DNA from: a virus | IMG/VR virus record: IMGVR_UViG_3300009506_000011 | Coordinates: 20,187 to 84,186 of that record | DNA length: 64,000 bases | Direction: 5' to 3' (one strand) | Shown: one piece after another, positions 1-64,000 of the stretch | Position numbering within the stretch: the first letter of the stretch is position 1 | How the letters are laid out: every line of letters starts with the position of its first letter | The notes under the pieces: model-generated | Told to the model about the DNA's origin: nothing | Seen by the model: only the letters and a program-made list of their open reading frames with translations | Databases searched by the model: none | Position numbers and translations under genes: made by a program

Positions 1-2
1 AG

Positions 3-749
3 GCGGGCATAGACGGCGCCACACAGTATCCCGACAACCTCAACAGCTTCTGCGGCAGCTTCGACTCGCAGGAAACGGGGACCCTCACCCTCGTCACTCG
101 CGGCCCCATCCGCTGCAAGGCCGAGAGCTACGAGCGCACCGAGACCAAGGACCTCCGTGACTGCGCCGCCGTCACAGCCGTGTTTTTGGCCGACAACGAG
201 GACGACAGCTCCGTCGCCGACTTCCACGCCCCGAGCGCCAAGAGCATCGCGGAGTCCCTCGCCTACGCGGCGATAGCGGCCTGCGAGGACGCGGGCGTCA
301 CGAGCGCCAACCTCATCGGCATCGGCGAGCTGACGGCGCAGCTCGTCGGCTACGCCAACTTCCCGGGCAACTTCGTCGGGGAGTACGAGCAGCTCGGCAA
401 CCAGATCGTCTCCTCGATCGCCAAGGTGGAGGAGGAGTTCGCCAAGAGCGCGGCCGATGCGACGAACGACGGCGAGACGCTGCTCACGCAGCCGGAGAAG
501 AGCCGGGGCTTGCGAGCGCTGCGGCGGCTCGCCGACGTCATTCCCCGCATCGGCGCCGAGCAGACGGAGGACGCCGATCGCATTATCAGCGTCACATATG
601 ACGACGCCGTGACGATCTTCGATGTGGCCGTCCGCGTGAGCCAAGATGCGGGCGAGCTGCTGGCGCTCAACCGGCAGCTTCCGGATCCGCTGCTGATCCC
701 GCCGCGCACGCCGGTGTTCGTGCGGGATACTCAGGTGGCAGCGGCTTAG
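3..749 (+). CDS. Mu-like tail DNA-circularization protein (gpN-like), 5'-truncated
   Basis: Frame is open from position 3 (..GTLTLVTRGPIRCKAESYER..AVFLAD). C-terminal LysM-like ELLALNRQLPDPLLIP. Lies upstream of the baseplate hub gene. Confidence 0.7.
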   Translation, partial: AGIDGATQYPDNLNSFCGSFDSQETGTLTLVTRGPIRCKAESYERTETKDLRDCAAVTAVFLADNEDDSSVADFHAPSAKSIAESLAYAAIAACEDAGVTSANLIGIGELTAQLVGYANFPGNFVGEYEQLGNQIVSSIAKVEEEFAKSAADATNDGETLLTQPEKSRGLRALRRLADVIPRIGAEQTEDADRIISVTYDDAVTIFDVAVRVSQDAGELLALNRQLPDPLLIPPRTPVFVRDTQVAAA

Positions 750-1191
750 CGCCGCTCGGACTCAAGTTGCTGGCACGCCTCGGCGAGCGCGGGCAAGTGC
801 TCGCCAAGCTTGCGCATTGCCTCAACCGTCTCTGGATTGGCGAATGCGTCCCGAGTGCGAAGGCGAGCGACTCCGGCGGCCCGAGCCGGCAAGCGCGCGC
901 GACGCGCTGGCACCAATCGTCCGAGTGCCGCCGCAGCAGATCCCTCAAGTCGGCGCCGCGTTGCGCGTAGACCGTCAGCACCTGCCGGACGATGACCGAG
1001 CCGAGCCGCTGCCGGCGGCCGTGGTCGGGATGCCAAGCCCACCAGGGCCAGCGGTGCCGGTCCTTCCCGGCCAGCGGCGCGTACCGCGCCCTCTCGTGCT
1101 CCGAGGCGAAGCGCCAGCTCTTCAGGTCGCCAGGCAGCGCCTCGACGACGCGCCGTGCGAGGTAGCTGTCGGGTGCTCCCATGGCGTTCAC
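746..1191 (-). pseudogene. Hypothetical protein with apparent frameshift near 851
   Basis: GTG start overlaps the upstream stop. A protein-like N-part (MGAPDSYLARR..PESLAFALG) continues best in another frame (DAFANPETVEAMRKL..ESERR*). The break is at a GGG run. Confidence 0.5.
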
Positions 1192-1712
1192 CTGCGAGCT
1201 GGTCGCTGGCAGCGTAGCAGCTGCTGCACGGCGTCCCATAGCTCACGCTCCGTTCCGGCTCGATCGGGTCTCTCGTGGTCGAACCACCATGACCACGCCT
1301 TGTCGACCACGTTCTGCTCCGCCGCCGCTTCTTCCGCCACGGAGGGCGTTGGTAATGCACGCGATGCAGCGCCGCCGAATTGGTTGATAAAAGCATGCCG
1401 TAAATTCTCGGCAGCCATAGCCGATGCCGTGGCCAAGGACGCAGCTTGCCTTGATCGCCGCCGCAGTCTGTAGCGCGTGGTTTCTCTTGAGCCAGGGCGA
1501 CCTGACTTGTAGGCGACGCGCTCCACCGCTCCAGCGTCCACGAGAGAATAAAGCACGCCTCGGACGGTGCCGCCGTGGCTAACCACTTTGCGATATAGCT
1601 CTGTGAGCACCAGGCCATCGGGGGCATCTCGGAGGGCCTGTTCGATGTCCCTCTTCACCCGGCTGATGGTGCTGGGCAGCGCTCTCGAAAATCTGGTCAT
1701 TTTGGGCATCAC
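1188..1712 (-). CDS. Winged-helix DNA-binding protein
   Basis: IEQALRDAPDGLVLTELYRKV..TVRGVLYSLVDAGAVER wHTH pattern. Confidence 0.6.
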   Translation of the reverse strand: MMPKMTRFSRALPSTISRVKRDIEQALRDAPDGLVLTELYRKVVSHGGTVRGVLYSLVDAGAVERVAYKSGRPGSRETTRYRLRRRSRQAASLATASAMAAENLRHAFINQFGGAASRALPTPSVAEEAAAEQNVVDKAWSWWFDHERPDRAGTERELWDAVQQLLRCQRPARR

Positions 1713-2068
1713 GCCACCTCGGTCTCGGCGATCCAGAAGTCGGGCGGGCCGAAGTCCTTGACGCCGGCGGCGGCGACCGCTGCAACAACGCGGCTCCAGC
1801 CGTCCACCGCCGCGTCGTAGCGCTCGCTGTAGGTCACCGGGATGGCGGACACCTGCACCGTTGCGAGGAACGGCACGCCGTCCCTGCCGCTCGCGCCCAC
1901 GGCCAGCCAGAAGCCGGCCAGGTGATACGGCTTTTCGGCATCGATGTAGGCGAGGTAGGCACCGATGCGACTCAGCTCGTCGTCGAGGTCGCTGTAAAGC
2001 TCGTCGTCCTCGTCGTTCAGGTTCTCGATCTTCGCTCCGAAGAGCACCCCATGCGTCATCTGTCCCAT
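1709..2068 (-). CDS. Hypothetical protein (leaderless)
   Basis: ATG lies 7 nt after the -10 of a TTGACT-N17-TAGCCA promoter; coupled to the next gene. Confidence 0.6.
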   Translation of the reverse strand: MGQMTHGVLFGAKIENLNDEDDELYSDLDDELSRIGAYLAYIDAEKPYHLAGFWLAVGASGRDGVPFLATVQVSAIPVTYSERYDAAVDGWSRVVAAVAAAGVKDFGPPDFWIAETEVA

Positions 2069-2104
2069 GGCTAGCTGGCTAGCAAAGGCTAGCTGGCTAG
2101 TCAA
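2069..2104 (-). promoter_or_regulatory. sigma70-like promoter with two GCTAGCTGGCTAG boxes
   Basis: TTGACT(2104-2099)-N17-TAGCCA(2081-2076). Confidence 0.6.
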
Positions 2105-2146
2105 GCCTCGTGTGGGCCGCGACGCGCCGCCGCGCTACCATGAGCC

Positions 2147-3277
2147 ATGGCAAGCCGCCGTCCCGATGTCATCCGCCTCCAGACGCCTGCCGGCTTCATC
2201 GCTGGCTTCGAGTCCCTCGAGGTGGTGAACGACATCGCTGGCATCTCTGAGGCGATCATCCGCTTCGGCGACGATCGCAGCTGGGGCTACCTCGTGCCGC
2301 TCATTTCTCCAGGGAACGAGATCACCGTTTTTTTGAACCAGCGGCCGCGGCTGAAGGGCCGCGTCGAGATCACGGAGCCGACCGCCGAGGTGGGCAGCGG
2401 CACCGTCTTTCAGCTGAACGTGCGGACCAAGAAGGCGGACGCCCACGTCGCCAGCGCCGAGCCGGTCACCGTACAGGACGTCAGCGTCGCCGACTTCGGG
2501 ATTTCGCTTTACGAGCAGATTGGTCTGACCAGGGCCAACTTTCGTTTCGCCGAGTTCGCCGACCGGGACCTGATGACCGGCAAGGCCGGCGGCGCCGCTC
2601 CGCCGCTCGACTTCGAGACGATCAAGCCCGACCAGGCGAAGGTTCAGCCGCCGGAGACGATCGCCGACTGCTTCGAGCGGCACCTCCGCCGCTTCCGCGC
2701 GACCCACTGGGACGGGCCGACGGGCGAGATCCTGGTCGGCCGTCCGGACGACACGCAGCCGCCGCTCTACCGGCTGCAGTGCAAGCGCGGGCCGACCGCC
2801 AAGGCGAACAACGTGCTCAGCTGCCGCCGGATCATCGACTGGTCCGAGGTCCCCAGCCAGGTCACCGTCTACGGCCAGACGCACGGCAGGGACGTGGCTA
2901 GCTCCCAGTTCAAGGCCGTCGCCGTCAACGACGTCGTGGCGGACGTGGCGGCGCGGACGGGGCACTTCCGGCGCAACGTCATCGTTCAGGACCAGCAGGC
3001 GAAGAGCATCGAGGAAGCGCAGCGGACGGCCACCCGCGAGCTCTCCGCCCGCCGCCGGCGGCAGGACGCCTGGGAGCTGACGGTGGACGGCTGGAGCTAC
3101 TGGAACGGCAACGAGCAGATCAACTGGGCAAACAACACCACCGTCGACATCGACGTCGAGCCGCTCGGCGGTCCCGTCGGCCGCTTCCTGATCGTCCGGG
3201 TACAGCTGCGGCTCACGCTTGACGGCGCTGCCGTGACGGTGATCACGGTGGTGGCGCCGGGGATCTGGGTGCTGTAG
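2147..3277 (+). CDS. Baseplate hub protein (Mu gpP/gp44-like)
   Basis: 376 aa; KVQPPETIADCFERHLRR and NNVLSC..SEVPSQVTVYGQ; sits between the gpN-like and spike genes. Confidence 0.8.
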   Translation: MASRRPDVIRLQTPAGFIAGFESLEVVNDIAGISEAIIRFGDDRSWGYLVPLISPGNEITVFLNQRPRLKGRVEITEPTAEVGSGTVFQLNVRTKKADAHVASAEPVTVQDVSVADFGISLYEQIGLTRANFRFAEFADRDLMTGKAGGAAPPLDFETIKPDQAKVQPPETIADCFERHLRRFRATHWDGPTGEILVGRPDDTQPPLYRLQCKRGPTAKANNVLSCRRIIDWSEVPSQVTVYGQTHGRDVASSQFKAVAVNDVVADVAARTGHFRRNVIVQDQQAKSIEEAQRTATRELSARRRRQDAWELTVDGWSYWNGNEQINWANNTTVDIDVEPLGGPVGRFLIVRVQLRLTLDGAAVTVITVVAPGIWVL

Positions 3278-3363
3278 TCGCAGCCCGCGGAATCGAACCG
3301 CGACACTTCCCCACCTAAGAAGGACAGTGCCAAGCGCCAAATGCAGGCGCCTCCAGGACTGCG
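3278..3363 (-). ncRNA. Non-canonical tRNA-like RNA (UAG at anticodon position)
   Basis: 7-bp acceptor CGCAGTC/GGCTGCG; T arm CGCGG-TTCGATT-CCGCG; 7-bp D-like stem; long anticodon-like arm with loop CT-TAG-GT; no CCA; upstream promoter. Confidence 0.65.
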
Positions 3364-3431
3364 TGTTGCGCGAGATGAAGGCCAGGCCCTGGTGCCGACA
3401 CTACTCGATGCCGTGTCCGTCGCGCAGATGA

Positions 3432-3492
3432 TCCGTAGCAGGACTCGGCCTGCTAGTCAACTAGCGTTGCCCGTGAAACGCTAGCGTGCTAG
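3432..3492 (-). promoter_or_regulatory. Promoter for the tRNA-like RNA plus GCTAGCGTGCTAG box
   Basis: TTGACT(3460-3455)-N17-TACGGA; 13-mer at 3480-3492. Confidence 0.55.
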
Positions 3493-3500
3493 TCAGCCGT

Positions 3501-3950
3501 ATGGCATGCAGATACCCAAACCCCTGCGATTGCTTTATTTGCAGGCCCGACGGCCTACTTGCCGCGGCGCGGCGCCGGCCCACGCCAGGACAAGACCCCG
3601 TGGCGGATATGGCCGAGCCGGTGACGTTCGCCGCGCAACCGCCGGACTGGGCGAGTCAGAGCGACGACCCGCTCGCCGACCTTGCAGCGGCGGAGGGTCG
3701 GCTTGGCCCGGCACCGCGACCGATCATCGTGCCACGCGCCTTCGCCGACGAGCATGGCGCGGCGCTGCAGCGGCTCGGCGCCGAGCTGGTCAGCATCGAC
3801 GGGATGCCCTATCAGCCGCCCGCGAAAAGCGAGGAAGAGATCGCTGAGCAGATCGCTGGCTACGAGCGCGGCGTGCAAGCGACCACAGCGCAGCTGCTTG
3901 ACGTCTTCAGCCAGCTCGTCATCGCGGTCGCGCCAGCGCGGACCAGCTAG
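3501..3950 (+). CDS. Hypothetical protein
   Basis: ORF with typical codon pattern; N-terminal CxCxxC. Confidence 0.5.
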   Translation: MACRYPNPCDCFICRPDGLLAAARRRPTPGQDPVADMAEPVTFAAQPPDWASQSDDPLADLAAAEGRLGPAPRPIIVPRAFADEHGAALQRLGAELVSIDGMPYQPPAKSEEEIAEQIAGYERGVQATTAQLLDVFSQLVIAVAPARTS

Positions 3951-4097
3951 CCTGTACCCGGCCTCGTAGCCTGGTGTGCTCATGCTAGCTGCACACCGGC
4001 CGAGTCGCGCCTCAGCGGACAGGCCGGCAGCGAGGCAGCTCCTAACATAGGTTGCTAGCAGGACGCTCCGCCGCCGTCAACGTGGTAGACTCGGCGC

Positions 4098-4970
4098 ATG
4101 TCAGCAGGCAACCGGATGATCGAGCTGGGCCGCGTGCTCGCGACCAGCGTTACGCCCACGAACCGAGCGATCCTCGGCAACATCGGCTCCCTCGGCGACG
4201 ATAATACCGGCGATCAGGGCGATATTGGCAACGATGAGCGCTTTTTCACCCATCCCGTCTACTGCCGGCCGCTCGGCCACGTGAAGGAGGAGGACGCCAC
4301 GCCGCTCAACCCGGCGGGCGTCTGCGAGTCGGTCATCATCCGATCGGCGGACGAGGTCTATCCCATCGGCTACCGCGACCTGCGCCTCAGCCGGCTGGTG
4401 AACCCGATCGAAGGCGAGGTGGGGATCGTCGGCTACCAGGGCGGTTTCATCAGCCTGCGGCCGAACGCGGACGGCGACGGGACGAACTTCCTGCTCTACG
4501 GCGCCCGACGGGGAACTGACGGCGAGGTGGAGGCGGCCAGCTCGATCGCCATCGACTCGACCAGCTCTCAGAGGCAGATCCTGCTTCAGCACGAGCTCGG
4601 CCAGACGCTCACGCTGAACAAGGACGGGGGCGTCGTCATGGCCAACGCCGCCAACGACGCTTGGCTTGAGGTGAATCCGGACGGGATCTCGCTGAACGGC
4701 AACACCGCGATCACCGGCGCCGTCCGCGAGGTGACGGTGGGCGATCCGCTGTCGGCGCAGAACGTGGCGCTGGCGCCGGACCTGATCACCTTCGTCCAGA
4801 ACGCCGGCCCGACCTTGACGGCTCTCATGACGGCCGTCAACGTGCTGGCGCCGGGGACGTTTACCCCTGCGCAGATCACGGCCATGGCCAACGCCTTCGC
4901 GCCGTACGTGGCCGCGACAACCGTCCAGTCGACGATCCTCAAGGCATCGCCCTTCCTGCCATCGCCGTGA
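4098..4970 (+). CDS. Baseplate spike/assembly protein (gpV / Mu gp45-like)
   Basis: RDLRL..EGEVGI motif, beta-helix-like repeats, position in the tail module. Confidence 0.75.
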   Translation: MSAGNRMIELGRVLATSVTPTNRAILGNIGSLGDDNTGDQGDIGNDERFFTHPVYCRPLGHVKEEDATPLNPAGVCESVIIRSADEVYPIGYRDLRLSRLVNPIEGEVGIVGYQGGFISLRPNADGDGTNFLLYGARRGTDGEVEAASSIAIDSTSSQRQILLQHELGQTLTLNKDGGVVMANAANDAWLEVNPDGISLNGNTAITGAVREVTVGDPLSAQNVALAPDLITFVQNAGPTLTALMTAVNVLAPGTFTPAQITAMANAFAPYVAATTVQSTILKASPFLPSP

Positions 4971-5182
4971 GCAGCTGCGCCTTCCCGCCGATCCAGCCGC
5001 CAGGCTTCGCGCCGCCGGGCTTGCCCGGCGTGCCGGCGCTTCCGCCGACGCCGACGCCGCCTGACTACCCCGGCCTGCCATTCCCACCGATCCAGCCGCC
5101 AGGCTTCGCGCCGCCGGGCTTGCCCGGCGTGCCGGCGCTTCCGCCGCAGCCGACGCTGGACTGTCCGCTTGACGCGCCGTGA
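4967..5182 (+). CDS. Small proline-rich virion-associated protein
   Basis: GTGA-coupled to the spike gene; CAFPP..CPLD with a duplicated 22-aa Pro-rich unit. Confidence 0.55.
   Translation: MSSCAFPPIQPPGFAPPGLPGVPALPPTPTPPDYPGLPFPPIQPPGFAPPGLPGVPALPPQPTLDCPLDAP
4982..5146 (+). repeat. 66-bp direct repeat, 2 copies (4982-5047, 5081-5146)
   Basis: Copies differ by 1 mismatch; in-frame coding duplication. Confidence 0.9.
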
Positions 5183-5203
5183 GAACGGCAGCACCTTCTC
5201 GCC

Positions 5204-5740
5204 ATGCGCAAGCTCGCTCCGTTCCTCCTCCTTGCTCTCCTCCTTCCGCTGATCGCCGCCTGGGACTTCGGCATCGAGCACCGGCACCAGCCGCTGCTGC
5301 TCGGCGACGCTACAGGCTGGGAGCACGACCGCGCTACCCTCGTCCAGACCGGGACGGGGCAGGTATGGCTCGAGCTGCCGCAGCTCTACGACGGCGAGAC
5401 GCTCGGCTACGTCGAGGTACGTTACCAGGGCGGCGCCGGCCACACGAGCAATCCGGTCGGTCTCGGGATCGTGACGCCGCGGCTCGACGTCTACCACGTC
5501 GACCGCGACGGCAAGGAGACGAAGCTCTGCTGGGGGCAGGACGATCCGCATCAGAGCCCGGCCGCCTACGAGCAGCCGCACAGCGTCTACGCCACCGGCT
5601 GCGAGCACGCCGTGGACCCCGCGAGCGGCCGCATCGTGGCGCGGTGGTCAGGCGAGTTTACGGAGGGGTGGTACGACGGTGGACCAGCTGACTTTCACCT
5701 CGGTGCTAAGGTACTGTCGATCACGACCGTGACATACTAG
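5204..5740 (+). CDS. Signal-peptide protein paralogous to the C-terminal domain of tail protein 11334-12056
   Basis: Signal peptide MRKLAPFLLLALLLPLIAA; shared LxDGxxL..GH..P..PRLxVY..DG..Y..H..H..D..GE pattern. Confidence 0.7.
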   Translation: MRKLAPFLLLALLLPLIAAWDFGIEHRHQPLLLGDATGWEHDRATLVQTGTGQVWLELPQLYDGETLGYVEVRYQGGAGHTSNPVGLGIVTPRLDVYHVDRDGKETKLCWGQDDPHQSPAAYEQPHSVYATGCEHAVDPASGRIVARWSGEFTEGWYDGGPADFHLGAKVLSITTVTY

Positions 5741-6151
5741 CTCGAAGCCCATCATGAGGTACTCGACGCCGGGGACCGGGTAGCCACAGCACTGCGGTCG
5801 GTTGACGCCGCCCATCAGCATCCGCGCAGATTGCCGCAGAAGCTGGTCGTAGCTGGGTCCGCCGCCTGGCCGGTTGTCCTCCGCCGCGCGGGGACCTAGG
5901 ACGCGGTCGCACCGGCTGCACCGCCACGCCGGCGCCACCACGGAGGACGTCTCGCCTTCGCCGATTCCCCAGTCAGCGAAGAGCCACCACCGGTAGGGGT
6001 TTCTCAAGTCGGCGGGATAATGCTGCCGGGCCGCGTGTAGCTGCCGTGGCGATGGTCGCTTCGGATGCGTCTGAGCGTAGAGCTTCAGCGAATCCCGAGG
6101 CGATAGCACCGTGTACCGCGTGCCGCTCGGCGTCAGGACCTTGTAGCTCAT
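5648..6151 (-). CDS. Hypothetical protein with CxxC/CC Zn motif
   Basis: MSYKVLTP start, ATGA-coupled to the upstream gene. Confidence 0.5.
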   Translation of the reverse strand: MSYKVLTPSGTRYTVLSPRDSLKLYAQTHPKRPSPRQLHAARQHYPADLRNPYRWWLFADWGIGEGETSSVVAPAWRCSRCDRVLGPRAAEDNRPGGGPSYDQLLRQSARMLMGGVNRPQCCGYPVPGVEYLMMGFELVCHGRDRQYLSTEVKVSWSTVVPPLRKLA

Positions 6152-6597
6152 GGGTTTCGGATCCGGTTGTCGGCGCGGCCTGGCCGACTCGTGCGGAACG
6201 TCAGCTCGACGCACGGCTCCCGCCACTCGTCGCCGTGGCCGTTGTTGCCGAGCTTGACGAAGCGGCCGGTCTTAGGCCGGCGGAAGCCAAAGGCGCAGCT
6301 ATGTCGGGAGTGCCAGGACCAGAACAGCTCTAGGCCGAGCAGCTTGTGCTCGTGCATGTCGAACGCCCAGCGACGAAGCTCCTCGTGCCATACTTGCCAT
6401 GGCCAGCCGTCCCTGGTGGTAATCGCCAGATCCAGGAATGGCTCGCGCAGCAGGTCGCCCCGGTGGCCTAGCCTGACTCGCCGGATGCCGACGGCTCCGC
6501 CGTGGCCGTCATGCCAGAACCAGTACAGCTCATGAGGGCCAAGCTGGTACTCGTGATTGTCCCAGCCCCAACGGCGCAGCCGCTCACGCCAGCTCAT
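6148..6597 (-). CDS. Hypothetical protein
   Basis: Trp/His-rich ORF within a coupled operon. Confidence 0.55.
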   Translation of the reverse strand: MSWRERLRRWGWDNHEYQLGPHELYWFWHDGHGGAVGIRRVRLGHRGDLLREPFLDLAITTRDGWPWQVWHEELRRWAFDMHEHKLLGLELFWSWHSRHSCAFGFRRPKTGRFVKLGNNGHGDEWREPCVELTFRTSRPGRADNRIRNP

Positions 6598-6684
6598 GGC
6601 ACCCGACTCTGTACTTTCGCAGCTCGGCCTTCTCCTCGTCTGTCAGATCCGGCAACTCAAAGCCCCATCGATCAAGCAACCGTT

Positions 6685-7239
6685 TCATGGCCACCTCGTC
6701 AGCTGGACATCGTCCGGCACTCGTGCCTTGCTCCGGGCGAGCGGATGCTTCGGGCTTCCGTCGCTGTTCTTGCCGAGGCACCACAGCTCGCGGCGCTCGT
6801 CTCGGCGCAGCGGCGCGGCTAGCCGCTGGCGGATCGACTCGCCGCGCTCAAGCGTCCACGGCTGCAGCAGTGCGCCCCAGGCTGCCACCACAAGCTCGGC
6901 TGACTGCGCGGCTCGCAGGACGTGGTAGTCATTGTGGACGCCCACAGCGGCCAGCAGACCGCGCTGCTTGATGGTCCGCTCGACCACCGCCGGATCGGTG
7001 GCTCGGAGAGCGAAGAGATTGACGACGATCAGGCTGCCGAATCCCCACCGGCGGCTGAAGCGGATGCAACGGCGGATCGTTGGATCGTCTTGCTCCGCGT
7101 CCGCGGTGGATGGATTGCACATGATCCAGCAGACGACCGGCCCGCCGCCGCCGCACGGTCGCACGAGGGTCCAGCGGTAGCGTCCGCAGCCGCTGATCCC
7201 GGCACCGTAGCCGACGGCGAGCGTGAGCTGCTGTGTCAC
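6685..7239 (-). CDS. DUF1643 family protein
   Basis: CGRYRWTL..WIMCNPSTADAEQDDPTIRRC..NLFALRATDP..AWG..KHPL. Confidence 0.9.
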   Translation of the reverse strand: MTQQLTLAVGYGAGISGCGRYRWTLVRPCGGGGPVVCWIMCNPSTADAEQDDPTIRRCIRFSRRWGFGSLIVVNLFALRATDPAVVERTIKQRGLLAAVGVHNDYHVLRAAQSAELVVAAWGALLQPWTLERGESIRQRLAAPLRRDERRELWCLGKNSDGSPKHPLARSKARVPDDVQLTRWP

Positions 7240-8057
7240 GACCGCCGCCGCTCCCGGAGAGCAAGTTCGATTTTGGCGTGTGCGGCGTCGGCATCATGTC
7301 GGCTTCGGATGCCACCTAGTAGCGTGGCGTAGTCAGCCTCTGCCGGCGCGGCGTGGCCGCTCGCGAGCACGTCCTCTGGCTTCAGCCGCACCAGCAGTTG
7401 GGCGCACAGCTCCGTCGCTCCTTCGCGTCCCAGCTCTGTGATGAGGCGCTGTGCGGTGGTCTCGGGGTCCGTGACGAGGTCCGTGGGCGTCTGGCCTTCG
7501 AGGTGGAGACTCACCTCGAAGGCTGCTAGGTGGCAGTCATCGCATGCATCTGACAAGCGCTCGTGACAGACCAGCTCGGAACGGATCTGCTCTATCCTCT
7601 CTGGCGTGCACTGGGATATGACATCGTTGCACGGTTCAGCGGGGGCCGTCTCTACTGTCAGCCAGGCGATGAGATCTCCCAGGTCAGCGCCGATCCAGTC
7701 GGCCGCCGCCCACATCGGCTCCGGCTCGCCAACTTCGAGTAGGACGGCCGTCGGCTTGTCTGCGCCGATGGCGTAGCCAAGCTCGAGGTGAGCGCTCCGG
7801 CCGCACGGCATGACGAGCACCAGCGCGTCGCAAGATTCGAGCGCCTGCATATCGCAGACGAAGCTCCGCTGGGCGATGGGGTGCTTCAGCGCCTCGACGA
7901 CCTCCTCTGCCGACCAGCTCTCCCAGGCTGGATCAATATCCGACCAGTGGAAGTCAGCGTGGGTGCGGAAGTCGTAGACATCGTTGCCGGCGGCGCGCAG
8001 CGCCTGAACGACGCCGGGCTGTCGCGGATTTCTCCAGCTGCTTGCAACATAGATCAT
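7236..8057 (-). CDS. Nucleoside 2-deoxyribosyltransferase-like protein with C-terminal extension
   Basis: IYVASSWRN..D..AL..CDALVLVMPCGRSAHLELGYAIG. Confidence 0.8.
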   Translation of the reverse strand: MIYVASSWRNPRQPGVVQALRAAGNDVYDFRTHADFHWSDIDPAWESWSAEEVVEALKHPIAQRSFVCDMQALESCDALVLVMPCGRSAHLELGYAIGADKPTAVLLEVGEPEPMWAAADWIGADLGDLIAWLTVETAPAEPCNDVISQCTPERIEQIRSELVCHERLSDACDDCHLAAFEVSLHLEGQTPTDLVTDPETTAQRLITELGREGATELCAQLLVRLKPEDVLASGHAAPAEADYATLLGGIRSRHDADAAHAKIELALRERRRS

Positions 8058-8092
8058 GCCCCGACACTACAGCACCTGCGCCGCCTAGTCAA
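8058..8092 (-). promoter_or_regulatory. Leaderless sigma70-like promoter
   Basis: TTGACT(8092-8087)-N17-TAGTGT, then 6 nt to ATG. Confidence 0.65.
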
Positions 8093-8145
8093 CTAGTAAC
8101 TGCTAGCAGGATAGCCCCGGCGGCGGCCGGCGGTAGAATTGGCTC

Positions 8146-8574
8146 ATGGTCTTCATCCCGCCGTGTGGCGTCTCGCCGCTGTCCGCCTACGTGCTCGGAG
8201 CGGCGGTGCCAGCGCCAGACAGCCCCCCGGTGTACCGCGCGGACGCCTTCGACCTGGCGACCGGTGAGCTGGCCAGCGTGGTCGGCGGGATCGACCCCAC
8301 AGACGCCGCCGTGCAGGACGCGTTCACGATCCGGCGCGGCTCGGGCGCAGTCACCGAGGGCGGCCACGCGTTCGACGCGATCAAGCACAACGAAGACCAG
8401 ACGCCCCGGCGGCTGCAGGATGAGGCCGGCGTCATCTTCAAGCCCTTCGTTGAGCGCCGGGACGTGGACCTCCTTCGGAGCAGCACGAAAAGCGGAGCAG
8501 CCGATCACCAGGAGCTGACGGTCGAGTACTACAACCGCGCCCGAGCCCAGAAGGAGACGGTGAGGCCGGCATGA
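8146..8574 (+). CDS. Baseplate wedge / sheath initiator (Mu gp46-like)
   Basis: 142 aa directly upstream of baseplate J; IRRGSG motif. Confidence 0.6.
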   Translation: MVFIPPCGVSPLSAYVLGAAVPAPDSPPVYRADAFDLATGELASVVGGIDPTDAAVQDAFTIRRGSGAVTEGGHAFDAIKHNEDQTPRRLQDEAGVIFKPFVERRDVDLLRSSTKSGAADHQELTVEYYNRARAQKETVRPA

Positions 8575-10127
8575 CGATCGAGGCTCGAGCGGTCGAGCGC
8601 GCCTTCCCGCTCTACGACCTCGGCGCGCTCGAGGCGGAGATGCTCGCCAACTTCAGGGTGGGACTCCGCGAGCTGCCGAACCCAGACACCGGCCTGCCGT
8701 TCACAGAGCGCGAGATCGCCACCACGACGGCGCGGCTGTCGCGCTACTGGCGCGAGGCGAGGGCGCTGGATCTGGCCCTCCAGGGCGGGCAGCAGCGTGC
8801 GCTGTACCTCGCCGATCAGAATCGCATCGATCGCTCATCCTCGCTCTATCTCACCTCCCACCACGGGTCGACGTGGGGCGAGGCGCCGCTCGCGGCGGTC
8901 GGCGGTAGCGGTCTCGTCTCCGCCGTGGCCGAGCCGGGTGCGATCTTTCTCGGCAGCACAACGATCCCAGACCCGGGAGCGACGCAGTGCACCCGAAACG
9001 GCCTGACCTACCAGGTCCTCTTCACCGTTGTGACGCCGTTCGGCGGCTCGGCGGAGCTCACGCTGAAAGGCGTGGACACAGGCCAGGAAACGAATCTCAG
9101 CCCCGGCGACGTGCTCCAGTGGTCGGCCAACAAGCCGGGCGGCGCGCAGGCAACGTGCACGGTGACGCAGCAGTTCAGGGGTGGGGCGCCGAAGGAGAGC
9201 GCCGGCCAGTTTGCCAAGCGGCTGCTCGCGCGCATCGCGCACAAGCCAGCAGCGGGCAACGATGCGCAGATGCGAGCCTGGGCGCGCGCCGCGACCGTCG
9301 CCGTAGAGGACGCCTTCGTCTACTCCTGCGCCTTGCATGCCGGAACGACGGTGGTGTGCGTGACACAGAAGCGCGGCGGAGTCCCGGGTCCGGATGGCAG
9401 GATCCCATCGATCGGAACGCTCACGGACGTGACGCTGTACCTCGTACCGCCGGGGTCACCGGTGGTGCCGGCAAACCCGCTGATTCTGGTCACGCTGCCC
9501 ACCAAAGAGCCGGCCGCGCTACAGATTGGCCTGTCGCTGCCGTTCGGGCAGGCAGCCGGCTGGAAGGACTTCGAGCCCTGGCCGCCGGCGCTGTGCACCG
9601 TGTCCTCGGTCGCCTCCCCGACGGAGTTTCAGGTGCAGACGCTTTCCTCGCCGCCGGCTGGCGTACCGGCGCTGATGGCCTGGGTGGAGTCCCTGTCCCG
9701 GTTTGAGCGGCTGCAGGTGCAGTCCGTCACCATCGACAGCTTCCCCTTTTTCGACGTGGTGCTGAATGCGGCGCCGACGTCTCCTATTGTCGAGAATCAG
9801 GTCATCTCGCCCGCGCTGTTCACGGACGCCAGGCAGCTGCTCCTGGGCGAGACGATAGAGGCGTACTTCGACAGCCTCGGGCCGGGCGAGGTGGTGAACC
9901 TGGCCACCGACACGCGAGCACACCGAGCCTACCGTTTCCCAGAGCCGAACGAGGAGTATCCCCAGCGCGCCGGCGCGGGCATCCTGGCCTGGCTTCAGGA
10001 CGCCTTCGGCGCCGCGCTTGCTGACAGCACAGCAAGCGGCGGCGGCACGCCGCCTATTCCCGCAGACCCCAGCCTCGGACCGGCAATGATGGTGCCGGGC
10101 TCCGTCTTTATCTACGCGTTGACCTGA
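8571..10127 (+). CDS. Baseplate J-like protein
   Basis: GVDTGQETNL..GGAPKES..RLLARI..AAGNDAQMRAWA. Confidence 0.85.
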   Translation: MTIEARAVERAFPLYDLGALEAEMLANFRVGLRELPNPDTGLPFTEREIATTTARLSRYWREARALDLALQGGQQRALYLADQNRIDRSSSLYLTSHHGSTWGEAPLAAVGGSGLVSAVAEPGAIFLGSTTIPDPGATQCTRNGLTYQVLFTVVTPFGGSAELTLKGVDTGQETNLSPGDVLQWSANKPGGAQATCTVTQQFRGGAPKESAGQFAKRLLARIAHKPAAGNDAQMRAWARAATVAVEDAFVYSCALHAGTTVVCVTQKRGGVPGPDGRIPSIGTLTDVTLYLVPPGSPVVPANPLILVTLPTKEPAALQIGLSLPFGQAAGWKDFEPWPPALCTVSSVASPTEFQVQTLSSPPAGVPALMAWVESLSRFERLQVQSVTIDSFPFFDVVLNAAPTSPIVENQVISPALFTDARQLLLGETIEAYFDSLGPGEVVNLATDTRAHRAYRFPEPNEEYPQRAGAGILAWLQDAFGAALADSTASGGGTPPIPADPSLGPAMMVPGSVFIYALT

Positions 10128-10609
10128 TGGCACTACCCCCCGCACGTCTCACGAAGGGCGATCTCGGCGGCGTCAAAGTCGACGAGGGAACACCGACCAA
10201 CAACCAGAAGTACCACCTCGGCAGGGAGATCAACCTGTCGAATGACCTTGTCGTGGGCATGAACCTCACCACGCCGCGCACTCTGGTGCTGACGGAGTGG
10301 GACGATCCGGACATGGTCGTGCTGTTCTCCGGCGAAACCTGGGATCCGGAGGAGGCGGCTGTGCCGACCGTCACGCGGCCGACCGGTGCGGGCAAGTACG
10401 TCATCGAGTACGCCGCCAGCTACACGGACTACGACGGCAACGAGATCGCGCCGGCGCTCATCGCCGCAGACGTCGCCATTCAGGATCTCAACACCGCGCT
10501 GCGCGCTCGGGCGAAGGTCCAGGCGGATGGCCGGACCGTCGATGTCTGGATCTGGGACAAGGACACGAACGTCTTCACCGACGCGCGGGTGCTGGTGACG
10601 GTGTACTGA
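10127..10609 (+). CDS. Tail/baseplate-associated protein
   Basis: Translationally coupled within the baseplate operon; TGAGKYVI beta motif. Confidence 0.55.
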   Translation: MALPPARLTKGDLGGVKVDEGTPTNNQKYHLGREINLSNDLVVGMNLTTPRTLVLTEWDDPDMVVLFSGETWDPEEAAVPTVTRPTGAGKYVIEYAASYTDYDGNEIAPALIAADVAIQDLNTALRARAKVQADGRTVDVWIWDKDTNVFTDARVLVTVY

Positions 10610-11325
10610 TGGGCAGCCTCAACCCGCTCAACCCGCTGCCGATGCATCTCGGCGGCGATCCGGCCCCGGCTGAGAGGGTCTGGCGCATGCTTCGCAAAGC
10701 CCTCGGCCGCACGCGCCTCGGCCGCGGTCGTGAGGTGGCGGGGCCGGTCGGCGGTATCGAGGATCTCTGGCGGCAGTGCAAGGCCCGCGCGGTGGCCAAG
10801 GTCGAGCAGCTCGTCGAGCTGGCGAGCGAGCAAGCTTGGCCAGACCGCGCAACCGTTCATATCCCGGTCTACGAGGAGCAGCTCCACATCTCGCCCGTGG
10901 GCAACGAGGAGCAGCGCCGGCAGGTCGTCGCGGCGCGCGTGACGAAGCAGCTTTACGCCGTCATCCCGGATCTGCAGCGTGAGCTGCAGGAGATCGATCC
11001 GGGTCTCAGCGTGGTCGTGCCGCCGGCCGAGCAAGCGACGGTTTTCCACCACGGCAAAAGCTACGCCGGCCGGCCCTACAACGGGAGCTACGGCACGCGC
11101 TACGCCGCCTACGCCCCGAACTACAGCACCCACTTCAAGGTGTACGTGCTCTGGAGCGGGCTTCCGAGCGGCCTCCCGGACGAGTACACGCTCGACCGCG
11201 TGCGCCGGCACCTGAACGAGGTGCTGCCGAGCTGGTTCGACTTCGTCATTTCGAACGGCGCGGGCTTCTACCTCGATGGCGGCGTCGACGGGACGAGCCG
11301 GCTGGACTTCACCTCGTTCGACTAG
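10609..11325 (+). CDS. Baseplate protein (Mu gp48 / tail protein I-like)
   Basis: EQAWPDRA..IPVYEEQL..EEQRRQVVAAR; LPSWFDF. Confidence 0.7.
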   Translation: MGSLNPLNPLPMHLGGDPAPAERVWRMLRKALGRTRLGRGREVAGPVGGIEDLWRQCKARAVAKVEQLVELASEQAWPDRATVHIPVYEEQLHISPVGNEEQRRQVVAARVTKQLYAVIPDLQRELQEIDPGLSVVVPPAEQATVFHHGKSYAGRPYNGSYGTRYAAYAPNYSTHFKVYVLWSGLPSGLPDEYTLDRVRRHLNEVLPSWFDFVISNGAGFYLDGGVDGTSRLDFTSFD

Positions 11326-11333
11326 GAGCAGCG

Positions 11334-12056
11334 ATGGCCAACTTTTCACGCGTCAACCCGCTCGGCTGGGCGATCTACGAGAAGCTCCTCGCGGCGCAGA
11401 TGAACCAGCTGGACATCAACATGACGCTCGCCGTCAATGGCCAGGGCTCGACCCATACGCCGCTTGAGGACATTGTCCTAAAGGGACCGTTTGGTCTGAG
11501 GCTTGAGGACAGCCAGCTCAAGTACGAGGACGATCGAGTCGTGCCCCGGCGGCAGCCGATGAACGGCGCCATCTTCGACAGCGGCGAGTGGGAGTGGTCC
11601 GTTAATGGGGTGCAGCTGCGCCAAGGCAGCACGGCTGATAGCGGAGCATGGCTGCGGCTTTACCTCACCAATCTGCCGGACGGCGGCAAGCTCACGTCGG
11701 TCACGGTGTCTTGGGATGGCCCATCCGGTCACAGCGCCGATCCAATCCTCGGCCCAGGGCCCCCGCCGTTCCTGATCGATTTGCCGCGGCTCGAAGTGTA
11801 TCGCGCCGCGCAGGACGGCACTGTCTATTCTCTCGGTGTTGCGATCGACAACGTGGTCACGCGCGCTCTCTATCAGGAGTCACACGAGATCACGGTCACA
11901 TGCGGCGACCACGTCATCGACCTCGTCAACAACGCCTACTACATCCGCTTTCGGGGCGAGTATGATCCGAGCCCACCGTTTGGCGACTTCCTGCCGTTCG
12001 GTCTCCTAGAGGCCATCAAAACGAGCTGCAAGGTGTCAGCTCAAAGCGAGTACTGA
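11334..12056 (+). CDS. Tail fibre / receptor-binding-like protein
   Basis: N-terminal W..EKLLAAQMNQLD baseplate-anchor motif; beta-rich C domain. Confidence 0.65.
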   Translation: MANFSRVNPLGWAIYEKLLAAQMNQLDINMTLAVNGQGSTHTPLEDIVLKGPFGLRLEDSQLKYEDDRVVPRRQPMNGAIFDSGEWEWSVNGVQLRQGSTADSGAWLRLYLTNLPDGGKLTSVTVSWDGPSGHSADPILGPGPPPFLIDLPRLEVYRAAQDGTVYSLGVAIDNVVTRALYQESHEITVTCGDHVIDLVNNAYYIRFRGEYDPSPPFGDFLPFGLLEAIKTSCKVSAQSEY

Positions 12057-12427
12057 TGAGATATCTGCCGTTCATCCTGTTGGTCGGCTGCTTGGCCGAG
12101 CTGAGCGTGTCCGACGAGCGAGCGCTCGATTGGAGCGACTGCAAGCGGTCAGAAGAGCCATGCCCAGCGCACGGCATCGCCTACGAATGCGACGCTGCGG
12201 TGGAGATCCCGGAGCACTGCGACTGGCTCGGCCAGCTCGTCTGCTGCGAGTACCTGCCGCCCGTCGACGTGTCGCTGCCGGCGCCTCCGATCGAGTGCGA
12301 GCGGCTGGACGACCCGGAGCACAAGCTCTGCCCCGTCGGCATCGCTCACACGTGTCGCGTGCTGCCGCCGCACTGCCAGTGGTCCGAGTCGGGACCGCCG
12401 GTGGCGTGCTGCATGCCGCTGATCTAG
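12056..12427 (+). CDS. Cysteine-rich lipoprotein
   Basis: Lipobox-like LLVGC; two repeated C..CP.GIA..C..P.HC.W..CC units. Confidence 0.6.
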   Translation: MRYLPFILLVGCLAELSVSDERALDWSDCKRSEEPCPAHGIAYECDAAVEIPEHCDWLGQLVCCEYLPPVDVSLPAPPIECERLDDPEHKLCPVGIAHTCRVLPPHCQWSESGPPVACCMPLI

Positions 12428-12738
12428 TCCACGGGCGCGACGTAGCAGAGCCGTCCGTGCACGCGGATCTCCCCGCTGCCGTCGCGGCGGTAGGCCGCGC
12501 TGGATGCCTCCTCTTGGCTCCGCGTCGCAGGACCAAGCGGCTCGTGCGTCGCGGCGTCGTAGAGGGTGCGCTCGATTCCAAGGCTGGCCGACAGCGCGCG
12601 GCGCAGCTCCGGGATGCTGAGCCGCCGGCCTGACATGTGGCGGATGGTGAGGTGCATCTCGGCGAGCACGGCCACCCACTGCTCGGCCTCCAGCACGGTC
12701 ACGTCCGCCATCTCGCGCTTCGTGACACGTGAGCTCAT
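12424..12738 (-). CDS. Hypothetical protein
   Basis: MSSRVTKREM start; end of the leftward operon. Confidence 0.5.
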   Translation of the reverse strand: MSSRVTKREMADVTVLEAEQWVAVLAEMHLTIRHMSGRRLSIPELRRALSASLGIERTLYDAATHEPLGPATRSQEEASSAAYRRDGSGEIRVHGRLCYVAPVD

Positions 12739-12913
12739 TTCCCCACCTTGCTCGCCGGCAGGTTGTGCAACGGCAGCTCGAGGCCGCGCTCGGTCATCTC
12801 GGGACACAGCCGACGCTGGCAACACCAGCACGTGACCTCGTGCTTGGTCGCCTCGGCGGCCGACGCGCAGCCGACCGCCGAGGGTTCGATGGGGATCCGC
12901 GATCCTGGGCAGG

Positions 12914-13348
12914 TCATCCGTCGACTCCGTGTAGTCGACCGTCGATCGTCTCGCCGAGGTAGTCGACGCGCTCCATGTTGCCATCGTCGTCATACCAGAC
13001 CAACTCGTGAGCGATATGGAAGCTCTTGCGCAGGATTTTCTGTCCTGCGGTCCTCATTGGGCCGCCGTAGATAATGGCGTGTCGCACCATCGCCGGTGTC
13101 ACTGTCTCGTAATGCGGCACCGTGAAATACCGGTGGCGTACCCTGGTTCGCGGGGCGCCGGTCGCCGAACGGCCCCGACGATGCCGGCCACACCGGAGCA
13201 TCCCCTTGCCGGGGCGATTCTCGCAGCCGCACATCCATTTGGCGGTCGGCCGCTCGCTTTCAGGGATCGTCCAATAGCCAGGCTCGTGCTCGTCCCACTC
13301 ATGGTGATCGCCGGGCTGGTGGGGCCGCTCCAGGCTGCAGCAGGTCAT
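12914..13348 (-). CDS. Hypothetical protein
   Basis: ATGA-coupled ORF. Confidence 0.5.
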   Translation of the reverse strand: MTCCSLERPHQPGDHHEWDEHEPGYWTIPESERPTAKWMCGCENRPGKGMLRCGRHRRGRSATGAPRTRVRHRYFTVPHYETVTPAMVRHAIIYGGPMRTAGQKILRKSFHIAHELVWYDDDGNMERVDYLGETIDGRLHGVDG

Positions 13349-13851
13349 TGGCCGGCCTCGGCCAGAGCGTCCACGATCAGGACGACGGCTCGCACGTAGG
13401 CGCCGCCGTCGCCAGCGAGTGCGAGCCGGCAGGTCTCCACCAGCGCAACGTCGCAGTGCTCGGCCGCCTCCTGCTGCAGCGCTGTGATGCGGTCGTGGTC
13501 AATCGCCTCGGGGTCGAAGTCTCCGGCGTACCAGAGCGAGTAGAGCGACGAGGCGCTGCGTCGCCGGGCGCTATCCGTGGGGAGGCGCCAGCCGAAATCG
13601 AGGTGAGCGGCGCCGAGCTCGGCGACCGTCTCCCCGGTGCTGAGGTACGCCTCCCCAGTCTCCTCGGCGTACCAGGCGTAGCGACCGTCGGCGCAGCGCT
13701 TCGCGGCGAGAACCTCGACGCCGCGAGCGAGCGCCGCCTCAAAGGGACCGGTCCACTCGGCGGTGAGCTCCGCGTCCGTGTCAGGATCGCAGTAGGCGTA
13801 GGTCAGGGTTACGACGCGGCTTGGCCGCAATGCCAGCTCGAGGGTCAGCAT
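13345..13851 (-). CDS. Hypothetical protein
   Basis: GGAGG RBS; MLTLEL start. Confidence 0.55.
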   Translation of the reverse strand: MLTLELALRPSRVVTLTYAYCDPDTDAELTAEWTGPFEAALARGVEVLAAKRCADGRYAWYAEETGEAYLSTGETVAELGAAHLDFGWRLPTDSARRRSASSLYSLWYAGDFDPEAIDHDRITALQQEAAEHCDVALVETCRLALAGDGGAYVRAVVLIVDALAEAGQ

Positions 13852-14306
13852 GACGTCCAACCTCCGTCGGCGTGAACCCATCCGCGCCGGCGCTCACCGT
13901 CGAAAACCTCGCCGTCGTAGCCGAGCTCAGCCGCGCGCGCGGCCGCGTCCTCGACGGAGCCAAAGCGCTCGTCGCTCACATCCGGCGGCGGCGCCTCGTC
14001 GTCCGGTGACGAGGTGAGCGTGAGCGCCAGGGGCAGGAGCACCACCCAGGCGTCCGGCTCACGCTGGTAGAGATCCTCGGCCATGGCATTGACCAGCTCG
14101 GCAATCTCATCGTTAGCAGCGACGCCGAAGCCATCGACCCAGCTGCGATCGGTTTCGCGGCCGACTTCAACGGTGACATCGGGCCAGCGCGCCTTGATGC
14201 GCCGCTCCAGCTCCACGCAAAAGCGCGTGTGCGACGCCTCCAGGTCGACGCCGTCCCAGCCGTCGCCGTAAAGTGAGTCTTGCAGCTGTCCGTAGAAAAT
14301 ATTCAT
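13845..14306 (-). CDS. Hypothetical acidic protein
   Basis: AGGAG RBS directly downstream of the hammerhead. Confidence 0.65.
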   Translation of the reverse strand: MNIFYGQLQDSLYGDGWDGVDLEASHTRFCVELERRIKARWPDVTVEVGRETDRSWVDGFGVAANDEIAELVNAMAEDLYQREPDAWVVLLPLALTLTSSPDDEAPPPDVSDERFGSVEDAAARAAELGYDGEVFDGERRRGWVHADGGWTSC

Positions 14307-14317
14307 CGTATTCTCCT

Positions 14318-14385
14318 GCGGAGGGCGGCTCCGCGTGCCTCGTCAGCGCCGGCGCGACCCGGCGGACGCCTCACGGCGTTTCGGC
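14318..14385 (-). ncRNA. Type II hammerhead ribozyme with 3' hairpin
   Basis: gcc-GAAA-cgcc(gtga)ggcg-TC-cgccgg(gtcgcg)ccggcg-CTGACGA-ggc; complete core; GUC cleavage triplet. Confidence 0.9.
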
Positions 14386-14448
14386 TCTTTCGAGTGTCAC
14401 GGCTTTCGCCGGCCTATGGCATGGCACACCTCCTCTCCTGTGTCCCCC

Positions 14449-14997
14449 TCACACAATGCGCTGCACGACGTCGTAGCTGACGCACGCCAGCGCGGCGATC
14501 TCGTAGCGCGTATAGCCTGCCTCGTGCAGGCAGCGGACCATCTTCTGTTGCCGAGCCGACAGCGTACCGGGGCGGCCGGTGCGCACGATCCGCCGGCCGT
14601 CCGGTCCGCGCAGCACTCGGATGTGCCGCCGGCCAGGCCGCGCCGGTCCGAGCTCCACGTAGCCGTGCCGCTCCAACGTTTGGAGGTGCGCCATGATCTG
14701 GCCATCTCCGGCTACCTGCAGCTGCTCGGCCAACTCACTCAGCGACGGCGAGCGACCGGCGCGCCGCTGGTACTCGATCACCAGCTCGAGCAGCTGCCGC
14801 CGGCGCTCACTCAGTGGCCGCTTCGGCGCGAAGGTGTCCGGCCGCACCAGGGTGATCGTGGAGCCGCACCGGCAGTTTCGCTGCTCGGCTACCTCGCCAG
14901 CATCGAGCAGCTCGGGGTCGACAGCGCCGACGAGCGGCAGCCGGCGCCACGCTGCGCGGCTGTAGGAGGCTCCGCAGGAGCACGTCACGGCGCTCAC
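14449..14997 (-). CDS. LexA-type DNA-binding domain regulator with Zn motif and a second HTH
   Basis: LSERRRQLLELVIEYQRRAGRSPSLSELAEQL..HLQTLERHGYV; no peptidase domain. Confidence 0.8.
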   Translation of the reverse strand: MSAVTCSCGASYSRAAWRRLPLVGAVDPELLDAGEVAEQRNCRCGSTITLVRPDTFAPKRPLSERRRQLLELVIEYQRRAGRSPSLSELAEQLQVAGDGQIMAHLQTLERHGYVELGPARPGRRHIRVLRGPDGRRIVRTGRPGTLSARQQKMVRCLHEAGYTRYEIAALACVSYDVVQRIV

Positions 14998-15239
14998 GCT
15001 GTCGCCTCGTAAATAGCTCGCACGCGGCGCCAAGTCCGCTGCGTGATGCGGCCGCCGTCGCCGTCGCGATAGAACCGACGGTAGCTACCGTCGGCACGCA
15101 GCACGCCAGCGTAGCCGTGCTCGCGCGCGTATCGGCGCGCATTCGACCACGGCGATCGGCCGCCGCCACGCCAGTCGGCCAGGACCCGGATCGCGCCGGT
15201 GCGTCGCACGGTGATGGTGATATCGATGTCGTCGCTCAT
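14994..15239 (-). CDS. Hypothetical protein
   Basis: MSDDIDITI; coupled to neighbouring genes. Confidence 0.5.
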   Translation of the reverse strand: MSDDIDITITVRRTGAIRVLADWRGGGRSPWSNARRYAREHGYAGVLRADGSYRRFYRDGDGGRITQRTWRRVRAIYEATA

Positions 15240-15241
15240 GC

Positions 15242-15697
15242 TCACTCCGCTGCGGCAGCTACGAGCTGCCGTGCAAAAGGCGCGTCCTGTGCGCCGAGGT
15301 AATCTCGCCAGGTGTCGTCCGCGGTGGGGTAGTCCTCGCTCGAATAGGCCAGGTCGTCGAGCAGGCGACCGTACTGCGCAGCGGCGGCGACCACGGCGCG
15401 CCAGGTAGCGCCGTCGGCAATCACGCGGTAGCCGGTCACGATCCACCGCACCGCGTACTCGTCGCGGTCCGGCTCGGGACTGAGGCGGCCGCTCAGCTCG
15501 ACCAGCTGGTCGCCGTCCTGCACCGCCATCGAGTAGTAGCGCGTGTAGCGCGCCAGCTCGAGCAGGCTGGTGCACGCGCTCACGCCGAGCGGCTGCGTGG
15601 CCGAGGACTCGTCGTCCGCGGTCCAGCCGTCAGGACGGTGCGGATCGAGCATCGTGGCGAGCGGCTCGCCAGCGGGGTGGATGCGATAGGCAATCAC
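15242..15697 (-). CDS. Hypothetical protein
   Basis: GTGA-coupled; VIAYRIH..GVSAC motif. Confidence 0.6.
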   Translation of the reverse strand: MIAYRIHPAGEPLATMLDPHRPDGWTADDESSATQPLGVSACTSLLELARYTRYYSMAVQDGDQLVELSGRLSPEPDRDEYAVRWIVTGYRVIADGATWRAVVAAAAQYGRLLDDLAYSSEDYPTADDTWRDYLGAQDAPFARQLVAAAAE

Positions 15698-15843
15698 GAC
15701 TGCACCTGCCTGCGACCGATGAGCTTGCCGCTCGGACCTACCTCGGCGCGGTAGAGCTTGCCACCGCGACGATAGGTCACTACGGTGCCTACGCGCGCGG
15801 AGGAGTAGCGGTTGGAGCGGTCGGTTTTGCTGTTGTGTGCCAT
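15694..15843 (-). CDS. Small basic protein (49 aa, absent from the ORF track)
   Basis: MAHNSKTDRSNRYSSARVGTVVTYRRGGKLYRAEVGPSGKLIGRRQVQS*; first gene after the sigma54-like promoter; stop overlaps the next GTG. Confidence 0.6.
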   Translation of the reverse strand: MAHNSKTDRSNRYSSARVGTVVTYRRGGKLYRAEVGPSGKLIGRRQVQS

Positions 15844-15856
15844 GCCAGCCTAATGT

Positions 15857-15900
15857 GCACGATCTATGCCAGATGTTCGAGTCGTTGGCATAGCACGTGC
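15857..15900. promoter_or_regulatory. Back-to-back sigma54-like (-24/-12) promoters
   Basis: Minus strand TGGCAT-AGATC-GTGC (15871-15857); plus strand TGGCAT-AGCAC-GTGC (15886-15900); each 13-14 nt from an ATG. Confidence 0.65.
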
Positions 15901-15914
15901 CCAAGGCCACCAAT

Positions 15915-16205
15915 ATGATTTTTGCAGCAGCCATTGAGGCGGCGCAGCGTGAGCTAGCGCTGCGATATTACGACGATCCTGGACGCGAACCTGCGCCGGT
16001 GGAGCTGGCGCTTGAGCAGCAGCTGCTCGGCCTGCAGCGGCTCGCGACACTGTACCGCCGGCACCGGCACGATCCGGAGGCTGTAACAGCGGCGCTCGGC
16101 CTCACGGCAGCGGCGCTGCAATTACACTCACAGTGTAGAGCGCAAATCCTGCACGCGGTTTGCGCAGTCCGGCAGCTGCTAAATGCGCGGAACCTGGCGA
16201 GCTAG
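15915..16205 (+). CDS. Hypothetical protein
   Basis: ATG 14 nt after the -12 box. Confidence 0.5.
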   Translation: MIFAAAIEAAQRELALRYYDDPGREPAPVELALEQQLLGLQRLATLYRRHRHDPEAVTAALGLTAAALQLHSQCRAQILHAVCAVRQLLNARNLAS

Positions 16206-16235
16206 CCATGCCACGGTCGGCGTTCAAGCGGTCAA

Positions 16236-16282
16236 CGCGCAATTCTTGCACCTGAACGCGGCGCCGGTGCAGGAATTGCGCG
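16236..16282. repeat. 17-bp-arm inverted repeat (candidate enhancer/UAS or hairpin)
   Basis: cgcgcaattcttgcacc-N13-ggtgcaggaattgcgcg, 1 mismatch. Confidence 0.7.
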
Positions 16283-16333
16283 CAGCTCATAGCGCGCTAT
16301 GCGACTTTCAGCAGGTTTTCGCAGCTGGATAGT

Positions 16334-16348
16334 TGGCACGGAACGTGC
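16334..16348 (+). promoter_or_regulatory. sigma54-like promoter
   Basis: TGGCAC-GGAAC-GTGC, 13 nt before ATG 16362. Confidence 0.65.
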
Positions 16349-16361
16349 AAAATCGCCTGGC

Positions 16362-16787
16362 ATGCGACTTTACCTCTACGACATCGATACCTGCGAAGAG
16401 CTGGCTTCCTACGCGCTGGACGGCACCAGCGAAGCTGGAATCTACAACGGCCGCCGCTACATGGACACGTGCCTCGGCTACACGATTCGCGAAGGCCGGA
16501 AGGTACGCGTCCTCCGCGCGGAGGACTTCAGCGGCCGCCGGATCGTCGCCAAGGATTGGTCGCCGTGCACTGGCGATGGCCGGCGGCGGCCTGGCGGCTG
16601 GAGCGAGTGGACGCTGCTCGTCAGCCGTGAGCGCGGCTGGCAAGGCAACGAGGCTGACGTGCCTGGCGGCACGCCGCACGCGGAGCTACCACCGCGCCTG
16701 CAGCAGCTGCTGGCTCGCGTGAAGCGCGAGAACGCCAAGCGCGGCCGAGCCTATCGGCGCGCCGTAGCCGAGGCGGTGGCGGCGTGA
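16362..16787 (+). CDS. Hypothetical protein
   Basis: MRLYLYDIDTCEE; first gene of the rightward operon. Confidence 0.6.
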   Translation: MRLYLYDIDTCEELASYALDGTSEAGIYNGRRYMDTCLGYTIREGRKVRVLRAEDFSGRRIVAKDWSPCTGDGRRRPGGWSEWTLLVSRERGWQGNEADVPGGTPHAELPPRLQQLLARVKRENAKRGRAYRRAVAEAVAA

Positions 16788-17014
16788 GGACCGCCTACCT
16801 GAACGTGCTGGTGTCGCCAGCTGGCCAAGCTGTCGAAGCCAACGTGAGCCGGCATCCGGCGGCGGAGCTGCCGCCGGTGCGGTACCGCACCGGCATTCAC
16901 CGGCACCGGCTGGTGTTGGTGCTGGAAGGCCGGACGCTGCTCGACGCGCACGAGGCTGCCTTGCGCGCCTGCCAATCGACCGAGCTAGCGTGGCTGCTGC
17001 CACTGCTCGGATGA
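16784..17014 (+). CDS. Hypothetical protein
   Basis: GTGA-coupled; stop abuts the hammerhead. Confidence 0.5.
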   Translation: MRTAYLNVLVSPAGQAVEANVSRHPAAELPPVRYRTGIHRHRLVLVLEGRTLLDAHEAALRACQSTELAWLLPLLG

Positions 17015-17015
17015 C

Positions 17016-17082
17016 GCCGAAACGCCGTGAGGCGTCCGCCGGTCGCGCCGGCGCTGACGAGGCACGCGGAGTCGCACTCCGC
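17016..17082 (+). ncRNA. Type II hammerhead ribozyme with 3' hairpin
   Basis: gcc-GAAA-cgcc(gtga)ggcg-TC-cgccgg(tcgcg)ccggcg-CTGACGA-ggc; predicted cleavage after C17036. Confidence 0.9.
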
Positions 17083-17106
17083 ACTCCGCCCACCGAAAGA
17101 AACACC

Positions 17107-18132
17107 ATGAAGATCCGAGTTATCGTAGACCAGAAAACCGCACTCCGAGAAGGCATCGACGCGCCGACGAGCGCCTGCCTGATCGATATCGATCCTGCCG
17201 AGCTGACGGAGGAGGAGCGCGAGGTGCTCGCGTCCCTGCTCGCGTCCAACCACGACACCACCGCGTCGACACTGCAGGCCGCGTACGGTCAGTACCGCCA
17301 TCTCGAGGTGGTGTCGCAGGACCTCGGCGGACTTCGGCGCGGCCTCGCCGATCTGATCGCCTGGCGTGACCAGGTGCAGGCCGAGTGCATCGAGAAGCGT
17401 CGCGAAGCGGACGATCGGATCGACGCCGCCATTGCAAACCCGCCGCCGCCGCGCCGGCAGCTGGTCCGGCTGTCCGGCGGCGGCGTCATCGACGCCTACA
17501 GCGAGGACGAGACCACGATGGCGCTGGAGCTGCCGAGCGCGCCGGCGCCCGGCTACCTGCCTCACGCCTCCGAGGAGGCGCAGGAGCGGCTGTCGGCCGC
17601 GCGGCGCGCTGTCGACTTGGAGGAGGCGCGGCTGCGCGAGGCTGCGCGACCGGAGCTTGAGCGGCTCGTCGCCGCTCGCGACGAGAAGCGCCGTCTCGCC
17701 GAGGAGGCGAAGCAGGCCGAGTACAACGCCGTCTACCAGCGCCTGCCGGTGATCCTGCGCGAGCGGCACAGAGCCGGCTACGCCTCTCCTGGCGAGGTCC
17801 GACTTGCCTTCCAGCAGCAGGTGCTGGCCGACACTGGCCAGGAGCTGGATCCTTGGTGCACGGCCGAAAATGCCAGCTCCGGAGAGCTGGCATGGCTGAG
17901 CAACGACGAGTTCCTCGCGCTCCAGCGCGCTCGCGCGGCTGCGCCTCCCGGCGCCACAGTGACGCCGGCGCTGATTTGGCTGAGCGAGCGGAGGCCAGCC
18001 ACCGAGGCGGAGCTCGACGACGACCTGGCCGACGAGGACGACGAGATCGAGGAGCGCATCGACGAGAGGCGCGTGTTTCTCGTGCGGTGGACGGTCGGCG
18101 GCGTGCCGATCACCGCCGTCGTGCCCATGTAG
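17107..18132 (+). CDS. Hypothetical coiled-coil protein flanked by hammerheads
   Basis: MKIRVIVDQK start; 341 aa. Confidence 0.7.
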   Translation: MKIRVIVDQKTALREGIDAPTSACLIDIDPAELTEEEREVLASLLASNHDTTASTLQAAYGQYRHLEVVSQDLGGLRRGLADLIAWRDQVQAECIEKRREADDRIDAAIANPPPPRRQLVRLSGGGVIDAYSEDETTMALELPSAPAPGYLPHASEEAQERLSAARRAVDLEEARLREAARPELERLVAARDEKRRLAEEAKQAEYNAVYQRLPVILRERHRAGYASPGEVRLAFQQQVLADTGQELDPWCTAENASSGELAWLSNDEFLALQRARAAAPPGATVTPALIWLSERRPATEAELDDDLADEDDEIEERIDERRVFLVRWTVGGVPITAVVPM

Positions 18133-18211
18133 CCGAAACGTTGCCGCGCGAGCGGCGGCGTCCACCGGTAGCACCGTGTGCCGATGATGGCAGAGCGAGG
18201 TAGCTCCTCGC
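18132..18211 (+). ncRNA. Hammerhead ribozyme variant (CCGAUGA-U core)
   Basis: gcc-GAAA, 9-bp stem III with GCGA loop, TC, stem I, CCGATGAT-ggc; covarying 3' hairpin. Confidence 0.7.
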
Positions 18212-18223
18212 AGGAGGACAATC

Positions 18224-18757
18224 GTGATCATCACCACCTCGGCGGTCACCGCCGATCCCAACGACACCTATCAGCCGTACCGGATGCGGCTCGCTTTCGC
18301 GCCGTCAGGCCAGTATGCCGGCAGCTCCGCCACGCTGGATCTGATCGCCTATTACTCGGAGTACAGCGACACACACGAGCTGCACGGTCCCTACTGGCAG
18401 CTCGAATGCAACGCCCCGGCCTGCGAGCGGCCGGCGGTTTTCCGCGGTTCGCGAGACGAGCTGGCCGAGCTAGCCATGTGGTGGCTCGCTCGATTCGCCC
18501 CCGGACCCTACGAGGTGCCGGAGGAGCTCGAGGATCTCGCGGACGACGAATCTGCGGACGGCTGGGGATGGTACATCCGCGCTTCTCTCGCCGATCTCGT
18601 CGGCGTCCCAGCAGAGGATCAGTGGCTCGACCGGCGCGAGGCTGGCCGCGACGAAGAGTGTGACTGGCTCGCCGCGTCGGTCAACGACATGGCCGGCTGG
18701 CTACGCGGAGCCTACGACAGCGCTGGCATGAGCCGTGCCTATGAGGTGCGGTCATGA
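18224..18757 (+). CDS. Hypothetical acidic protein
   Basis: AGGAGG RBS; GTG start. Confidence 0.65.
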   Translation: MIITTSAVTADPNDTYQPYRMRLAFAPSGQYAGSSATLDLIAYYSEYSDTHELHGPYWQLECNAPACERPAVFRGSRDELAELAMWWLARFAPGPYEVPEELEDLADDESADGWGWYIRASLADLVGVPAEDQWLDRREAGRDEECDWLAASVNDMAGWLRGAYDSAGMSRAYEVRS

Positions 18758-18902
18758 GGCTCAGCATCATACGGCGGCGCCTGCTGCTGAGGCGCCTGCT
18801 AGAGAAAGGGTGCTCTGTGCGGCTACGCCGCATCGTCGAGCGCAACTGGAACCTGACTACGAGCTTGGCACCGTTGGTCAAACAGGATGAGCGAGGTGTG
18901 CC

Positions 18903-19517
18903 ATGCGAGCGCTGAGCATCCGCCAGCCCTGGCCAGAAGCGATCCTGCGGCCACCGTCGAGGGAATTCCCCTCGCCGAAGAGGATCGAGAATCGGACGTG
19001 CCGAGATGGCACGGCCGGCCAGCCGTGCTCTCACCGCGGTCCGGTGCTGCTCCACGCGAGCAGCGGCATGGCCGCCGCCGAGCTCAGCTCGGCGCTCGAC
19101 ATGTGGCGAGCCGCTCGGCTCATCACCGCCAGCGCGTCCCTCGGTGTCGTGACCGCGTTGCGGCGCGGTGGTATCGTCGGCTACTGCCGCGCGCTCGGTC
19201 ACCTCCGGCCAGACGGCACGGCCGCCGTGGTCGTCGATGGCGAGCCGCGGACCATGTCCGCCGCCGAAGTGCGGCGGCGCTTTGACCTGCGGTGGTGGAG
19301 TGGCGGCCACGGCCTGCTCCTGACCGACGTTGAGCAGCTGCCTTTCGTGCCATGCAGCGGCGCCCTCAACATGTGGCAGGTGCCTGCCGAGGTGCTCCAG
19401 CAGCTCGAAACGGCCGGCCGACGGTTCGACCGCTACGGCAACCTGCTCTACCGGACTCGCGTGCGCGGACACGAGCGATGGGTGACCATTCCGCGCGATG
19501 AAAGGATTGCGTCATGA
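18903..19517 (+). CDS. ASCH domain protein
   Basis: ALSIRQPW..KRIENRT..HRGPVLLHAS..GGIVG. Confidence 0.85.
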   Translation: MRALSIRQPWPEAILRPPSREFPSPKRIENRTCRDGTAGQPCSHRGPVLLHASSGMAAAELSSALDMWRAARLITASASLGVVTALRRGGIVGYCRALGHLRPDGTAAVVVDGEPRTMSAAEVRRRFDLRWWSGGHGLLLTDVEQLPFVPCSGALNMWQVPAEVLQQLETAGRRFDRYGNLLYRTRVRGHERWVTIPRDERIAS

Positions 19518-20203
19518 TCTGCGCCATTTGCTACTCCCCAACTTCCTACTCCCCAACTTCCTCACTCAACCCCCTGATCGTCGCGGCCGTGCGCGAGTGC
19601 GCCACGGTCGCCGAGGCTGCCCGGTGGCAGCGCCAGAGGACAGCGACGAACCCCGAGATCGTCAGCGGCTGCAATGCCTTGTGCGAGCTGCCAGGCGCCA
19701 AGCCCGGTGACCTGGTCGAGTGCTTCGGCGATGACTGGCTGCAGACCGGCGAGCTGACTGGCGTCGACGACGTGACGCAGTACCAGTGCCGTTGGCTCAT
19801 CGAGCCGCGTCTGCTCGACGCTCGCGACCTTTTGCTGCGAGGGACCGAGCGGACGAGGGATCAGCTCCCGGAGCAGTACGGCGACGTCAGCGCCGCGTTG
19901 ACGGTCGTCACGCACGCGATCCTCAGCGGCGCACTGCATGACCGGGAGGCGGAGCTGCGCGAGGCATGGTCCGTCGTCGAGGAGGCATACCGGTGCGCCT
20001 GCCGCAGCACCGGCATGGCCAACGAGGTCATGCGTGAGCAAACTCAGCCGCGCGACGAGGTGCGCTCGGCTATGGCTGCGCTGCCCCGTTTGCAGTCGAT
20101 GTCGGCGCTGCTGGAGCGCGCGCTCAAGTGCTGCACCGCGGCGCTACGCTTGGCACTCGGCCGCTCCGACGCCGGCCAGCTCATTGCGGAGGTGGCGTCG
20201 TGA
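19514..20203 (+). CDS. Hypothetical protein
   Basis: ATGA-coupled; 15-bp tandem duplication at 19531-19560. Confidence 0.55.
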   Translation: MICAICYSPTSYSPTSSLNPLIVAAVRECATVAEAARWQRQRTATNPEIVSGCNALCELPGAKPGDLVECFGDDWLQTGELTGVDDVTQYQCRWLIEPRLLDARDLLLRGTERTRDQLPEQYGDVSAALTVVTHAILSGALHDREAELREAWSVVEEAYRCACRSTGMANEVMREQTQPRDEVRSAMAALPRLQSMSALLERALKCCTAALRLALGRSDAGQLIAEVAS

Positions 20204-20354
20204 GCGCCTGGCGCGCCTTCCAAGGCGCAAATGGCTGGTATGTGGCCTGGGAGTCGGACGATGGTTTTCACCATCAGCCGTCGTTTCCGCGGTGGCTGAC
20301 GGAAGAGGAAGCGCGTCGCGAGGCGCGGCGTCGCAATGAGGAGGAGGACGAGAT

Positions 20355-21314
20355 ATGAGCACGCGACTATACGCAGCCGCGCCCCGGCGCGGCGTTATCC
20401 CTGGCACTGGCTGCGAGCACGCGGCCGATCCGTTGCTCGGCTGGTGCGCCGAGTGTGGCTGGGCCTGGGAGCCAGACGAGAGCCGGCTGCCAAGAGGCAC
20501 AGCGGTAGGACCAGACGAGCTGATGGCAGCGATGCTCCGCGCGCCGCTCGACCGCTGCTCGCGATGTGGCGCGAACGCATGCGCTCGAACCGGACCGAGG
20601 GTTTGGGCCGAGTGGCTCTATGAGCGGCTGGACGGCGATCTGCTCGGCGCGGCCTACTACGGTCGCAGCCAGCTCCTGCCGGCGGAGGTCTACTCCGCCT
20701 GCGAAGCGCACGAGATGTCGGCCAGGCAGCTCGAGTGGTGGTGGCTCGAGGTCGGGGAGCGATGGCACGAGCTCGCCGACAACCCCCGAGCCCGGTGGCT
20801 CGACGATTGCCACGGTTACGGTCCGAGCTACGCGCCGCTTGGCGAGATGTACCCGGACATCGTCGCCGACGGCCACGATCCGAGCACCTGTCCGGCGTGC
20901 AGAGCGTACCTCGGCGTGCCAGAGCCGTACCTCGATCTACCGAGGTGGTGCCATGCGGCGATGGACGATGCGTATGTTGGCCACGGCCGCGCCCTGACCG
21001 CCATCGCTGCTCAGGCCGATGTGGCCGCCGCGGTCGCGGCGCGCGCCATGTCCGTCTGGCCGTACGTGCCGAAGGACCCCACGGACGGATTCTGGCTGCT
21101 CCGCGGAGAAACCGCCCGCGGCCCATACAAGGCGCGGGAGCAGGCCGAGCTGGCGGCGAAGCAGCTCGGCGGACGCGTGCGCGAAGTGCGGCACGGCTGC
21201 TGGCAGCCGGAGCCAGCGGACATGAGCGGCAGCGAGCCGCAGGTTCCGCCCGGCGCGAAGCTACCGGATGTCCCATTGGTATGCCACCGGCAAGCGGTCA
21301 GCGGGGGAGTATGA
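20355..21314 (+). CDS. Hypothetical Cys-rich protein
   Basis: GGAGG RBS; several CxxC motifs. Confidence 0.55.
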   Translation: MSTRLYAAAPRRGVIPGTGCEHAADPLLGWCAECGWAWEPDESRLPRGTAVGPDELMAAMLRAPLDRCSRCGANACARTGPRVWAEWLYERLDGDLLGAAYYGRSQLLPAEVYSACEAHEMSARQLEWWWLEVGERWHELADNPRARWLDDCHGYGPSYAPLGEMYPDIVADGHDPSTCPACRAYLGVPEPYLDLPRWCHAAMDDAYVGHGRALTAIAAQADVAAAVAARAMSVWPYVPKDPTDGFWLLRGETARGPYKAREQAELAAKQLGGRVREVRHGCWQPEPADMSGSEPQVPPGAKLPDVPLVCHRQAVSGGV

Positions 21315-21452
21315 CCTGGACGACGAGCTGTGCGGCGTGCCAGGCGTCTATAATGTCACGTCGCAACCGCATGATGATGGGTGGCACTATATGGTGCTCT
21401 GCCTCCCGAGCACGGCGGCGGAGCACGGATGGGAGCTGACCGACACGCCAGA

Positions 21453-22586
21453 CTAGCTGGCGTGCCACAGCAGCCGCGCCTGCGCCACCTCCGCTGGCGG
21501 CACCGGCCCGCCGATGTATCGGAATGACGCGGTCATCTGGGCTAAGCGGGTTTGCGTCGTTTGGTGCCGCCAGTGTATCGCGCGCCGCACCTTGCGCTCG
21601 CGCACCATCTCCCAATTTGGCGAATGCATCCGCGACGCCACCTGCGCCGGATGGGTGGGGGTCGTGCGCAGGCCGAGCCCGTTGGTCGCGGCGATGGCGC
21701 CAATCTTGTCGCTCAGCGCTGTCCCGATGCCGATCCCCTGAAAGTCTGGCAGCACGACCGTCCGGCTCGTGCGCCAGGTGTTTTTGACGTATCGGTGGGG
21801 GAATGGCATCACGCCGCAGAAGGCTGACGGGGCCCCGTCAATGAGCCCCATGAAGCACTTGGCAGACTTGTTCAGCTCGTGCGTCAGGTAGTGATGCGGA
21901 GCGAACCACGGCCAAGCCGCATGCTCGCAGCGGACGATCTCCAGCTCGATCCGGGGCCGGGGTTGAACCGACCTCCACGTCACAAGGCCGACGTGAGGCG
22001 CTGGGCGAGGCTCTAGGATCCAATCGGGCTGCAGCCACTCGACGAGGTCATCGTGGCAGGAGACTGCCACGAATCGCCGGTTTGACCGGCGCACGTGCTT
22101 TGCGACCGCAGCGCTGCCGATCTGGGCCACCTTCCGGTGGACGACGCTGGTGTACTCGTCGATTGCCACAAGCGGCCGCGGGTCGACCAGTGCTCTGGCG
22201 AGGTTGCACCGGAAGCGCTCGCCGTTGGACAGGACCCGGAACGGACGGAGCCACGCCGGCGGCGACGAGAAGCCCACAGACGACAGAGCCCTGATGACGT
22301 TGTCGATGGGCAATGCCTCATCAAACTCAGTGACCACGGCGCCGTCGCCCCAGTCGTAACCCTCGATCAGTGCATCGCCGAAGAGGTGCCGGGCAATGCT
22401 TGTCTTGCCGCAGCCGCTCGGGCCGGTAATGAGCCCGATGCTCCACGGCCTCGCGTCGAGGTCCACGTCAGCGCGAATCTCCACCACGCTTTCAGCGGCA
22501 GACGGGATGTCGTACATTCCCTCCACTTGCTTCACCCGGGCCGTTCGCTCAACGCCCGTCGCAAGCCTCAGATCAACGCGCGGCAT
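21453..22586 (-). CDS. ABC-type ATPase fused to a GNAT acetyltransferase
   Basis: Walker A GPSGCGKT, signature LSNGE, Walker B IDEY; C-terminal RTVVLPDFQGIGIG. Confidence 0.85.
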   Translation of the reverse strand: MPRVDLRLATGVERTARVKQVEGMYDIPSAAESVVEIRADVDLDARPWSIGLITGPSGCGKTSIARHLFGDALIEGYDWGDGAVVTEFDEALPIDNVIRALSSVGFSSPPAWLRPFRVLSNGERFRCNLARALVDPRPLVAIDEYTSVVHRKVAQIGSAAVAKHVRRSNRRFVAVSCHDDLVEWLQPDWILEPRPAPHVGLVTWRSVQPRPRIELEIVRCEHAAWPWFAPHHYLTHELNKSAKCFMGLIDGAPSAFCGVMPFPHRYVKNTWRTSRTVVLPDFQGIGIGTALSDKIGAIAATNGLGLRTTPTHPAQVASRMHSPNWEMVRERKVRRAIHWRHQTTQTRLAQMTASFRYIGGPVPPAEVAQARLLWHAS

Positions 22587-23191
22587 GGCCAGCCCAGCTC
22601 CTCCAGCTCGCGCAGCTTTTCGAGCTGGTCCTCTTCGCCCTCGCACTCGACGACGATCGCGAACTGCTTCTGAGCGTCGCCCTGCCTGCGTCGCTGCTTG
22701 TTTCGCTCCTGGCTCTTGTCTGGCTCAGGCTCGATCTCAAGGCTCAGCAGCTGAGCGAACTGCTCCTCCGCGAACCCCAGGTCGAGCGCGTCGCTGACGT
22801 CCAGCTCGATGGGGCGAAGCGCCTCTGCCAGCGCCTCGTCCGTCCAGCTGCCCCGGCGCGTGTAGAGCTGCACCGTCAGCCGGCGCGCCTCGGCCTCGGT
22901 GATCCCGTCGAGGTAGACCGCCGGGCCTTCGAGCAGTCCGACGTCCAGAGCGCAGGTCCAGCGCTGCTCGCCGTCGATGATGACGTTGCGCTCCTCACCC
23001 TTTTCGTCCGTGCGCCAGACGAGCAGCGCCTGCGAGCTGAGCCAGCCCTCCTTCATGAAGCCAGCCTTCATGCTCTCGCGCTCCAGCTCGGTCATGGTGT
23101 TGCCATTCCAGCCGTTGGGCCGGAGCTTCGTCAAATCAACGATCTCAGTCTTGCCGCGGACGTGCGGCTGTCGCTTGCGCTTCTTCGCCAT
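22568..23191 (-). CDS. ParB/Srx-like protein
   Basis: LRPNGWNGNTM..IIDGEQRW. Confidence 0.8.
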   Translation of the reverse strand: MAKKRKRQPHVRGKTEIVDLTKLRPNGWNGNTMTELERESMKAGFMKEGWLSSQALLVWRTDEKGEERNVIIDGEQRWTCALDVGLLEGPAVYLDGITEAEARRLTVQLYTRRGSWTDEALAEALRPIELDVSDALDLGFAEEQFAQLLSLEIEPEPDKSQERNKQRRRQGDAQKQFAIVVECEGEEDQLEKLRELEELGWPCRALI

Positions 23192-23441
23192 CTCTCCTCC
23201 GTCGAGCCATTGCTCGTACCGCCGCCAGCCGACGCTCGCGGTCGAGCTGCCAGCGGATCGGCGGATACAGCCTCGCCCATCGCTGTACCGTGCTAGCTGG
23301 CCAAGCTAGCTTTGCCATGTCGCCCCCGGCGCGGCGGATGGCGGCCATGACGAGGCGCCTCGCCGCCGCCTCCCCACGCCTCAGCCGCGCGCCGAGGGAC
23401 CGGCCGCTGTCAGCCACTGGAGCTGGCCAGGACGGCATCAT
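23145..23441 (-). CDS. Small HTH-like protein
   Basis: AIRRAGGDMAKL..STVQRW; coupled to neighbouring genes. Confidence 0.45.
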   Translation of the reverse strand: MMPSWPAPVADSGRSLGARLRRGEAAARRLVMAAIRRAGGDMAKLAWPASTVQRWARLYPPIRWQLDRERRLAAVRAMARRRRDGEEAQATAARPRQD

Positions 23442-24313
23442 GCCGCGCAGAGCCCCCACGCGACGCAGCTCGGCGTCCCCTCAAAAAACCAGTCGTGCTG
23501 CCGGCCGCCGCGGCTCGTCCGCGCCCAGCTCACCGCCTCGTCGATCGGCCGGTTGGTGCTCTTGATGTCGTCGTCGCGCCGGGCAAGCTCGGCCTTGGTC
23601 AGCTGCCGGGAGAACATCGTCGGCGGCGTCAACCCGAGGCTGTCGAAGGTCTCTCCCCGCGCCTCATAGCGAAGGCGCGCCGCCTCTTGGACGTCGGCCT
23701 CGAGCTGCCGGATCTCGTCGATGCGCGCGGGATCCAGGTCCGCTACCAGCCGGATCGCCGCCTTGCCAGAGCAGACACAGGGCCAGCAGCCGACACGCTC
23801 GGCGCCTTGCAGGTAGAGAGGGTTGGGCGCCAAACCGTGCCGGCGGTGGATCGCGATGACCTCGTCCTTCGTCCAGTCGATGATCGGCCGCCATACCTCG
23901 ACATCTCCCCACGCCAAACGACCGCGTGGCACGTCACGCTCCGGCAGCTTCGCGCGGCGGCGGGACTCCTCGCGACGCACGCCTACCGCGTTGACGACGT
24001 GATCATCAAACCGTGCCATCCAGGCCGCCATCGGCTCAAGCTTGAGTGTGCGCGTACACCATCTCATGCGGGGCGTACGGCTGGGAAACATGCCTTTCTT
24101 GCGGCACCAGTCGGCAAAGCCGCCGCCGGGCGAGCGCACCACGTCGATCTGGCCGAGCTTGTCCTGCAGCGGTCCCAGCACGTACTCGACGGTGGACGGG
24201 TGCTCCCATCCCGTGTCGGCGAAAACCCGCAGGTGCTCGATGCCTTGCTCCAGCAGGTAGAGGCACGCAGCGGCGCTGTCCTTGCCGCCGCTCACGCTCA
24301 CAATCGTGGTCAC
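23438..24313 (-). CDS. PAPS-reductase-family (CysH/DndC-like) protein
   Basis: SVSGGKDS PP-loop, FADTGWE, RWCT..LK, GVRREESRRR, NPLY..RVGCWPC. Confidence 0.9.
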   Translation of the reverse strand: MTTIVSVSGGKDSAAACLYLLEQGIEHLRVFADTGWEHPSTVEYVLGPLQDKLGQIDVVRSPGGGFADWCRKKGMFPSRTPRMRWCTRTLKLEPMAAWMARFDDHVVNAVGVRREESRRRAKLPERDVPRGRLAWGDVEVWRPIIDWTKDEVIAIHRRHGLAPNPLYLQGAERVGCWPCVCSGKAAIRLVADLDPARIDEIRQLEADVQEAARLRYEARGETFDSLGLTPPTMFSRQLTKAELARRDDDIKSTNRPIDEAVSWARTSRGGRQHDWFFEGTPSCVAWGLCAA

Positions 24314-24597
24314 TGCACCCCCGGCAGATGAAGCAGCAGCCGCAGCCAGGCCGGGGTTCGGCGCGCTTCCCGCGCCATCCGCGCTCGTCTGGCTGGACTG
24401 CTGTCCGTCAACGCCTCATGCCAGCACTGTCGCCGCCGTTGCAGCTCCTGGCGGACCTTGAAGGTAAGCCACGCTTCTAGCCACTTGAGCAGCGCGCCAG
24501 CACGCGGTCCGCGGTTTTCTAGACGCGGGCGGGAATCGAACCCGCCCCCGGGACTGGAACCCGGGGCCCGCCATCGGGCCGCGTGCTGGCGCTTCAT
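24310..24597 (-). CDS. Possible leader ORF containing the tRNA-like structure
   Basis: Leaderless ATG after the promoter; GTGA-coupled to the PAPS reductase gene. Confidence 0.35.
   Translation of the reverse strand: MKRQHAARWRAPGSSPGGGFDSRPRLENRGPRAGALLKWLEAWLTFKVRQELQRRRQCWHEALTDSSPARRARMAREARRTPAWLRLLLHLPGVQ
24523..24584 (-). ncRNA. Minimal tRNA-like four-way junction (CCA at anticodon position)
   Basis: ACGCG|GCCCG-ATGG-CGGGC|CCCGGG-TTCCAGT-CCCGGG|GGCGGG-TTCGATT-CCCGCC|CGCGT; all stems perfectly paired. Confidence 0.75.
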
Positions 24598-24632
24598 TCT
24601 GCCATGCTAGCGTGCTAGGCGGCAGACGTCAA
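24598..24632 (-). promoter_or_regulatory. Promoter overlapping a GCTAGCGTGCTAG box
   Basis: TTGACG(24632-24627)-N17-TAGCAT; 13-mer at 24606-24618. Confidence 0.7.
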
Positions 24633-24946
24633 GCCTTCCAGGCGCGGGCCGAGATCTCGCAGCTGTCGCCGCCGGGCCACACGGTGGCGGTGCCGTGGTA
24701 GGTCGCCGAGATCTGCTCGTCGCCCAGCCGGTGCGTCAGGACCAGGGTGCCGTCCACCGGGATCTCGTCTGCGCACGGCGGTCCCTCGGTGACGTCGCAG
24801 CGGACCGTGGCCGAGCCGTCGGAGTGGTCGAGTGTGACCGCCGCGTCCAGCGACAGCGCCGGCGGAAGCTCGTCTCGCCACCGACGGCGGATCTGCACCA
24901 TGGCCTCCAGCGCCAGCCAGAGCGCCACAGCGAAGGCCGATCCCAT
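24629..24946 (-). CDS. Hypothetical protein with N-terminal hydrophobic segment
   Basis: MGSAFAVALWLAL; TGATG coupling. Confidence 0.5.
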   Translation of the reverse strand: MGSAFAVALWLALEAMVQIRRRWRDELPPALSLDAAVTLDHSDGSATVRCDVTEGPPCADEIPVDGTLVLTHRLGDEQISATYHGTATVWPGGDSCEISARAWKA

Positions 24947-25680
24947 CAGGCTCTCGACCTCCGGCGGATCAGCACCTGGAGCAGCTGAAGGAGAACGGCG
25001 CCCGTCATGCAGGCGTTGATCGCGACGACCTCGGACCAGACCTCGAGCAGCGTTCTGCCGGTCGCCCACGGAAGCGCGGCGGTCGCGATCGAGCCGGCCA
25101 AGAGAGCAATCGCGCAACCGGCCGCCGGCGATGGCGCCGGCCGGCCGCTGTCAAAAAGCCAGCGGCGCAGGTAGAGCAGGGACACGAGCAGGCCGCCCAG
25201 CTCAACGGCGTAGTAGAGCGAGAGCAGGTCATCGCCTCGAAGCTCCGGGTAGGCGACGACTACGAACAGCCACAGGCCGAGTCCAGCCGCGGCGACAGAC
25301 CACCACGAATAATTTGTGATTTTGAGCCACATTGTGACAGGGTTCGGGCCACTTGTGCTCATGGTTTTCGCGGAATCATTGGAGTTGCACCGCGAATATT
25401 TCGGAGCAGAAAAGACACACACTGCCAGCGCCGGCAGCGCGAGGATCGAAGCGAGGTACAGGCCCGCTTCGCCATGGCGAGCTGCCAGCCCCCAGCCGCT
25501 GCGGACGTCGTCCGTCGGCGGCTGCGCCGCGCTCAACGCAAGCCTCAGAAGGTCGAGGACGACGACGATCCAGAGGTACCACGCCACCGGCCTGACGCGG
25601 CTGTCCCGCCGAGCGGCCGCCACAGCGGCAACGCCCGCGACGCCAGACAGCGCCAGCAGGCTGACGTGGAGCACGGTCAT
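24946..25680 (-). CDS. Multi-pass membrane protein
   Basis: About 7 hydrophobic segments. Confidence 0.7.
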   Translation of the reverse strand: MTVLHVSLLALSGVAGVAAVAAARRDSRVRPVAWYLWIVVVLDLLRLALSAAQPPTDDVRSGWGLAARHGEAGLYLASILALPALAVCVFSAPKYSRCNSNDSAKTMSTSGPNPVTMWLKITNYSWWSVAAAGLGLWLFVVVAYPELRGDDLLSLYYAVELGGLLVSLLYLRRWLFDSGRPAPSPAAGCAIALLAGSIATAALPWATGRTLLEVWSEVVAINACMTGAVLLQLLQVLIRRRSRA

Positions 25681-26230
25681 GGCTCAGCCGCGAAGCTTCC
25701 AGAGCGCCAGCGCCGCGTCCGGGTGGACGATAACGCCGGCGAAGTCGGCGGAGTCGTAGGTGACCTGGCGGCCCTCGACGTCGCACGGCAGCTGCTCGCC
25801 CCGGTGAAGCTCGGGATCCTGGTAGATGACGAGCTCACCTCCGTCGATCGTGGGCTTCCAAGGGTTGGGTGGTGTTCCTCCTGCTGGCATGACCGGAAGA
25901 TAGCCGGTCATGAGCACCGGGGCTAGCTGGCGGCCGCCTCATATCCACGAGCCGGTTCATGGGCTGATCGTCCAATTGCAGAACGGATCGAAGCGATCAC
26001 CCTTTGGGCCGCGGAAGAAGCAAAACCAGTGACCGATGCCGTGGCGGCCATAGCGCACCTTCTCGGCACGCTCGTAGCACTTGAGCGCGTCACCATCGCG
26101 CCCGAGCCGTGCGAGTCGGCTAGCCTCGCGATAAAGGCCATCGCAGCGAAATTGCTGCGTGACGATGTGCAGCTTGGTCCGCCTCCGCATCCCACTTGCC
26201 TACCACGGTCGGCTCTGCTAGTCAACTAGC

Positions 26231-26725
26231 ATGCGATGCCCAAAATGCGGCGAAGCCGCCGAGCTGCTCAAGAAACCGTGCTGCGAGGACGCGTGGTCTG
26301 ACCACGTGGTCGACCACCCAAACGAGGCCGTCGCGGCGCTCCAACGGGGAGACTACGGAGGCGCCGCCAAGGCCGCAACCGAGCAGCTGGCGGTGGCCTT
26401 CGCCGTCATCACCGCAGCTGACCTCGCCAGCGGCGCTTCGCATCTGAGCGAGTTTCTTGTCTCGGGACGGGGCATCGCTCAAGTAACCTCTGCCGGACCG
26501 GTGGAGGCGCGGCTCGTGGCGAAGCTCAGAGCGAGCATCGGGCGTACCGCCGGCTCCGTCGTTTCCCGCGACGAGCAGCACACCGTCATGGCTGTGCTGC
26601 GGGTCAAGCTCGACTGGCGGACCAGGCTCCGCGCGCTTTGGCGTGGTCGGCTCGCCATCGAGACGTCTGTCATGACGGAGCGCCTGCCCGGTCGCGCCTC
26701 CTGGAGCTGTCGCGTGGTAGGCTGA
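26231..26725 (+). CDS. Hypothetical protein
   Basis: N-terminal CPKC..CC; divergent from the TTGACT promoter at 26225. Confidence 0.5.
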   Translation: MRCPKCGEAAELLKKPCCEDAWSDHVVDHPNEAVAALQRGDYGGAAKAATEQLAVAFAVITAADLASGASHLSEFLVSGRGIAQVTSAGPVEARLVAKLRASIGRTAGSVVSRDEQHTVMAVLRVKLDWRTRLRALWRGRLAIETSVMTERLPGRASWSCRVVG

Positions 26726-26728
26726 GCC

Positions 26729-27115
26729 ATGCCGGATTTTCAGCTCAAGCCCATCGGCTCCGAGGTGGTCGACTGGGACGATCCCGCGACGACGGACACG
26801 CCGAGCCGGCTCAACCCGGTGGTGCGCCACCCGCACAAGTATCACCGGATCTTCCGAAACTTTCCTCTCACGATCAAGGCCATCGTGGACGGCATCGAGG
26901 GACCCGCGGATGGCGCACTCGGTGGCCGGCTCTTCGCTTGGAGCTGGGTGGTCACGCGGGAGTCTGGCTACGCGCCGCCGATTCCGACGTCTGCCGGCTT
27001 CAGCAGCACGGTGGTTTTCCCGGCCTTCCACTTCCTCACCGGCCACTACGAGCTGCTGTGCTCGCGGCCTGACGGTGGCGCCGTAGGCGTCACCTTCGAG
27101 ATCGAGGACACCTGA
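26729..27115 (+). CDS. Probable virion structural protein
   Basis: TAGGCT-N5-ATG leaderless start like the other tail genes; beta-rich. Confidence 0.5.
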   Translation: MPDFQLKPIGSEVVDWDDPATTDTPSRLNPVVRHPHKYHRIFRNFPLTIKAIVDGIEGPADGALGGRLFAWSWVVTRESGYAPPIPTSAGFSSTVVFPAFHFLTGHYELLCSRPDGGAVGVTFEIEDT

Positions 27116-27804
27116 GACGGCCGGCCCCACTCATAGAGCGCAATGGCCAACGCCCCTTCAACGGTCAAGCCCGAAACGCGCCCCTGCATCGGAATGGTCG
27201 CGTAGCGAACCGGTAGTCCCCTGGGAAGCCCAGAGCTTTCCCCGCCGAGCAACAGCGTGTCAACTGTCTCGAAATCAACGCCATCGAGCGAGTTCAGGGT
27301 GCCGGTTTCCAACGCTAGCACCCCGTTACCGACTGGCAGTTTATCGATGCCAGCGACATCAACGCGCCCCTTCGCGCCGTAGAGGTTGCCGCTCAACCCA
27401 CCAGCGCACCTGTGGGTAAGCAAGCTGCGCACGCCGAACGCCTCACAGGTCCGAACGGCGCGGTTGAGGTTGCGGCCGACGCGGTGCAGCACAACGCGTC
27501 CCACGGTGCACATGGTCAGCAAGCGGACCAGCAAGCCGGTACGGTCACGGCCGTGAAAGCAGTGCACGAGCAGCGGCCTGCCAGCCGACAGGGCGACGCT
27601 AAGCGCTGCTTGGGCTCCAGCGCCGCTGTAGCTTACTGGACTCTTCCGGTAGCCAATGCCGGCGCTGAGGCAGGCGCGCTCGACGACTGGCCTTGGTCGT
27701 TGCGTCAGGTCCAGTACGGCCTGCCCACCGGCGGCAGCAAAAGCAACGATATCTCTGCGCCTTGGCAGAGCTGAGCGCCAGATCCCTGGTAGAAACTCCT
27801 TCAT
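27046..27804 (-). CDS. Cys-dependent (DSP/PTP) phosphatase fused to a SPOUT (TrmH/TrmL-like) RNA methyltransferase
   Basis: LLVHCFHGRDRTG; NLNRAVRTCEAFGV..LLLGGESSGLP..IPMQGRVSGLTVEGALAIALYE. Confidence 0.85.
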   Translation of the reverse strand: MKEFLPGIWRSALPRRRDIVAFAAAGGQAVLDLTQRPRPVVERACLSAGIGYRKSPVSYSGAGAQAALSVALSAGRPLLVHCFHGRDRTGLLVRLLTMCTVGRVVLHRVGRNLNRAVRTCEAFGVRSLLTHRCAGGLSGNLYGAKGRVDVAGIDKLPVGNGVLALETGTLNSLDGVDFETVDTLLLGGESSGLPRGLPVRYATIPMQGRVSGLTVEGALAIALYEWGRPSQVSSISKVTPTAPPSGREHSSS

Positions 27805-28562
27805 GTCGTTCCGTCTATGACTTCGCGATCTCCGCAGATTTCACGTAGCAGGTCTGGGTAATAAGCCAGCTCCCACTCAACACGCCCGAAGCCGGCACCT
27901 CGCTTGCCGCCTAGGCTCGCAACCCTGATCTTGCGGCGGTCAAAGAGTCCGCCTCGGGTCATAGCATAGGCAGGGTGGACAGGAAGCTTGTGCTTGTAGA
28001 GGTACGCGAAGACGTCTTCTGGCTGCCACCATCCAATCGGAGCGCAAGTGTGGGCCGTGGCGATGCCGTAGAACTTCATCCGCATGTTCCGGCCGCTGCT
28101 CTCCTCCCCTCGAATGCCGGATACGTGGCGCTCGCCGTAGCGTTCGCGAGCCAGCGCGAAGCCGCGTTCAAGCGTCCCCTTTGCATGCCAGCCGTCGGAA
28201 TCGCGTAAGCAATGCACGACGATCTCATCATACGGTAGCGGATACTTGCGCAGGAATCGGTCTCGGACCTCGCCACACTCCGGCGAGCATATGGGCTCAA
28301 CGCGCACCCAAACAAGGGGCAGCCGCACCGTCTCACGATAGAACAGGCGCCACGCCAGGTGCGCCGCTACCGTTGAGTCCTTGCCCCAGCTCACACCGAC
28401 GTAGCAGGGGCCTGACTGTGCGAACTTGTGCAGCTCCCGGATGGCCTTCTGCTCCTTGCGCTCCAGTGCCCTGAGCCGAGCGCGCAGGTGGTCCTCACGC
28501 TCGCACGTCTTCCAATGCGCGATGTCGTCTGAGCGATGTCGTGGCGAGGGAACAAGGGTCAT
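27801..28562 (-). CDS. cysH: Type IV-B-associated CysH-like (PAPS reductase family) protein
   Basis: VSWGKDS, SGIRGEESSGR, PIGWWQPEDVFAYL..LPVHPAY; in the csf operon. Confidence 0.85.
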   Translation of the reverse strand: MTLVPSPRHRSDDIAHWKTCEREDHLRARLRALERKEQKAIRELHKFAQSGPCYVGVSWGKDSTVAAHLAWRLFYRETVRLPLVWVRVEPICSPECGEVRDRFLRKYPLPYDEIVVHCLRDSDGWHAKGTLERGFALARERYGERHVSGIRGEESSGRNMRMKFYGIATAHTCAPIGWWQPEDVFAYLYKHKLPVHPAYAMTRGGLFDRRKIRVASLGGKRGAGFGRVEWELAYYPDLLREICGDREVIDGTT

Positions 28563-29499
28563 GCCGCGCTAACCACAATCCGACCAAAGCCGAAGGCCGT
28601 GCGTCCACCGAGCCCCGGCCCATTGGCAGCGCACCTCAGCAGAAACTCGCCCACGGCGTTTGTGTCCACCACCACGTGCCCAACCCAACCGGAGATCAGG
28701 CCATACTTACCGCCCATGTCGACGACCTCCTTGCGGCTGTCGTGTGAGATCACTTTGAGCATGAGGCTGTCCCGGTCGAAGCTGTCCACGCCGACGCGCT
28801 CGGGCAGCTCGGTGGCTAGGGCCGCGGTCAGGGACGTCTGCGTCGGCTGGATTCTCAGTGTGGCCCTGCCGGTGGACTGGATGACGACAGGCGTCAGGGC
28901 GTCGATCCGCAGCTTGCGATGACCTCGTTTGGAGACGCGCGGGTACCGCGGTCGCCAGCAGGCGCCGAACCCCACCTCGACGGGCGCCTGAACAGCTCCG
29001 CTCCGACGCGCCGCTGCTCGTACAGGGCCCGTGCGGCCTCGGCATCACGAACGTAGATTGCCCAGCCGATGCCGCGCCTGTGGGGCAGCAACGCCCATTC
29101 TGGCCAGCGCTGGTGCTGCAATCCGAGCAGCGTGGTCATGAGCCCATGAAGGGCGCGTGTGTTGCGGTGGTCAACCGGCCAGCGCGGCTCTGGCTCGATG
29201 AACAGCTCGAAGCCCAGGCCCGGCATGTAACCGGCATACGGCGGAGCTCCGAGCAGCCAAGGCTGACGCTTGCTGCAGCCTCGCTTCGCTGCGCACCATC
29301 TGGCATTGCGCGCCCGAGCACTTGCCACAGACCGCGGCGTCGCCAGCTTGGAACGCTGCCGGCGCTTCCCTTGGCAAACCGGGGCGCCGCAGGTCTTCTG
29401 GTGCTTGCCCCTGGGCACGAATGGGGCCTCGCAGACTGCGCATCGGTACGTTGTGGAGATGCCGTCGGCGGTAGTGTAAACCTCAGCTTGGGACTGCAC
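28559..29499 (-). CDS. cas6: Zn-finger-Cas6-like RAMP, frameshift near 28983
   Basis: AAGGAG RBS with GTG start; CAVC..CGAPVC; ALHG; LTPVVI; GWVG; C-terminal G-loop GLGGRTAFGFG; two ORFs join with +1 nt at a CCC run. Confidence 0.7.
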
Positions 29500-30133
29500 A
29501 GAGCTGCTCCTTGGCATGTGCCCAGTAGGGGTACGTCAACGTGCGGTAGGCCATCTGCGGGTCAGCTAGGCCCGGCCAGTCGGGTGGCAGTGAGCGAAGC
29601 GGGCGCCCGTCGCGCACCACCGGGAAGCCGTCCCACGGCTCGCATGGCTCGACCGACCAGCGGCGGACCTTGCCCAGTCCAACGCCGCGCTTCTTGCCGA
29701 GATAGCTGATGATGGCGAGCAGCTGCGCAATCTCGACGCGCTCGCCGATACACCACCAGCACATGGCGTCGTTCACCATGTGCTGCCCCTCGAGCGGCAA
29801 ACGATAGCTCTTGCAGGGGCCAGCGCTGATGAGGACCCGCCGAAGCTTCGCGTCGCCCATGGCCTGCGCCTCGGCGAGTGGAAAACGGCGGTTGACCCAC
29901 CGGCGCTCCACGCACTCGACCTCGGAGACGCTGAACGACGCGAGGTGAAAGCGGCCGTCTGGCTCGCGCTCAATCGGGATCTCGATAGGCTGCACATCGG
30001 CAGCGCTGAGCGGCGGCGGCATCCCGTCCCGACGCGCCACCGCAGCGGCAAGCAAGGCGTCGATGGCCAGCGGTCCGCCGGGGAGCGCGATGGGGCCCAG
30101 CAGCTCGGCGGTGATGATGAGCGGCTCAGGCAT
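29483..30133 (-). CDS. csf3: Type IV Cas5-like subunit Csf3
   Basis: PLIITAEL..LAIDALLAA..GPCKSYRLP..YLGKKRGVGLGKVRRW..LR.LP..PYW. Confidence 0.85.
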   Translation of the reverse strand: MPEPLIITAELLGPIALPGGPLAIDALLAAAVARRDGMPPPLSAADVQPIEIPIEREPDGRFHLASFSVSEVECVERRWVNRRFPLAEAQAMGDAKLRRVLISAGPCKSYRLPLEGQHMVNDAMCWWCIGERVEIAQLLAIISYLGKKRGVGLGKVRRWSVEPCEPWDGFPVVRDGRPLRSLPPDWPGLADPQMAYRTLTYPYWAHAKEQLCAVPS

Positions 30134-31112
30134 TGACCGACCGGAGGAACTCGGCGATGCGGTCCTTCCGCTTCGCCACGTGGCTCCTGAACAGCGAGCC
30201 TACCTGCTCAGCGAGCGCGGTTACGTCTACCGGGGTCAGCTCGGCGGTCGTCACGAAACGGACGTCCTGCCCGGCTACGACGCGGAGCAAGCCGTGTCCG
30301 GTGCCGCGTTTGCCGCCCACCCGAGCGTTGGTCAAAAAGGCCGCCATGGCCACCTGAAACGTATCGAACTGCAGGTCGTCGTAAACGGTTGCCTCGCATG
30401 CCCAGGAAAAGCAGCTCCCTTGTGCGACACGCTCAAAGCGGCGCGGCATCATGCTGGACTTCTCGCGCTCCCTCCCGACTGCGTCGCCCTCGGCGCTGGC
30501 TTGCTCTGAGGCGGTGAGCCGGCGGTTGATCTCGACCTGATCTCCGACCGGAAGCAGCCGACGCTTTTGCGGGCTGAGGGTCGGATCCATGCGGGTGCGC
30601 TGGACCTCCTCGACGTGGGCCCGGCAGGTGTCCAGCTCACCGAAGTGCTCGGCCGCGAATGCCAGGGCCCAGCTTGGGACGTAGCGAACCGACTCCTCGC
30701 AGATGAGCGTCGCGTCCTCGACGACGAGCTGGCCGGGAATGACGCGGTTGTCTGAGCAGCCACCGAACAGCGTCATGCTGGGCACGAGCTCGCACAGCTC
30801 CCGGTAGCGGTCCAGGTTGATGGTGCCAGCGGAGCCGCGGCCTGTGACCATGCCGCCGGCGAAAAGCAGGCGCAGCGCCGCCTCTGAGAGCTTCTCTTCG
30901 CCCAGCAGCTCAGCGGCCTCGAGAAGGGCATAGGCCGCTGCCTCGCGCATCCCGTGGCGCATCGTGTCGCCGGTGATGATCGGCACGTGGGCCCAGCCGC
31001 CGTTGTGCCGGAGCTTCCGGCGCATGATGACCGCCTCGTTGCCGATTGTTTCCTCGTGATGAGCAATCGGCAGCGCCGCCTCAAGCACGCACTCATATCG
31101 CTTCAGTCGCAT
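30126..31112 (-). CDS. csf2: Type IV Cas7-like backbone Csf2
   Basis: PIAHH..VPIITGDTMRHGMRE..LLFAGG..SMTLFGG..VGGKRGTGHG. Confidence 0.9.
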   Translation of the reverse strand: MRLKRYECVLEAALPIAHHEETIGNEAVIMRRKLRHNGGWAHVPIITGDTMRHGMREAAAYALLEAAELLGEEKLSEAALRLLFAGGMVTGRGSAGTINLDRYRELCELVPSMTLFGGCSDNRVIPGQLVVEDATLICEESVRYVPSWALAFAAEHFGELDTCRAHVEEVQRTRMDPTLSPQKRRLLPVGDQVEINRRLTASEQASAEGDAVGREREKSSMMPRRFERVAQGSCFSWACEATVYDDLQFDTFQVAMAAFLTNARVGGKRGTGHGLLRVVAGQDVRFVTTAELTPVDVTALAEQVGSLFRSHVAKRKDRIAEFLRSVNA

Positions 31113-31554
31113 CTCTACCTCTCTTATCCCAGCACTGCAGACATTGTCCCATCGGCGGAAGATCATAGGACATGACCAATCCGCACGTTTTGCATGTACG
31201 TTTCCTGCTTTCGGCAGCAAGCCGAGCCATGGCCATCAGCAGGCCGTACTCCCGCTCAACTAGGTCGAGCCATTCACCGGCAGCTCCCAGCTCCCCGACA
31301 GCGGCGCCGAGGTCAACCAAAGCCCGGCAGCCATCCTTGCCGAGCGTCGGAAGCTGCAGCCCCCGCTGCATCGCCGTCGCCCACTCGTCCGGGCTGGCCG
31401 TCCGTCTGGCGGCGCTCAGCATCCTGTTCTGGATTTGCTCCCAGTGCTTCAGCGGGCTGCCGCCGGCGGCAAGGTAGGCCCTTCGCAGCTCGAGCAGCAG
31501 CTCCACGGTCTTGGTTCGCAGGCTTTCGCGCTGCTTTTCGTCCAGCCTTGGCAC
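31093..31554 (-). CDS. cas11: Type IV-B small subunit (Cas11-like) with C-terminal CxxC-CxxC
   Basis: AAGGAGG RBS; helical KHWEQIQNRMLSAARR..EW..RGLQL; located between csf1 and csf2. Confidence 0.7.
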   Translation of the reverse strand: MPRLDEKQRESLRTKTVELLLELRRAYLAAGGSPLKHWEQIQNRMLSAARRTASPDEWATAMQRGLQLPTLGKDGCRALVDLGAAVGELGAAGEWLDLVEREYGLLMAMARLAAESRKRTCKTCGLVMSYDLPPMGQCLQCWDKRGRDATEAI

Positions 31555-32299
31555 GCTTCGCCTCCTTTTCTGCGGCCATGCGCCGCTTGACTTGGTCCTC
31601 GTCGCGCTGCGCCAGCCACAGCGCCAGCGCGAACCATCCGCCGCCGCGCAGCTGTCCGCCTTTGGCCTCGAAGCGCTGCAACGTCTCGCTGCACAGCTGC
31701 CAGGCGCGCGCCTCGTAGCGCCCCGTTTCAAGCTCGGCTTTGGTGGCGCCAGCAGTCAGCAAAGACGCCAGCTCGTCAACAAGCGCCCATCCAGCCTCGT
31801 CGCCGGGAAGCCGGATCCTGGTCTCGTCGAACAGCACCCAGCCGCCGGGACCAGGAGGGTTCACCGGGGTCCACGGCAACACGTGTTTCTGGCCGCTGTC
31901 GGCGATGGCCGCAAACCAAACGCCACGGTGTGGCCGCCGGAGAAACTCAAGCACGACGGGCTTCTCGCCCTTGCTCGCGTTCAGGTACCGCGGCTCAGCC
32001 GCCGCGTCGTACAGGTGGGAGTAGTTGCGGTAGTTGCCGCCGAGCTTCTTACCGGGGGCTGGGGGGCGCCCGGGGACCGGGGAAAGCCTGGCACAGAAGT
32101 AGACGCACGGCTCGCAGACCCATTTGCTCTCTGGACAGCGAACGCGGTTTTGGCCTGTGAAGGTTGAGCCGTTCCACAAGCTGACTGGCTGGCCCCGTGT
32201 CAGCGAGGCGGCGCAAAGCCAGCAGCGACCATCGGCCGGCGCGCAATCGGTGTGCATCGGAGCGCCGAGGTGGTGGTGCAGCAGGCGCGTGGCGCTCAT
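31313..32299 (-). CDS. csf1: Type IV large subunit Csf1 (Cas8-like)
   Basis: CWLC..STFTGQN..SKWVCEPC Zn finger; IADSGQKHVLPW.PVN. Confidence 0.85.
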   Translation of the reverse strand: MSATRLLHHHLGAPMHTDCAPADGRCWLCAASLTRGQPVSLWNGSTFTGQNRVRCPESKWVCEPCVYFCARLSPVPGRPPAPGKKLGGNYRNYSHLYDAAAEPRYLNASKGEKPVVLEFLRRPHRGVWFAAIADSGQKHVLPWTPVNPPGPGGWVLFDETRIRLPGDEAGWALVDELASLLTAGATKAELETGRYEARAWQLCSETLQRFEAKGGQLRGGGWFALALWLAQRDEDQVKRRMAAEKEAKRAKAGRKAARKPANQDRGAAARAAKGLPCRRRQPAEALGANPEQDAERRQTDGQPGRVGDGDAAGAAASDARQGWLPGFG

Positions 32300-32335
32300 G
32301 ACGGGCATCCTGCCAGCCGCTAGCGTGCTAGTCAA
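32300..32335 (-). promoter_or_regulatory. Leaderless promoter of the csf operon with GCTAGCGTGCTAG box
   Basis: TTGACT(32335-32330)-N17-CAGGAT, then 7 nt to ATG; 13-mer at 32319-32331. Confidence 0.7.
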
Positions 32336-32382
32336 GGAAAACCGACAGAGCCTGACGCGGCTGTCTGGCCTACTCTGTCCAG

Positions 32383-32745
32383 GTGCCAGATCCGCGCTAC
32401 ACGCCCTACGATGAGCTGTCGGCCCATTGGGTCGGCGCTGAGGCTCTCAAGCTCTCGCTTGTCGACCCCCTCTCACCGCTGCGGGCCAACGTCCCGATCG
32501 ATCTGGCAGTCGACTACAGCGGCGCCGGGGAGGAGGGCGTGACGCTGCCGCTCGAGCAGCTGGTCGTCGGTCCCTCACCGGAGAGCTTCCGGCGCCACGT
32601 TCACCGCCGGCAGACGCCGAGCATCATCACGTTCACGCCGCCGCAGGGCGGACGCCACATCGTCACGCTCCGCCAGATTGGCGGCGACAAGCTCTTCGGC
32701 AAGCTGGCCGTAGAGGTGGAAGGAGAGCTTCTGGATGGGAGCTGA
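32383..32745 (+). CDS. Probable virion structural protein
   Basis: TACTCT-N6-GTG start; overlaps the tail fibre start. Confidence 0.5.
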   Translation: MPDPRYTPYDELSAHWVGAEALKLSLVDPLSPLRANVPIDLAVDYSGAGEEGVTLPLEQLVVGPSPESFRRHVHRRQTPSIITFTPPQGGRHIVTLRQIGGDKLFGKLAVEVEGELLDGS

Positions 32746-34516
32746 GTTCAGCATCGAAGGCAGCGTCTCGGGCTTTTCACCGTACAGCGACGTCGGCAAG
32801 GACATCGAGCCGGGCGAAACCGTCACGCTCAAGCTCGAGAACCCCGGGACCGTATCGCAGGTCCGCTTCGATATCGAGTTCAAGTCGACGAGCTACGTCC
32901 CGAGCATCACGCTCTCCCCGCCGAGCGGCATGCCCGCCAAGCCGAGCGACGACGTCACCTTCGTGGCGCCGGTGGACGTCGTGGCCAGCTACAAGATCCG
33001 GTGCATCACCGGCGACGGGACGGCTGACGGCGCGGTCAAGAGCCGCATCGTGGCCATCCGGAGCGCCATCGGGCTGCGGCACGTCATCGTCACGGAAAGG
33101 GACGAGTACCAGCGGCCTTACGGATGGGCGGAAGCCATCAACGAAACGGTCGACCAGACGGTGGCAGCGGTCGGTGGCGACATCACAGGCCCCGGCGCGT
33201 CGACGGATGGCGCTATCGCCACCTGGAACGGCGCCAGCGGCAACCAGCTGCGCAACAACTCGCTGGCGATCATCCCGCCCGGCACCGGCCGGCTGCAGCT
33301 CACCGAGCGGATCGAGCTAGGTGACAGCCCCACGGACAATGGTCTCAACTTGGAGCAGCTGTACGGCGTGAGCTGGAACACCGAGCTTGGAGCGGCTCGC
33401 GCCATCGGGATCGAGAACGGCACCGATCTGACCATCGGCGACGTGACCAACATCGACTACGTTCTGCTGCAGGCGAAAGCCTCGAAGGCGGTGAACGTGG
33501 ACATCGGCGGCACCACCGAGCTGGCGGTGGAGACGGGCCGCGCTCGAGTGTCGAACGAGCTGAAGCTGACGGGCAAGCTCAAGATGGGGCCGACGCCCCC
33601 GGACGGCACCGGGATCAACCTCTCGACCACGCAGCCGATCACCGGGGAAACGGTGGCGCCGGATGCTGGCCAGGCGCACATGATGAGCGTCGATGCGAGC
33701 AACCGGCTGCTGCTCGGCGAAAATGGCAACCTCGGCGATGTGTACATCCGGACAAGGACCGGCAACAACGTTTATGTCGAGATCGGCGGCGCCAACAAGC
33801 TCACCGTCGGAAGCTCGCTTGTCAGCGTGTCGTCAAGCCTGAGCATCGGCGCTGTTCCGGCTCCGAGTGGCACCCTTGCTCTGCCCAAGACCGCTTCGGT
33901 GCGCGCGTCGAATCAGGGTGAGGATGACTACGTGCCGATGATTGCCACAGACGCGGGAGATCAGCTGCTCCTTGGTGGCAACTACGTCGGCAACAAGGGC
34001 ATGCGGCTCGACGTCCAAACCGGCTACATCATCGCTGCAGCTATCGCCGGGACAACAGAGCTGTCTGTTGAAGCTGGCAAGGTGGTCGTGGTCCACAATC
34101 TGGAGGTGCAGGGGGGCGAGGCGTGGGTGCCGCTTGAGCCTATCTACTACGAGATGCTCACGACGCGGATCACGACAAACGATGTCGACTTGGAAGATAT
34201 CACCGGCGCATCCGTGGCCGTTACGTTGCCAGCGGAATGCCGCCTCATCTGCGAGATGCACTGCCAGACCTCGGCGGGCACCACCTCGTGCACCGGTCTC
34301 TGGGCAATCAACATCAATGGCGTGGACAAGACGACGATGGGGCGCACCATGTCCGGCGTCAGCGACATCGGCTCTGTGAGCGTGATGGCATCGGCTGATC
34401 TGGCCGCTGGCGGACCGTATACGGTCAAGGGTCGCCACCGACGCGCCGGTGGAGCTGGCACTGTGCAAACCGAGAAGGTCCAGCTCATCGTCCGAGTTTA
34501 CGTCAAGCCAGTCTGA
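32735..34516 (+). CDS. Tail fibre protein
   Basis: GDITGPGASTDGAIATWNG..G..L motif; three internal repeats; beta-rich C-terminal domain. Confidence 0.8.
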   Translation: MGAEFSIEGSVSGFSPYSDVGKDIEPGETVTLKLENPGTVSQVRFDIEFKSTSYVPSITLSPPSGMPAKPSDDVTFVAPVDVVASYKIRCITGDGTADGAVKSRIVAIRSAIGLRHVIVTERDEYQRPYGWAEAINETVDQTVAAVGGDITGPGASTDGAIATWNGASGNQLRNNSLAIIPPGTGRLQLTERIELGDSPTDNGLNLEQLYGVSWNTELGAARAIGIENGTDLTIGDVTNIDYVLLQAKASKAVNVDIGGTTELAVETGRARVSNELKLTGKLKMGPTPPDGTGINLSTTQPITGETVAPDAGQAHMMSVDASNRLLLGENGNLGDVYIRTRTGNNVYVEIGGANKLTVGSSLVSVSSSLSIGAVPAPSGTLALPKTASVRASNQGEDDYVPMIATDAGDQLLLGGNYVGNKGMRLDVQTGYIIAAAIAGTTELSVEAGKVVVVHNLEVQGGEAWVPLEPIYYEMLTTRITTNDVDLEDITGASVAVTLPAECRLICEMHCQTSAGTTSCTGLWAININGVDKTTMGRTMSGVSDIGSVSVMASADLAAGGPYTVKGRHRRAGGAGTVQTEKVQLIVRVYVKPV

Positions 34517-35781
34517 GCGCCGCTCGCGCGCTCCAGGTCCCTCTTGACGGCCTGCAGAAGGTTGTGTAGCGCGCGCTTCGTCCACCGCCTCGGGGGCGTG
34601 CTGATAACACCATCGAGGTTGGCTATGATGCGCTCAATCTGCTCGATGAGCTGGCTCATTCTCAGGGGCTGGAAGCCGTGCAGCGCTTGCTTTGCGCGCC
34701 GATAGGCGCGGGTGAGGGCGGGGTCAATGCCTTGGGTGGTGATCGGCCACTGCGCGACAGCTCCGACGAGCGGCGAGAGCGCGGCGAAGCGGTCGGAAAT
34801 GCTCTCAGCTTGCGCTTTGAGGCTTGCGCTGCCGAGGCCAGGCGCAAGCCCGGCCAGGACGACGGACGCCTCCTCAATGGCCTTGTGCTCAGCGCTGCGG
34901 ATGTGCTCCCAGGCCGGTTGGCGCTTGTCGAAGACGGCCGCCTCGAGCGCGACGAGGCGGCCCACTACCTGCGCGATGTCCGTGCGAGCAAAGAGCTGCT
35001 CGGGCTCGGCGTGCTCACGGATCTGGCGGATGACGGTCGCGAGATCCATCGTCATCCGTTTCTCAAGGCCGCCGTCGCGAGGGTGAGCCGGGCGGGCCAG
35101 CGCTTTCTCCCAGGCGTCGCAGGCGCGCCAGAGCTGCTCAGCAAGCGTGCCTCTTGCCGCGGCCCGGATCTCGGCGCCTTGCATGCCGGGGCCGCCTGGC
35201 AGTCGCTCGTCCGCGCAGCCGTCGCAATCGCCGCCACCGGCAGCGCATTCCGCCAGCGGTTGGTTCCTGTAGCAAAGCTCCGGCCTTTTCGGAGCGACCT
35301 TCGCGGCAGGCATGACGTCCCGGCGAGTCACCTCGATCAGGTCGATGCCTTCTGTCTTTCCGGTCAGCTCTCGCAAGCGTCGACCAGCGGTCAGCAGCTC
35401 CCCACGTTCACGCTCGCGTGCGGTTATGTGCCTGGTGATGGCTGCAATGGCGCCGATGGCGTCCAGCGGGATTTCGGACAAGCCAACGGCCTCCTCCAGC
35501 TGGCGGATCCACCATGCGTCGCCGTGCATCCCGGTCATTCGCACCGTGAGGCGGCCGAGCACGTCCTCGATTGGGCTGGTTGCTGAGACGTCCTTGAAAT
35601 CACAGGCGCCGACAATCTGGCTGCACCACCAGGCATCGCGGTCGTGCAGCTCGCCAGCTGGTGGCTGCAGGCTCTGATATAGCGCCTGCACCACCGAAAG
35701 AGGCAGCGTCACCAGGAGGTCATGCGTGCCTGCCGCTTTGATTGCTTGGTGGAGTCGCTCGGAGAGATCCAGAAAATTCAC
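34498..35781 (-). CDS. Hypothetical protein
   Basis: GTGA-coupled to the ATPase gene. Confidence 0.55.
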   Translation of the reverse strand: MNFLDLSERLHQAIKAAGTHDLLVTLPLSVVQALYQSLQPPAGELHDRDAWWCSQIVGACDFKDVSATSPIEDVLGRLTVRMTGMHGDAWWIRQLEEAVGLSEIPLDAIGAIAAITRHITARERERGELLTAGRRLRELTGKTEGIDLIEVTRRDVMPAAKVAPKRPELCYRNQPLAECAAGGGDCDGCADERLPGGPGMQGAEIRAAARGTLAEQLWRACDAWEKALARPAHPRDGGLEKRMTMDLATVIRQIREHAEPEQLFARTDIAQVVGRLVALEAAVFDKRQPAWEHIRSAEHKAIEEASVVLAGLAPGLGSASLKAQAESISDRFAALSPLVGAVAQWPITTQGIDPALTRAYRRAKQALHGFQPLRMSQLIEQIERIIANLDGVISTPPRRWTKRALHNLLQAVKRDLERASGAQTGLT

Positions 35782-37307
35782 GACACCACCTCCGCGGTCC
35801 CGTCGTCCACGTAAATGGTGCACGTCTCCTCGGGGGTCCGAGCGACGCGCTCGATGATCACGACAACGCCGCGATCTTCTGCACGCTGTCGCAGTGCGGC
35901 GAGCGCCTCGGCGTCGAAGCGGTCGTCGCGCATGATGACGAGCCCGATGTGCGTCGCCTGCTTGAAGGCCACAGTGAGAGCCGCCTCCCATTGCTCACGG
36001 TGGCTGGCCACCTCGATCGGTCGGCCGTGGATGGTGATGCCGTTCTCGTCGAAGCCGAGGCCGTCGGGCAGGTCCGCCTCGGCAAGCTGCTCGTCCTTCT
36101 CGGCCTGGATCTCTTTGAGGCGTTGTTTCAGCCGGGCCACCTCCTGGCGTCGAGCCTCGAGCTTCTTCTTGGTGGCGAGATAGCTCGCGCGCCCGTCCAC
36201 CTTGCAATTGATTGCCTCGGCGCCGCTGATGTCTGCGAGCGTGGCGGTATCGTCCTCCCGCACGAAGGCGGCGATGGCGTCTCGCGTTGCAGCGAGCTGC
36301 TGCGCAGCAGCCTCGGAGGCGGGTGCCAGGGCCGCCTTCAGCTGCTTCTCGTGCCAGGCCAGCTGCTGGTTTAAGCCAGCCTCGCCGACGCACCGAAGCA
36401 GCACCCGGTGGGCGTCATTGGCAGCCGCAACGGCCTGCTGCGCTACGTGTTTGGCGTCGGACAGCTGCTGCTTCGCCTCGGCCAGCTGCTGCTCCAGCTC
36501 CGCCACGCGCTGCTCCAGCGGCGCAACCGGCGCTCGCGCGTCTGTGAGGGTCACGCGAGCCTCGGCCAGCACGCCGAGCTGAGCCTCGCAGGCATCGAGC
36601 GCAGTTTTCCGCTGCTCGGCCGCCTTGAGGGCAGCGGACAGATCGGTCTCCTTTCGGTTGTGCGCCAGCTGCCGCTGAAGCTTCTCGGTGAGCGCCTTGA
36701 CGTCACGGCGATCCGCCGGCGCGTCCTCGAGCGGCGGCAGCGCTCGGAGCTGGCCCTCGAGGTCCGATACGACCTTGTTGACCTCGGCGCGGTGGGCATA
36801 GACCTCGTCCCTCTCCCGGTCCAGCTTGTCCCAGTCGAGCTTCGCGACCTTGCGCAGAATAGCGCCTTGCTCGCGCCGGCCGGCGGGCGTCTTGCCGAGG
36901 TCCAAGAAGGCGGCGGGATCCACGGCGCCACACTTCGCCCAAAGGCTCTGCAGGAGCGTCTCGGCCGACTTCGTGACGCGCTCGCCGGGGGAATGACCTG
37001 GCGCACCGATGACCTTGAGGGTGCGCTTCAGGGTACCATTGCGCTCCAGCTTCCAGGTCCGCTCTACGACCATGTCTTGGTCGGTGTAGATGGTGACGCT
37101 GGCGAAGCTCGCGTCGCCGTGTAGCAGGTCTGGCGGCTCGGCAGCCTTGCCCGCGAGGCAGGTCTCGATCGCTCGGGTAAGCGAGGTCTTGCCTTGCTTG
37201 TTGCGACCCGCGACGATCTCGAGCGCGCCGCCCTTGAAGGTCAGGTCGCAGCCCCTAAGCCGCATGAAGTTTTCGATCTGGACGCCGGTGATGAGCATGG
37301 GCTTCAT
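35778..37307 (-). CDS. SMC/SbcC-like coiled-coil ATPase
   Basis: IENFMRL, Walker A GRNKQGKTS, long coiled coil. Confidence 0.85.
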   Translation of the reverse strand: MKPMLITGVQIENFMRLRGCDLTFKGGALEIVAGRNKQGKTSLTRAIETCLAGKAAEPPDLLHGDASFASVTIYTDQDMVVERTWKLERNGTLKRTLKVIGAPGHSPGERVTKSAETLLQSLWAKCGAVDPAAFLDLGKTPAGRREQGAILRKVAKLDWDKLDRERDEVYAHRAEVNKVVSDLEGQLRALPPLEDAPADRRDVKALTEKLQRQLAHNRKETDLSAALKAAEQRKTALDACEAQLGVLAEARVTLTDARAPVAPLEQRVAELEQQLAEAKQQLSDAKHVAQQAVAAANDAHRVLLRCVGEAGLNQQLAWHEKQLKAALAPASEAAAQQLAATRDAIAAFVREDDTATLADISGAEAINCKVDGRASYLATKKKLEARRQEVARLKQRLKEIQAEKDEQLAEADLPDGLGFDENGITIHGRPIEVASHREQWEAALTVAFKQATHIGLVIMRDDRFDAEALAALRQRAEDRGVVVIIERVARTPEETCTIYVDDGTAEVVS

Positions 37308-38233
37308 GCTGCACCGCCTTCCTTGGCCGGCGGCGGAATCATCTCACCGTCCGGGCTCAGCTCCCAGCCGGCGGCGATCTCCTCCGGCGTCAGGCCGCTC
37401 GTAGGAGTGGACGGCTCCGCCGGAGTGTCTGGCTCGCTCACCTCGATGCCGTGCCGCTGGATAGCATCGGCGATTTGCGCGTCGATCAGCTCGACGGGCC
37501 GGCGCGCGTCCTCGACAGCCATGGCGCGGGTCAGCAGCTGGTCTTCGGTGTCTGCCGGCGCCAGCTTGAGCACCTGCCGAACGGCCGTCTTTTTGAACAT
37601 TTCCTCTTCCCAGTTCTTCCACGGGGAAAAGTCGCTGTCGCTGCCGCGGTTTACGTCGCGGCGCTTAATGACCTCGGCCCGGGACAGGACCCTGAACATC
37701 GGCGTCGTATCGCCCCTTACCTGCGCCGTGCCATAAGCCCACGATATGGGCCGGGTGTGACGCTCGGGGTTAGTCAGGTCGGGAATGTGCCGTATGTGCC
37801 GGTTGGTGCCTAGCTCGTAGTAAAAGTCGTCGCCAGCGTACACCACCTCGCCGGCGATGTCGGTGACCAGGCCGGAGCGACGCGCCAGCACGCACAGGCC
37901 CCGATAGTCGATGATGGCAGTGCATTCCAGCACGCGGCCCTTCTTGAAAGGCACGAGCCAGACTCCGCCAGCCATGCTCGGCATCAGGCCAAGCTGTGCC
38001 GTGGTGAGCAAGCAGATGAAGAAGCTGCCGGGAGTGCATAGTGCCAGCTTTGGCTCCTTGGTCACTGCCGTCATGGTGGCGCGGAGAAACCGCTCTACGC
38101 CCATCTGCCGCGGGACGGCGTTTTTGATCTGCGGCTCCATCCGCTTGATGAGGCCCCGTAGCTCGGTCGCGGGGTCCTTATCTCGCTTTTGAATCTGTCC
38201 GTTTGGGGCCGTTTGGGGCGTTCTGCTAGCCAT
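37304..38233 (-). CDS. recT: RecT single-strand annealing protein
   Basis: PKLALCTPGS..QLGL..WLVPF..IDYRGL..LARRSG..SPWKNWEEEMFKKT. Confidence 0.92.
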   Translation of the reverse strand: MASRTPQTAPNGQIQKRDKDPATELRGLIKRMEPQIKNAVPRQMGVERFLRATMTAVTKEPKLALCTPGSFFICLLTTAQLGLMPSMAGGVWLVPFKKGRVLECTAIIDYRGLCVLARRSGLVTDIAGEVVYAGDDFYYELGTNRHIRHIPDLTNPERHTRPISWAYGTAQVRGDTTPMFRVLSRAEVIKRRDVNRGSDSDFSPWKNWEEEMFKKTAVRQVLKLAPADTEDQLLTRAMAVEDARRPVELIDAQIADAIQRHGIEVSEPDTPAEPSTPTSGLTPEEIAAGWELSPDGEMIPPPAKEGGAA

Positions 38234-39233
38234 GCTTCTTTATCCTCAATGGTCTACTGGTTGACGGCTTCACCACCTGGGCGACAATGTGCTGCCGGCC
38301 AAGCTCTTTGGCGAAGTCGTGATGGTTCCCCGGCGGCGTCACCTTGACGTAACCGGAGCGCTCCTGCGTTCGCAGGGTGATCTGAAAGTCGGCGACGAAG
38401 CCGCGTTCAGCGGCGCCCATCGCAAGCCGAATGCGCGCCTCGCTTGCTCGGAGTGCTGCCTCGGTGGTCCGCGCCTCGGCGCGGAGCCGCACAATCTCGT
38501 CGGCGTAGCAGGCGAGGTCCTCGGACAAGACGACCTCGCTGCCATCGTCCTCGGGGTAGTGGCGCGCGATGGCACGGGCGGCCGACTCGCTGCCGTCTGG
38601 CTCCGGCGGGTCCCGGTCGATGACGCGCTGCCAGAAACGCTCACCGTGCCAGATGATGCGGCGGATCATCCGCTCGTCCCGTGGGATGTCCTGCCAGACG
38701 AAGCGCGCGCCGCCGATGAGGCAGGCGATGGCGCCGCGGCTGGCCCCCGTAACGAGCAGCTGGTGCTGGACCTGGATGAAGTACGGCTCCGGCGCACCAT
38801 CCGCCCAGTCGGCAATCTGGTAGGCGGAGTGCGTCTTGGCTTCGAGGGGTTGCCATCTGGCCTTGTTCGCTGCTACTTCCTCGATGCTCAAAAGCTCGAC
38901 TTCGCTCGGCTCCAGCGTCCAAGCATCCAGCGTGCATTGCGCCCAGGGATGCTCACGGCTCCGCAGCAGCTGGCCGCTCGGCCGCACGAGCCGCCCGGTG
39001 CGCTCGCCGAAGGTTTGGATGATGATGGGCTCAAGCTTGTGGCCCCACTCGATCGCCTCGACGTCCGACGGGTCGACCGGCGGGATCTCGCCCATCTTTT
39101 CGAGCGCGAGCTCGTAGGCGCTGCGCCACTTGCTCAGGCCCATGACCGCCGCCATCTCGGAGGCGCCAATGCCGGCGGTGCGCTTCTCGAGCCAGTCCTC
39201 GCGGTCGTCGCAGGGGATGACGTCGTAGGTCAT
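38226..39233 (-). CDS. YqaJ-like viral recombinase exonuclease
   Basis: WLEKRTAGIGASE..WGHKLEP..TLD..LEAKT..YFIQVQHQL. Confidence 0.92.
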   Translation of the reverse strand: MTYDVIPCDDREDWLEKRTAGIGASEMAAVMGLSKWRSAYELALEKMGEIPPVDPSDVEAIEWGHKLEPIIIQTFGERTGRLVRPSGQLLRSREHPWAQCTLDAWTLEPSEVELLSIEEVAANKARWQPLEAKTHSAYQIADWADGAPEPYFIQVQHQLLVTGASRGAIACLIGGARFVWQDIPRDERMIRRIIWHGERFWQRVIDRDPPEPDGSESAARAIARHYPEDDGSEVVLSEDLACYADEIVRLRAEARTTEAALRASEARIRLAMGAAERGFVADFQITLRTQERSGYVKVTPPGNHHDFAKELGRQHIVAQVVKPSTSRPLRIKKHG

Positions 39234-39892
39234 GGCTGCCCCATGAGGCGGGGCTCGCGCTCGGCGAGCAGGTCCCTATCGCTAAGCCCCATGAGGCGCC
39301 GCTGATCGTCTTCGGTGACGGGTCCTGAGAAAGGTATGGGGTCGGCTGCGACAAATCCCAGCTGCTCCATTGCTCGAGCGGCGCGTGGCGCCAATGGCAG
39401 GTCGGCGCCACACTGCAGCGCCGCATAGCCGGAGCCGCCGCACCAGCCGCACCGACCAGCCTGCGGCTGCCAGCCTTTGGCGGTGAAGACGACCGGGTAC
39501 GCCTTGTGACGCTTGCGCCAGCCTCGTCGCCACCGCCGGAAGGAAAGACCGGTTAGAACGAGGCTGATCATGGCGCCTCCAGTGGAGGCATGTTCGGCCC
39601 CGGTAGCGGCGGCTCAGCCGGCTCTTCTCCGACCGACATCGTAAGGCCCCGGTTCCACGCTCGGCCGGCTTGCCTGCGGACGATGGCGCGCCGTTTCGCC
39701 TCCCGCGCTGCCTCGGAATCGGTCTCGCGCAGAGCCACGATGGCCGCGTCGGCGACGAGCCGGGCGGTTGCGCACGAGTCATCGTGCAGAGCGAACGACG
39801 GAGACGACGGCCGCAGCTCGGTGTCCTCGAATGGCCACAGGCAACCGAGGAAAAGAATCACCAGACCGCCAGGCCCGGCGCGCTTGCACAGC

Positions 39893-40081
39893 TCATCCAG
39901 CGTCATCGCTCACCTCGTTCGGATCCCTGAAGCCCAGCGTCGCCAGCGCCTCGCGGATCCTCGTCTTGCTGTTGTCGTTCACGGCGTCGCCCGAGAGGTA
40001 CCGCCGCACCGTCTGCGGCGACACAACCGCCTTGGCGGCGACTCGGACCACGTCATGGCTAGATGTCACATCGGGTTGCAT
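39893..40081 (-). CDS. Small Cro/LacI-like HTH protein
   Basis: VAAKAVVSPQTVRRYLSG; divergent from the repressor. Confidence 0.65.
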   Translation of the reverse strand: MQPDVTSSHDVVRVAAKAVVSPQTVRRYLSGDAVNDNSKTRIREALATLGFRDPNEVSDDAG

Positions 40082-40167
40082 GGTGCCAATTGAGCACAGC
40101 CGGTTAGGGTTGTCAACAGAAAAGTGACTAGTTGACCGCTTGTCCAGTAGTTTGCTAGTATCTGGAC
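40082..40167. promoter_or_regulatory. Divergent promoter / switch region
   Basis: Plus strand TTGACC-N18-TAGTAT-N6-ATG; minus strand TTGACA-N17-TCAATT-N6-ATG. Confidence 0.65.
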
Positions 40168-40512
40168 ATGCCTACCCCCACTCCCCTCGGCCGGCGTCTG
40201 AAGCTGGCTCGGCTGATGACCTTCCCGCCGGTGCCGGAGGCCGGACCGGAGCCGGCGGCTGGCTGGCAACGTGTCAGCCAGCGGGAGCTGAGCCTGATGG
40301 CCGGTCGGTCTGACGGCCTCGTCGGTCACCTCGAAGGGGGCCGGACGAAGGACTCGACGGTTGAAACCACGACGCGGCTCTGCGCGATCCTGGGCATCAC
40401 CACCGACTGGCTCGCCACCGGCAAGCAGCCGGCGCATCCTGGCGGCGGCGAGCTGAACGCCGAAATCGTCAACCACGCCGTGCGAGCCACACGAACGACG
40501 GAGGCGGCGTGA
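40168..40512 (+). CDS. XRE-family HTH repressor
   Basis: LGRRLKLAR..SQRELS..VGHLEGGR..LCAILGITTDWLATG. Confidence 0.85.
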   Translation: MPTPTPLGRRLKLARLMTFPPVPEAGPEPAAGWQRVSQRELSLMAGRSDGLVGHLEGGRTKDSTVETTTRLCAILGITTDWLATGKQPAHPGGGELNAEIVNHAVRATRTTEAA

Positions 40513-41157
40513 TGCCCGGGGAACTGCCGGATGACGTGATGCGCCGGCTCTGTGAGGCAGATCCGCTGGCGGACTTGAAGAGTCGGTGATCGAGCAGGCG
40601 GTAAGCTTACTAGTTGACTAGCGATGCGCGCCGCGGTAGTCTGTCGTCGGAGGTGACCGATGGCGACGATGAGCGAGCTGGGCTTTACCTGGTACGGACG
40701 CGAGAATAACGGCGGCTGGCGCTTCGATGTGCGGCTGCGGGATCCGGCGGTTCGAGCTGCGCAGCTGGAGCGCTGGAGCGAGGAACGAAAGGAGCGTTGC
40801 CGGGCCCTGATCCGCCGGCCGCACTGCAAGCGGCCGCGCAAGCTGAAGCTCCTTCGGCGGATATATGGCGGGCGACAGCAGCTGCCACCCGACGTGCAGC
40901 AGCTGGACGGCCAGCTCATGAACCGGCATGCACGGCGTGCGCTATGAGCTGGCTACGAGACGAGTACGGCGAGGTCAGCTGGCTATTCGCCGGGATCGTC
41001 GCTCTGGCGCTGCTGATCACCGAGGAAGGCGTAGCCGTTTGCCGGTGCAGAAGGCAGCCGTGATCTGCCTACGTTGCCAGGAGACGGGTGTGCTCGTCCC
41101 GCGCCTGCGCGAGCGGCTGCTCGCCGTCATCATCGCAGCGGCCTGGAGGGGATGCTG

Positions 41158-41529
41158 ATGAAGCTCATCTACGTGGCCGGCCCCTACCGGGCCGCAAACC
41201 ACTGGCTCATCGAGCAGAACATCCACCGCGCGCGTGAGCTTGGCGCTCGCCTCGCCCAGCTCGGCGCAGCGCCCCTGATCCCGCACGCAAACACGGCACA
41301 CTGGGACGGCCTTTGCTCGGACGAGTTCTGGCTCAAGGCTGGCATCGAGATGCTCCGGCGCTGCGATGGTGTCGTGCTTGTCAAGGGGTGGTCGGAGTCC
41401 CGGGGCACGTTGGCCGAGGTTGATGAGGCTCACCGGCGCGGACTACCGGTGCTTGGAAAGCCGAGCCCGCCAGACGATATCCTCGCGGAGTGGCTGGCAC
41501 GCGTCCGCAAGCGAGCGATGCGACCATGA
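41158..41529 (+). CDS. DUF4406/DUF1937-like (NDT-fold) protein
   Basis: IYVAGPY..PH.N..W..L.RCD..GWSESRG..E. Confidence 0.8.
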   Translation: MKLIYVAGPYRAANHWLIEQNIHRARELGARLAQLGAAPLIPHANTAHWDGLCSDEFWLKAGIEMLRRCDGVVLVKGWSESRGTLAEVDEAHRRGLPVLGKPSPPDDILAEWLARVRKRAMRP

Positions 41530-41791
41530 GCGCCACAGACGCCATCCTTCAGCAGCACCTGCTCGACGCGCCGGCGGGCCTCGAGCTGTCCTGCTCGCGG
41601 CTGCTCGAAGGTCGCTACCACGCTTGCTGGGTCGGCTCCCTCCAGAATGGCATGCGGATCGCCGCGCTCGGGATGGGGCCGACTCGCGAGGCCGCCATCG
41701 TCGCGGCGTCGCTCACGCTTGAGCGAGCGCTGCTCTGCGATGCCGCCTCCGACCTCGGCAACCTTGGCGTCTGGCTACCGCGGGGACAAGC

Positions 41792-42562
41792 ATGAGCCTC
41801 TTCGACCAGGGGCCGGGGCGGGAAGCGCTGCTCGCCGCTGTCGAGGGTGTCCACCAGGCTGACGCGGTGGAGTGGCTCGCGGGCCTGCCGCCGGAGTCTG
41901 TCGACCTGGTCATCACGGACCCGGCCTACGAGAGCCTCGAGAGGCATCGGGCGCACGGCACGACCACGCGGCTGAAGCACTGGTTCCCCATCTTCCCCAA
42001 CGCGCGCTTCGCGGAGCTGCTGGCGCAGGTCTACCGCGTCCTGCGGCCGGACAGCCACTTCTACTTTCAGTGCGACGAGGAGACGGCGGACGTGGTCAAG
42101 CCGCTCGGGCGCGCCGCCGGCTTCAGGTTCTGGAAGTCGCTCATCTGGGACAAGGTGGATCTCGGGATGGGGTATCACTACCGGTGCCGGTGCGAGCGCA
42201 TCCTGTTCTTCGAGAAGGGCAAGCGGAAGCTCAACGACCTCAGCGTGCCAGACGTGCTGCAGTTCCGGCGCGTGCGCAACGGCTCCCCCACCGAGAAGCC
42301 CGTGGAGCTGTACGAGGTGCTGGTCCGGCAGAGCTCCGAGCGAGGTGAGGTCGTGGCGGATCCGTTTCTCGGCTCCGGCGCCTGCGGCGAGGCCGCGCTG
42401 CGGCTCGGCCGGCGCTTCGGTGGCTGCGACATCTCGGAAGCGGCGGTCGGCTGCGCCACGGTCCGGCTTGCCCCGTGGTTCGTCGCTAGCCGATTTCGCC
42501 AGCCGGTCCACATCTCCGGGGCATTGGCGAGCGCCGGTTTGCTGCCAGACGAAAAGGCTTGA
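41792..42562 (+). CDS. DNA N4/N6 methyltransferase (beta class)
   Basis: VDLVITDPAY, PTEKPVEL, DPFLGSG. Confidence 0.88.
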   Translation: MSLFDQGPGREALLAAVEGVHQADAVEWLAGLPPESVDLVITDPAYESLERHRAHGTTTRLKHWFPIFPNARFAELLAQVYRVLRPDSHFYFQCDEETADVVKPLGRAAGFRFWKSLIWDKVDLGMGYHYRCRCERILFFEKGKRKLNDLSVPDVLQFRRVRNGSPTEKPVELYEVLVRQSSERGEVVADPFLGSGACGEAALRLGRRFGGCDISEAAVGCATVRLAPWFVASRFRQPVHISGALASAGLLPDEKA

Positions 42563-42593
42563 CGGCACTGGACGAGTTGTTCACGATGTCCTC

Positions 42594-42803
42594 GTGAAAA
42601 CTACGAGCAACGCGCGTCACGTTGACGTCCCGATGACGGGCACTTTTTGGCGGTACCTGAAGGAGCTACGTCAGCGGCTCGGTACATCGAGCTGGGCGGA
42701 GACATTTCGAGCCGCTGTCCGTGAAGCGGTTGATCGGCGGCGAAGAGAGGACGCTGAGGCAGGTCGTCACCTATCCTTGGTAGGGGAGCCAGAGCAAGAC
42801 TGA
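42594..42803 (+). CDS. Ribbon-helix-helix-like regulator
   Basis: TTGACG-N17-CACGAT-N6-GTG; LKELRQRLG.SSWAETFRAAV. Confidence 0.55.
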   Translation: MKTTSNARHVDVPMTGTFWRYLKELRQRLGTSSWAETFRAAVREAVDRRRREDAEAGRHLSLVGEPEQD

Positions 42804-43999
42804 TGGCCCGCGGCCGCATGCTTCTCAAGTCGCTGAGCCTTTGTGGCCAGCTTGCCGATCTGTCAGACGACACGGCACGACTGCTCTTCTGCATGTGCGT
42901 CCCACACCTTGATCGGGAGGGACGTTTGCAGGGCGATCCCCGGCGTCTCGCGGCGACCGTGTGGCCGCTGCTGCACGGTCCGCAGCCGACCGCACGAGCG
43001 CTGGCGGAGCTCGTTGAGCAGCGACTCGTCGCCGTCTACGACGATGAGCGCGGTCAGACTGTCGTTTGGTTCCCGGCCTTCGAGCGCTCACAGCCTGGGC
43101 TCCGACGGGACAGAGAGGCGGAGAGCAGCTACGGTCCGCCGCCTTCGTGCGAGCCCTCTGGTTTGGTGCCTGCGTGGCTGCGGGAGTACTCCGGACCTAC
43201 TCCGGAGCAATCCCGCGGTGGTCCGGAGTACTCCGGAGTTTTCCCGGAGTACTCCGGACCTACTCCGGAGCAACCCGAGCTAAGTGTTCGAAAGGTGGAA
43301 ACTCCGGAGTTTTCCCGGAGTACTCCGGGAGTGCTCCCGCCTAAATCAAAGGAAAGTAAAGGAAGGGAGGTTGCCGCGCGTGCGCGCGTAGCAACCGCCG
43401 CGCCACCACCACAACAGGAGCAGGCGGTCTGCGAAGGGTGCGACGATATCGCCGAGTGCGGTGCCGATGGTGTGCCAGTGGGATGGGCGGATGGGCTCTG
43501 CCCCGAGTGCCAGCGCCACGACGTGAGCCAAACCGCCGGCTACCTCCAAAGCATCAAGAACCAAGGAGCCAAGCCAGCGCCACCGTCCAAGCTCGGAACG
43601 GCACCCATGAACCCGGTGGCGCGCCAGCTGGCGGAGCATATTAGGACTCACCGGCGCTTCGATGGCATCGACGCTGGCGAGATCGGCAACAGCAACGCTC
43701 ACCTCGTCGAGACGGGTGGCAAGTCGCTAACCTGGCTGAAGGAGGCGATCGACGAGTGCAACCGGGACGCCGGCTCAGCCGCCGCCGCCAGGCGGCCCTG
43801 GTCCGACGATGTCCTCGCGCAGAAGCTTGGTCGCTACCTCTGGAAGGCAAGGCGCCCGGAGCCGAGCGATGCGGGAGAGGAGATCCACCATCACCCCCCG
43901 CTCTTCGTGGACAACGGACCGCGCCCGACCCCGGAGCAAACGCGGCAGTTTGCGGCCGAGGCGCTGGCGAAGTTCCGCGCCGGCAGGAAGGTGCCATGA
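42803..43999 (+). CDS. Phage replication initiator protein
   Basis: MARGRML..LSDDTARLLF..DREGRL.GDP; internal iterons; upstream of DnaB. Confidence 0.75.
   Translation: MARGRMLLKSLSLCGQLADLSDDTARLLFCMCVPHLDREGRLQGDPRRLAATVWPLLHGPQPTARALAELVEQRLVAVYDDERGQTVVWFPAFERSQPGLRRDREAESSYGPPPSCEPSGLVPAWLREYSGPTPEQSRGGPEYSGVFPEYSGPTPEQPELSVRKVETPEFSRSTPGVLPPKSKESKGREVAARARVATAAPPPQQEQAVCEGCDDIAECGADGVPVGWADGLCPECQRHDVSQTAGYLQSIKNQGAKPAPPSKLGTAPMNPVARQLAEHIRTHRRFDGIDAGEIGNSNAHLVETGGKSLTWLKEAIDECNRDAGSAAAARRPWSDDVLAQKLGRYLWKARRPEPSDAGEEIHHHPPLFVDNGPRPTPEQTRQFAAEALAKFRAGRKVP
43182..43339. repeat. Iteron cluster (probable origin)
   Basis: Multiple GGAGTACTCC / ACTCCGGAG palindromic repeats inside the initiator gene. 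Confidence 0.75.
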
Positions 44000-44778
44000 C
44001 GCTAGCCCCCTTCTTCCCCTACTACGGCAGCTGTTGGACCATGGCGCGGCTGTACCCTCGGCCGCGCCACGACCGCCTGATCGAGCCCTTCGCTGGCTCG
44101 GCCTGCTACAGCCTGCACCACCCCGAGCGCGACGTGGTGCTCGTCGAGCGGGACCCCGTCATCGCCGAGCTGTGGCGGTGGCTGCTACGGGTGACGCCGG
44201 CGGAGGTGCTCGCCCTGCCTGATCTCGAGGCGGGGCAGTCGACAGACGATCTGCCACTCGAGTGGGCCGCCCGTTCGCTGATCGGTTTTTGGACGAATCA
44301 GGGCAGCGCTCAGCCGCGCATGACGGCCACGACGTGGACCAAGGAAGCCATGAGCGAAAATCCCGCTGTGAACCGCGGGCGCACGTTCTGGGGGCGCCGC
44401 GCCCGCCACCGCGTCGCCCGGCAGCTCGAGGCGATCCGGCACTGGACGGTGGTTGAGGGCGACGCGATGGATCAAGAGCGCTTCCCTCCAGCCGGCGCTT
44501 GCGAAACCCGGTGCACGTGGTTTGTCGATCCGCCCTACTTCGGGCGGCCCGGCAGCCATTACCGTTTCGGCTCAAAGCTGATCGACTATCGCGAGCTAGG
44601 CGCCTGGTGCCAGATGCTACCGGGGCAGGTCATGGTGCGCGAGCAGCTCGGCGCCGACTGGCTGCCCTTCGAGGAGCTGGGCACCGTCAACGGGCAGCGG
44701 GGCAAGTCGACGGAGGTGGTGTGGTTTAGCGACGAAGGGGACCGCCCAGGGTGGCGGCAGCCGGAGCTGTTCGGATGA
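43996..44778 (+). CDS. Dam-like DNA adenine methyltransferase
   Basis: FPYYG, IEPFAGSA, FVDPPY. Confidence 0.85.
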   Translation: MTLAPFFPYYGSCWTMARLYPRPRHDRLIEPFAGSACYSLHHPERDVVLVERDPVIAELWRWLLRVTPAEVLALPDLEAGQSTDDLPLEWAARSLIGFWTNQGSAQPRMTATTWTKEAMSENPAVNRGRTFWGRRARHRVARQLEAIRHWTVVEGDAMDQERFPPAGACETRCTWFVDPPYFGRPGSHYRFGSKLIDYRELGAWCQMLPGQVMVREQLGADWLPFEELGTVNGQRGKSTEVVWFSDEGDRPGWRQPELFG

Positions 44779-45458
44779 CGGTCGCCGCGCTCTTCGTGGA
44801 TCCTCGTCCCGGCGGCGCCTACGTCGGGATCCCCGGCGTAGAGGTGTGGGGCGCCAGGCGCTGTCCGGAACGTCCAGAGGATGTGCGTCCTGACGAGCGC
44901 GACGCGCGGCTGTATGCCGGGCCGCACCCGGTTGTGGCGCACTCGCCTTGCGCACGGTGGGGCCGCTACTGGTCGGGCAATCCGCTGCAGCCGGGCCGGT
45001 TCAAGCTCGGCGACGACGGCGGTTGCTTCGCGGCGGCGCTGGCGGCGCTCTACCGGTGGCACGGCGTGCTCGAGCATCCGGAGGCATCGCACGCCTGGCG
45101 GCACTTCGGTCTGGCGCCGCCTCATCGTTGGGGTGGCTGGACAGTCGCTGGCTGGACACCAGCCGGGGAGCTGGTGTGGACGTGCTGCGTCGAGCAAGGT
45201 CACTACGGCCATCGCGCTCGCAAGGCGACGTGGCTGCTGATGGTGGGCGCCGAGCCGCCGCAGCTGATCTGGGGGCCGAGCAAAGCCGATCCGACGCTGC
45301 GGATCGACGAGGGATACCATTCGACGGACGAGCGCCGGCGCAAGCACCGCCGATCTTCTCCGGCTGGTCGGCTCGGTCCCCGTGAACGCGCCGCCACCCC
45401 ACCGGCCTTTCGCGACGTCCTGCTAGCAATAGCTAGGTCCGCCGGGAGGTCCTCATGA
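44775..45458 (+). CDS. Compact DNA cytosine methyltransferase-like protein
   Basis: VAALFV..DARLYAG..VVAHSPC..GVLEHP..YGH.ARKATWL. Confidence 0.7.
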   Translation: MTVAALFVDPRPGGAYVGIPGVEVWGARRCPERPEDVRPDERDARLYAGPHPVVAHSPCARWGRYWSGNPLQPGRFKLGDDGGCFAAALAALYRWHGVLEHPEASHAWRHFGLAPPHRWGGWTVAGWTPAGELVWTCCVEQGHYGHRARKATWLLMVGAEPPQLIWGPSKADPTLRIDEGYHSTDERRRKHRRSSPAGRLGPRERAATPPAFRDVLLAIARSAGRSS

Positions 45459-46834
45459 GCGACGCCGTGGCCAACCTGCCGCGGACTCCCTCGATTGCCG
45501 GTCGAGTGCCGCCCCATAACCTCGACGCCGAGGCGGCCGTGCTGTCAGCCTGCATGCTGTCTGGTGGCGCGCTTGACGATGTCATCCAGCTCGGCCTCAC
45601 CGGCAAGTTCTACTCGATCCCGAACGGCCTCATATGGGATGCCATCGTCGCCTGCTACGAGAAGGGGCAAGCCGTCGACATAGTGAACGTTGCCGCACGG
45701 CTCCGGGATCAGGAGGCGCTCGCCAAGGTGGGCGGCTCCAGGTATCTCGCGCAGCTCGTGGATGCGACGCCAGCGGTTACGCACATTGAGGACCACGCGC
45801 AGATCGTCCTGAAGAAAGCGCGCGTTCGGGACCTCATCCTGCATTGCCACCGGACGGCAGCGGAGGGTTACGGCACCCGAGACGAGGACGCCTTCTTTGA
45901 GGAGGCGGAAGCCGGCTTCGTCGCCACAGCTCGGGACCGCGAGCGCACCACCGTGAGACTCGGCGAATCGCTCAAAGACGCCTTCGACGAGCTGAGCGCG
46001 GCAGCTGAGCGCGGCGACAAGCTGACAGGTCTGCCCACCGGCTACCCGGACCTTGACAGGCTTCTAGCCGGATTGCACGCAGGCGATCACGTCGTCATTG
46101 CCGCCCGCCCCGGCATGGGCAAAACCGCGCTCGCGCTGAACATCGCCACCAACGTGGCATGGGGTCGCGGCCAGGGCAAAGCCGTCGCGCTTTTCTCGCT
46201 GGAGATGCCGCACAAGCAGATCTCAAAGCGGATGCTCTGCACCGAGGCTCGCGTGGACCTCAGCAAAGTCAGGTCAATGAACCTGTTTCAGGACGACTGG
46301 CAGGCGCTAACTGAGGCGTCGGCTTTGGTCGCACCACTGCCCATTTGGATCGACGACAAGCCTGGCATCACACTGCTCGACCTCCGGGCGAAGAGCCGCG
46401 CTATCAGACGAAAAGCGGAGCGCGAGGGATTCGAGCTGGCGCTCATCATTGTGGACTACCTCCAGCTCATGCGCGGCCGCGGTCACAACCGCGAGAATGA
46501 GATAAGCGAGATCTCGCGTGGCATGAAGGAGCTGGCGAAGGAGATGGGGCTGCCCGTCATCAGCCTGTCCCAGCTCAACCGCGAATGCGAAAAGCGCGGC
46601 AAGGACAAGCGGCCCATTCTGGCCGACCTCCGTGAATCCGGCGCCATCGAGCAGGATGCCGACGTCATCATCTTCATCTACCGGGACGAGTACTACAACC
46701 CCGAGACGACGGACGCCAGGGGTCTCGCGGAGCTTATCATAGCAAAGCAGCGCAACGGTCCTACGGGCAAGGTGCTGCTCCGCTACACCGGCGCCTACAC
46801 GCGCTTTGACACCCTCGCGCATGGTGGCATATGA
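45455..46834 (+). CDS. dnaB: Replicative DNA helicase
   Basis: PPHNLDAEAAVL, AARPGMGKT, IVDYLQL, SQLNR, DLRESGAIEQDAD, KQRNGPTG. Confidence 0.97.
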   Translation: MSDAVANLPRTPSIAGRVPPHNLDAEAAVLSACMLSGGALDDVIQLGLTGKFYSIPNGLIWDAIVACYEKGQAVDIVNVAARLRDQEALAKVGGSRYLAQLVDATPAVTHIEDHAQIVLKKARVRDLILHCHRTAAEGYGTRDEDAFFEEAEAGFVATARDRERTTVRLGESLKDAFDELSAAAERGDKLTGLPTGYPDLDRLLAGLHAGDHVVIAARPGMGKTALALNIATNVAWGRGQGKAVALFSLEMPHKQISKRMLCTEARVDLSKVRSMNLFQDDWQALTEASALVAPLPIWIDDKPGITLLDLRAKSRAIRRKAEREGFELALIIVDYLQLMRGRGHNRENEISEISRGMKELAKEMGLPVISLSQLNRECEKRGKDKRPILADLRESGAIEQDADVIIFIYRDEYYNPETTDARGLAELIIAKQRNGPTGKVLLRYTGAYTRFDTLAHGGI

Positions 46835-47417
46835 CGCAGCTAACGCTTTTCAGGGAGTACCGCCGCGAAGTCGCATTGATGGCGCCGCCGCGGCTGCGCC
46901 GGCTCGATAAGCCTCGCTTCGGTGTGGACGAGGCACAAGCTGCCGCTGACGCGTGGCGCTTCAACTGCGGCCCCGGCGCGCTATGCGGGGTGCTTGGCAT
47001 GACGCCGGATGAGCTGCGTCCGTACCTCGGGGACTTCGAGCGTCACGGCTACATGTCACCGACGCACATGTGGCAGGCGCTACGGCGGCTCCGCGCGCGG
47101 CACACGCGCCACATAGCCGGCCTGACCGAGCACTGGAAGCTGTCCCGGCTGCCGGTTTACGGCCTGGCTCGGGTGCAGTGGGGCGGACCGTGGTGCTTGC
47201 CAAGCGTCCCCGTGAAGGCGCGCACACCGAGACGCATTGGATCGGCTGCCGGCGTGAAGGCCCGGGCGTCGAGGTTTTTGACATCAACGCCATCTGCGAA
47301 GGCGGCTGGCTGCCGGCGCGGGAATGGTCCGAGCTGCTCGTGCCGTGGCTGCTGCAGGACAAGCCGCGCGCCGATGGGACGTGGTGGCTCAATGAAACGG
47401 CGGAGGTGAGGCTGTGA
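46831..47417 (+). pseudogene. Conserved-looking hypothetical protein with frameshift near 47222
   Basis: NCGPGAL..RVQWGGPWC..VKAR continues in another frame as HTETHWIG..VFDINA..W. Confidence 0.55.
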
Positions 47418-48129
47418 TTATCCTCGAAGAGAAGGACGCTGAAGCGGCACAAGGCATGCACGGCGGCGAGGTCTGTGAGGTGCGGCGGTGAGCGCAGACC
47501 TAGCAAGACGGATTGAGGAGCTGTCGCCACCGGACCAGCTCCGGCTGGCGGCTGAGCTGCTCGAAGAGCGGCGAGCAGATCTCGCTCTCCCCATCGTCCG
47601 GCGGATCGCGGAGGAGTTAGCGGTGGTGCTGCGGAGGCGCCGGTGAGCCGTCGTCGGCCGCTGCGAAAGCTGCCTTTGCGTCAGGCGTCGAGCTACCACC
47701 GGTGCATCGTCTGCCTGTGCGAGATCGGTGATGGGGTCGAGTACCGCGATGGTGGCTACCCGAGGCGAGCACATGTCGAGTGCGCCGAGCTGGTCGTCCT
47801 CGGGCAGAAACGCGAGCTGAGCAGAGACGACCTACGAGAGCTTGAGGAAGCTGAGGACGCCGTCAGCGAAGCCAAGGCCCAGGTGCATCGGGCAGAGCAG
47901 AACCTCCGCGCCGTCCGCGCCAAGCTGCTAGGCGCAACGCCATGAACCGCCGCCAAGCCAAGCGGCTCGCCCACCACATCGCAGCCGAGATCCTCTTCGC
48001 CCAGCTCGAGTCAGGCGAGCCTGATACCGACCGGTGGCCAGAGCTGTCGGAACGCGATATCGAGCGCGTGCGGGACGCGCTTGCTGAGCTGCACCGCTAC
48101 CACGGCGAGCTGTCGGACGGCGAGCTGCC

Positions 48130-48459
48130 ATGAACGCCGAGACGCAGCTGCAGCTCGCCATCCAGAAGGCGCTCGAGTGGCTGCCGGGCGTCAGGGTCTG
48201 GCGCTGCAACACCGGCGCCAGGAAGGGCGGGCGTCTCAAGTTCGGCCTCCGAGATCTGAGCGGCAACGTGGCAGGGACGCCGGACCTGATCGGCATCGCT
48301 TACGGCCGGCCGCTCGCGATCGAGGTGAAGCAGCCGGGGAACGAGCCCGAGCCTCATCAGGCCGTCTGGCTCGCTAGCTGGCGAGCTCTCGGCGGCATCG
48401 GCCTCGTCGTCCACAGCGTCTCGGGGGCGGTGAGGCTGGTGCAGGAGCAACGCCGTTGA
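48130..48459 (+). CDS. VRR-NUC domain nuclease
   Basis: ETQLQ..GTPDLIG..AIEVKQPG..Q..W. Confidence 0.88.
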   Translation: MNAETQLQLAIQKALEWLPGVRVWRCNTGARKGGRLKFGLRDLSGNVAGTPDLIGIAYGRPLAIEVKQPGNEPEPHQAVWLASWRALGGIGLVVHSVSGAVRLVQEQRR

Positions 48460-48491
48460 CTCGTAGGCTAGCAGCTGCTAGGATGCTAGCC
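48456..48491 (+). promoter_or_regulatory. Leaderless promoter with GCTAG boxes
   Basis: TTGACT-N17-TAGGAT-N7-ATG (48492). Confidence 0.65.
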
Positions 48492-50380
48492 ATGATGGTC
48501 CACGAGGATGAGGATGACGAACCGGCGCGGCTCTGCAGCGGCTATTTTCAGAAGCCATATCCTCCGGAGGTGCCGAGATTGGGACCCTGGACAGTCGGTC
48601 AGCGCGTCGTCAACCTGCGTCCGCTGGGTGACATAGTGGCGTTCAAGGGTGCCGTGGGCACGGTGCAGACCATCCTGGACCTCGGAGACGGCATGCTGCG
48701 GCTCTTCGTCGCCTACCCGAAGCTGTACGAGGGCCAGCCCCAGATTGACTACCTGCTCCGGGTGAACGAGCGTTCGACTTTCGTGGCACCGGTCGGAGGT
48801 TGGCCGGCGGAGCTTGAAACGTGAGCGATCTGCCTCATCCCAGGGGATACATCGTCGTCCGTCCGCTGCCCGGTGAGCGGCGGCAGCGCCTGGTCAAGGT
48901 TCGCTGCGAGGTCTGCCAGGAAGCAGCGCCGGCGCCGGATGGTCGGCTGCCCGAGGGTTGGGTGCGGGGGTCGCGGCGCGCCGCGGCGCGCTGTCCAACC
49001 TGTGAGCAGCGCGGTTTGCTGCTGGGGAGGAAGCCGTGACCGAGCGGCCCCAAGTGTTTTGGCGCATCAACGGCTTGCCGCCGGTCCACGAGGCGGCGAT
49101 GCTTCGGCTATTGCGAGGTGAAGGCACAGTGCCGCTCGATGTGCCGCTCGATGTGCTGTCCCACGACTTCGACATGCTCGTTGAGCCAGAGGAGTGCGTC
49201 GACTGCGGCGTCCAGCTCCTCCGAGGCGAGCTGGTCTACCAGCGGCCGCTCGAGGGCTGGATCCCCATCCGCGTTGGTCGCGGCGTTGCGCTGAGGCGGC
49301 CCCGCGCGTGGCTTGGCGGGGTGGCCTTCCCAGGCGTCACAGAGACGGTCTGCGGCTCATGCGCCGCTGCCGAGCTGCTGCCGCGGTACGACGAGCAGGA
49401 GCGCCAGCGCATCGTCGCCAGCGCGCGAGCGACCCTTTCCCGGTCGTGTTGCAATGCGCGAGTCGTGGTCAACGGTATCACCTGGAAAGCGACCGTGCGG
49501 CTTGACCAGGCGGAGTGGCTGATTGCCGCCGTCAGCCAGACCGAGGTGCTGCCGGGTTGCCACCTGTTCGGCTTCGCGCGGTGGACGCCGGACGGTGCTG
49601 AGCTGGACGTAGCAGGCTTGTCTCAGCCGGTGCGGCTCGCACTTGAGCGGGAGCTTGGCTCGAGCTGGAGGTGAGGTGATAAGCGGCTCACGAGCTTGGT
49701 GTGACGGTTGCCGATGCCAGGGCGCTGTGCCGGAGAGCGCGACCGAACCTGATGGCTGGACATGGGCGGACCTAGGCGGCTTCCTACAGGCGCTCTTTTG
49801 CCGATCGTGCTCCAAGGACGGCCGGCTGGGCATGCAGCTGCTGCGCGAAACCGACGCGTGCAAGCGCTGCGGCGGCAGCGGATATCAGCACGCGGTCCTG
49901 TCCACGAATAGCCACCGGTGCGGCTCGTGCGACGGCTCGGGCAGGAAAGCGGCATGAACCAGGACACGGACTTTGCCGCACTCGGAGTCGCGGCCGCGCT
50001 GCTCAGCTTGGTCGGGGATTTGCCGCAAGAGACGGACGAGGAGAAGCGGCTCAAGGCCGTGGCAGCTGACGCGCTCGAGGTCTTCGGCCTAGATCGCGAG
50101 CCGTCCGTCAGCCTCGGCGCGCTCATCGCCCGGGACATCCGCATCGCCCAGGCCAACGTAGCTGGCGTCGAGTGGCACGTCGCCGTGCTCACAGGCGACG
50201 CGGCTCGCGAGCTGGACGCCTGCGGCATCGTCGCGATCGACCGAGCCTATGCGGAGATCACCAAGGGACGGCTGCAGGTCGACGTGTCTCGGTCGAGCGG
50301 CTGTCCGATTGCTCTTGTGGCGGAGGGCGTGCCAGCGGTCGTGCTGCGCGCTCTGGCCAAGGCACTGCGTGGGGAGATCA

Positions 50381-51118
50381 ATGCCAAGACCCAGACGTAG
50401 GCGTTGCGGGGAGTGCAAGAAGCCGCTGCCGGTGGACGCGCACTGGAACCGGAAGTTCTGCCCGCCGTGCCGAAAGCAGCGAGACCGCCGACACAAGCGC
50501 CTGCCACCGGCAGTCCGCCCATCCGGGTTTCACACCCTCTGCACTGAATCGCGGATCGCTCAGCTGGAGTACGCCGCGTCCCTCGGTGGCTACCTGCGGA
50601 CCTGCGCCGGCAAGGTGGGGATCAGCGAGCGAGCGCTTCAGCGATGGCTGCAGCGTGGCTACGATGCGATGGTAGACGCCGGCATCGACCCCGACGAGCC
50701 CCCGGACGATGCGGAGAAGCTGGTGAAGGAGACGGAGCGTCCCTTCGTACGCCTCCGCCGTCGCTTCATGCGCGCGCGCGAGCAGGGTGCTCTCGTCTTG
50801 CTGCAGTCGCTCAACAAGTGCGGCATCGGCGGCCCCGTCTACGCTCCGGATCCCAACGCGCCGAAGCCCGAGGAGTACGAGGAGATCGTCCAGACGCTGG
50901 CCGCCGCCGGCCGCTCCGACCTCATCCCTATCCTCCGCCGTCCGGAGCAGAAGCAGGTCGGCTTCGTCGAGCCGGACGCACGCGCGGCGGCGAAGGCGCT
51001 GGCGCTCAGCCACGGCTACACCGAGAAGCAGCAGGTAGAGCTCTCAGGGAAGGTCGAAGGGACGGCCGCGCCGTCGCTCATGATCTTCTACCCCCCCGAA
51101 GACACCGACGACGAGTGA
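50381..51118 (+). CDS. Zn-finger plus HTH protein, probable terminase small subunit
   Basis: CGEC..FCPPC; CAGKVGISERALQRWL; DARAA..QQVELSG. Confidence 0.6.
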   Translation: MPRPRRRRCGECKKPLPVDAHWNRKFCPPCRKQRDRRHKRLPPAVRPSGFHTLCTESRIAQLEYAASLGGYLRTCAGKVGISERALQRWLQRGYDAMVDAGIDPDEPPDDAEKLVKETERPFVRLRRRFMRAREQGALVLLQSLNKCGIGGPVYAPDPNAPKPEEYEEIVQTLAAAGRSDLIPILRRPEQKQVGFVEPDARAAAKALALSHGYTEKQQVELSGKVEGTAAPSLMIFYPPEDTDDE

Positions 51119-51144
51119 GGCTGTCAATAGCGGAGTTTTGCGAC

Positions 51145-51909
51145 ATGAGCGATGGTGACGATATCGCAGGAGAAAAAACGACAGGTATGACATTGTCTGG
51201 CAGCGAGCTGCTGCAAACCGCCCAGAACGCTGGCATCGACGTGGACAGCTACCGCGTGCCGCCGCCGGCCTTGAGGACGGTGCCGACGGACCGCCTCGAC
51301 GAGCTACGCGCTTTCGCCGCGGCGCTGGAGCAGAATGGCGACCGCACGCTGGTGACGCCCGTGGCGTGCGAGGAGCACGGCGTCTACATGACAGGTTGGG
51401 GGTGGCATGGCAGCTGTCCGCGCTGCAGCGAGCAGCCGGAGCCGCTGATGGAGCTGCTGGAGGATCCCCTGTGCTGGCCCGGCCATGGCTTCTACTGGGT
51501 GGACTGGCGCGGACCTCGCGGCCAGTGGGTTTTCGGCGAGAGCTACCCGGTCCGCCGGCAGTACTTCGCGCGCCTCGCGGAGCTGCTCCCTGACATGGAT
51601 CCCGGAGAGGTGATCTTGGAGGCTGCAGCGAAGGAGATCGAGCGACTGCGCGCAGGCACGGACAACCTCCGCCAGCTGCTCCGCCTCGCCGTGCTGCGGA
51701 TGCGTGAGGCGGCGGACCAGTGGGATCGCTGGGAGCGTGACTCCGCGCTGGCGCCGCTAGCGCTCGACCAGGAGGTGGACGACGCGATGAACGAGCTGAT
51801 CCGCGCCGTCCGCTTCCAGCTGCCCGCCGCGGACGACTTGCTGCCGGCGCGCAGTGTCGAGCTGCCGGTTCGCAAGGCACTTCCGGAGGAGGCTTGCAGG
51901 CCAGCCTAG
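51145..51909 (+). CDS. Hypothetical protein
   Basis: Protein-like ORF; start uncertain. Confidence 0.5.
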   Translation: MSDGDDIAGEKTTGMTLSGSELLQTAQNAGIDVDSYRVPPPALRTVPTDRLDELRAFAAALEQNGDRTLVTPVACEEHGVYMTGWGWHGSCPRCSEQPEPLMELLEDPLCWPGHGFYWVDWRGPRGQWVFGESYPVRRQYFARLAELLPDMDPGEVILEAAAKEIERLRAGTDNLRQLLRLAVLRMREAADQWDRWERDSALAPLALDQEVDDAMNELIRAVRFQLPAADDLLPARSVELPVRKALPEEACRPA

Positions 51910-53048
51910 CCAACGACCGGCTCGGCTCGGCCAACAGCGACCACGTGCCGCTGCCGGTGCCTACGCAGCCGCGCGAGCACCGCAACCGCCGCGTCCACCG
52001 AATCCCGCACAAGACCATCTCCGTCGCGGAGCTACGCCGCTGGCGCGAGCTGGGCATCGGCTGGGCGACCATCGCCACGAGCCGCGGCCGCCGGCTCGCT
52101 CAACCCCGTGCCTGGGTCTGGGTCGACGAGGTGGAGCCAGACGACTACCAGCTGCTCGAGGACCACCGGCCAAAGTGCCGCGCCGACTGCCGGGACAACG
52201 GTTTGCGTCCTTGCCCCTTCGTCAGCTGCCGGCACAACCTCTACCTCGACGTCTGCGAGGACGGAGCCATCGAGCTGACGCGGCCGGAGCTTGAGCCGGG
52301 CGAGATGGAGTACAGCTGCGTGCTCGACCTCGTAGACGGCCTCGTTGGCGGGCTGGACGCGAAGCGGTCCGAGGACGCGGACGGCCCCGTCTGGAGCTTC
52401 ACGCTCGAGCCCGTGGGCGTGGCGATCAACCTGACCCGGGAGCGAGCGCGTCAGATCGAGAAGGAGGCAGAGGCAAAACTGTTCGTGATGCGTGGCCTGC
52501 CCCGGCCCGAGGGTGACGAGTGGCAGGAGGAAAGGAGCGTCTGTAAGTTGGCAAGGCTACAGCTGTTTATGTCGGAAACTGGGGCGAAGGCGCAGATCGT
52601 CCACGCGCCCGGTCAAGGCACGGGTCCGCGTCTGGACATGACCTGCAGCAAGTGCGGTAAGAGCGGCACACGGTGGTTCCAGGGCTGGACGCTGCTTGAG
52701 ATCCGCGTCATGGCAGGCGTCATCTGCAGCCAGCCGTCGGAGTGCTGCGGCGCACCCATCACCAGCCGGCTGGATGGCATGCCGGCAGCGCTCAACCGGC
52801 GGTACGTCTGCCGGGACCGGGACCGGCGCACGCAGATCACCGAAGCGCTCCGGCAGGCCGGCGCTGACGGTCTCAGCCTGCGGCAGCTGTGCAAGCGGGT
52901 TCCCGGCCGCTGGGCGGAGATCGCGAAGCAGGCGAACAAGCTGGCGGCAGATCGCAAGAGCCACGTCCAGCGCCGCTCGCGAGCGCCGGGCGAGCCGGAG
53001 AGATTTTTCTGCACGTTGCCGGCAACGGCGGCAGCGCTTGCTACTTGA
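51894..53048 (+). CDS. Sigma70 region-4-like DNA-binding protein with Cys-rich domain and C-terminal wHTH
   Basis: RPCPFVSCRHNLYLD..SCVLD..TLEPVG..NLTRERARQIE..A..KL. Confidence 0.7.
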   Translation: MQASLANDRLGSANSDHVPLPVPTQPREHRNRRVHRIPHKTISVAELRRWRELGIGWATIATSRGRRLAQPRAWVWVDEVEPDDYQLLEDHRPKCRADCRDNGLRPCPFVSCRHNLYLDVCEDGAIELTRPELEPGEMEYSCVLDLVDGLVGGLDAKRSEDADGPVWSFTLEPVGVAINLTRERARQIEKEAEAKLFVMRGLPRPEGDEWQEERSVCKLARLQLFMSETGAKAQIVHAPGQGTGPRLDMTCSKCGKSGTRWFQGWTLLEIRVMAGVICSQPSECCGAPITSRLDGMPAALNRRYVCRDRDRRTQITEALRQAGADGLSLRQLCKRVPGRWAEIAKQANKLAADRKSHVQRRSRAPGEPERFFCTLPATAAALAT

Positions 53049-53379
53049 CTAGTGGACGGCGTTGAGCGAGGATAGGTCATGCACGAAGATCTCAAAGCCA
53101 ACGCTGCGGCCATGCGGTCGTGGCTCAAAGTACCAGAAGGCGACCGCGAGGCCATCGCTGCCGCCTTGCCGGGCGATACCGACGCCCAGCATCGTCGAGG
53201 TGCTGGAGTCGAACGAACTGCACGACATTGGCACCCTGCACCCGAGCGTGCGGGGACCGCTCCTGCGGCAGGTCCGTGATGAGGCGCGGGTGCCAGACAG
53301 CTGGCGCGAGAGACCCCCCTATCGCCACCCGGCTGGACGCGAGGCTAGCGAAAGCCCTGCTAGCGTGCTAGCATGAGGC

Positions 53380-53784
53380 ATGTTCCTGCACGAGATGACG
53401 GTCCCGGAGCGGCTCGAGAGCATCGTCCGCATTGCCAGACGCCTAGCCAGGGCGCCGGCGCATGCCGCTTTCGTGACTGAGCGGCCGGATCTGGTGGTCG
53501 GTTGCCGAGGTAAGCCGGTCAAAGCACGCGGCACCTACATCGTCCTGGAAGTGACAGCGCCAGAGGGACGCTCATCGCCGGACGGCAGCCCCAACATGTG
53601 GAAGCTGGGGTTCGATGGTGAGCGGAAACACGCCGAGGACGTGCTGACCTACACGATGCTGCTGAGCCTCGCGCATGACGCCAACGTGTGCCCCCGGTGC
53701 CATGCGTGTTTGACGCGGCGGAAAGGCCCCGGGCTGCAGCGCTACAGCTGCGGCTGCGGCATGCAGGTCGTCGAGCGGACGTGA
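53380..53784 (+). CDS. Hypothetical Zn-ribbon protein preceded by a GCTAGCGTGCTAG box
   Basis: CPRC..CGC; 13-mer at 53359-53371. Confidence 0.55.
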   Translation: MFLHEMTVPERLESIVRIARRLARAPAHAAFVTERPDLVVGCRGKPVKARGTYIVLEVTAPEGRSSPDGSPNMWKLGFDGERKHAEDVLTYTMLLSLAHDANVCPRCHACLTRRKGPGLQRYSCGCGMQVVERT

Positions 53785-54028
53785 GACAAGCCATGATCAA
53801 CACTGCCTGGGCCTCGCCGTCGGCCTTATGTGGTCGCCGAGTTCAAGAACGGTACCGTTGTCTTGGACGACGGCTCGCTGGTCCCGGCTGGTTGCTCCTG
53901 GGAACCGCCACCCTCACCACCGCTGCCGCCACTACCGCCGGGTCCGCGGTGGTGGGAGCAAATTCGTGGGACGAGACGCCGTCGGTCGCCGAGCCGCCAG
54001 GTAGGCTTGGAGGCAACGCCGAGGGTAC

Positions 54029-55540
54029 GTGATGGCCGCGCCGGCGCAAGCCGACTTCGGCGCCTGGCGCAAGGAGCCGCCCCGGAGCAAGCAGCTCGTA
54101 GAGGTCGGCCAGGAGCAGTTTCAGGCGTGGGTGCCACATCCCGGCCCGCAGCGGATGTTCCTTGCCTGCACGGCGGACGAGGCGCTTTTCGGCGGCGCTG
54201 CCGGCCCCGGAAAAAGCGAGTGTCTTCTGATAGATGCGCTCAAGCACACCCATCATCCGCGCTACCAGGCGCTGCTGCTGCGCCGGACCTACGACGAGCT
54301 CAAGAAGAGCCTCATCCGGCAAAGCGAGGCGCTCTACGACAGGCTGCCAGAAGCGAACCGGCCCACCTACAACAAGAGCGATTACTCGTGGACCTTTCCG
54401 AGCGGAGCCCGGATCGACTTCGCCCACGTCGAGCACGAGAAGGACATCGAGCGCTTCAAGTCGGCGGCCTACCAGTACGTGGCGCTCGACGAGCTGACGA
54501 CCTTCACGCGCCGCCAGTGGGACTACATCAGGAGCCGTCTGCGCTCCGCCGAGGGCATCCCGTGCCGGCTCCGAGCCGGCAGCAACCCAGACGGCCCTGG
54601 ACAGGAGTGGGTGCGGAAGCGATTCGCCCCCTGGATCTACAAGCCAGGCGAGCGGACGGACGAGTACCGCGGCCCCTACGCCAAGCCGGGGCAGAAGCTC
54701 TGGCTCATCCGCGGCGAGGACGACGAGGACGTCGTCGTCCCGAAGGGCACGCCGCACGCCATGAGCCGGACCTACATCCCGGCGCTGCTCACCGACAACC
54801 CAAGCCTCACAGAGAACGACCCTGACTACATCAGCCGCCTCATGCAGCTGGACCGGCCTACACGCGAGGCGCTGCTCAAGGGCAACTGGTTCGCCCGCGC
54901 CGACGCCGGCGACCTCTTCGACCGTGACTGGTTCGAGATCGTGCCGCGCGGCCCTGAGAGCCTCGCCGTCGCTCGCGTCCGCTGGTGGGACCGCGCCGCC
55001 ACCGAGGGTGAGAAGAAGACCAAGAACGACCCAACGAAGGCCGGCGGGCCAGACTGGACGGCGGGGGTGCTGCTCTCCAAGGACCTGTTCGGCATCTGCT
55101 ATGTCGAGGACGTGGAGCGCTTCCAGGGGCCGCCCCACGTTGTGGAGAGGCGCATCGCTGAGGTTGCCGCCGCAGACAAGAAGCGCTACGGCCACGTCAC
55201 CATCGTGCTGGCTGAGGACCCCGGTTCGTCGGGCAAGTTCGAGATCTCCCACTACATGCGCAAGGTGCTCAACCAGTACGAGGCGAGGTCGATCAAGGAG
55301 TCAGGGGACAAGGTGACGCGCGCCAAGCCCGTCTCGGCGCAGGCTGAGCAAGGCAACGTCAAGGTGGTCCAGGGGCCCTGGAATGAAGTATTCCTGCGAG
55401 AAGTGAACAGCTTCCCCCTCGGCAAGAAGGACCAGGTTGACGGTCTCAGCGGCGCCTACTCCGTGGTCGCGCCGGTCGAAGGCAGCTTCGGCGGTGGCAC
55501 GGGCGGCAGCTACGCCTCCGGCCAGACGGGAGGCTACTGA
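54029..55540 (+). CDS. terL: Terminase large subunit
   Basis: FGGAAGPGKS, LDELTTF, SNPDGPG, WDRAA, GDKVTRA, KDQVD. Confidence 0.93.
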   Translation: MMAAPAQADFGAWRKEPPRSKQLVEVGQEQFQAWVPHPGPQRMFLACTADEALFGGAAGPGKSECLLIDALKHTHHPRYQALLLRRTYDELKKSLIRQSEALYDRLPEANRPTYNKSDYSWTFPSGARIDFAHVEHEKDIERFKSAAYQYVALDELTTFTRRQWDYIRSRLRSAEGIPCRLRAGSNPDGPGQEWVRKRFAPWIYKPGERTDEYRGPYAKPGQKLWLIRGEDDEDVVVPKGTPHAMSRTYIPALLTDNPSLTENDPDYISRLMQLDRPTREALLKGNWFARADAGDLFDRDWFEIVPRGPESLAVARVRWWDRAATEGEKKTKNDPTKAGGPDWTAGVLLSKDLFGICYVEDVERFQGPPHVVERRIAEVAAADKKRYGHVTIVLAEDPGSSGKFEISHYMRKVLNQYEARSIKESGDKVTRAKPVSAQAEQGNVKVVQGPWNEVFLREVNSFPLGKKDQVDGLSGAYSVVAPVEGSFGGGTGGSYASGQTGGY

Positions 55541-55852
55541 GATGATGGTCTTCGACGCGGCCAGAGGCACGATGGGCGCGATGGTGCCAGCGAAGGAGCT
55601 TCTCGCTCGCCGGACGCGCGACCTCTTCGCTTTCTGTGTCCTCTACGGCCGAGCCGCGGCTGGCGTCGCGCGCGATGAGCTGCGCGAGCTGCGCCGGTGT
55701 GCCAGGGGTCTCGGCTCCGCTCAAGCAGCGGCCAAGCTGGCAAGTCTGCGAGCGGACGCCGCTCTGCAGGCCGAGGCGCGCAGGTTCGACCACGCGGTCG
55801 ACTTCGACGTGGCTTTTGAGCGTCACGCGAACCGACGCGCGATCATGGGGTT

Positions 55853-56170
55853 GTGATGGTCACCGTGGACGAAGCCGTCTCGGCGCTGAACACGATGCTT
55901 GAGGCCGATCCCGATGCGATATCGGCACTCGTGCACAAGCGAGTGCCTTGCAACGAGCGGCTCGCCGACCACCCCACCTGCCAGGTGGGCGGTGGCGACG
56001 ATGGGCCATGGATCGTTGGCTTGCTCGGCGTCCTGAACGGGATTTTCGGACGCGCGAACGGCGCCGGTCACATCGCTGCCCTAGTCGACCCCGATGTCCT
56101 AACGCAACGCCTCGGCGAAGAGCCGAAGCCGTCGATAGGTCGCGTAATCCGCTTCGTGAGGAATGGCTGA
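55853..56170 (+). CDS. Conserved phage hypothetical protein
   Basis: RVPCNERLADHPTCQV..VGLLGVLNG. Confidence 0.65.
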   Translation: MMVTVDEAVSALNTMLEADPDAISALVHKRVPCNERLADHPTCQVGGGDDGPWIVGLLGVLNGIFGRANGAGHIAALVDPDVLTQRLGEEPKPSIGRVIRFVRNG

Positions 56171-57834
56171 TGGCTCCTCTGTCCTGGGCCGAGCTGCAGA
56201 AGATCATCGTGCCGCGGGAGGTCCCGACCTCCGAGGAGTACCGCTGGTATGCCGGCGCGAATGTCACGCCGCAGCGCATCCAGGAGGTGCTTCGGCAGGC
56301 CGAGTGCGGCTACATGGCGCCCCTCACCGACCTCGAAGACGAGATGCTCATGCTCGACGCGCATGGTGCAGCCGTCGCGCAGAAGCGCATGGCGGCGCTG
56401 CAGTCCCTGCCGTGGTCGGTAACCGCGGCCAAGGGCGAGGGCATCGACGACGGCCTGGCTGAGGAGATCGCCGACGCTACCCGGCGCATGTACGAAGGCA
56501 TCCCGGCTTTTGACGATGCCATCTACAACCAGGCATGGGGCACTTTCCACGCCCGCGCCTGCCACGAAATCCACTGGGACACCTATCCGCGCCGGCCGCA
56601 CTTCCGGCCGCGTGAGCTGCAATGGATCAAGGCGCGCCGTCTGAGCTTCGGCCCCGCGCGGCAGCTGCTCATCGTCGAGCCGTGGTTGGCCCCGAGCGGC
56701 TTCCAGAGCCGAGGCATAGACACTACCGCCTGGCCCTGCCACTTCTGGACCTTCACGCCGAAGCTCTTTGGTGAGTACCCCGAGAAGGAGGGGATCGGCC
56801 CGCGGATGCTCTACTGGATGCTTTTCAAGCGGCTCAGCTGGCGCTGGCGCTTGCTGCTGCTTGAGATCTTCGCGTTGCCGTGGCGAATCGTCAAAGCGCG
56901 ATACGACGCCAATGGCAACCCGATGGCGAGCGCCGACCAGATCAAGGCAGCCGCCGAGATAGTGCAGCGGCTCGGTCTCGACTCGACCGCGTGGCTCGGA
57001 CCCGGCATCGACATCGAAGTGGTCACGGTGGACGCCGCCTCTTCGGACCTCTTCCAGACGACGGGCGCGGACGCCGACCTCCAGCTGAGCAAGATCGCCC
57101 TCGGCAACACCGCCACCACCGAGGGGAACGAGAGCAACCGCTCAAACAGCATCATTCAGCTCGGCTCTGAGGAGCTGCTTAACGCCAAGGACGCGAGCGG
57201 CATGTCGGGGTCAATCAACCGCGACATCGGCATCCCGTTCACCGGCCTCAACTACGGTTGGGACAAGCTCGACCATGCCGCCGTCTTCAAGATCAAGGCC
57301 GAGCCGGCGCGCGATACGACGAAAGAGCTAGAGCATGCAGACAAGCTGCTCAGCATGGGCGCACCCATAGCGCTTAACCAGCTCTACGAGGTTTCCGGTT
57401 GGCGCGCGCCGAACGAGGAACCTTACGTCGTTCGCGGCGGCGATGGCATCGCTCGCGTCGTCGATCCGAGCGCGCCTGCAGCGCCAGAGCCAGAGCGTAA
57501 CCCGGACGATGCCGTGGCCGTCGCCGGTGACCTCGAAGACAGCGGCACCGGTCAAGCCGCGGAGAACGCCGAGGCCGACCTCGAAGCGCTGGAGCGAGCG
57601 AAGGCTCACCCGCAATGCAACGTAGCTCGGGACTGGCTTCGCGAAGAGGGTCTCGATGGGCAGGATATCGAGCGCGCCATTGAGCTGTGCTTGACGGGAC
57701 AAATCCGGCGGCTCGATACCGTACCGATGCTCACGGACGCGGCGGCGAGGCGGCTGAGCATGACGATCATCCCGCCTTTCCGCATCGTGCCGGCGCCAGG
57801 AGAGCCGGCTCGCCCCTTTCTCGGCTGGACATGA
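56170..57834 (+). CDS. Portal protein (DUF935 / Mu gp29-like)
   Basis: LRQAECG..DAH..KR..EIHW..FKR..W..E.F.LP..SKIALGNTATTE. Confidence 0.85.
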   Translation: MAPLSWAELQKIIVPREVPTSEEYRWYAGANVTPQRIQEVLRQAECGYMAPLTDLEDEMLMLDAHGAAVAQKRMAALQSLPWSVTAAKGEGIDDGLAEEIADATRRMYEGIPAFDDAIYNQAWGTFHARACHEIHWDTYPRRPHFRPRELQWIKARRLSFGPARQLLIVEPWLAPSGFQSRGIDTTAWPCHFWTFTPKLFGEYPEKEGIGPRMLYWMLFKRLSWRWRLLLLEIFALPWRIVKARYDANGNPMASADQIKAAAEIVQRLGLDSTAWLGPGIDIEVVTVDAASSDLFQTTGADADLQLSKIALGNTATTEGNESNRSNSIIQLGSEELLNAKDASGMSGSINRDIGIPFTGLNYGWDKLDHAAVFKIKAEPARDTTKELEHADKLLSMGAPIALNQLYEVSGWRAPNEEPYVVRGGDGIARVVDPSAPAAPEPERNPDDAVAVAGDLEDSGTGQAAENAEADLEALERAKAHPQCNVARDWLREEGLDGQDIERAIELCLTGQIRRLDTVPMLTDAAARRLSMTIIPPFRIVPAPGEPARPFLGWT

Positions 57835-58073
57835 CCTACGAGCGCCGGCCAGATCGCCGCTGGCGGAAGGCGGCGCGCAACGCGGTTCGATCGGCGCTTC
57901 GCAGCGGGACGATGAAGCCGGAGCCGTGCAAGCACGCGAGCAGTCTGTGCAGCGGGCGAGTGACGGCGCACCATCACAGCGGCTACAGCCGGCCCCATTG
58001 GCTGGACGTGGTCTGGCTCTGCCGCTACCACCACGCGCTGCAGCACCGACTGGAGCGAGCCACCGGCAGATAG
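57831..58073 (+). CDS. Small HNH-like endonuclease
   Basis: C..C..AHHHSGYSRP..V.WLCRYHH..H. Confidence 0.7.
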   Translation: MTYERRPDRRWRKAARNAVRSALRSGTMKPEPCKHASSLCSGRVTAHHHSGYSRPHWLDVVWLCRYHHALQHRLERATGR

Positions 58074-58192
58074 AAATTCGACAGACGGCTGCGGGGGTTT
58101 TTGACGATCTGTCGACCTATAAGCCGGCTGGCGCTACAACCGCTCAGAAAGAAAAGCGTCTCGTAGCGCCGCCAAGCGGCGCTCCGTCCGAC

Positions 58193-61100
58193 GTGGTGGA
58201 CGAGCAGCTTGTCGCCGGTGAGCTGGCCGCGCTGCGCATGACGAACCAGCTCCTGATCGCCGTCGGCCGCGCCGGGATCCTCGGCGACGTGGCAGACATC
58301 GTGAACCAGGCCGCCGGTTTGGTGGACGAGGCGCCGCTCGTTGATGCCATCTACCTCGCCACCGCGAAGGCCGCGATGCTCGGCGCCGACGACTCGGACG
58401 TTGAAGCAGAGGACGAGACGGTCATCGCGCCGGATCGCTTCGCACGGTGGGGCGGCGGCGCCGGTTGCGGCTGCGGCTGTGCCACCACGGCGGCCGCCCG
58501 TGCACCATCGTGTACCGGATCCAGAACCGCAGCACCGCCTGCTCAGCCGCGCTCAGCCCAGCCTCCCGAGCCCACTTCCTCGCTAGCTCACTTGCCGTCA
58601 TACTCCCTTGATCGCCAGAACGACGCCAACCCGGAAAGCCATCTTGACAGCGCCGGCGTTTTGGCGGATGCTCCCGCTGAAGGGGCGCAAGCCTCTGTCG
58701 TGAACTGCGTAGAAGGAACGGCTCCCCTTGCCAGCGAGCCACCGAACCCGGCAACCGCGCCGGGTTTGGCATTTGTGCTTGACGCGGCGCCGGAGCCGTG
58801 CTCAGCTGACGCTCGCAGCTCGGGGGCCTCTCGCGCTGCGGCCACCGAGCCCAGCCAAAAGCTCGTTGGCGCTGACTCAGAGCTTGAACCCGTAACCGGG
58901 AGCAAACGGGACCCGGCGGCAGGCGCCCCTGCTGAGGTTGCAGCCCCGTCGGGCGTAGACGGAGGCTGCGTCAATTTGGCCCTTGACAGCGCGGAGCCGT
59001 TGTGCTCTTCTACAAGCACGCCTCATGGAGCCATAGCTCGGGGCCGAGAAGCCGGCTTTGCCGGCTTTGCCATTATGGGGGCCTCACCGCCGGTGAGGGT
59101 TGACAGCGCGGCCGAGCCGTGCTGTAATGAGTCGAGCCTTGCCTGTTCGTTGAGCGCCGTTAGCCGTGAGTCTAGCGGCGTTTTTTTTGCTGGCCCCGCC
59201 GGCCGCCCCGGCTCCAAGTCGTTCACCGACGCCGTCCGGGAGTTCCGCAGCCGCGGCGCGGTGACGAGAGACGTCTTCGATGCGATGACCGCGGAGGAGC
59301 GCGCGCGGAGCTTCACGGTCGCTCGCCTCCTCACGAAGGAGAGCGTCGCCGTCGTCCAGGACGAGCTGGCGCGCGCCATCGAAGCCGGGGAGTCACTCCG
59401 CAAATTCCGCGTGAACCTCCGTCAGCGGATGCAGTCGAGCGGGATCGCCATCGCGCCGAAGTGGCGGTCAAAAGGCGACGCCGCGAGCCTCGACGCGCTG
59501 GACGCCAGCCACGTCGAGACGGTCTACCGCAACAGCGTGATGAGCGCCTACAGCGCCGGCCGGGCGAAGCACATGACGCAGCCGCACATCGTGGCGGCGC
59601 GGCCGTACTGGCAGAACATGACGGTGAACGACGGCCCGCCCCGGCAGCGGCCGACTCACCGCGCGGTGCACGGCTGGGTGATGCGCGCAGACGATCCTGG
59701 GTGGCAAGTCACATATGCCCCGCATGGCCACAATTGCCGCTGTAGAACTATCGTTAGATCGGCCGCCTGGGTCGAGCGCAACGGCCCCCGAATGCACTCC
59801 GGTCCGCTGCCGGACCTGCCTGATCCCGGCTGGACCTGCCGTCCACCGCCGGCGGTGGTGATCCCGCCCGAGCCGGTGCCGAAGCCAGACACCAAGGCGG
59901 AGCCGCCGCTGGCGCCACGTCCCTCCCGGGGTTCGAGCCTGCTGCGCGAAGGCGACGAGCAGCTCGACAACGAGACGCGCGCCGCACTCGAGCGGCTCGA
60001 CAGCTACGACAAGGACGAGCAGGGCCAGATCAGCATGCGAGCGCTCGGCTTCATCGAGCCGAAACCGACGGAGCTGGAGCGCATCAAGGAGCTGCTCGGC
60101 GCCCGAGGCGCCGCGCTCGAGCAGCGCTTCGGCCGCGCCATCGCCGAGCCGATGGCCGGCTACGAGATCGCCGCCGGCGCGAAGGTGGACGGCGCTGCCG
60201 CCGCCGAGGCGGCCAGGGCCTGGGATACCGTGCCGTTGCCCCGAGTGCTGCGCATCGGCAACAGCTACCACCTCCTCGACGGTGACGCAGCCGCCGCTGC
60301 CCAGGTGTCCAGCGAGCGGGGTCTGAGCGGCCTCGGCGCCTTGCGAGCGCGCGTTGTCGAGGCGCCCATCAACCGCCTCCCCAAGGCGCCTGCGAGCCGC
60401 GCTGACGCCGTCCGAGAGCTCGGCGAGGCGGCAACCGGCCTGCGGTCCGACCGCGCCTCACAGGCACGCATGCGGCTAGCTCTGCAGGACATACTCCACG
60501 GGGAGGGGATGGCGAGCCGGGACAACCTCGAGACCCGCGAGATGGCTGAACGGATCAGCGTGCTTCGCTCCAACGTCGTCCGCGCTGGCCACGCCTGGAA
60601 CGGCCAGGTGGAGATCGCCGCCTCGGTCCTGGACGAGGCGCAAGCCGGTCTCACCGCCGCGCGCGCCGGCCGGGAGCTGTCGGCGGGTCAGCAGCGCGCC
60701 ATCTCGACCCTTTTCCACGAGGAGATCCACGGCACCTCGCCCATCGCCAGGTCCGCTTACGAGGCGCATGGCGCGGCGCTTGAGGAGGCCGGCGCCGAGA
60801 TCCTCGCCCGACGGCAAGCGCGCAAGCTGCTCGGCTTGCGGAGCGCCGCCGCTGATGAGGCGCTCGGCCTGCCGACGAAGCCGATCACAAGCAAGGTCGG
60901 CGGCGGTGAGATGGCGTACGTCCGCGCCTATGAGGGGCCTGTGTCCAGGCTGCTGGTCACCGTCGGCCGCTACGACGTGAGCGCGGCAGACGTCGAGGCG
61001 GCGCTCGTCCGGATGCGCGCCGCGAGCGCTGCTCGGTTCGAGACGGCGGATGCGTACCTCTCGGGCTTCGTGGCCGAGCTGCCGGTGGCTGAAGCGCAGC

Positions 61101-61705
61101 GGCCGCTGCTAACCCGCCAGCTCAAGCAGGCGCTGCGGTCGACCACGCTGGAGCTGGGTTACTGGCGCGGACACGAGATCCGCAGAGTCGCCGCAGACGC
61201 ATGGGCCTACTCGGACACAGGCGAGTCGGTGTCGTCGCAGCCCGCCCGCGCTTGCGGCCGCTGCGGTGGCGCGGTCACAAGCGAAGGCCACGATGCCTGC
61301 CTCGGCACGCTCCCCGGGGTCATGAACGCGTGCTGCGGCCACGGTCGCATGGCTGACGCCTACGTCCAGCTGAACGATGGGCGCATCCTTCAGGGACAAG
61401 AGGCGGCAAAGTGGATCGCTGGCCATACGGCCACGTCAAAACGCGTACTTAGCGCATGGAGCAAACGCAAAAGACCCATTTCGTGCCAGGCGCGGTCAGC
61501 AGTCTACGAGCTGGAGCGCAACGACACCGCGGGAGCCGTCAGCGTGTTCGAGGCGGCTCTGAGCAAGGCTGAGCCGGCGGAGCTACAGGACCTCGCCCGG
61601 ATGCTGCTCCGGCTGCAGGACAACCCCGAGGCGGCCGCGGAGCTGCTCGACTACTTTGGCGAGCTAGCAGCAGTGCACCAAAGCGACCCCGCGGCTCGCC
61701 TGTGA
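58193..61705 (+). CDS. MuF (Mu gpF / SPP1 gp7-like) head morphogenesis protein with an insertion and C-terminal accessory domains; start uncertain
   Basis: RSFTVA..ETVYRN..AY.AGR..RPYW..RPTH..HG..W..PHGHNCRC; HEEIH..EE zincin motif. Confidence 0.8.
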   Translation: MVDEQLVAGELAALRMTNQLLIAVGRAGILGDVADIVNQAAGLVDEAPLVDAIYLATAKAAMLGADDSDVEAEDETVIAPDRFARWGGGAGCGCGCATTAAARAPSCTGSRTAAPPAQPRSAQPPEPTSSLAHLPSYSLDRQNDANPESHLDSAGVLADAPAEGAQASVVNCVEGTAPLASEPPNPATAPGLAFVLDAAPEPCSADARSSGASRAAATEPSQKLVGADSELEPVTGSKRDPAAGAPAEVAAPSGVDGGCVNLALDSAEPLCSSTSTPHGAIARGREAGFAGFAIMGASPPVRVDSAAEPCCNESSLACSLSAVSRESSGVFFAGPAGRPGSKSFTDAVREFRSRGAVTRDVFDAMTAEERARSFTVARLLTKESVAVVQDELARAIEAGESLRKFRVNLRQRMQSSGIAIAPKWRSKGDAASLDALDASHVETVYRNSVMSAYSAGRAKHMTQPHIVAARPYWQNMTVNDGPPRQRPTHRAVHGWVMRADDPGWQVTYAPHGHNCRCRTIVRSAAWVERNGPRMHSGPLPDLPDPGWTCRPPPAVVIPPEPVPKPDTKAEPPLAPRPSRGSSLLREGDEQLDNETRAALERLDSYDKDEQGQISMRALGFIEPKPTELERIKELLGARGAALEQRFGRAIAEPMAGYEIAAGAKVDGAAAAEAARAWDTVPLPRVLRIGNSYHLLDGDAAAAAQVSSERGLSGLGALRARVVEAPINRLPKAPASRADAVRELGEAATGLRSDRASQARMRLALQDILHGEGMASRDNLETREMAERISVLRSNVVRAGHAWNGQVEIAASVLDEAQAGLTAARAGRELSAGQQRAISTLFHEEIHGTSPIARSAYEAHGAALEEAGAEILARRQARKLLGLRSAAADEALGLPTKPITSKVGGGEMAYVRAYEGPVSRLLVTVGRYDVSAADVEAALVRMRAASAARFETADAYLSGFVAELPVAEAQRPLLTRQLKQALRSTTLELGYWRGHEIRRVAADAWAYSDTGESVSSQPARACGRCGGAVTSEGHDACLGTLPGVMNACCGHGRMADAYVQLNDGRILQGQEAAKWIAGHTATSKRVLSAWSKRKRPISCQARSAVYELERNDTAGAVSVFEAALSKAEPAELQDLARMLLRLQDNPEAAAELLDYFGELAAVHQSDPAARL
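58644..59188 (+). other. Four tandem promoter-like + structured-RNA units inside the MuF ORF
   Basis: TTGAC(A/G) at 58644, 58779, 58983 and 59100 with related spacers, each followed by hairpins. Confidence 0.6.
59153..59188 (+). terminator. Intrinsic terminator inside the MuF ORF
   Basis: AGCGCCGTTAG-N8-CTAGCGGCG followed by T8. Confidence 0.8.
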
Positions 61706-62625
61706 TGCAAATTGCGCGGCTGATACCGTGCGCCTACCCAGTCCTTCCAGGAAACGGTACGATCGAGGCCGCTTGCCACCCAGCGACAAAAGCCTAGCAG
61801 CTCGGGCGTGCGGCGATATGGCATGGGATACGGCGTGACACCGAGGTCCCGCAAGCGCGCACGGCGATAGTCCCTGTCTTCGTGGCTTTCTGCTTGGTCG
61901 TATCCGATCAGCATGTAGGCCATGACGTGACTCGGGCGCACGCCGGCGTCGAGCAGTCGACAAATGCCGCGCGTAACAACAAGCTCATCCTCGCGCCGAT
62001 CCCAAGCCACATAGAGCCGCTTGTCGCGCATGTTGATGGCACGGTAATCAACGCCTGCGATGGCGGCCGCTTGTTCCGCTGCCAGGCTCCTCACGTTGAT
62101 GCCTTGACAGAAGCTGACTCTGAAACCGGCCAGCTCAGCAACACGTTCACGCCAGGCCGACTGCCCGAAAAAATCTGCGTCTAGCAGTATCAAGTGGCGC
62201 GGATGGCATGAACCGCGCCACAGTTCAGGAATGGTGGCAACGGAGCGCGGCTGGCCCTCGGTCCGCGGAACGACGCAGAAGGAGCAGCGTTGGCGGCAAC
62301 CGCGAGATGTGAAGCCCATGGACGGCCCGAACCCCGGATACAGACTCCAGTCGTACCTGGCCTCAAGCTGCTCGAGATTCGCTTGCTCGTCTGCTCCCGG
62401 TCCACCGATTGCTGCATGCGGCCATTGCCGGCGCACTGCCGCTACCAGGGCCCTACTCGTGCTGAAGAGCGATGAGGCGTAGACTCGATCCCACCGACCG
62501 AAAAGCTCTCCGGGAATGCGCCCCCTAACCAAGGTCACCTCGTCGCCACGGTGATGTGCGGCGAGCCGCATCAAAGCGAGGTTCGGGAGTTTCCCATCGA
62601 GCTGCAACAAGAGCACGCGCATCAC
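61651..62625 (-). CDS. Radical SAM protein
   Basis: DGKLPNLALM; TSRGCRQRCSFCVVP (CxxxCxxC); YMLIGY. Confidence 0.88.
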   Translation of the reverse strand: MMRVLLLQLDGKLPNLALMRLAAHHRGDEVTLVRGRIPGELFGRWDRVYASSLFSTSRALVAAVRRQWPHAAIGGPGADEQANLEQLEARYDWSLYPGFGPSMGFTSRGCRQRCSFCVVPRTEGQPRSVATIPELWRGSCHPRHLILLDADFFGQSAWRERVAELAGFRVSFCQGINVRSLAAEQAAAIAGVDYRAINMRDKRLYVAWDRREDELVVTRGICRLLDAGVRPSHVMAYMLIGYDQAESHEDRDYRRARLRDLGVTPYPMPYRRTPELLGFCRWVASGLDRTVSWKDWVGARYQPRNLHHRRAAGSLWCTAASSPK

Positions 62626-62833
62626 GCTCCAGAGCCGCGTTTCGGCACGCGGCCGTGCTCGTCGGTATACCCCGGCTGTGCCTTGTCGCCGAATTTGTCT
62701 GCCCCCGGCTCGATCTCAAGCACGTCGAAGATGATGACGGTGCCGTCCGACAGCGTGACAGGCTTGCGGACGCGCTTGCCCGGCGGACGCTCGTCGAGCC
62801 GCTCCTTTGGCACGAAGCCACGGCGCCGGCGCA

Positions 62834-63055
62834 TCATGAGCTGAGCTTGACTAGGCCGCCGAACGCCTCAAAGACCTTGTCGGCGCGCTCGATTGCGTCA
62901 TCCCGTTGGTCGATCATGTCGAGCAGCAGCTCAATCTGCCACCTCGGGATTGGGATCTCCGTGCTTGAGCAGGCGCCGCCGGGATCATTGGCGCAGCGCT
63001 TGCGAATCTCGACGATCAGCCTGTCAACGAACGGACTGTACACACGTGTGCTCAT
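62834..63055 (-). CDS. Hypothetical protein
   Basis: AAGGAG RBS; coupled to neighbouring genes. Confidence 0.5.
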   Translation of the reverse strand: MSTRVYSPFVDRLIVEIRKRCANDPGGACSSTEIPIPRWQIELLLDMIDQRDDAIERADKVFEAFGGLVKLSS

Positions 63056-63405
63056 CTGCCTTGCTCCTTTGGCACGACCGCGGCGGCGCCATGCGCCGCC
63101 TCTGGCCATGGCCCATACATCGGCTCAAGCTGCATAGGCCCGCTCCAGGTGAGCCGAGCCGACTTGATGCGCGGAGTGTCGACGATCGGGAAGTGCGTTT
63201 CGTAGCTTCGCTCGACGATGAGACCATCCCCGAATGCAGCAAAGCGCTTACCGCGCAAGGCGCAGGTCGCCGGCTCCGGCACATTGACCACTTCGCCAAG
63301 GCTGAACCACTCCGGCTTCAGCGAGATGGTGACATTGACGTAGCCATCGCGACCGAGAGACGGCTCACCAGCCCCAACCTCGATGCCACCCAAGTAGGCG
63401 ATCAT
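63052..63405 (-). CDS. Hypothetical protein
   Basis: ATGA-coupled to the helicase gene. Confidence 0.5.
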   Translation of the reverse strand: MIAYLGGIEVGAGEPSLGRDGYVNVTISLKPEWFSLGEVVNVPEPATCALRGKRFAAFGDGLIVERSYETHFPIVDTPRIKSARLTWSGPMQLEPMYGPWPEAAHGAAAVVPKEQGR

Positions 63406-64000
63406 GCTCTGCCTCGCTCCTTCAGGTACTCCTCCGCCAGCCGCCGAATGTGGCCGGGGTCGACCTGCTGAATCGCTTCAACCAACGGCGCGTCGGGGTC
63501 GGTGATCCCGTCCGCCTGCTGGCGCTTCACCTCGAGCACGTCCAGCATGATCGGATCGCTGCCGTGGTCGGCGTAGAGGTAGTAGGAGACAACCGGCTCC
63601 GTCTGCCCGTCGCGGTGGATACGGCCGTCACACTGGTGATGCACCCTGGGGCTCCAGTCCAGCTCGCCGTGCACCACCGTTCGGCAAGCATGCTGCAGCC
63701 CATCCACGCCGGCGCCGGAACGCAGGGACATTATGAGCACGCGGCATTCGTCGCGCACGAACGCGTCGATCGCGTGCTCCTTCTGCCGAGGCGATTCGGT
63801 CCCGGTGTACATGGCGGGCGAAAGGTTGGCTAGCTCCTGCTGCCATATGCCGTAGACCTCGCGGTGCCAGCCATAGAGCAGCACCTTCTCGCCAGACTCG
63901 ACGAGCATGCGAACGAAGGCTGCCACGCATGGCGCCTTGGCGATGCCGGTTGCCTGCCGTAGCTTGATATCGAGCTGGCCGGCGGCGAGCATACGGTCGC
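63402..64000 (-). CDS. SNF2-family helicase, C-terminal part (5'-truncated)
   Basis: EKVLLY..SLRSGAGVDGLQ..ELDWSP..Q..GRIHRDGQ. Confidence 0.9.
   Translation of the reverse strand, partial: DRMLAAGQLDIKLRQATGIAKAPCVAAFVRMLVESGEKVLLYGWHREVYGIWQQELANLSPAMYTGTESPRQKEHAIDAFVRDECRVLIMSLRSGAGVDGLQHACRTVVHGELDWSPRVHHQCDGRIHRDGQTEPVVSYYLYADHGSDPIMLDVLEVKRQQADGITDPDAPLVEAIQQVDPGHIRRLAEEYLKERGRA

Follow-up and report, generated by a model that had tools for sequence, protein, structure and literature searches.

The el1 locus and its cloverleaf

The window analyzed here is a stretch of 64,000 nucleotides. It corresponds to bases 20187-84186 of an IMG/VR record, a complete tailed-phage genome of 84,186 bp with direct terminal repeats. 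The phage genome has a GC content of 67%, and its DNA was found in marine-sediment and other sediment metagenome runs. Pfam searches of about 50 window proteins identified a LexA-like DNA-binding protein, RecT/YqaJ, DnaB, a DNA methylase, a terminase, and a Mu-type portal, and no tRNA-processing, tRNA-modifying, or tRNA-charging enzyme was found among them. Scanning the whole window (1-64000) against Rfam at gathering thresholds returned no family at all. The subject of this study is a tRNA-like element on the minus strand, referred to as el1 (Table 1). The initial annotation placed el1 between baseplate genes; its neighbors are instead one gpP-like baseplate gene (2147-3277) and one small accessory open reading frame (ORF; 3609-3950). 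The stop codon of the gpP-like gene adjoins discriminator A3278, two nucleotides beyond the 3' end of the cloverleaf, and the accessory ORF is transcribed divergently from a control region that it shares with el1.

Table 1. Features of the el1 locus and related elements (window coordinates unless stated otherwise)
Feature	Position	Strand	Basis or remark
gpP-like baseplate hub gene	2147..3277	+	PHROG 177, E 3e-27; 53 homologues
Discriminator-position A, then CUA; CCA not encoded	3278	-	Minus-strand reading
el1, 85-nt tRNA-like four-arm cloverleaf	3279..3363	-	Minus-strand reading and MFE fold
Acceptor stem, 7 bp, CGCAGUC/GGCUGCG	3363-3357 / 3285-3279	-	Minus-strand reading and MFE fold
T arm, CGCGG-UUCGAUU-CCGCG, 5 bp, canonical T-loop	3286..3302	-	Minus-strand reading, 11-mer, descriptor
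Long anticodon-like arm, CACU(G)UCCUU-CUUAGGU-GGGGAAGUG, 9 bp and one bulge	3329-3304	-	Minus-strand reading and MFE fold
Anticodon-like loop, 7 nt, CUUAGGU; U33-like U, UAG at 3317-3315, G at position 37	3313..3319	-	
D-position hairpin, AGGCGCC-UGCAUUU-GGCGCUU, 7 bp, 7-nt loop without GG	3332..3352	-	Minus-strand reading and MFE fold
Predicted 62-nt 5' leader, closed by GCGCGA/UCGCGC (3425-3420 / 3373-3368)	3364..3425	-	Fold
Putative leftward promoter: -35 TTGACT (3460-3455), 17-nt spacer, -10 TACGGA (3437-3432)	3432..3460	-	Family of 7
Palindromic CTAG box, GCTAG-TTGA-CTAGC, overlapping the -35	3452..3465		
Control core, 27 bp, with near-palindrome CTAGCACGCTAG(C)	3466..3492		96% identical in L039 697-723
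Small acidic accessory ORF, 113 aa, maybe starting at ATG 3501	3609..3950	+	Source annotation; two homologues
Next conserved tail-module gene	4098..4970	+	Directly follows gpP in many relatives
Second tRNA-like element, 62 nt, 6+5-bp top half	24523-24584	-	
TTGACTAGC sites (genome coordinates, G000)	2757, 4508, 22282, 23638, 46403, 52513	-	
TTGACTAGC site (genome coordinates, G000)	60801	+	

Whether folded alone, with its flanks, or as the predicted primary transcript, the el1 cloverleaf is both the minimum free energy (MFE) structure and the centroid in ViennaRNA, with a total of 28 bp over four arms and a single bulge. The acceptor strands are 54 nt apart. CUGG links the acceptor to the hairpin at the D position, GG links that hairpin to the long arm, and the variable loop is reduced to one unpaired U. 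Much of this architecture had been recognized in the initial annotation, and the minus-strand reading together with the MFE fold confirmed a 7+5-bp acceptor/T helix with a UUCGAUU loop (3279-3363), a 7-bp D-like stem (AGGCGCC/GGCGCUU, 3352-3332), and the lack of a variable loop, beyond the one U, and of an encoded CCA. An anticodon-like arm of about 10 bp with a CU-UAG-GU loop had also been described; the loop was recovered as such, and the stem is 9 bp long plus one bulge. The minus strand folds at -43.9 kcal/mol compared to -30.0 kcal/mol for the plus strand, and this gap of 14 kcal/mol arises because four G-U pairs form on the minus strand only. Three features of a decoding tRNA are missing from the sequence: the D-loop GG (G18G19), the variable region, and the tertiary core.

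At 67% GC, stems are cheap to form, and folding of the whole region yields modest z-scores (-2.2 over 97 nt, -1.2 over 201 nt). Both observations fit an explanation of el1 as chance hairpins in GC-rich spacer DNA or as an attP-type fragment from the 3' end of a host tRNA gene, which we nevertheless regard as very improbable. A strict descriptor (7-bp acceptor and 5-bp T stem, stacked, with a TTCRANN loop) matches el1 and nothing else in the 84,186-bp genome, whereas dinucleotide-shuffled genomes contain a mean of 0.05 matches, with 2 of 40 shuffles having one. The 54-nt interior of el1 also folds better than 98.6% of shuffled sequences (p ~0.014). Against the att origin, el1 has both acceptor strands and no neighboring integrase gene, and the 22-mer comprising the T arm and acceptor is absent from 185,579 species genomes; on the last two grounds, an identity as attP or as a tRNA 3' fragment was rejected. 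Together, the fold and descriptor tests support the earlier proposal of a discrete, noncanonical tRNA-like element on the minus strand. The T-loop 11-mer GGTTCGATTCC has exactly two copies in the window, one in el1 and one in a second tRNA-like element (24523-24584), and a relaxed scan did not find a third canonical tRNA top half. A 28-codon frame running from a GTG at ~3403 to the TAG of the loop is the sole frame across el1 and was rejected as coding, with a GC3 of 48% compared to 80-90% in genes.

Strain variants provided a further view of the element. We compared contigs from four DNA runs of other studies with window positions 2400-4600. Several X4 contigs and one X5 contig span gpP and the cloverleaf (3214-3361) and not the leader; overall, the variants retain positions 3275-3358, while the leader and promoter are replaceable. 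Homology breaks at 3358/3359, inside the 5' strand of the acceptor and next to the 5' edge of the cloverleaf. One X4 contig is fully divergent upstream of the acceptor, and there CGCAG is still read and, with one inserted C, seven pairs are again formed. On the other side, one X5 contig carries a 63-nt insertion between the gpP stop codon and el1, located 3 nt past the 3' end of el1, and this contig matches the reference again from 3465, where the control core has its edge. These contigs show that the cloverleaf behaves as a unit: its boundaries lie no more than a few nucleotides from the acceptor stem, and both flanks change. Within the cloverleaf, a 3307 T>C variant (A57>G) becomes a G-U with U38 so that the pair is kept, a 3314 C>T variant (G37>A) in the loop keeps a purine, and one variant contig has an inserted base next to the long-arm bulge. 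Because these events are few and the strains are only a few per cent diverged, the structure-compatible changes carry no statistical weight for covariation. We judge with moderate confidence that a real gene is present at el1.

Control region and cargo slot

Based on its upstream sequence, a dedicated promoter for el1 is plausible. The initial annotation assigned el1 its own TTGACT promoter, and the evidence on this point is divided: a generic sigma-70 scan called no promoter between 2900 and 4300 and the -10 hexamer (TACGGA) is a poor one, but the site belongs to a seven-copy phage promoter family. This family has the form TTGACTAGC-N14-TA(G/C)GNN, with seven copies of TTGACTAGC per genome, six of them on the minus strand, and most copies are followed by a TA(G/C)GNN-like hexamer 17 nt after the TTGACT. 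The related sequence count for TGACTAGC is eight copies in the genome. Family -35 boxes (TTGACT) are embedded in a CTAG palindrome, and the promoters usually lie within 25 nt of an ATG, a near-leaderless arrangement. Six of the seven copies are found within ~25 nt of an ORF start, including the starts of the gene at 1709-2104 and of the gene that opens the type IV-B cas operon; the el1 copy (3460-3432) is the only family member without an ORF start just downstream. CTAG itself is rarer in the genome than expected by a factor of ~2.7 (96 occurrences observed), with its copies concentrated in these promoter boxes.

The CTAG boxes would serve leftward as well as rightward promoters, and the 330-bp gap can therefore be described as a bidirectional, operator-rich control region. 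The 13-mer CTAGCACGCTAGC (3492-3480), a near-palindrome of the form CTAGC-AC-GCTAG, occurs in four copies in the window. On the plus strand, the control core reads TTGCCC-N17-TAGTCA, with CTAGCACGCTAGC forming the spacer and -10. Since this putative promoter ends 5 nt before an in-frame ATG at 3501, the product of ORF 3609-3950 may be a protein of 149 aa translated from a leaderless transcript, and its homologues P0057 and P0058 also have N-terminal extensions. We found no relatives of this ORF, or of the minus-strand ORF at 3555-3983, in IMG/VR; the latter was rejected as a gene, being an arginine-rich shadow of the plus-strand ORF. A leader able to fold through GCGCGA/TCGCGC had also been proposed for el1. 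This helix exists, but the leader fold is not better than that of shuffled sequences (z -1.0), and the helix is not kept in related strains.

The region from 3278 to 4097 is an accessory insertion in the tail module, because the homologue of the 4098-4970 gene (w4098) directly follows gpP in many relatives. Across 30 related contigs from IMG/VR, the genes are arranged as hub fragment, gpP, w4098 homologue, w8146, and w8571, and in at least 9 of the 30 the w4098 homologue lies 3-50 nt after gpP. The tail/baseplate module of this phage contains three such insertions (~750-2146, 3278-4097, and 4971-8145) where the order is contiguous in many relatives. These insertions carry mostly minus-strand small genes behind CTAG-box promoters, and a nucleoside deoxyribosyltransferase-like gene (7236-8057) is located within them.

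Cargo recurs in the slot after gpP, which measures 685 nt in L005 and ~2 kb in L022, L026, and L030. Two of these distant relatives, L022 and L026, hold genuine tRNA-Met genes on the gpP strand, as called by ARAGORN under default settings (L022:6064-6138 [+] and L026:6271-6345 [+], 10 nt and 127 nt after the gpP-like gene, respectively). Scanning the 30 related loci for top halves under relaxed criteria returned these two true tRNA-Met genes and noise only. One strong T-arm-like match with a partial acceptor, GGCGG-TTCGACT-CCGCC at L024:9777-9849 (-), lies antisense inside the coding region of a w8571 homologue and is probably due to chance. The closest assembled relative that we found, the JGI contig L039, is 86% identical in the gpP C terminus and 84% identical in w8571, and it shares with the el1 phage the 27-bp control core and the rightward ORF family. 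Its leftward cargo is not an RNA and instead consists of a small minus-strand protein gene (316-696) with a sigma-70 region-4-like helix-turn-helix (...IGEELGICGERVRQIERQALAKLRKRC...), the product of which may be a transcription regulator or sigma mimic. As the same core is paired with a protein gene in L039, el1 is an exchangeable leftward cargo of a conserved control region.

el1 is antisense to the plus-strand late genes and ends beside the gpP stop codon, and it is followed by no strong terminator, only by a weak hairpin-T site at 3155-3139. It could be a cis-acting or antisense device that controls or processes late tail mRNA, acting either by leftward read-through into the 3' end of gpP or by pairing of el1 RNA with a late tail transcript that crosses the insertion, with the tRNA shape providing an RNase P site or a stabilizer. 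A precedent is found in plant mitochondria, where tRNA-like t-elements set mRNA ends (PMC1920247). We consider such a device improbable, as there is no minus-strand ORF downstream to process, relatives work without such an element, and the block conserved among strain variants is the cloverleaf rather than the region overlapping gpP.

Relationship of el1 to tRNA

el1 combines canonical and noncanonical tRNA features. As in a canonical tRNA, the 7-bp acceptor of el1 stacks on the 5-bp T stem, and the T-loop fits UUCRANY. At the D position, a canonical tRNA would have a 3- to 4-bp arm with a G18G19 loop, whereas el1 has 7 bp and a UGCAUUU loop. The anticodon-like loop likewise fits, whereas the expected 5-bp stem and variable region are replaced by 9 bp with a bulge; the stem is extended to this length because the would-be variable loop pairs, leaving one U. 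el1 falls below the threshold of the canonical-tRNA detectors. ARAGORN under default settings reported 0 tRNA or tmRNA genes in the window or in the whole genome (the -m option also gave no tmRNA), and RF00005 did not match el1 even at E<=10 in a 191-nt search, upholding the earlier statement that el1 is not an ordinary tRNA-Leu. When the ARAGORN threshold was lowered to 90% (-ps90), a poor 69-nt "tRNA-Leu(tag)" using the same anticodon arm and T arm was called at el1, among 15 mostly spurious calls. The 54-nt distance between the acceptor strands also does not fit a tmRNA, which has a tag reading frame and pseudoknots in addition to its tRNA-like domain, and Rfam gave no tmRNA or Y-RNA match. 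With the mascRNA model (RF01684), the sole match was off-register, on the plus strand, at 12.6 bits, and the el1 strand gave none.

Other evidence connects el1 to genuine tRNAs. A covariance model built from el1, referred to as R1, scores 29-34 bits against genuine genes for tRNA-Val and tRNA-Pro in Planctomycetota genomes. In these alignments, the acceptor, T arm, and A73 are in register, as are the loop and the five distal pairs of the long arm and the GUGU at the variable-loop position. Because R1 aligns collinearly with class I tRNAs, el1 is probably a tRNA-derived, remodeled sequence. The simplest reading is a class I-type tRNA body in which the D region became a 7-bp hairpin without G18G19, while the former variable loop (AGUG) would pair with the 3' strand of the former D stem (CACU) and thereby lengthen the anticodon stem. 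The initial annotation set el1 apart from an ordinary or decayed tRNA-Leu, and this separation holds only in part: el1 does not score as a tRNA, yet it is collinear with class I tRNAs. Among the Planctomycetota sequences, one contig (L045, G167:C25:15654-18726) has 15 tRNA genes in ~1.7 kb, a dense array that is possibly located on a mobile element or phage.

The same collinearity, in an element that escapes both ARAGORN and Rfam, is what would be expected of a functionless relic, namely a phage tRNA gene that was rearranged or is decaying in a hot spot for cargo. The genuine tRNA-Met genes in this slot in L022 and L026 point in the same direction, as does the absence of el1 from L039 and its confinement to one lineage. 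We still find a relic unlikely. All four arms are perfectly paired apart from the one bulge, and the new helices (the 7 bp at the D position and CACU/AGUG) are not expected from decay. Furthermore, a family-type promoter has been kept, and strain variants retain the module, which has sharp boundaries in them.

A working, decoding tRNA-Leu(UAG) of unusual build is another potential identity. The loop C32-U33-UAG-G37-U38 and discriminator A73 are features expected of tRNA-Leu(UAG), and the strain variant in the loop retains a purine at position 37. In such a tRNA, the 9-bp arm would stand in for stacked D and anticodon stems, as it may contain about as many layers as the two together, and the hairpin would protrude at the corner like a class II arm. 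Leucine codons that it might serve are in use, with CUA at 3.6 and CUG at 36.5 per 1000 codons; CUG is common, and CUA is so rare that the benefit would be small. Without G18G19, a variable region, or a tertiary core, and with covariance models rejecting el1, this identity is quite improbable. We also know of no bacterial tRNA with such a rewired core, which further counts against it.

Possible roles of el1 and the second element

The reading that we favor, while giving it slightly less than even chances, is that el1 is a genuine and discrete RNA gene of tRNA origin, that the tail module carries it as accessory cargo, and that it is expressed from its own promoter as a non-decoding mimic, possibly acting as a decoy. 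Membership in the promoter family suggests that el1 would be transcribed leftward, antisense to the late tail genes, from the CTAG-box promoter at 3460-3432. A 12-bp coaxial acceptor/T helix with a canonical T-loop is what tRNA end-processing enzymes recognize. The perfect 12-bp minihelix and canonical T-loop of el1 suggest that host RNase P would remove the ~62-nt leader at C3363, and the 3' trailer might then be trimmed after A3278 and CCA added. The product would be a four-way-junction RNA of ~85 nt that presents the top half of a tRNA together with a tRNA-Leu(UAG)-type loop on a long, rigid stem. Because the D-loop GG and the variable region are missing and the anticodon-like stem has 9 bp, decoding by this RNA is unlikely.

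As a non-decoding mimic, el1 could serve as bait or sponge for a host factor directed at tRNA. Candidate targets include tRNA-binding enzymes and those nucleases of anti-phage systems that act on the anticodon loop or the acceptor end. Confidence in any particular role is low, and our preference for bait or sponge is speculative, drawing on the frequency with which tRNAs are targeted by anti-phage systems and on the use by phages of their own tRNAs in response. Phage tRNAs have been documented as a counter-defense against tRNA-targeting immunity (PMC10264068, PMC11555353, PMC12409363, PMC12851939). Several observations speak against the mimic: the -10 is weak and the generic promoter scan was negative, no homologue was found outside the phage lineage, the L039 slot holds a protein gene, and no tRNA-processing or tRNA-modifying gene was found among the ~50 window proteins scanned with Pfam.

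Like el1, which is predicted to have its own promoter, phage tRNAs that replace or outlast nuclease-attacked host tRNAs (PMC10264068, PMC11555353, PMC12409363) are phage-borne and promoter-driven, with an acceptor/T domain and an anticodon loop containing U33 and a purine at 37, and el1 occupies an accessory slot in which two relatives hold a real tRNA-Met. However, those tRNAs are canonical, decode, and are found by standard tools, in contrast to the ARAGORN- and Rfam-negative el1 with its 9-bp anticodon-like arm. mascRNA/MALAT1-type RNAs (RF01684) and plant mitochondrial t-elements (PMC1920247) are, like el1 in our reading, non-decoding cloverleaf mimics, and they are recognized by tRNA end-processing enzymes, as is predicted for el1. 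These RNAs are eukaryotic or organellar and are cut from long transcripts, whereas el1 appears to have its own promoter. The tRNA-like structures at the 3' ends of plant RNA viruses (PMC5723415, PMC4810235), tmRNA, and YrlA share with el1 the mimicry of a tRNA top half, by which they engage tRNA enzymes of the host, but their domains are parts of larger RNAs with other topologies, such as a pseudoknotted acceptor or an end in another helix. No counterpart of el1 was found in the searches of IMG/VR, JGI metagenome, GTDB genome, and GenBank phage sequences.

tRNAs are now seen as a major target of bacterial anti-phage immunity, to which phages reply with tRNAs of their own. If our reading is true, el1 has kept the parts of a tRNA that enzymes grip, namely the acceptor/T minihelix and a single anticodon loop, and swapped the decoding core for plain helices, which would be mimicry rather than replacement, and it would illustrate how a tRNA gene can be remodeled into a new small RNA. 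The cargo slot belongs to a widespread gpP-type tail module and is alternately empty or occupied by true tRNAs, small regulators, or el1. Knowledge of this slot is useful for annotating uncultured phages with tRNA-like genes that escape standard detectors.

The second tRNA-like element of this phage resembles el1 in several respects. Both are encoded on the minus strand, contain the GGTTCGATTCC T-loop core in a stacked top half, and have a CTAG-box promoter upstream. The YU-NNN-GU loops and almost linker-free four-way junctions that the initial annotation ascribed to both were borne out. In contrast to el1, the second element is only 62 nt long with a 6+5-bp top half, has a 4-bp D-like arm with a 4-nt loop bearing GG, carries CCA at the center of its anticodon-like loop, and heads an operon. 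It scores 16.7 bits on RF00005, for which the cutoff is 29 bits. The two elements could not be aligned in register with MAFFT, and a search with R1 did not detect the second element.

The two had been interpreted as members of a family of phage tRNA mimics, an interpretation that is not supported, since they share only generic tRNA top-half features and R1 finds neither the second element nor others. R1 had no match in the 30 related viral records or L039, exact scans for the T arm and acceptor of el1 had none in IMG/VR, JGI metagenomes, or GTDB genomes, and blastn of el1 and its region had none among 50,697 phage records. Matches to a degenerate anticodon-arm pattern in the AT-rich L037 and L038 were dismissed as chance hits in unrelated sequence. 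The proposed family rests on two elements in one phage lineage, which does not establish their common descent.

Leu and Trp tRNAs are frequent targets of PIN-domain VapC toxins, and the loops of el1 (Leu-UAG type) and of the second element (Trp-CCA type) would be in keeping with this. The two elements could represent a new class of early-expressed, non-decoding decoys, each presenting an anticodon-arm bait on a rigid stem below a tRNA top half, that soak up tRNA-targeting immunity nucleases or, more remotely, RNA ligands of the array-less type IV-B Csf/SPOUT/CysH-like machinery of this phage; we consider this rather unlikely. The machinery shares an operator class with both elements, and the type IV-B Csf complex is able to assemble on heterogeneous non-CRISPR RNA (PMC7937560). 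A specific link between el1 and type IV-B is remote because the shared operator is also found at unrelated operons. No IMG/VR relatives of the SPOUT fusion protein of this phage were found. The first gene of the operon headed by the second element encodes a PAPS-reductase-domain protein (23438-24415 [-], E 1e-23), and the PAPS-reductase fold is akin to that of CysH-like accessory genes of type IV-B systems. A fusion of an ABC-type ATPase and a GNAT acetyltransferase (21453-22724 [-]) is also encoded downstream of the second element.

Follow-up and report, generated by a model that had tools for sequence, protein, structure and literature searches.

Repeated intergenic words that control many transcription units of one phage are best known from the cluster A mycobacteriophages, in which copies of the stoperators (L5 gp71, Bxb1 gp69) lie on early promoters and one protein controls many units (PMC6550527, PMC9283540). 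Like the word described here, the stoperator is a 13-bp intergenic word repeated genome-wide. Stoperators, however, are asymmetric, number 20–30 copies, are oriented with transcription, lie mostly off promoters and block elongation, whereas the boxes of the present phage are near-palindromic, number four, or 13 with the wider family, always lie at promoters, in both orientations, and have a cognate repressor only in the form of candidates; we do not class them as stoperators. Actinobacterial sigmaA leaderless promoters offer a second comparison, with TTGACn, 16–18 nt, TAnnnT, a start 5–7 nt past the -10 element and the ATG at +1 (PMC8079986). As in sigmaA leaderless and extended -10 promoters, TGn stands ahead of many -10 hexamers in this phage, but its boxes depart from ordinary sigmaA promoters in having an extra, strictly conserved CTAG 8 bp off, palindromic arms and tandem copies. 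Gram-positive and actinobacterial LexA boxes (GAAC-N4-GTTC) share the tetramer-N4-tetramer palindrome geometry but have another sequence; the LexA-type DNA-binding-domain protein of this phage lacks the LexA cleavage domain, and the gap that precedes the operon with its gene contains no paired-CTAG box. Palindromic tetramers or octamers with 8-bp phasing, on which dimers are able to bind in tandem, are also a feature of the E. coli TrpR operators (CTAGTTAACTAG core) and of the MetJ met-boxes. The most frequent box class of this phage, class A, is one base different from the trp operator core, but the likeness is one of geometry only: the 84-kb genome has no match to the TrpR family PF01371 and no convincing ribbon-helix-helix match in Arc and RHH_1 family searches, and we do not assign the boxes to the TrpR type.

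The DNA considered here is a window of 64,000 nucleotides from an uncultured 84-kb phage genome. As reported in the initial annotation, the 13-mer GCTAGCGTGCTAG occurs in exact form on the + strand at 3480, 24606, 32319 and 53359, whereas no exact copy is expected by chance and none was observed in 100 dinucleotide shuffles. When up to two mismatches are allowed, 14 matches are found against 2.3 expected, with 2070, 2088 and 48477 among them. All four exact copies are intergenic: as for a repressor operator, the word is repeated above chance in non-coding DNA. The 50-nt flanks of the four copies resemble one another only as much as random genome segments do (p 0.1 to 0.97), which indicates that the 13-mer is not a piece of a longer duplication; taken together, the exact copies and the unrelated flanks point to selection on the 13 bp themselves, a length that exceeds the roughly 8 nt accounted for by TGn plus a -10 element. 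Read as GCTAGC-GT-GCTAG(C), the word is palindromic at 12 of 14 positions, the dyad symmetry characteristic of an operator for a dimer.

The 13-mer belongs, as one class, to a family of near-palindromic CTAG(Y)-NN-(R)CTAG boxes in promoter cores. CTAG is mildly under-represented overall (observed/expected 0.65) and strongly intergenic, with 44 of its 96 genomic copies (binomial p 7e-21) within the 9.1% of DNA that is non-coding, defined as what our own codon-usage gene caller left over; this enrichment check bears out the earlier impression that CTAG is concentrated at promoters. Neighbouring CTAGs stand exactly 8 bp apart in 13 pairs; 20,000 placements gave 0.22 such pairs on average and never more than 4. 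These pairs fall into three main classes and one single variant, namely CTAGTTGACTAG (class A, six boxes), the 13-mer (four), GCTAGCTGGCTAG (two) and CTAGGATGCTAG (one), and in 12 of the 13 the bases beside the CTAGs are complementary, which extends the palindromic arms to 5–6 bp. The variants of GCTAG-Nx-GCTAG listed in the initial annotation are likewise present: GCTAGCTGGCTAG lies at 2070 and again at 2088, and GCTAGCAGCTGCTAG followed by GATGCTAG starts at 48467. That annotation had named, as findings that would speak against its proposal, a motif equally frequent inside genes or one marking all early promoters without specific co-regulation. The 13-mer is not equally frequent in genes; it does, on the other hand, belong to a general family found at most predicted promoters, which comes near to the second of these findings. 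The features are collected below.

Coordinates of the boxes, predicted promoters and transcription units (positions are those of the window; starts are predicted)
Feature	Position	Strand or direction	Description
13-mer copy 1	3480..3492		16 bp beyond -35 of leftward tRNA-like 1 promoter, about -55..-67 of predicted start
13-mer copy 2	24606..24618		-21..-9 of leftward promoter for tRNA-like 2 and PAPS reductase
Copy 2 promoter	TTGACG 24632..24627, 17 nt, TAGCAT 24609..24604	leftward	predicted +1 about 24597
13-mer copy 3	32319..32331		spacer (-32..-20) of leftward csf promoter
csf promoter	TTGACT 32335..32330, 17 nt, CAGGAT 32312..32307, 7 nt, ATG 32299	leftward	
13-mer copy 4	53359..53371		-21..-9 of rightward terminase/portal operon promoter
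Copy 4 promoter	TGC-TAGCAT (53369-53374), 5 nt, ATG 53380	rightward	
Third half-site near copy 4	53344-53350		GCTAGCG
Tandem GCTAGCTGGCTAG boxes (two)	2070..2100		18 bp centre to centre
Promoter under tandem GCTAGCTGGCTAG boxes	TTGACT-17-TAGCCA-7-ATG(2068)	leftward	
Class A box CTAGTTGACTAG	3453..3464	-	-35 of tRNA-like 1 promoter (-10 TACGGA 3437..3432; predicted start near 3425)
Class A box	8085..8096	-	-35 of leaderless leftward gene 7236-8057 (-10 TAGTGT, ATG 8057)
Class A box	26218..26229		common to back-to-back promoters
Class A box	40610..40621	+	-35 of promoter (-10 TAGTCT) of rightward DNA methylase/DnaB helicase block
Perfect 14-bp palindrome CTAGCAGCTGCTAG overlapping CTAGGATGCTAG	48467..48489	+	over promoter TTGACT-17-TAGGAT (48456-48484)
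tRNA-like 1 transcription unit	3278..3424	-	folds; no Rfam or ARAGORN match
tRNA-like 2	24523..24584	-	cloverleaf-like fold, UUCGAUU T-loop
Type IV-B-like operon	27046..32299	-	csf1, csf2, csf3, cas6-like remnant, cysH-like gene, SpoU-like gene
Packaging/head operon	53380..61705	+	134-aa gene, large terminase, Mu-type portal, MuF-domain protein

All boxes overlap predicted sigma-70/sigmaA-type promoters, mostly leaderless, and the paired-CTAG family is found at most predicted promoters; the 13-mer at 3480 is not part of the tRNA-like 1 core. Our promoter model was TTGACn, 16–18 nt and TAnnnT/A, with a leaderless ATG at most of the predicted starts. Matches to it number 26 genome-wide, 15 of which lie in the 9% of DNA that is non-coding and several of which have a start codon 6–7 nt past the -10, and as predictions they agree with the leaderless architecture published for actinobacteria (PMC8079986). 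In each box one of the two CTAGs falls on a promoter element, being part either of an AG-extended -35 (TTGACTAG) or, as the TAG, of a -10 (often TGCTAGnnW), and its partner stands 8 bp from it. TGCTAGnnn occurs 27 times in intergenic DNA, and CTAGTCAA reads as a -10 on one strand and as a -35 on the opposite strand. The class A box at 26218 illustrates such sharing, providing TTGACT as -35 for the leftward gene 25957-26190 and TAGTCA as -10 for the rightward gene 26231-26725. The tandem GCTAGCTGGCTAG boxes take in the spacer (-32..-20) as well as the -10/start region (-14..-2) of a single leftward promoter.

In three of its four copies the 13-mer extends over the spacer or the -10 region of a predicted promoter, so that the word overlaps the core promoter at csf, 24606 and 53359. 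On the plus strand, three of the four read (C)GTGC-TAG(TCA or CAT), resembling a TRTGn-type extended -10. At 53359 the resulting TGC-TAGCAT-5-ATG matches TGn plus TAnnnT in the 5–7 nt register; the hexamer TAGTCA at 3480 and 32319 is without the final T of TAnnnT, the copy at 24606 is used in reverse and without TG, and the csf copy lies in the spacer. The promoter at copy 2 was also picked up by a strict consensus scan. Two copies look towards rightward units as well: the right half of copy 1 is TGCTAGTCA, an extended -10-like word that faces a gene starting at about 3609, and the right half of copy 3 together with the next bases is again TGCTAGTCA and faces genes 32383-34516, a unit that includes a tail-fibre-like gene.

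The csf operon was tentatively recognised as type IV-B-like from NCBIfam matches to Csf1, Csf2 and Csf3 in gene order (E 2e-6, 1e-10 and 1.5e-12, each well short of the curated cut-off) and also holds a cysH-like match; its start at ATG 32299 is backed by the N-termini of Csf1 relatives. The second tRNA-like RNA sits inside a leader of roughly 280 nt at 24314-24597, which scores as non-coding and precedes the PAPS-reductase gene 23438-24313. Across the genome, neither ARAGORN nor Rfam at gathering thresholds found any tRNA or RNA family. Two leaderless ORFs, one of 95 aa at 24597 and one at 3501, were considered and rejected, as both stretches score non-coding, and an apparent longer similarity of the csf promoter to that of tRNA-like 2 (TGGCAGRATG and further) was set aside after the flank alignment did not rise above a genome-wide null (p 0.22). 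The first tRNA-like RNA stands apart. The 13-mer had been placed just upstream of its promoter and is indeed present at 3480, but it lies 16 bp outside the -35 rather than in the core, and the transcript is predicted to be driven by a CTAGTTGACTAG box that is shared with five other units, contrary to the proposal that the 13-mer co-regulates it.

Comparison with other phages rests on a 3.4-kb sequence, L029, the only close relative with readable DNA, whose terminase match is 70–79% identical. At the place that matches copy 4, L029 has retained CTAG-N4-CTAGCAT-6 nt-ATG, although the flanks around the box no longer align; the four inner bases are different in L029, so these phages do not conserve the 13-mer in its exact form. 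Terminase and Csf1 relatives at 73–79% identity exist among the searched proteins. Searches of the phage collection with DNA and with the terminase and DnaB proteins found no close relative, nor did searches of IMG/VR with single proteins, and the metagenome and genome collections yielded none beyond L029 and distant matches. An IMG/VR search for the 13-mer followed by a CTAG within 30 nt returned 25 contigs; none is a relative and each matches once only, and we attribute these to chance. No CTAG-N4-CTAG was present in 34 IMG/VR loci encoding Csf1 homologues or in five whole records (285 kb), which indicates that the box belongs to the phage lineage and not to the csf module. The phage itself was recovered from a marine sediment metagenome.

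The proposal that the 13-mer is an operator holds up in so far as the word is non-random, intergenic and overlaps the core promoters of csf and tRNA-like 2, which together make an operator a reasonable reading. From the sequence evidence we put at about even the chance that the near-palindromic promoter boxes double as an operator for a putative dimeric regulator. A dimeric DNA-binding protein, of phage or host, would bind the GCTAGC-NN-GCTAG(C) dyad and block RNA polymerase, jointly switching four promoters, or six if the two GCTAGCTGGCTAG boxes are counted. The co-switched set would be mixed, comprising the csf, tRNA-like 2/PAPS-reductase and packaging operons and the divergent regions at 3480 and 32319. 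Candidate binders are a winged-helix protein of LexA type (14449-14997), an XRE/Cro-like pair (40168-40512 and 39893-40081) and a 384-aa protein with a sigma-region-4-like helix (51894-53048). The winged-helix ORF 1188-1712, which lies behind the tandem boxes, was considered as lead regulator and dropped, having no homologues, no PDB match and a weak coding signal.

Much of each box can be accounted for by promoter needs alone, which counts against an operator. The main rival explanation, possible if somewhat doubtful, is that the boxes are promoter words only, read by RNA polymerase alone: one strand would give an extended -10, TGCTAGnnW, and the opposite strand a -35, TTGACTAG, in many cases for back-to-back promoters, with the four identical 13-mers being one favoured version. 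Similar promoter-word readings may apply to TAGTTGAC and TGCTAGAC in other uncultured phages. Consistent with this explanation, each box supplies the -35 or -10 of a plausible promoter, and both the abundance of intergenic TGCTAGnnn and the TRTGn-type look of three 13-mers agree with it. A polymerase element would, however, be expected in one register and one orientation, whereas the 13-mer lies at -32..-20 at csf and at -21..-9 at 24606 and 53359, and occurs in both orientations relative to transcription; a csf copy in the spacer and a reversed copy at 24606 are better explained by a separate binding site than by a fixed polymerase element. Nor does a polymerase-based explanation extend to the distal GCTAG(C) half, the palindromic arms or the tandems at 2070/2088, or to the sharing of all 13 bp by four copies despite unrelated flanks. 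The tandem GCTAGCTGGCTAG boxes on one promoter and the third half-site at 53344 count for an operator. DNA-level marks, either targets of an N6/N4 methyltransferase (GCTAGC or CTAG) or recombination junctions between mosaic modules, seem very improbable. In their favour, the phage encodes a beta-class DNA methylase (41792-42562), of which the boxes would be putative targets, CTAG is mildly depleted as noted above, and in one metagenome the similarity of a related contig begins at 32311, 8 bp short of the box, and runs rightward only, the DNA to the left being different. Mosaic phages would, however, be expected to have junctions at promoters without the need of any special site. The fixed registers to -35, -10 and start codons point instead to transcription.

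The initial annotation went further and proposed a dedicated operator that co-expresses the Csf complex and both tRNA-like RNAs as one functional system, which we consider unlikely. The word does overlap the csf and tRNA-like 2 promoters, a PAPS-reductase/cysH-family gene is present in both operons, and assembly on non-CRISPR RNA is known for type IV-B complexes (PMC7937560). Yet the fourth 13-mer lies on the promoter of the terminase/portal/MuF operon and the copies at 3480 and 32319 face rightward units too, so the set is not one of Cas plus tRNA genes; tRNA-like 1 is predicted to depend on a class A box shared with five unrelated units and has the 13-mer outside its core promoter. Likewise, the Csf1-homologue loci and whole records lack CTAG-N4-CTAG, nothing like either tRNA-like RNA was found in the Csf1 loci by short-word blastn, and the copies at csf and tRNA-like 2 have flanks whose likeness does not exceed chance. 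On sequence grounds, a specific link of csf with the tRNA-like RNAs through the 13-mer is thus only partly supported. We give little credence to the further idea that a regulator of the paired-CTAG boxes would time an array-less phage type IV-B Csf complex together with the tRNA-like leader RNA and the virion and packaging genes, in which case the RNA, on the same schedule, would be a natural partner of the complex.

With regard to the function of phage-borne type IV-B systems, the useful outcome is a negative one: that the 13-mer is shared is no evidence for a single system made up of the Csf complex and the tRNA-like RNAs. What the boxes do provide is a nearly complete predicted promoter map for an uncultured marine-sediment phage without close sequenced relatives. 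In this map, leftward accessory units (csf, the tRNA-like RNAs and PAPS reductases) stand back to back with rightward units, several of which carry virion genes, and the back-to-back units are joined through shared boxes of 8–12 bp.

The 13-letter word GCTAGCGTGCTAG occurs in exactly four copies (3480, 24606, 32319, and 53359), as the initial annotation had listed, where none would be expected; all lie on the plus strand in intergenic DNA. The variants listed at 2070, 2088, and 48467 are likewise real. Because the 50-nt flanks of the four copies resemble one another no more than random stretches of the genome do, the 13-mer is an independent short element and not part of a duplicated segment. 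The check for positional enrichment of CTAG was positive, with 44 of the 96 copies falling in the non-coding 9.1% of the genome, that is, whatever the codon-usage caller leaves uncalled (p = 7e-21). Stronger than this intergenic concentration is a pattern of spacing: 13 pairs of neighboring CTAGs have a distance of exactly 8 bp, whereas 20,000 random placements gave 0.22 such pairs on average and never more than 4. The bases adjoining the CTAGs are complementary in 12 of these 13 pairs, and therefore the boxes are palindromes with arms of 5–6 bp and a center of 2 bp. An inverted repeat at 23292–23310 (GCTAGCT-GGCCA-AGCTAGC, 7-bp arms), which separates genes 22568–23191 and 23438–24313, is GCTAGC-based too, but has 13 bp between its CTAGs.

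Paired-CTAG box classes and predicted promoters containing the 13-mer
Feature	Sequence or elements	Copies	Direction	13-mer position
Paired-CTAG class	CTAGTCAACTAG or its complement	six		
Paired-CTAG class	13-mer core CTAGCGTGCTAG	four		
Paired-CTAG class	CTAGCTGGCTAG	two, tandem		
Paired-CTAG class	CTAGGATGCTAG	one		
csf predicted promoter	TTGACT 32335..32330, 17 nt, CAGGAT 32312..32307, 7 nt, ATG 32299		leftward	−32..−20
24606 predicted promoter	TTGACG-17-TAGCAT		leftward	−21..−9, supplies TAGC of −10
53359 predicted promoter	TGC-TAGCAT, 5 nt, ATG 53380		rightward	−21..−9

The paired-CTAG family marks most predicted promoters of the phage. In the direction of transcription, the sequence of the six-copy box is CTAG-TTGACT-AG, with a −35 hexamer. 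The genome has 26 matches to a relaxed promoter model (TTGACn-like, 16–18 nt, TAnnn[T/A]), 15 of them in the 9% non-coding DNA, and in six or seven of these the called start codon follows the −10 by 6–7 nt, a distance that is the signature of leaderless mRNAs. An independent scan with a strict consensus called three of the promoters, including 24632..24604. The predicted promoters match those mapped in Streptomyces (−10 TAnnnT, −35 TTGACn, −10 about 6.3 nt from the start, 17–21% leaderless transcripts; PMC8079986). Intergenic DNA has 27 copies of TGCTAGnnn, in which a TAG-type hexamer is preceded by the TGn of an extended −10. The octamer CTAGTCAA is predicted to play two parts, one per strand (−10, TAGTCA; −35, TTGACT), and it is shared by divergent promoters, as at 26218, where two divergent genes 40 bp apart start at the expected distances. 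The two GCTAGCTGGCTAG boxes (2070 and 2088) belong to a single leftward predicted promoter, where they lie over the spacer and the −10/start region.

The copy at 32319 fills the spacer of the csf promoter, adjoining the −35, and the csf start codon is the one used by the database's own protein and is consistent with relatives beginning MSAT. The right half of this box and the next bases form TGCTAGTCA, directed towards the rightward genes at 32383–34516. The ∼42 nt that separate the box from the GTG of gene 32383 (32341–32382) contain a hairpin (GACAG..GCC/GGC..GTC), possibly a leader structure. In the same rightward unit, a 593-aa protein (32735–34516) has no family match; the likeness of its C-terminal ∼200 residues to C1q/TNF-like and Bc2l-C N-terminal trimeric jelly rolls, an ESM Atlas lead only, suggests a tail fiber or receptor-binding protein. 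The operon behind 53359 encodes the large terminase, a Mu-type portal, and a MuF protein, and a third half-site, GCTAGCG, lies 15 bp upstream of its box.

From near 24597, the predicted transcript carries tRNA-like 2 within a ∼280-nt leader that scores as non-coding, followed by a PAPS-reductase gene, a 207-aa gene without family match, and an ABC-ATPase/GNAT gene. On the minus strand at 24310–24597, a 95-codon ORF runs from the predicted +1 until it overlaps the PAPS-reductase start in the word GTGA, but in codon usage it resembles non-coding DNA. The tRNA-like fold makes up the 5′ third of this ORF and shows similarity, below the Rfam threshold, to mascRNA (E = 0.002), tRNA-Sec, and YrlA. 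The copy at 3480 sits at ∼−55..−67 of the predicted tRNA-like 1 promoter, 16 bp farther out than the −35, which is a six-copy (class A) box, and faces right as TGCTAGTCA, towards a gene starting at ∼3609. Outside the window, structural genes on the plus strand leave a gap of 185 bp (13357–13541 of the whole-genome record L001) that contains two T-arm-like words, GGTTCGAG, on the minus strand adjoining a strong hairpin; the gap gave no Rfam or ARAGORN match and has no CTAG box.

The virus record (84,186 bp, 67% G+C, of which the window is the right-hand 64 kb) has direct terminal repeats and is estimated to be 100% complete, and its full DNA was found in one public run only, a marine sediment metagenome. 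Neither the phage collection nor IMG/VR yielded a close relative; the best terminase relatives (78–79% identity) are on short metagenome contigs. Contigs from other metagenomes represent related phages of differing gene content, one of which matches the window only from 32311 rightward. Because related contigs of one metagenome run (X3) keep tRNA-like 2 and csf1–3 but lack, in one contig, 23432–24315 with exactly the PAPS-reductase gene and, in one, 27114–28564 with the cysH-like and SpoU-like genes, the sulfur-transfer and methylase genes look like optional add-ons. Genes were called by the codon-usage caller and checked against Pfam, NCBIfam, and PHROGs. At 41792–42562 is a beta-class N6-adenine/N4-cytosine DNA methyltransferase (Pfam N6_N4_Mtase; PDB relatives M.MboIIA and CcrM). 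Gene structure is uncertain at 750–1708, where long ORFs overlap on both strands for ∼1 kb with weak codon-usage signal in all frames; the 174-aa "winged-helix" ORF there (1188–1712) has no homologue among 5.8 billion proteins.

Relatives' DNA was compared over a single 3.4-kb stretch (L029), which upstream of its packaging genes reads CTAG-GTCG-CTAGCAT, 6 nt, ATG, with flanks past alignment, and also has TTGACTAG with a leaderless ATG. Judged from this matching place, the paired-CTAG skeleton appears to be kept, with inner bases differing. CTAG-N4-CTAG is absent from 34 IMG/VR loci with Csf1 homologues (27–60% identity) and from five of their records taken whole (285 kb together), compared with 13 in this 84-kb genome; the box is not a property of csf modules. 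A short-word blastn of the 34 loci found nothing resembling either tRNA-like RNA. The Csf1-like protein is encoded in the minus-strand csf operon at 27046–32299. Its family is large (>500 metagenomic proteins besides the 34 phage loci, L091–L124), and several relatives have, directly upstream of csf1, a gene that terminates in a glycine-rich loop of the Cas6 type (GFGR-like), so phage-borne type IV-B-like modules look widespread.

The proposal that the 13-mer defines a regulon of the Cas-like complex and both tRNA mimics is thus only partly supported. The box does lie on the predicted core promoters of the csf and tRNA-like 2 operons, both with a cysH-family gene. Against a dedicated regulon, the packaging operon belongs to the 13-mer set, two of whose copies are directed at rightward units as well; tRNA-like 1 has the other box class; the paired-CTAG family is found at most predicted promoters; and the other phage loci with Csf1 homologues are without the box.

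We favor, at about an even chance, the reading that the boxes are promoter boxes doubling as an operator for a putative dimeric regulator, which would occlude the −10 or the spacer. That they are promoter words only would account for the −35 and −10 elements within the boxes and for the abundance of TGCTAG; we rank this second, as rather unlikely, because it offers no explanation for 13 bases that are identical where the flanks are unrelated, for arms that form palindromes, for the distal half-site, for the use of two registers and both orientations, or for the tandem copies. In geometry, the boxes resemble TrpR and MetJ sites, whose palindromic cores are phased at 8 bp, and Gram-positive LexA boxes, which are tetramer-N4-tetramer. 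The phage genome encodes no TrpR or clear ribbon-helix-helix protein, and its LexA-type winged-helix protein is only a candidate for the box-binding regulator. Promoter boxes of a similar sort, with TAGTTGAC or TGCTAGAC words, have been described for other uncultured phages, and the CTAG boxes are one more case of a known kind of phage regulatory design.

Follow-up and report, generated by a model that had tools for sequence, protein, structure and literature searches.

Transfer RNA mimics are known from vertebrates (mascRNA), plant viruses, bacteria (tmRNA and YrlA) and organelles. The vertebrate, nuclear mascRNA is released from a longer transcript by RNase P and RNase Z, and this cleavage also defines where the neighbouring RNA ends. 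In organelle tRNA punctuation and t-elements, and in RNase P-cut bacterial operon spacers, tRNA-shaped spacers act as cleavage signals for tRNA-processing enzymes. YrlA Y RNAs (RF02553) are tRNA mimics of bacteria and phages that are recognised by tRNA enzymes (PMC4201824). A tRNA-like domain of a Y RNA is cut by RNase P and receives CCA, and Y RNAs with short acceptor stems are reported to have escaped cutting by RNase P (PMC4201824).

Here we describe a tRNA-derived structured RNA domain, containing a cloverleaf that we call TLE1, in a lytic-type phage with direct terminal repeats. Like mascRNA of MALAT1 (RF01684), TLE1 is a cloverleaf of ~60 nt with a reduced D arm that is predicted to lie inside a longer transcript. 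Unlike mascRNA, it carries two loops of T type, leaves no junction base unpaired and faces competition from a 14-bp clamp, and it is a predicted fold from a phage. With the YrlA Y RNAs (PMC4201824) TLE1 shares a canonical T-arm core with a hairpin upstream and a closed hairpin after it. It departs from them in that there is no adjacent or phage-encoded Rsr, no GNCGAAN0-1G motif and no convincing D arm, and in that the YrlA model scores 21.9 against a gathering score of 69 bits.

Genome setting and promoter-like site

The stretch analysed here (the window, 64,000 nucleotides) runs from base 20187 to base 84186 of a virus record of 84,186 bp from a marine-sediment metagenome, which has a GC content of 67%, carries direct terminal repeats and was judged complete. 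ARAGORN finds no tRNA or tmRNA gene in the window and none in the whole genome. RtcB and a CCA-adding enzyme are both absent from the phage genome, and a search for tyrosine integrases, with serine recombinases outside its scope, found none there. TLE1 lies on the minus strand. The first-pass annotation had correctly placed it at the head of a PAPS-reductase/ParB-like/ATPase-GNAT operon. The features of this region are:

24632→24604, minus strand: promoter-like site TTGACG-17-TAGCAT, sigma-70-like, with a predicted start at ~24597
24584→24523, minus strand: TLE1, a 62-nt cloverleaf core, acceptor 24584–24580 with 24527–24523
24310..24597, minus strand: overlapping 95-codon frame, not supported as a gene
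23438..24313, minus strand: PAPS-reductase-family PP-loop gene, most like SspD/DndC, the first gene downstream of TLE1
22568–23191, minus strand: ParB-like gene, after the PAPS-reductase gene
21453–22646, minus strand: ATPase-GNAT gene, after the ParB-like gene

The PAPS-reductase, ParB-like and ATPase-GNAT genes together seem suited to DNA modification rather than to tRNA modification. In a relative, the Logan contig protein P0005, PAPS-reductase and ParB-like sequences appear joined in one 499-aa call via an out-of-frame stretch; since they are joined in a single call, the two genes are adjacent in that relative too. On the other side of TLE1, genes of no assigned function stand behind a CTAGTTGACTAG promoter at 26218. 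A type IV-B-like module lies farther upstream (2.5 kb) and comprises csf1, csf2, csf3, a Cas6-like gene, a CysH-like second PAPS-reductase and a phosphatase-SpoU fusion.

The gap that holds TLE1 (24314–24628, 315 nt) lacks the periodic GC enrichment at third positions that is seen in the genes on either side. The 95-codon frame that overlaps it has GC fractions of 0.74/0.61/0.74 by codon position, and its product has no homologue among 5.8 billion proteins, where it is also absent as a called protein itself. The start codon of the downstream operon is 210 nt 3' of the TLE1 core.

The promoter-like site was found once, with 0.0 expected from shuffles of that 600-nt region, and its −35 hexamer adjoins the stop codon (24629–24631) that ends the gene upstream. 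The predicted start at ~24597 falls 13 nt before TLE1, in agreement with the distance given at first pass, and the clamp helix described below begins 5 nt from it. TLE1 would thus be transcribed from its own promoter-like site. A terminator-like site was not found between TLE1 and the upstream minus-strand genes, so read-through from those genes would probably be a second source of its transcription.

Structure of the TLE1 cloverleaf

Folded alone, TLE1 has a four-helix cloverleaf as its minimum free energy (MFE) structure (−41.4 kcal/mol, 60% of the ensemble, z = −2.35), and unpaired bases are confined to the three hairpin loops. The initial description of four fully paired helices without linkers therefore stands, as the MFE fold pairs every base outside the loops. 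Below the acceptor, the core consists of three hairpins:

24566..24579, minus strand: D-position mini hairpin GCCCG-AUGG-CGGGC, from the fold
24547..24565, minus strand: ‘anticodon-type’ arm with loop UUCCAGU, from the fold and from alignment to a T-arm of another phage
24528..24546, minus strand: canonical T-arm with loop UUCGAUU, from the fold

In the register first proposed, the helices are 5 + 5 + 6 + 6 bp, with loops AUGG, UUCCAGU and UUCGAUU. The junction can slide, and helices of 4/6/5/7 (the MFE register) or 6/4/7/5 bp are also possible. In every register (5+6, 4+7 or 6+5) acceptor and T-arm stack to 11 bp, and a C·C end pair is needed to reach 12. The acceptor is 5–6 bp long, with 7 bp attained only through a terminal C·C mismatch. 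Its 3' strand is followed by C-UAG and hence CCA is not encoded, which bears out the early view that a CCA end is missing. The T-arm GCGGG-UUCGAUU-CCCGC (24545–24529) meets the canonical G53–C61, U54 U55 C56 R57 A58 pattern, with a G–C closing pair, and its loop was rightly recognised as a canonical T loop.

All 22 of the 22 pairs are Watson-Crick, and the plus strand folds almost equally well (−39.6 kcal/mol). Because such pairs fold on both strands, the assignment of TLE1 to the minus strand rests solely on the orientation of the T loop and on the promoter, and the fold by itself is therefore no proof of a role at the RNA level.

Chance was assessed across the 84-kb genome, on both strands, with a descriptor that called for a T-loop hairpin, an acceptor of at least 5 bp, three hairpins and no more than 6 unpaired bases at the junction. 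TLE1, with 0 unpaired junction bases, was the one match in the real genome. In 60 dinucleotide shuffles the mean was 0.017 matches (one shuffle of the 60), and none contained a match with 3 or fewer unpaired bases. Thus the fold, the non-coding gap, the promoter-like site and the genome-wide descriptor test confirm that TLE1 is a real structure, far beyond chance.

A competing clamp fold

In a longer transcript TLE1 is part of a larger domain, the closing helix of which competes with the acceptor and was overlooked in the first-pass annotation. Two features define this fold:

24494..24592, minus strand: structured domain of ~99–100 nt, a 14-bp perfect clamp around four hairpins
24509..24528, minus strand: alternative hairpin hp4 (CCGCG, 10-nt loop, CGCGG), from the fold

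The clamp helix pairs 24592–24579 with 24507–24494 (14 bp, perfect). Once it captures the acceptor 5' strand, hp4 forms and incorporates the acceptor 3' strand. The exchange involves ACGCGG, which pairs with either of two CCGCGU copies, the two pairings excluding each other. The outer 8 bp of the clamp are compatible with the cloverleaf. In the longer transcript the clamp fold is better than the cloverleaf fold by 11 kcal/mol (−71.8 versus −60.6 kcal/mol), but in the nascent transcript the cloverleaf is the MFE structure up to about position 24506, when ~90 nt have emerged.

This arrangement bears on an explanation in which the TLE1 domain would act in cis as a leader, either stabilising the RNA from a 5' (or an intercistronic 3') position or switching between two states, and so tune the downstream operon. 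The clamp begins within 5 nt of the predicted start, the cloverleaf and the clamp with hp4 are mutually exclusive and would form in that order, and the whole 315-nt gap is unusually structured (z = −3.25), all as a leader would have it. The start codon of the operon, however, lies far downstream at the distance given above, and neither a ligand nor a factor is apparent. Canonical T loops would also be superfluous in a simple stabiliser, and the second tRNA-like RNA of this genome, TLE2 (see below), has no gene downstream to regulate. We consider a leader function unlikely on balance.

Comparison with tRNAs and curated RNA families

The first-pass annotation held that TLE1 is not a translational tRNA and expected tRNA finders and covariance models to reject it. 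Both views were borne out, as ARAGORN made no call and Rfam gave no match at gathering score. In a permissive Rfam scan of the TLE1 region, any match to the tRNA model scored below the 13.6-bit tmRNA match that was kept for the clan. Relative to a tRNA, TLE1 lacks connector nucleotides 8, 9 and 26 and a variable loop, which in tRNAs has at least 4 nt, and has zero unpaired junction bases. In a tRNA, G18-G19 of the D loop dock on the T loop; the D position of TLE1 is occupied by a 5-bp hairpin with the tetraloop AUGG, which includes GG. The acceptor/T stack has 11 bp against the 12 (7 + 5) of a tRNA. The data support the conclusion that TLE1 is not a decoding tRNA.

It had also been suggested that the loop UUCCAGU is Trp-like, which was probably a misreading. 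The ‘anticodon’ arm and the true T-arm have GGGUUC-A-UCCC in common, with 11 of 13 apical bases identical, and the same arm aligns with the T-arm of a look-alike element from another phage (G002, see below). Its loop has a C at the purine-57 position of T loops. By sequence, the arm is more likely a second, slightly off-consensus T-arm than an anticodon arm. Given this T-arm identity and the alignment to G002, TLE1 is best read as a combination of acceptor, mini hairpin and two arms of T type, in which the CCA is incidental.

Bacterial TrpRS needs a discriminator G73. In TLE1 the nucleotide that follows the acceptor is C (24522) and, if the 7-bp register is taken, U, in neither case the G73 of tRNA-Trp. 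That TLE1 is nonetheless a working, minimal, non-canonical tRNA-Trp with anticodon CCA is extremely improbable. In keeping with such a tRNA, U33 precedes the CCA and position 37 after it is a purine, and bacterial tRNA-Trp likewise has A–U as its outermost pair. These points are countered by the 11-bp stack, the missing connector and variable nucleotides, the tetraloop of the D hairpin, the discriminator and the silence of the tRNA finders, and the loop is better explained as a copy of a T loop.

Among curated families, the best match to TLE1 is mascRNA-menRNA (RF01684), which aligns over its full length with 26.3 bits (E 0.0035 in a 501-nt search; gathering score 42.5). The YrlA model (RF02553) aligns end to end to 24574–24445 with 21.9 bits (E 0.032 in a 501-nt search; gathering score 69). 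The latter match is driven by one further feature:

24473..24490, minus strand: D-arm-like motif GCUCAAGUGGCUAGAAGC, 3' of the T-arm, which needs a bulge

These observations raise the possibility, which we rate as highly improbable, that TLE1 is a YrlA-type Y RNA, that is, a permuted tRNA mimic with V, T, acceptor-like and D stem-loops that tethers the host Ro60/Rsr. Besides the end-to-end alignment, a hairpin, the T-arm, the closed hairpin and the D-like motif follow one another as in the YrlA plan (PMC4201824). In addition, the IMG/VR 104-kb csf-bearing phage L190 encodes, at 1–830, the C-terminus of an Rsr/Ro60 (TROVE) protein and then a Y-RNA-like region with GUCGAAG and a T-arm. Yet the score is far under the gathering threshold and several of the model pairs are non-canonical. 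The T-arm and the closed hairpin (hp4) of the plan are present, but the D-like motif, at 24490–24473, is bulged and not above chance: a loose D-arm descriptor matched 83 times in the genome versus 68 times in shuffles. GNCGAAN0-1G is part of the Ro-binding module of Y RNAs (PMC4201824), and a regular-expression search found this motif neither in the gap (24314–24640) nor in the TLE2 region. Finally, no TROVE/Rsr match was found in the complete phage genome, although control genomes did match.

Judged from these model scores, TLE1 would be a tRNA mimic outside every curated family and most resembles the mascRNA class in size and shape.

After its Y-RNA-like region, L190 carries a match to the tRNA model (53.4 bits) whose anticodon loop is interrupted by a 65-nt insertion, and for which ARAGORN makes no call.

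A second tRNA-like RNA, promoter motifs and hammerhead-like elements

The same genome contains a second non-canonical tRNA-like RNA:

3363→3279, minus strand: TLE2, with discriminator A (3278)

TLE2 has a 7-bp acceptor (8/4 in the MFE fold), a 7-bp hairpin at the D position, an arm of ~11 bp whose loop, CUUAGGU, resembles that of tRNA-Leu(UAG), and a T-arm with the same UUCGAUU loop as TLE1. As it contains G·U pairs, its fold is strand-specific. A CTAGTTGACTAG promoter, of the phage's own type, lies at 3453–3464. TLE2 points towards the 3' end of a tail-like gene, without an ORF downstream, and was called by no tRNA finder and by no Rfam model. MAFFT could not align TLE1 with TLE2, and a covariance model of TLE1 (R1) misses TLE2, so homology between the two is not demonstrable beyond the T-arm. 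Their joint presence in a genome without canonical tRNAs makes tRNA-like RNAs a recurring feature of this phage.

The two elements also have a promoter-proximal word in common:

24606..24618, minus strand: 13-mer CTAGCACGCTAGC (GCTAGCGTGCTAG on the plus strand), overlapping the −10 hexamer of the TLE1 promoter-like site

The window contains four identical copies of the 13-mer GCTAGCGTGCTAG, versus 0.18 expected, at 3480 (TLE2), 24606 (TLE1), 32319 (the csf operon promoter) and 53359. The CTAGTTGACTAG promoter family and other CTAG-N4-CTAG sites occur at 3453, 8085, 26218 and 40610. With CTAG-N4-CTAG present at at least 11 sites of the window, this is a general promoter or operator feature, and the 13-mer and CTAG motifs together are probably the phage's own promoter or operator code. 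The fourth 13-mer adjoins the gene for a 384-aa protein (window 51894–53048, plus strand) with a weak, sub-threshold match to sigma-70 region 4, which is a candidate for a factor reading the CTAG motifs.

Three further spacer elements match an Rfam ribozyme model:

14329–14386, minus strand: hammerhead type II-like element
17015–17071, plus strand: hammerhead type II-like element
18131–18199, plus strand: hammerhead type II-like element

Their scores of 27–31 bits (E 0.0015–0.017) are below the gathering score of 37, and all three keep the GAAA, GUC and CUGAnGA cores intact. By the ORF list used here they lie in spacers between same-strand genes, the second also overlapping the annotated start of the ORF at 16990–18132. 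Based on these three elements between genes, the phage appears to cut operon RNAs at spacer elements.

Comparative searches

A blastn search with 23400–25700 gave no match among 50,697 deposited phages. No comparable T-arm element was found within 2.5–3 kb of homologous PAPS-reductase genes at 124 loci, which comprised 44 from IMG/VR (≤49% identity, with one fragmentary 67% match) and 80 from metagenomes (mostly ≤54%). Closer homologues of the PAPS-reductase are available as proteins, P0002 and P0003 with 81% and P0004 with 71% identity, as are two of Csf2, P0122 and P0123, with 81–77%. Contigs from four DNA sequencing runs did not cover 24537–24637 of the TLE1 core region. Single-query searches with the tail-like protein adjoining TLE2 and with Csf2 each gave no viral relatives. 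When the TLE1 and TLE2 gaps were compared with all fetched loci by blastn-short and nhmmer, T-arm words were all that matched. The pattern TTCCAGT-N8-12-GGTTCGATTCC returned no TLE1 look-alike from viral contigs; nearly all of its matches were ordinary phage tRNAs, judged by eye as tRNA-Gly(UCC). The pattern GGCGG-N2-4-CCGGGTTCNAGTCCCGG returned real tRNAs, some tRNA-fragment sites and one element of interest, from phage G002.

The G002 element was likewise the sole match, and a weak one (28.6 bits, E 3.5e-4 per genome), when model R1 of the TLE1 cloverleaf was run on 27 csf2-bearing phage loci (±10 kb) and on the whole records:

L195 3835→3791, minus strand: G002 look-alike of 45 nt, in an 87-nt spacer between two same-strand genes

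Like TLE1, it has a 5-bp closing stem (CGCG plus one pair), a GC mini hairpin with a tetraloop and an arm of the form CCGGG-UUC(G/C)AGU-CCCGG. The G002 T-arm that aligns with the TLE1 ‘anticodon’ arm has the canonical loop UUCGAGU. Unlike TLE1, the element has no second T-arm and contains a 3–4-nt linker, and the phages are otherwise unrelated: G002 has in common with this phage a csf cassette, an ATPase-GNAT fragment and little more (two short matches, 32% and 37% identity). The outermost pair is A–U in TLE1 and U–A in G002, a double change that, as one pair in two sequences, is no evidence of selection.

The main rival to the reading that we prefer (see Discussion) is that TLE1, with TLE2, is a trans-acting tRNA mimic that binds tRNA-recognising proteins, an unlikely proposal that is compatible with excision. 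The RNA could be a decoy for host tRNA-targeting defences, or a substrate or scaffold of the phage's type IV-B Csf/Cas6-like/CysH-like/phosphatase-SPOUT module. Several observations point in this direction. The phage has two tRNA-like RNAs and no tRNAs, and the exact 13-mer stands at the TLE1, TLE2 and csf operon promoters as well as at one further site. The csf1–3, Cas6-like, second PAPS-reductase and SpoU genes were confirmed nearby. The G002 look-alike is ~5 kb from the csf operon of that phage and lies 3' of an ATPase-GNAT homologue encoded on its own strand. We also count in its favour that no natural RNA is known for type IV-B complexes (PMC7937560).

Other results argue in the opposite direction. 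A look-alike was present, weakly, in just 1 of the 27 csf2-bearing phage loci, and the CTAG-N4-CTAG motif is a general feature of the window. A generic T-arm plus acceptor descriptor was not enriched at csf loci either, with 2.65 matches per 100 kb versus 2.99 and 6.63 at control loci. The early suggestion that TLE1 is a substrate or guide of the Csf/Cas6/SPOUT proteins thus finds no comparative support, and on these sequences a link between TLE1 and the type IV-B Csf module is not supported. The specific conjecture that TLE1 and TLE2 are RNA partners of the array-less type IV-B module, co-regulated via the 13-mer, bound or modified, and mimicking or protecting tRNAs, is accordingly very doubtful. 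If true, they would be the first natural RNA ligand of type IV-B.

The same searches bear on whether TLE1 is a decaying relic of a tRNA gene or of a duplicated T-arm without present function, or a set of palindromes at the DNA level. Neither the viral nor the bacterial collections searched contain homologues, and all-Watson-Crick DNA palindromes fold on either strand, as a relic or palindrome would allow. A relic should have accumulated mismatches, yet all 22 pairs and the 14-bp helix are intact. The site is associated with a promoter, and there is no tyrosine integrase to explain an attachment site derived from a tRNA fragment. Decay or DNA-level palindromes therefore appear quite unlikely to account for TLE1. 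A tRNA-fragment attP as such found no support: the integrase search, which covered tyrosine integrases, was negative, the genome has direct terminal repeats, and the tandem-arm pattern gave five chance hits, without hairpins, in 185,579 species genomes.

Several other tRNA-like sequences were encountered in the fetched loci. In three viral contigs (L201 and L202, 3452–3528; L216, 3371–3447; plus strand), GGUGG-UUCGAUU-CCGCC-AGCGUCC is identical and the flanks diverge right after it; this T-arm plus acceptor fragment looks like a tRNA-fragment attachment site by its sequence. G002 also carries, at ~16433–16503 of L195 (plus strand), a D-arm-less tRNA-like gene with a 7-bp acceptor, an encoded ACCA end, a T loop UUCAACU and a long arm of anticodon type whose oversized loop includes CUUUAGA, for which ARAGORN makes no call. 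A metagenome contig (L138, 3350–4539) has, by a T-arm regular expression, at least six T-arm-bearing tRNA-like sequences directly after its homologous PAPS-reductase gene.

Discussion

We tentatively favour a reading in which TLE1 is a transcribed tRNA-mimic spacer element between genes that is handled by host tRNA-processing enzymes. As the RNA emerges, the cloverleaf would form first and offer an acceptor/T-arm stack and two T-loop hairpins, which are the features recognised by the host tRNA-maturation enzymes RNase P, RNase Z, TruB and TrmA. In a form of ‘tRNA punctuation’, host enzymes would then cut the transcript at TLE1 and so set the ends of the neighbouring mRNAs. Such cleavage could also free a small, stable tRNA-like RNA. 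The 14-bp clamp, which forms after the cloverleaf, would shield the domain or else shorten the time for cutting. The likeness to tRNA punctuation is drawn by analogy, and such punctuation in phage operons has not been described as far as we found.

This preferred reading is supported by a cloverleaf beyond chance in a non-coding gap, by the promoter-like site 13 nt upstream, by TLE2, by the hammerhead-like spacer elements and by the G002 look-alike, which also lies in a spacer. The weak mascRNA (26.3 bits) and YrlA (21.9 bits) matches appear to fit the class of tRNA mimics. Against it stand the short acceptor, a trait of the Y RNAs that RNase P did not cut, the clamp fold, which is better by 11 kcal/mol and removes the acceptor stem, and the lack of conservation upstream of the PAPS-reductase homologues.

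As far as we found, no compact cloverleaf with two T loops has been described before from the spacer of a phage operon. TLE1 represents it here as a single sequence and lies near a type IV-B Cas module of the phage. Should TLE1 be cut or bound by host tRNA enzymes, this phage would use tRNA mimicry beside hammerhead ribozymes, either to shape its transcripts or to engage tRNA-binding proteins.

Follow-up and report, generated by a model that had tools for sequence, protein, structure and literature searches.

A phage type IV-B CRISPR–Cas operon with a Cas6 gene and a predicted phosphatase–SPOUT methyltransferase fusion

What does a type IV-B complex do for the element that carries it? To our knowledge, type IV-B is a CRISPR–Cas subtype without known function, and published discussion of it centres on an unexplained CysH-like gene. 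Here we analyse a type IV-B operon in a tailed phage (IMGVR_UViG_3300009506_000011), whose 84,186-bp genome is complete as judged by its terminal repeats. Coordinates refer to the window, the whole 64,000-nucleotide stretch that was analysed (positions 20,187 to 84,186 of the record). The operon pairs a dedicated, predicted RNA ribose methyltransferase, which is coupled to unrelated phosphatases across its family, with Cas6, and this makes the type IV-B puzzle experimentally concrete.

A seven-gene type IV-B operon in a complete phage genome

Seven genes occupy the minus strand between 32335 and 27046, in the order csf1, cas11, csf2, csf3, ZnF-Cas6, cysH-like and PTP-phosphatase::SPOUT. This is the order given in a preliminary description of the DNA, and every name in it is now backed by a profile or fold match, the basis for gene identities throughout. 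The first gene, csf1 (31313–32299), encodes a Cas8-like large subunit, which carries a CxxC...CxxC finger at its N terminus, matches Csf1_0_IV over its full length (PADLOC, 2.3e-23, residues 9–238; TIGR03114, 2e-6) and has homologues in 100 related loci. Its conserved body stops near 31590 and the frame stays open to 31313, overlapping cas11 by around 240 nt, with a GC3 frame switch near 31650. The small-subunit gene cas11 (31093–31554) has a GTG start behind AAGGAGG and matches positions 5–118 of the 120-position typeIV_Cas11 profile (PADLOC, 2.1e-4); its best PDB profile match, 7JHY Csf4/Cas11, is weak (E 0.12), and its size and its place between csf1 and csf2 are kept in 88 loci. This Cas11 has a C-terminal CxxC...CxxC ribbon that is missing from its closest relatives (alignment A7), and the corresponding region, 31116–31210, is missing in the related contig X3. 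Full-length matches also identify the Cas7 backbone subunit csf2 (30126–31112; PADLOC Csf2_0_IV, 6.8e-40; TIGR03115, 1.3e-10; PDB 7JHY Csf2, 4.8e-7) and the Cas5 gene csf3 (29483–30133; PADLOC Csf3_0_IV, 1.9e-34; TIGR03116, 1.5e-12). By homology, Csf1, Cas11, Csf2 and Csf3 would form a Cas7-filament ribonucleoprotein. The cysH-like gene (27801–28562; PF01507 (PAPS_reduct), 2.8e-8) encodes a PP-loop protein (CasCysH) that, in an alignment of 14 orthologues (A5), keeps the PP-loop SxGK(D/Q)S and the motif G-x-R-x-EES-x-x-R; no C-terminal redox cysteine motif was found in that alignment.

The canonical type IV-B set is csf1-cas11-csf2-csf3-cysH. The matches of the operon genes to Csf/RAMP families confirm the type IV-B identity proposed earlier, and Cas6 and the phosphatase–SPOUT gene are, as had been suggested, additions to that set. 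No CRISPR array was found anywhere in the complete genome, and a whole-genome search found no Cas1, Cas2, DinG-type helicase, RecD helicase or nuclease effector, so that the absence of an array, cas1/cas2 and DinG, first noted for the window, extends to the whole phage. The locus therefore stands as a type IV-B effector operon carried by a phage, with Csf1, Csf2, Csf3, Cas11 and an adjoining cysH-like gene, and no array, Cas1, Cas2 or helicase. It departs from the typical lack of Cas6 in this subtype, to which there are rare exceptions, by the presence of a frameshifted Cas6 gene; because PMC7038947 lists such exceptions, we treat Cas6 as marking a subtype variant and not as excluding membership. 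Type IV-B is common in phages: the viral collection yielded around 96 such loci, and an unannotated copy is present in an isolated phage, Skermania phage SPI1.

Adjacent gene ends overlap by 4–35 nt, the overlap taking the form ATGA at the Cas6/cysH and cysH/SPOUT junctions, and this coupling, together with a recurrent promoter box, indicates a single operon. The promoter-like site (32307–32335, minus strand), just upstream of csf1, comprises TTGACT (32335–32330), a 17-nt spacer and CAGGAT (32312–32307). Its extended form, TTGACTAGC, occurs five times in the window against 0.14 copies expected, and the 13-mer CTAGCACGCTAGC (32331–32319), which overlaps the site and occurs four times against 0.18 expected, is a likely operator. 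A strict sigma-70 scan returned no promoter match, so the promoter call is one of motif recurrence only. The first in-frame csf1 ATGs lie at 32308 and 32299, so that the transcript could be nearly or entirely leaderless. The plus-strand neighbours, previously described as putative virion genes, matched no PHROG or Pfam family, leaving that label unsupported.

A split Cas6 gene and the supply of RNA

Between csf3 and the cysH-like gene, Cas6 is divided between two minus-strand frames. The N-terminal part (28982–29517, located by tblastn) contains a C4 finger, a basic region and the first RRM-like half; the C-terminal part (28559–28981; PF10040, 4.5e-3; PADLOC Cas6, 8e-5) contains the second RRM-like half and the G-rich loop GLGGRTAFGFG. 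The frame is lost through a one-base contraction, CCC for CCCC, at 28982–28984, after which the N-terminal ORF continues out of frame to 28894. In a tblastn comparison with the intact Cas6 of locus L004, residues 3–73 align in the frame of the N-terminal part and residues 102–226 in the other, and alignment with the intact orthologue of L136 places the junction between ...AELFRRP and VEVGFG.... Contigs X2 and X3, from two other metagenome runs, have an extra G behind 28981 that restores a single ORF, and Cas6 is one intact ORF in 12 related loci. An independent assembly of what is probably the source sample has the same frameshift as the IMG/VR record, and the intact allele occurs in near-identical DNA from another metagenome. 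For an AlphaFold model of the intact L136 orthologue (pLDDT 76), every Foldseek match is to a Cas6 structure (best 6fjw, E 1.9e-8), and H113, which is invariant in alignment A6, is probably the catalytic histidine. Profile and fold thus support the reported ZnF-Cas6 as a Cas6, with a double RRM-like fold and G-rich loop, but as a gene it is split here; the other six genes of the operon are intact in this genome copy.

Cas6 had been presented as an exceptional addition, which does not hold within the phage clade. The Cas6 family of the window is found in 13 loci, and to have Cas6 is the norm across the 15-locus Csf2 subtree that surrounds the window. Among the nearest relatives, L136 has the same seven genes in identical order with Cas6 intact, and L006 carries a different Cas6 family (PF09559, 1e-36) at the same position.

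A conserved processing nuclease would fit conventional crRNA-guided interference in trans, in which Cas6 processes the pre-crRNA of a host or co-resident array, the Csf complex targets rivals or the host, and CysH, phosphatase and SPOUT serve as effectors or guide-maturation factors. The use of arrays in trans by type IV-B has been proposed before (PMC8175902), and the invariant histidine and intact frame of Cas6 in the 12 related loci are consistent with it. Moreover, in the record of a sister phage, the source of L005, a real CRISPR array with six 36-nt repeats lies around 2 kb from cysH, which leaves room for a crRNA-guided function in the clade. By contrast, neither an array nor any unit resembling the L005 repeats is present in five complete related phage genomes, searches for a nuclease or helicase effector were negative, and Cas6 is inactivated here in an otherwise intact operon. 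We consider interference in trans unlikely.

No conserved non-coding RNA or mini-array was found beside the operon. In the solved type IV-B complex, the bound RNA is heterogeneous and of non-CRISPR origin, and binding shows no preference for sequence (PMC7937560). Such promiscuous binding, in a complex carried by a phage, would also suit an anti-defence sponge, an idea already published (PMC7038947, PMC8175902), in which the Csf filament takes up host guide RNAs and the associated enzymes inactivate them chemically. The authors of PMC7038947 nevertheless called an anti-CRISPR role of such a complex unlikely, and a sponge leaves the optional SPOUT unexplained; we regard it as improbable.

A phosphatase–SPOUT fusion linked to type IV-B cassettes

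The last gene (27804–27046, minus strand) encodes two predicted enzymes in one protein. The N-terminal domain (27505–27804; PF13350 (Y_phosphatase3), 6.9e-6) is a cysteine phosphatase of the PTP/DSP group: its P-loop, HCFHGRDRTG, places an HCX5R(S/T) signature on a PTP fold, HCFHGRDRT is invariant, residues C82, H84, G85, R86, D87 and R88 are unchanged in 18 homologues, and the catalytic cysteine aligns with that of TpbA. Structural comparison gave Z scores of 13.4 to a DUF442 phosphatase, 11.2 to baculovirus RNA 5'-phosphatase and 11–13 to many DSPs. The fold also matches protein, lipid and inositol phosphatases, which makes RNA only a candidate substrate. The second domain (27046–27504; PF00588, 1.8e-6), followed by a 23-residue tail overlapping the convergent gene, is by homology a putative SpoU/TrmH-class RNA ribose 2'-O-methyltransferase. 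Its PF00588 score of 28.6 bits lies just below the curated cut-off of 29.7; its model (pLDDT 87) has structural Z scores of 16.1 to TrmH and 15.8 to RlmB, with a Foldseek match to RlmB of 1.2e-8, and the motifs VGRNLNRAxRT, GGE(T/S)xG and LTVEAALAIALY are kept in 23 family members.

Searching viral, genome and metagenome collections with an alignment of the SPOUT family revealed 26 distinct loci, with a G+C content of 0.38 to 0.67. In every one of them csf and/or cysH genes adjoin SPOUT on the same strand, and the predicted co-occurrence with csf genes is thereby borne out in 26 of 26 independent loci. A PTP phosphatase is joined to SPOUT in ten of the loci, as an N-terminal fusion, in a C-terminal position or as a separate ORF. 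Five others have a HAD phosphatase, whose fold is unrelated to PTP and which has its four catalytic motifs, on either side of SPOUT; no phosphatase was seen in the remaining 11. On the Csf2 tree, SPOUT loci occupy at least eight places beside near relatives that lack SPOUT, and with this scatter it acts like an accessory that is both mobile and dedicated. Gene linkage thus ties the predicted SPOUT enzyme specifically to type IV-B cassettes, where its recurrent phosphatase partner has one of two unrelated folds; we found no description of the link in the literature open to search. Only about one in ten type IV-B loci of phages has SPOUT, and no phosphatase accompanies it in 11 of its 26 loci; the pair is therefore optional, and type IV-B can perform its core function without it.

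SPOUT, the phosphatase and the CysH-like protein could instead act independently of the complex, modifying tRNA or rRNA of the host or the phage, perhaps as a block to anticodon nucleases, with the csf genes as mere companions. PP-loop enzymes include some that modify tRNA, and the closest structures to the SPOUT domain are the 2'-O-methyltransferases TrmH, TrmL and RlmB. The unbroken csf/cysH linkage and the translational coupling argue for action with the complex, however, and we give stand-alone modification little credence.

A proposed function and its relation to known systems

That every SPOUT copy found lies inside a type IV-B cassette points to RNA modification as a type IV-B job. The account that we favour, with slightly better than even confidence, is of a type IV-B filament with Cas6, phosphatase and SPOUT additions that would mark or protect RNA and would not cleave nucleic acid. 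The RNA binding of the solved complex speaks for this account; the split Cas6 of this genome, the lack of a neighbouring conserved non-coding RNA or mini-array, the optional status of SPOUT and phosphatase, the breadth of the PTP fold matches and the sub-threshold Pfam score of SPOUT speak against it. The likeliest activity would be dephosphorylation and 2'-O-methylation of RNA that the Csf filament holds or captures. Where Cas6 is active, it would cut the held RNA to leave a cyclic or 3' phosphate; the phosphatase would free a ribose hydroxyl or end phosphate, SPOUT would then methylate a 2'-OH, and the CysH-like protein may add an ATP-dependent adenylylation step. The resulting RNA would be chemically marked or protected, probably helping the phage against host or rival RNA-based defences. 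If RNA modification is correct, a Cas complex would have been repurposed from cutting to chemical marking. It is very improbable that the operon is a decaying remnant, as the one-base Cas6 deletion in both record and independent assembly might suggest, given that its remaining genes are undamaged and keep their catalytic motifs, that near-identical DNA from another metagenome has the intact allele and that many type IV-B loci function without Cas6 by design.

More speculatively, and in our estimate rather unlikely, the Csf filament could be an RNA-programmed platform that brings three enzymes to selected RNAs: the phosphatase, the 2'-O-methyltransferase and the CysH-like protein, acting in adenylyl transfer. 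Viruses would then have a Cas-based equivalent of the ribose methylation guided by box C/D RNAs, and could use it either to disarm host guide RNAs or to keep defence ribonucleases away from RNAs of the phage or its host.

Among known enzymes, the SPOUT domain shares its fold with the SpoU/TrmH proteins TrmH (1V2X), RlmB (1GZ0) and TrmL/CspR (5CO4) (Z 15–16, rmsd 2.1–2.5 over around 132 residues), as well as the three SpoU motifs. It differs in being a minimal domain without an RNA-binding extension, in its fusion to a phosphatase, in the replacement of the motif 3 asparagine (LTVE) and in belonging to a family found only inside type IV-B cassettes. In bacterial Pnkp–Hen1 RNA repair, end-healing by a phosphatase is followed by 2'-O-methylation of the 3'-terminal ribose. 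The pairing of a phosphatase with a ribose 2'-O-methyltransferase resembles that proposed here by analogy only: the proteins are not homologous, Hen1 being a Rossmann-fold methyltransferase and the Pnkp phosphatase a metallophosphoesterase. The SPOUT fold, and the finding of no kinase or ligase domain in the operon, rule out membership of that system.

Closer parallels lie within type IV-B. Pinilla-Redondo et al. (PMC7038947) reported 12 instances of the rare type IV-B loci that include Cas6, and a mini-array accompanies the type IV-B system of Fuxivirus (bioRxiv 10.1101/2023.08.24.554615). As in these viral or plasmid loci, an RNA-processing component accompanies the core genes of the operon, whereas its Cas6 has an N-terminal zinc finger and lies between csf3 and cysH, and there is no mini-array. 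The type IV-B system of the Mycobacterium sp. JS623 plasmid (PDB 7JHY) has the same five core genes in identical order and likewise lacks an array, adaptation genes, helicase and nuclease. Compared with it, the operon shows low sequence identity to the reference models, its Cas11 has an extra zinc ribbon, and it is carried by a tailed phage together with Cas6 and the phosphatase–SPOUT fusion.

A type IV-B operon in a complete phage genome

The 84,186-bp record, which has 144-bp direct terminal repeats and a completeness rating of 100%, is that of a tailed phage: genes for a large terminase, portal, MuF-like head protein, major head protein, tail sheath and tape measure are recognisable, as are replication and recombination genes (a DnaB helicase and a RecE/RecT pair). 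The window covers bases 20187–84186 of this record, and the G+C content is 67%. Seven closely packed genes run on its minus strand from 32335 to 27046, and profile matches from Pfam, NCBIfam and PADLOC bore out the csf1–cas11–csf2–csf3–Cas6–cysH–phosphatase/SPOUT order of the preliminary description. The predicted starts are an ATG at 32299 for csf1 (Pfam/NCBIfam 2e-6; PADLOC Csf1_0_IV 2.3e-23), a GTG at 31554 with AAGGAGG upstream for cas11 (PADLOC typeIV_Cas11 2.1e-4), and ATG codons at 31112 for csf2 (1.3e-10; Csf2_0_IV 6.8e-40), 30133 for csf3 (1.5e-12; Csf3_0_IV 1.9e-34), 29517 for Cas6 (4.5e-3; PADLOC Cas6 8e-5), 28562 for the cysH-like gene (PAPS_reduct 2.8e-8) and 27804 for the fusion gene (Y_phosphatase3 6.9e-6 and SpoU 1.8e-6). 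In the last two cases the start codon and the preceding stop codon share an ATGA. The Pfam and NCBIfam matches are weak but specific; at the level of profile comparison the PADLOC models, most of them matched over the full profile, are decisive for the predicted identities of csf1, cas11, csf2, csf3 and Cas6. Csf2 also matched its namesake chain in 7JHY, a solved type IV-B complex (E = 4.8e-7), and the best match of the Cas11 profile, a weak one, was the Cas11 of the same complex (E = 0.12). By megablast, the operon had no match among GenBank phages. The genes flanking it had neither a PHROG nor a Pfam match, and their earlier description as putative virion genes gained no support from these searches.

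A TTGACT-N17-CAGGAT sequence lies 5′ of csf1; a strict sigma-70 consensus scan did not call it and found no promoter. The extended box at this site, TTGACTAGC, occurs five times in the window (2096, 3452, 26217, 32327 and 40614) against 0.14 expected, and an overlapping 13-mer, GCTAGCGTGCTAG, a likely operator, occurs four times (3480, 24606, 32319 and 53359) against 0.18 expected. This over-representation makes a single regulated phage promoter for the operon plausible, and the two motifs probably define a family of phage promoters and operators to which the csf operon promoter belongs.

Several further features were observed in this genome. The csf1 frame stays open for around 240 nt into cas11 (31313–31554), where codon-position G+C favours the cas11 frame; the same overlap is present in the related loci L004 and L005 and missing in L006. 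A CxxC...CxxC ribbon at the Cas11 C terminus (31116–31210) is a peculiarity of this phage: the nearest relative, L136, lacks it, and the related metagenome contig X3, around 95% identical, has 17 nt in its place. A second PAPS-reductase-family gene, unrelated to that of the operon, lies at 23438–24313 on the minus strand (phrog_424 1.5e-57; PADLOC SspD 3e-24), in one operon with an ABC-ATPase/GNAT fusion (21453–22646, minus strand), so that two PP-loop 'CysH-like' genes of different affinities are present in one phage. Clustered 21-nt palindrome-containing repeats with the core GGAGTACTCC (43183–43340), inside or beside a 398-residue ORF, resemble replication-origin iterons rather than a CRISPR array, and a coding region contains a tandem duplication of 99 bp with 60 identical bases (4988–5186).

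Cas6 alleles and the array-less state

The Cas6 gene of this record is split: about 180 residues are read in one frame before the remainder, which ends with the Cas6 G-rich loop GLGGRTAFGFG, continues in another. Both pieces align, in the right order, to an intact orthologue from the related phage L004, and the closest orthologue, L136, sets the junction between AELFRRP and VEVGFG, at a coding-strand CCC run (28984–28982). We aligned contigs from four metagenome runs to the region and read the alleles at the contig level. The probable source sample, a marine sediment metagenome, likewise has CCC, whereas two contigs have one additional base, which restores a single ORF of around 313 residues: one, near-identical, comes from an independent metagenome of 2025, and the other, around 95% identical, from a third study. 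All 12 other members of the family are single ORFs, which leads us to interpret the split as the deletion of one base at strain level and to set programmed frameshifting aside.

An AlphaFold model of the L136 orthologue (pLDDT 76) matched only Cas6-type endoribonuclease structures (Cas6, Cas6b, Cse3 and Csf5), including Cas6 subunits within larger complexes; Streptococcus thermophilus Cas6 was the best match (1.9e-8) and the type IV Cas6 6NJY was also listed. The zinc finger and basic stretch N-terminal of the fold recur in several orthologues. Matches named 'cas6m' by jackhmmer outside L006 are not Cas6, because they cover only a C-terminal domain of around 100 residues without a Pfam match. 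A conserved domain of about this length, likewise without a Pfam match, recurs in or beside type IV-B operons (L006 8990–9298, L007 8640–8903, L005 about 10287–10568, and others); the L006 copy is joined to the C terminus of the PF09559 Cas6.

The absence of an array, cas1/cas2 and DinG noted in the window extends to the whole genome: Tandem Repeats Finder and a custom seed-chaining scan found no CRISPR array, and domain searches whose positive controls responded found no Cas1, Cas2 or DinG-type helicase domain. Five related phage genomes fetched whole, four of them rated complete, also had no array, and among 18 related loci examined for arrays and two-repeat mini-arrays the sole carrier was L005 (Csf2 55% identical). 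Its incomplete record (L029) has six 36-nt repeats with 29–39-nt spacers around 2 kb downstream of cysH, so 'array-less' is true of this phage and not of its whole clade. This genuine CRISPR array adjoining a phage type IV-B operon (L029 255–686) has repeats with a GTGATC...GATCAC hairpin and one degenerate copy, and is preceded by a 665-residue ORF without a family match. No other viral record contains the repeat, and none of the related phages is matched by a spacer.

Across the window, Rfam at gathering thresholds gave no match and ARAGORN no tRNA; in E-value mode over 24300–32500, Rfam found nothing within the operon. Three type II hammerhead-like elements are full-length, sub-threshold model matches (14329–14386, minus strand; 17015–17071 and 18131–18199, plus strand), with 27–31 bits against a gathering score of 37 and local E values of 0.0016–0.018; the first two are near-identical, inverted, intergenic copies. 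Hammerhead cleavage leaves cyclic phosphate ends, and such ends could be a type of substrate for a phosphatase and a 2′-O-methyltransferase. A tRNA-like element (24522–24575, minus strand), with weak matches to mascRNA (E = 0.058) and YrlA (E = 0.53) and no ARAGORN call, lies downstream of a promoter-like site bearing GCTAGCGTGCTAG.

Linkage of SPOUT and phosphatase genes to type IV-B loci

In the fusion protein, residues 1–100 contain an invariant HCFHGRDRT P-loop and residues 101–232 the SpoU motifs. Its model (pLDDT 87) resembles TrmH (Z 16.1) and RlmB (Z 15.8) and also aligns to TrmL-type enzymes; the N-terminal domain matches DUF442 and other dual-specificity phosphatases at Z 11–13, including a baculovirus RNA 5′-phosphatase, and these matches point to no single substrate class. 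In the CysH-like protein, the PP-loop and the EES-R motif are both conserved and the redox cysteine motif of true PAPS reductases was not seen in the alignment, in agreement with Cas-associated CysH as described previously (PMC8175902).

For the neighbourhood survey suggested in the preliminary description, we used an alignment of the SPOUT family to scan viral, genome and metagenome collections, and annotated each locus by iterated profile searches. Duplicate removal left 26 distinct loci (G+C 0.38 to 0.67), all of which have same-strand csf and/or cysH genes beside SPOUT. These counts rest on the locus scans; protein databases separately list 45 SPOUT homologues, and for one, P0045, the precomputed Pfam entry lists Cas6 and SpoU together. 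Matches to the phosphatase motif alone were, as expected, unrelated stand-alone phosphatases. In the window, L006, L007, L136, L138, L139 and L143, the PTP domain stands N-terminal to SPOUT; in L008 it is a separate upstream ORF, and in L150 and L152 it follows SPOUT. Five other loci have instead, before or after SPOUT, a HAD domain that is unrelated to PTP and carries DxDxT, T/S, K and DD motifs; 11 loci have no phosphatase. The swapping in of an enzyme that shares the chemistry without being homologous, whichever way round the fusion runs, provides strong comparative evidence that dephosphorylation and methylation would act on one substrate. Two other arrangements were seen: a Vsr/DUF559-type endonuclease domain gene (3e-9) between cas11 and csf2 in a SPOUT-bearing operon (L008 6988–7899), and a PTP phosphatase gene between csf3 and cysH in an operon without SPOUT (L032 8640–8927).

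For Csf2, a ten-sequence alignment that was too diverse was divided into two (A3 and A4), and the locus scans yielded around 96 distinct phage type IV-B loci, about one-tenth of them with SPOUT. In a quick maximum-likelihood tree of provisional topology, SPOUT loci fall at at least eight places, often adjoining near-identical SPOUT-less loci (for example, L011 and L060). In X3, exactly the cysH-plus-fusion segment (27114–28564) is swapped for 1449 unlike bases, which fits a cassette-like exchange. L136 (Csf2 81% identical) shares the seven-gene order and has an intact ZnF-Cas6; L006 shares the order with a Cas6 from another family in the same slot (PF09559, 9.6e-37). Cas6 is present in most loci of the 15-locus subtree around the window; surveys of cellular genomes called it rare in type IV-B, with 12 instances (PMC7038947). 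The isolated actinobacterial Skermania phage SPI1 (KR011061; L178 3840–7473) has five genes, Orf40–Orf44, that are listed as hypothetical and correspond in size and order to a type IV-B cassette; one of them, Orf42, is homologous to Csf2 (27% identity, 9e-14).

A proposed RNA-modifying chemistry

Type IV-B is described as csf1, cas11, csf2 and csf3 plus a cysH-like gene, lacking both an array and Cas6, and as having an unknown function (PMC7038947, PMC8175902, PMC7937560 and PMC12669027). These reviews and surveys mention no SPOUT or phosphatase partner; type IV-B never appeared together with SPOUT in the literature searched, where co-mentions of cysH, CRISPR and SpoU concern other subjects. 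The operon is a genuine type IV-B variant with conserved catalytic motifs, and the gene neighbourhoods show SPOUT and phosphatase as functionally linked to the cassette; we hold identity and linkage jointly with high confidence.

What the enzymes do is a far more tentative matter. The Csf filament may hold or capture an RNA on which phosphatase and SPOUT act: the phosphatase would clear phosphate from a ribose position or an RNA end, for example after Cas6 or ribozyme cleavage leaving cyclic phosphates, and SPOUT would then methylate a 2′-OH. We regard this specific chemistry as the likeliest of the readings considered, at odds below even. Its rivals, each held less likely, include guidance by trans-acting crRNAs, for which the array in L005 speaks and against which the array-free genomes stand, and a Csf complex serving as a guide-RNA sponge. 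Free-standing modification of tRNA or rRNA has to be set beside the TrmH and RlmB likeness of SPOUT and its co-occurrence with csf and/or cysH at all 26 loci. Operon decay, for which the split Cas6 might speak, meets intact alleles in close relatives. The proposed steps on Csf-held RNA follow a logic similar to that of end healing and sealing by Pnkp–Hen1, although the ancestry is different.
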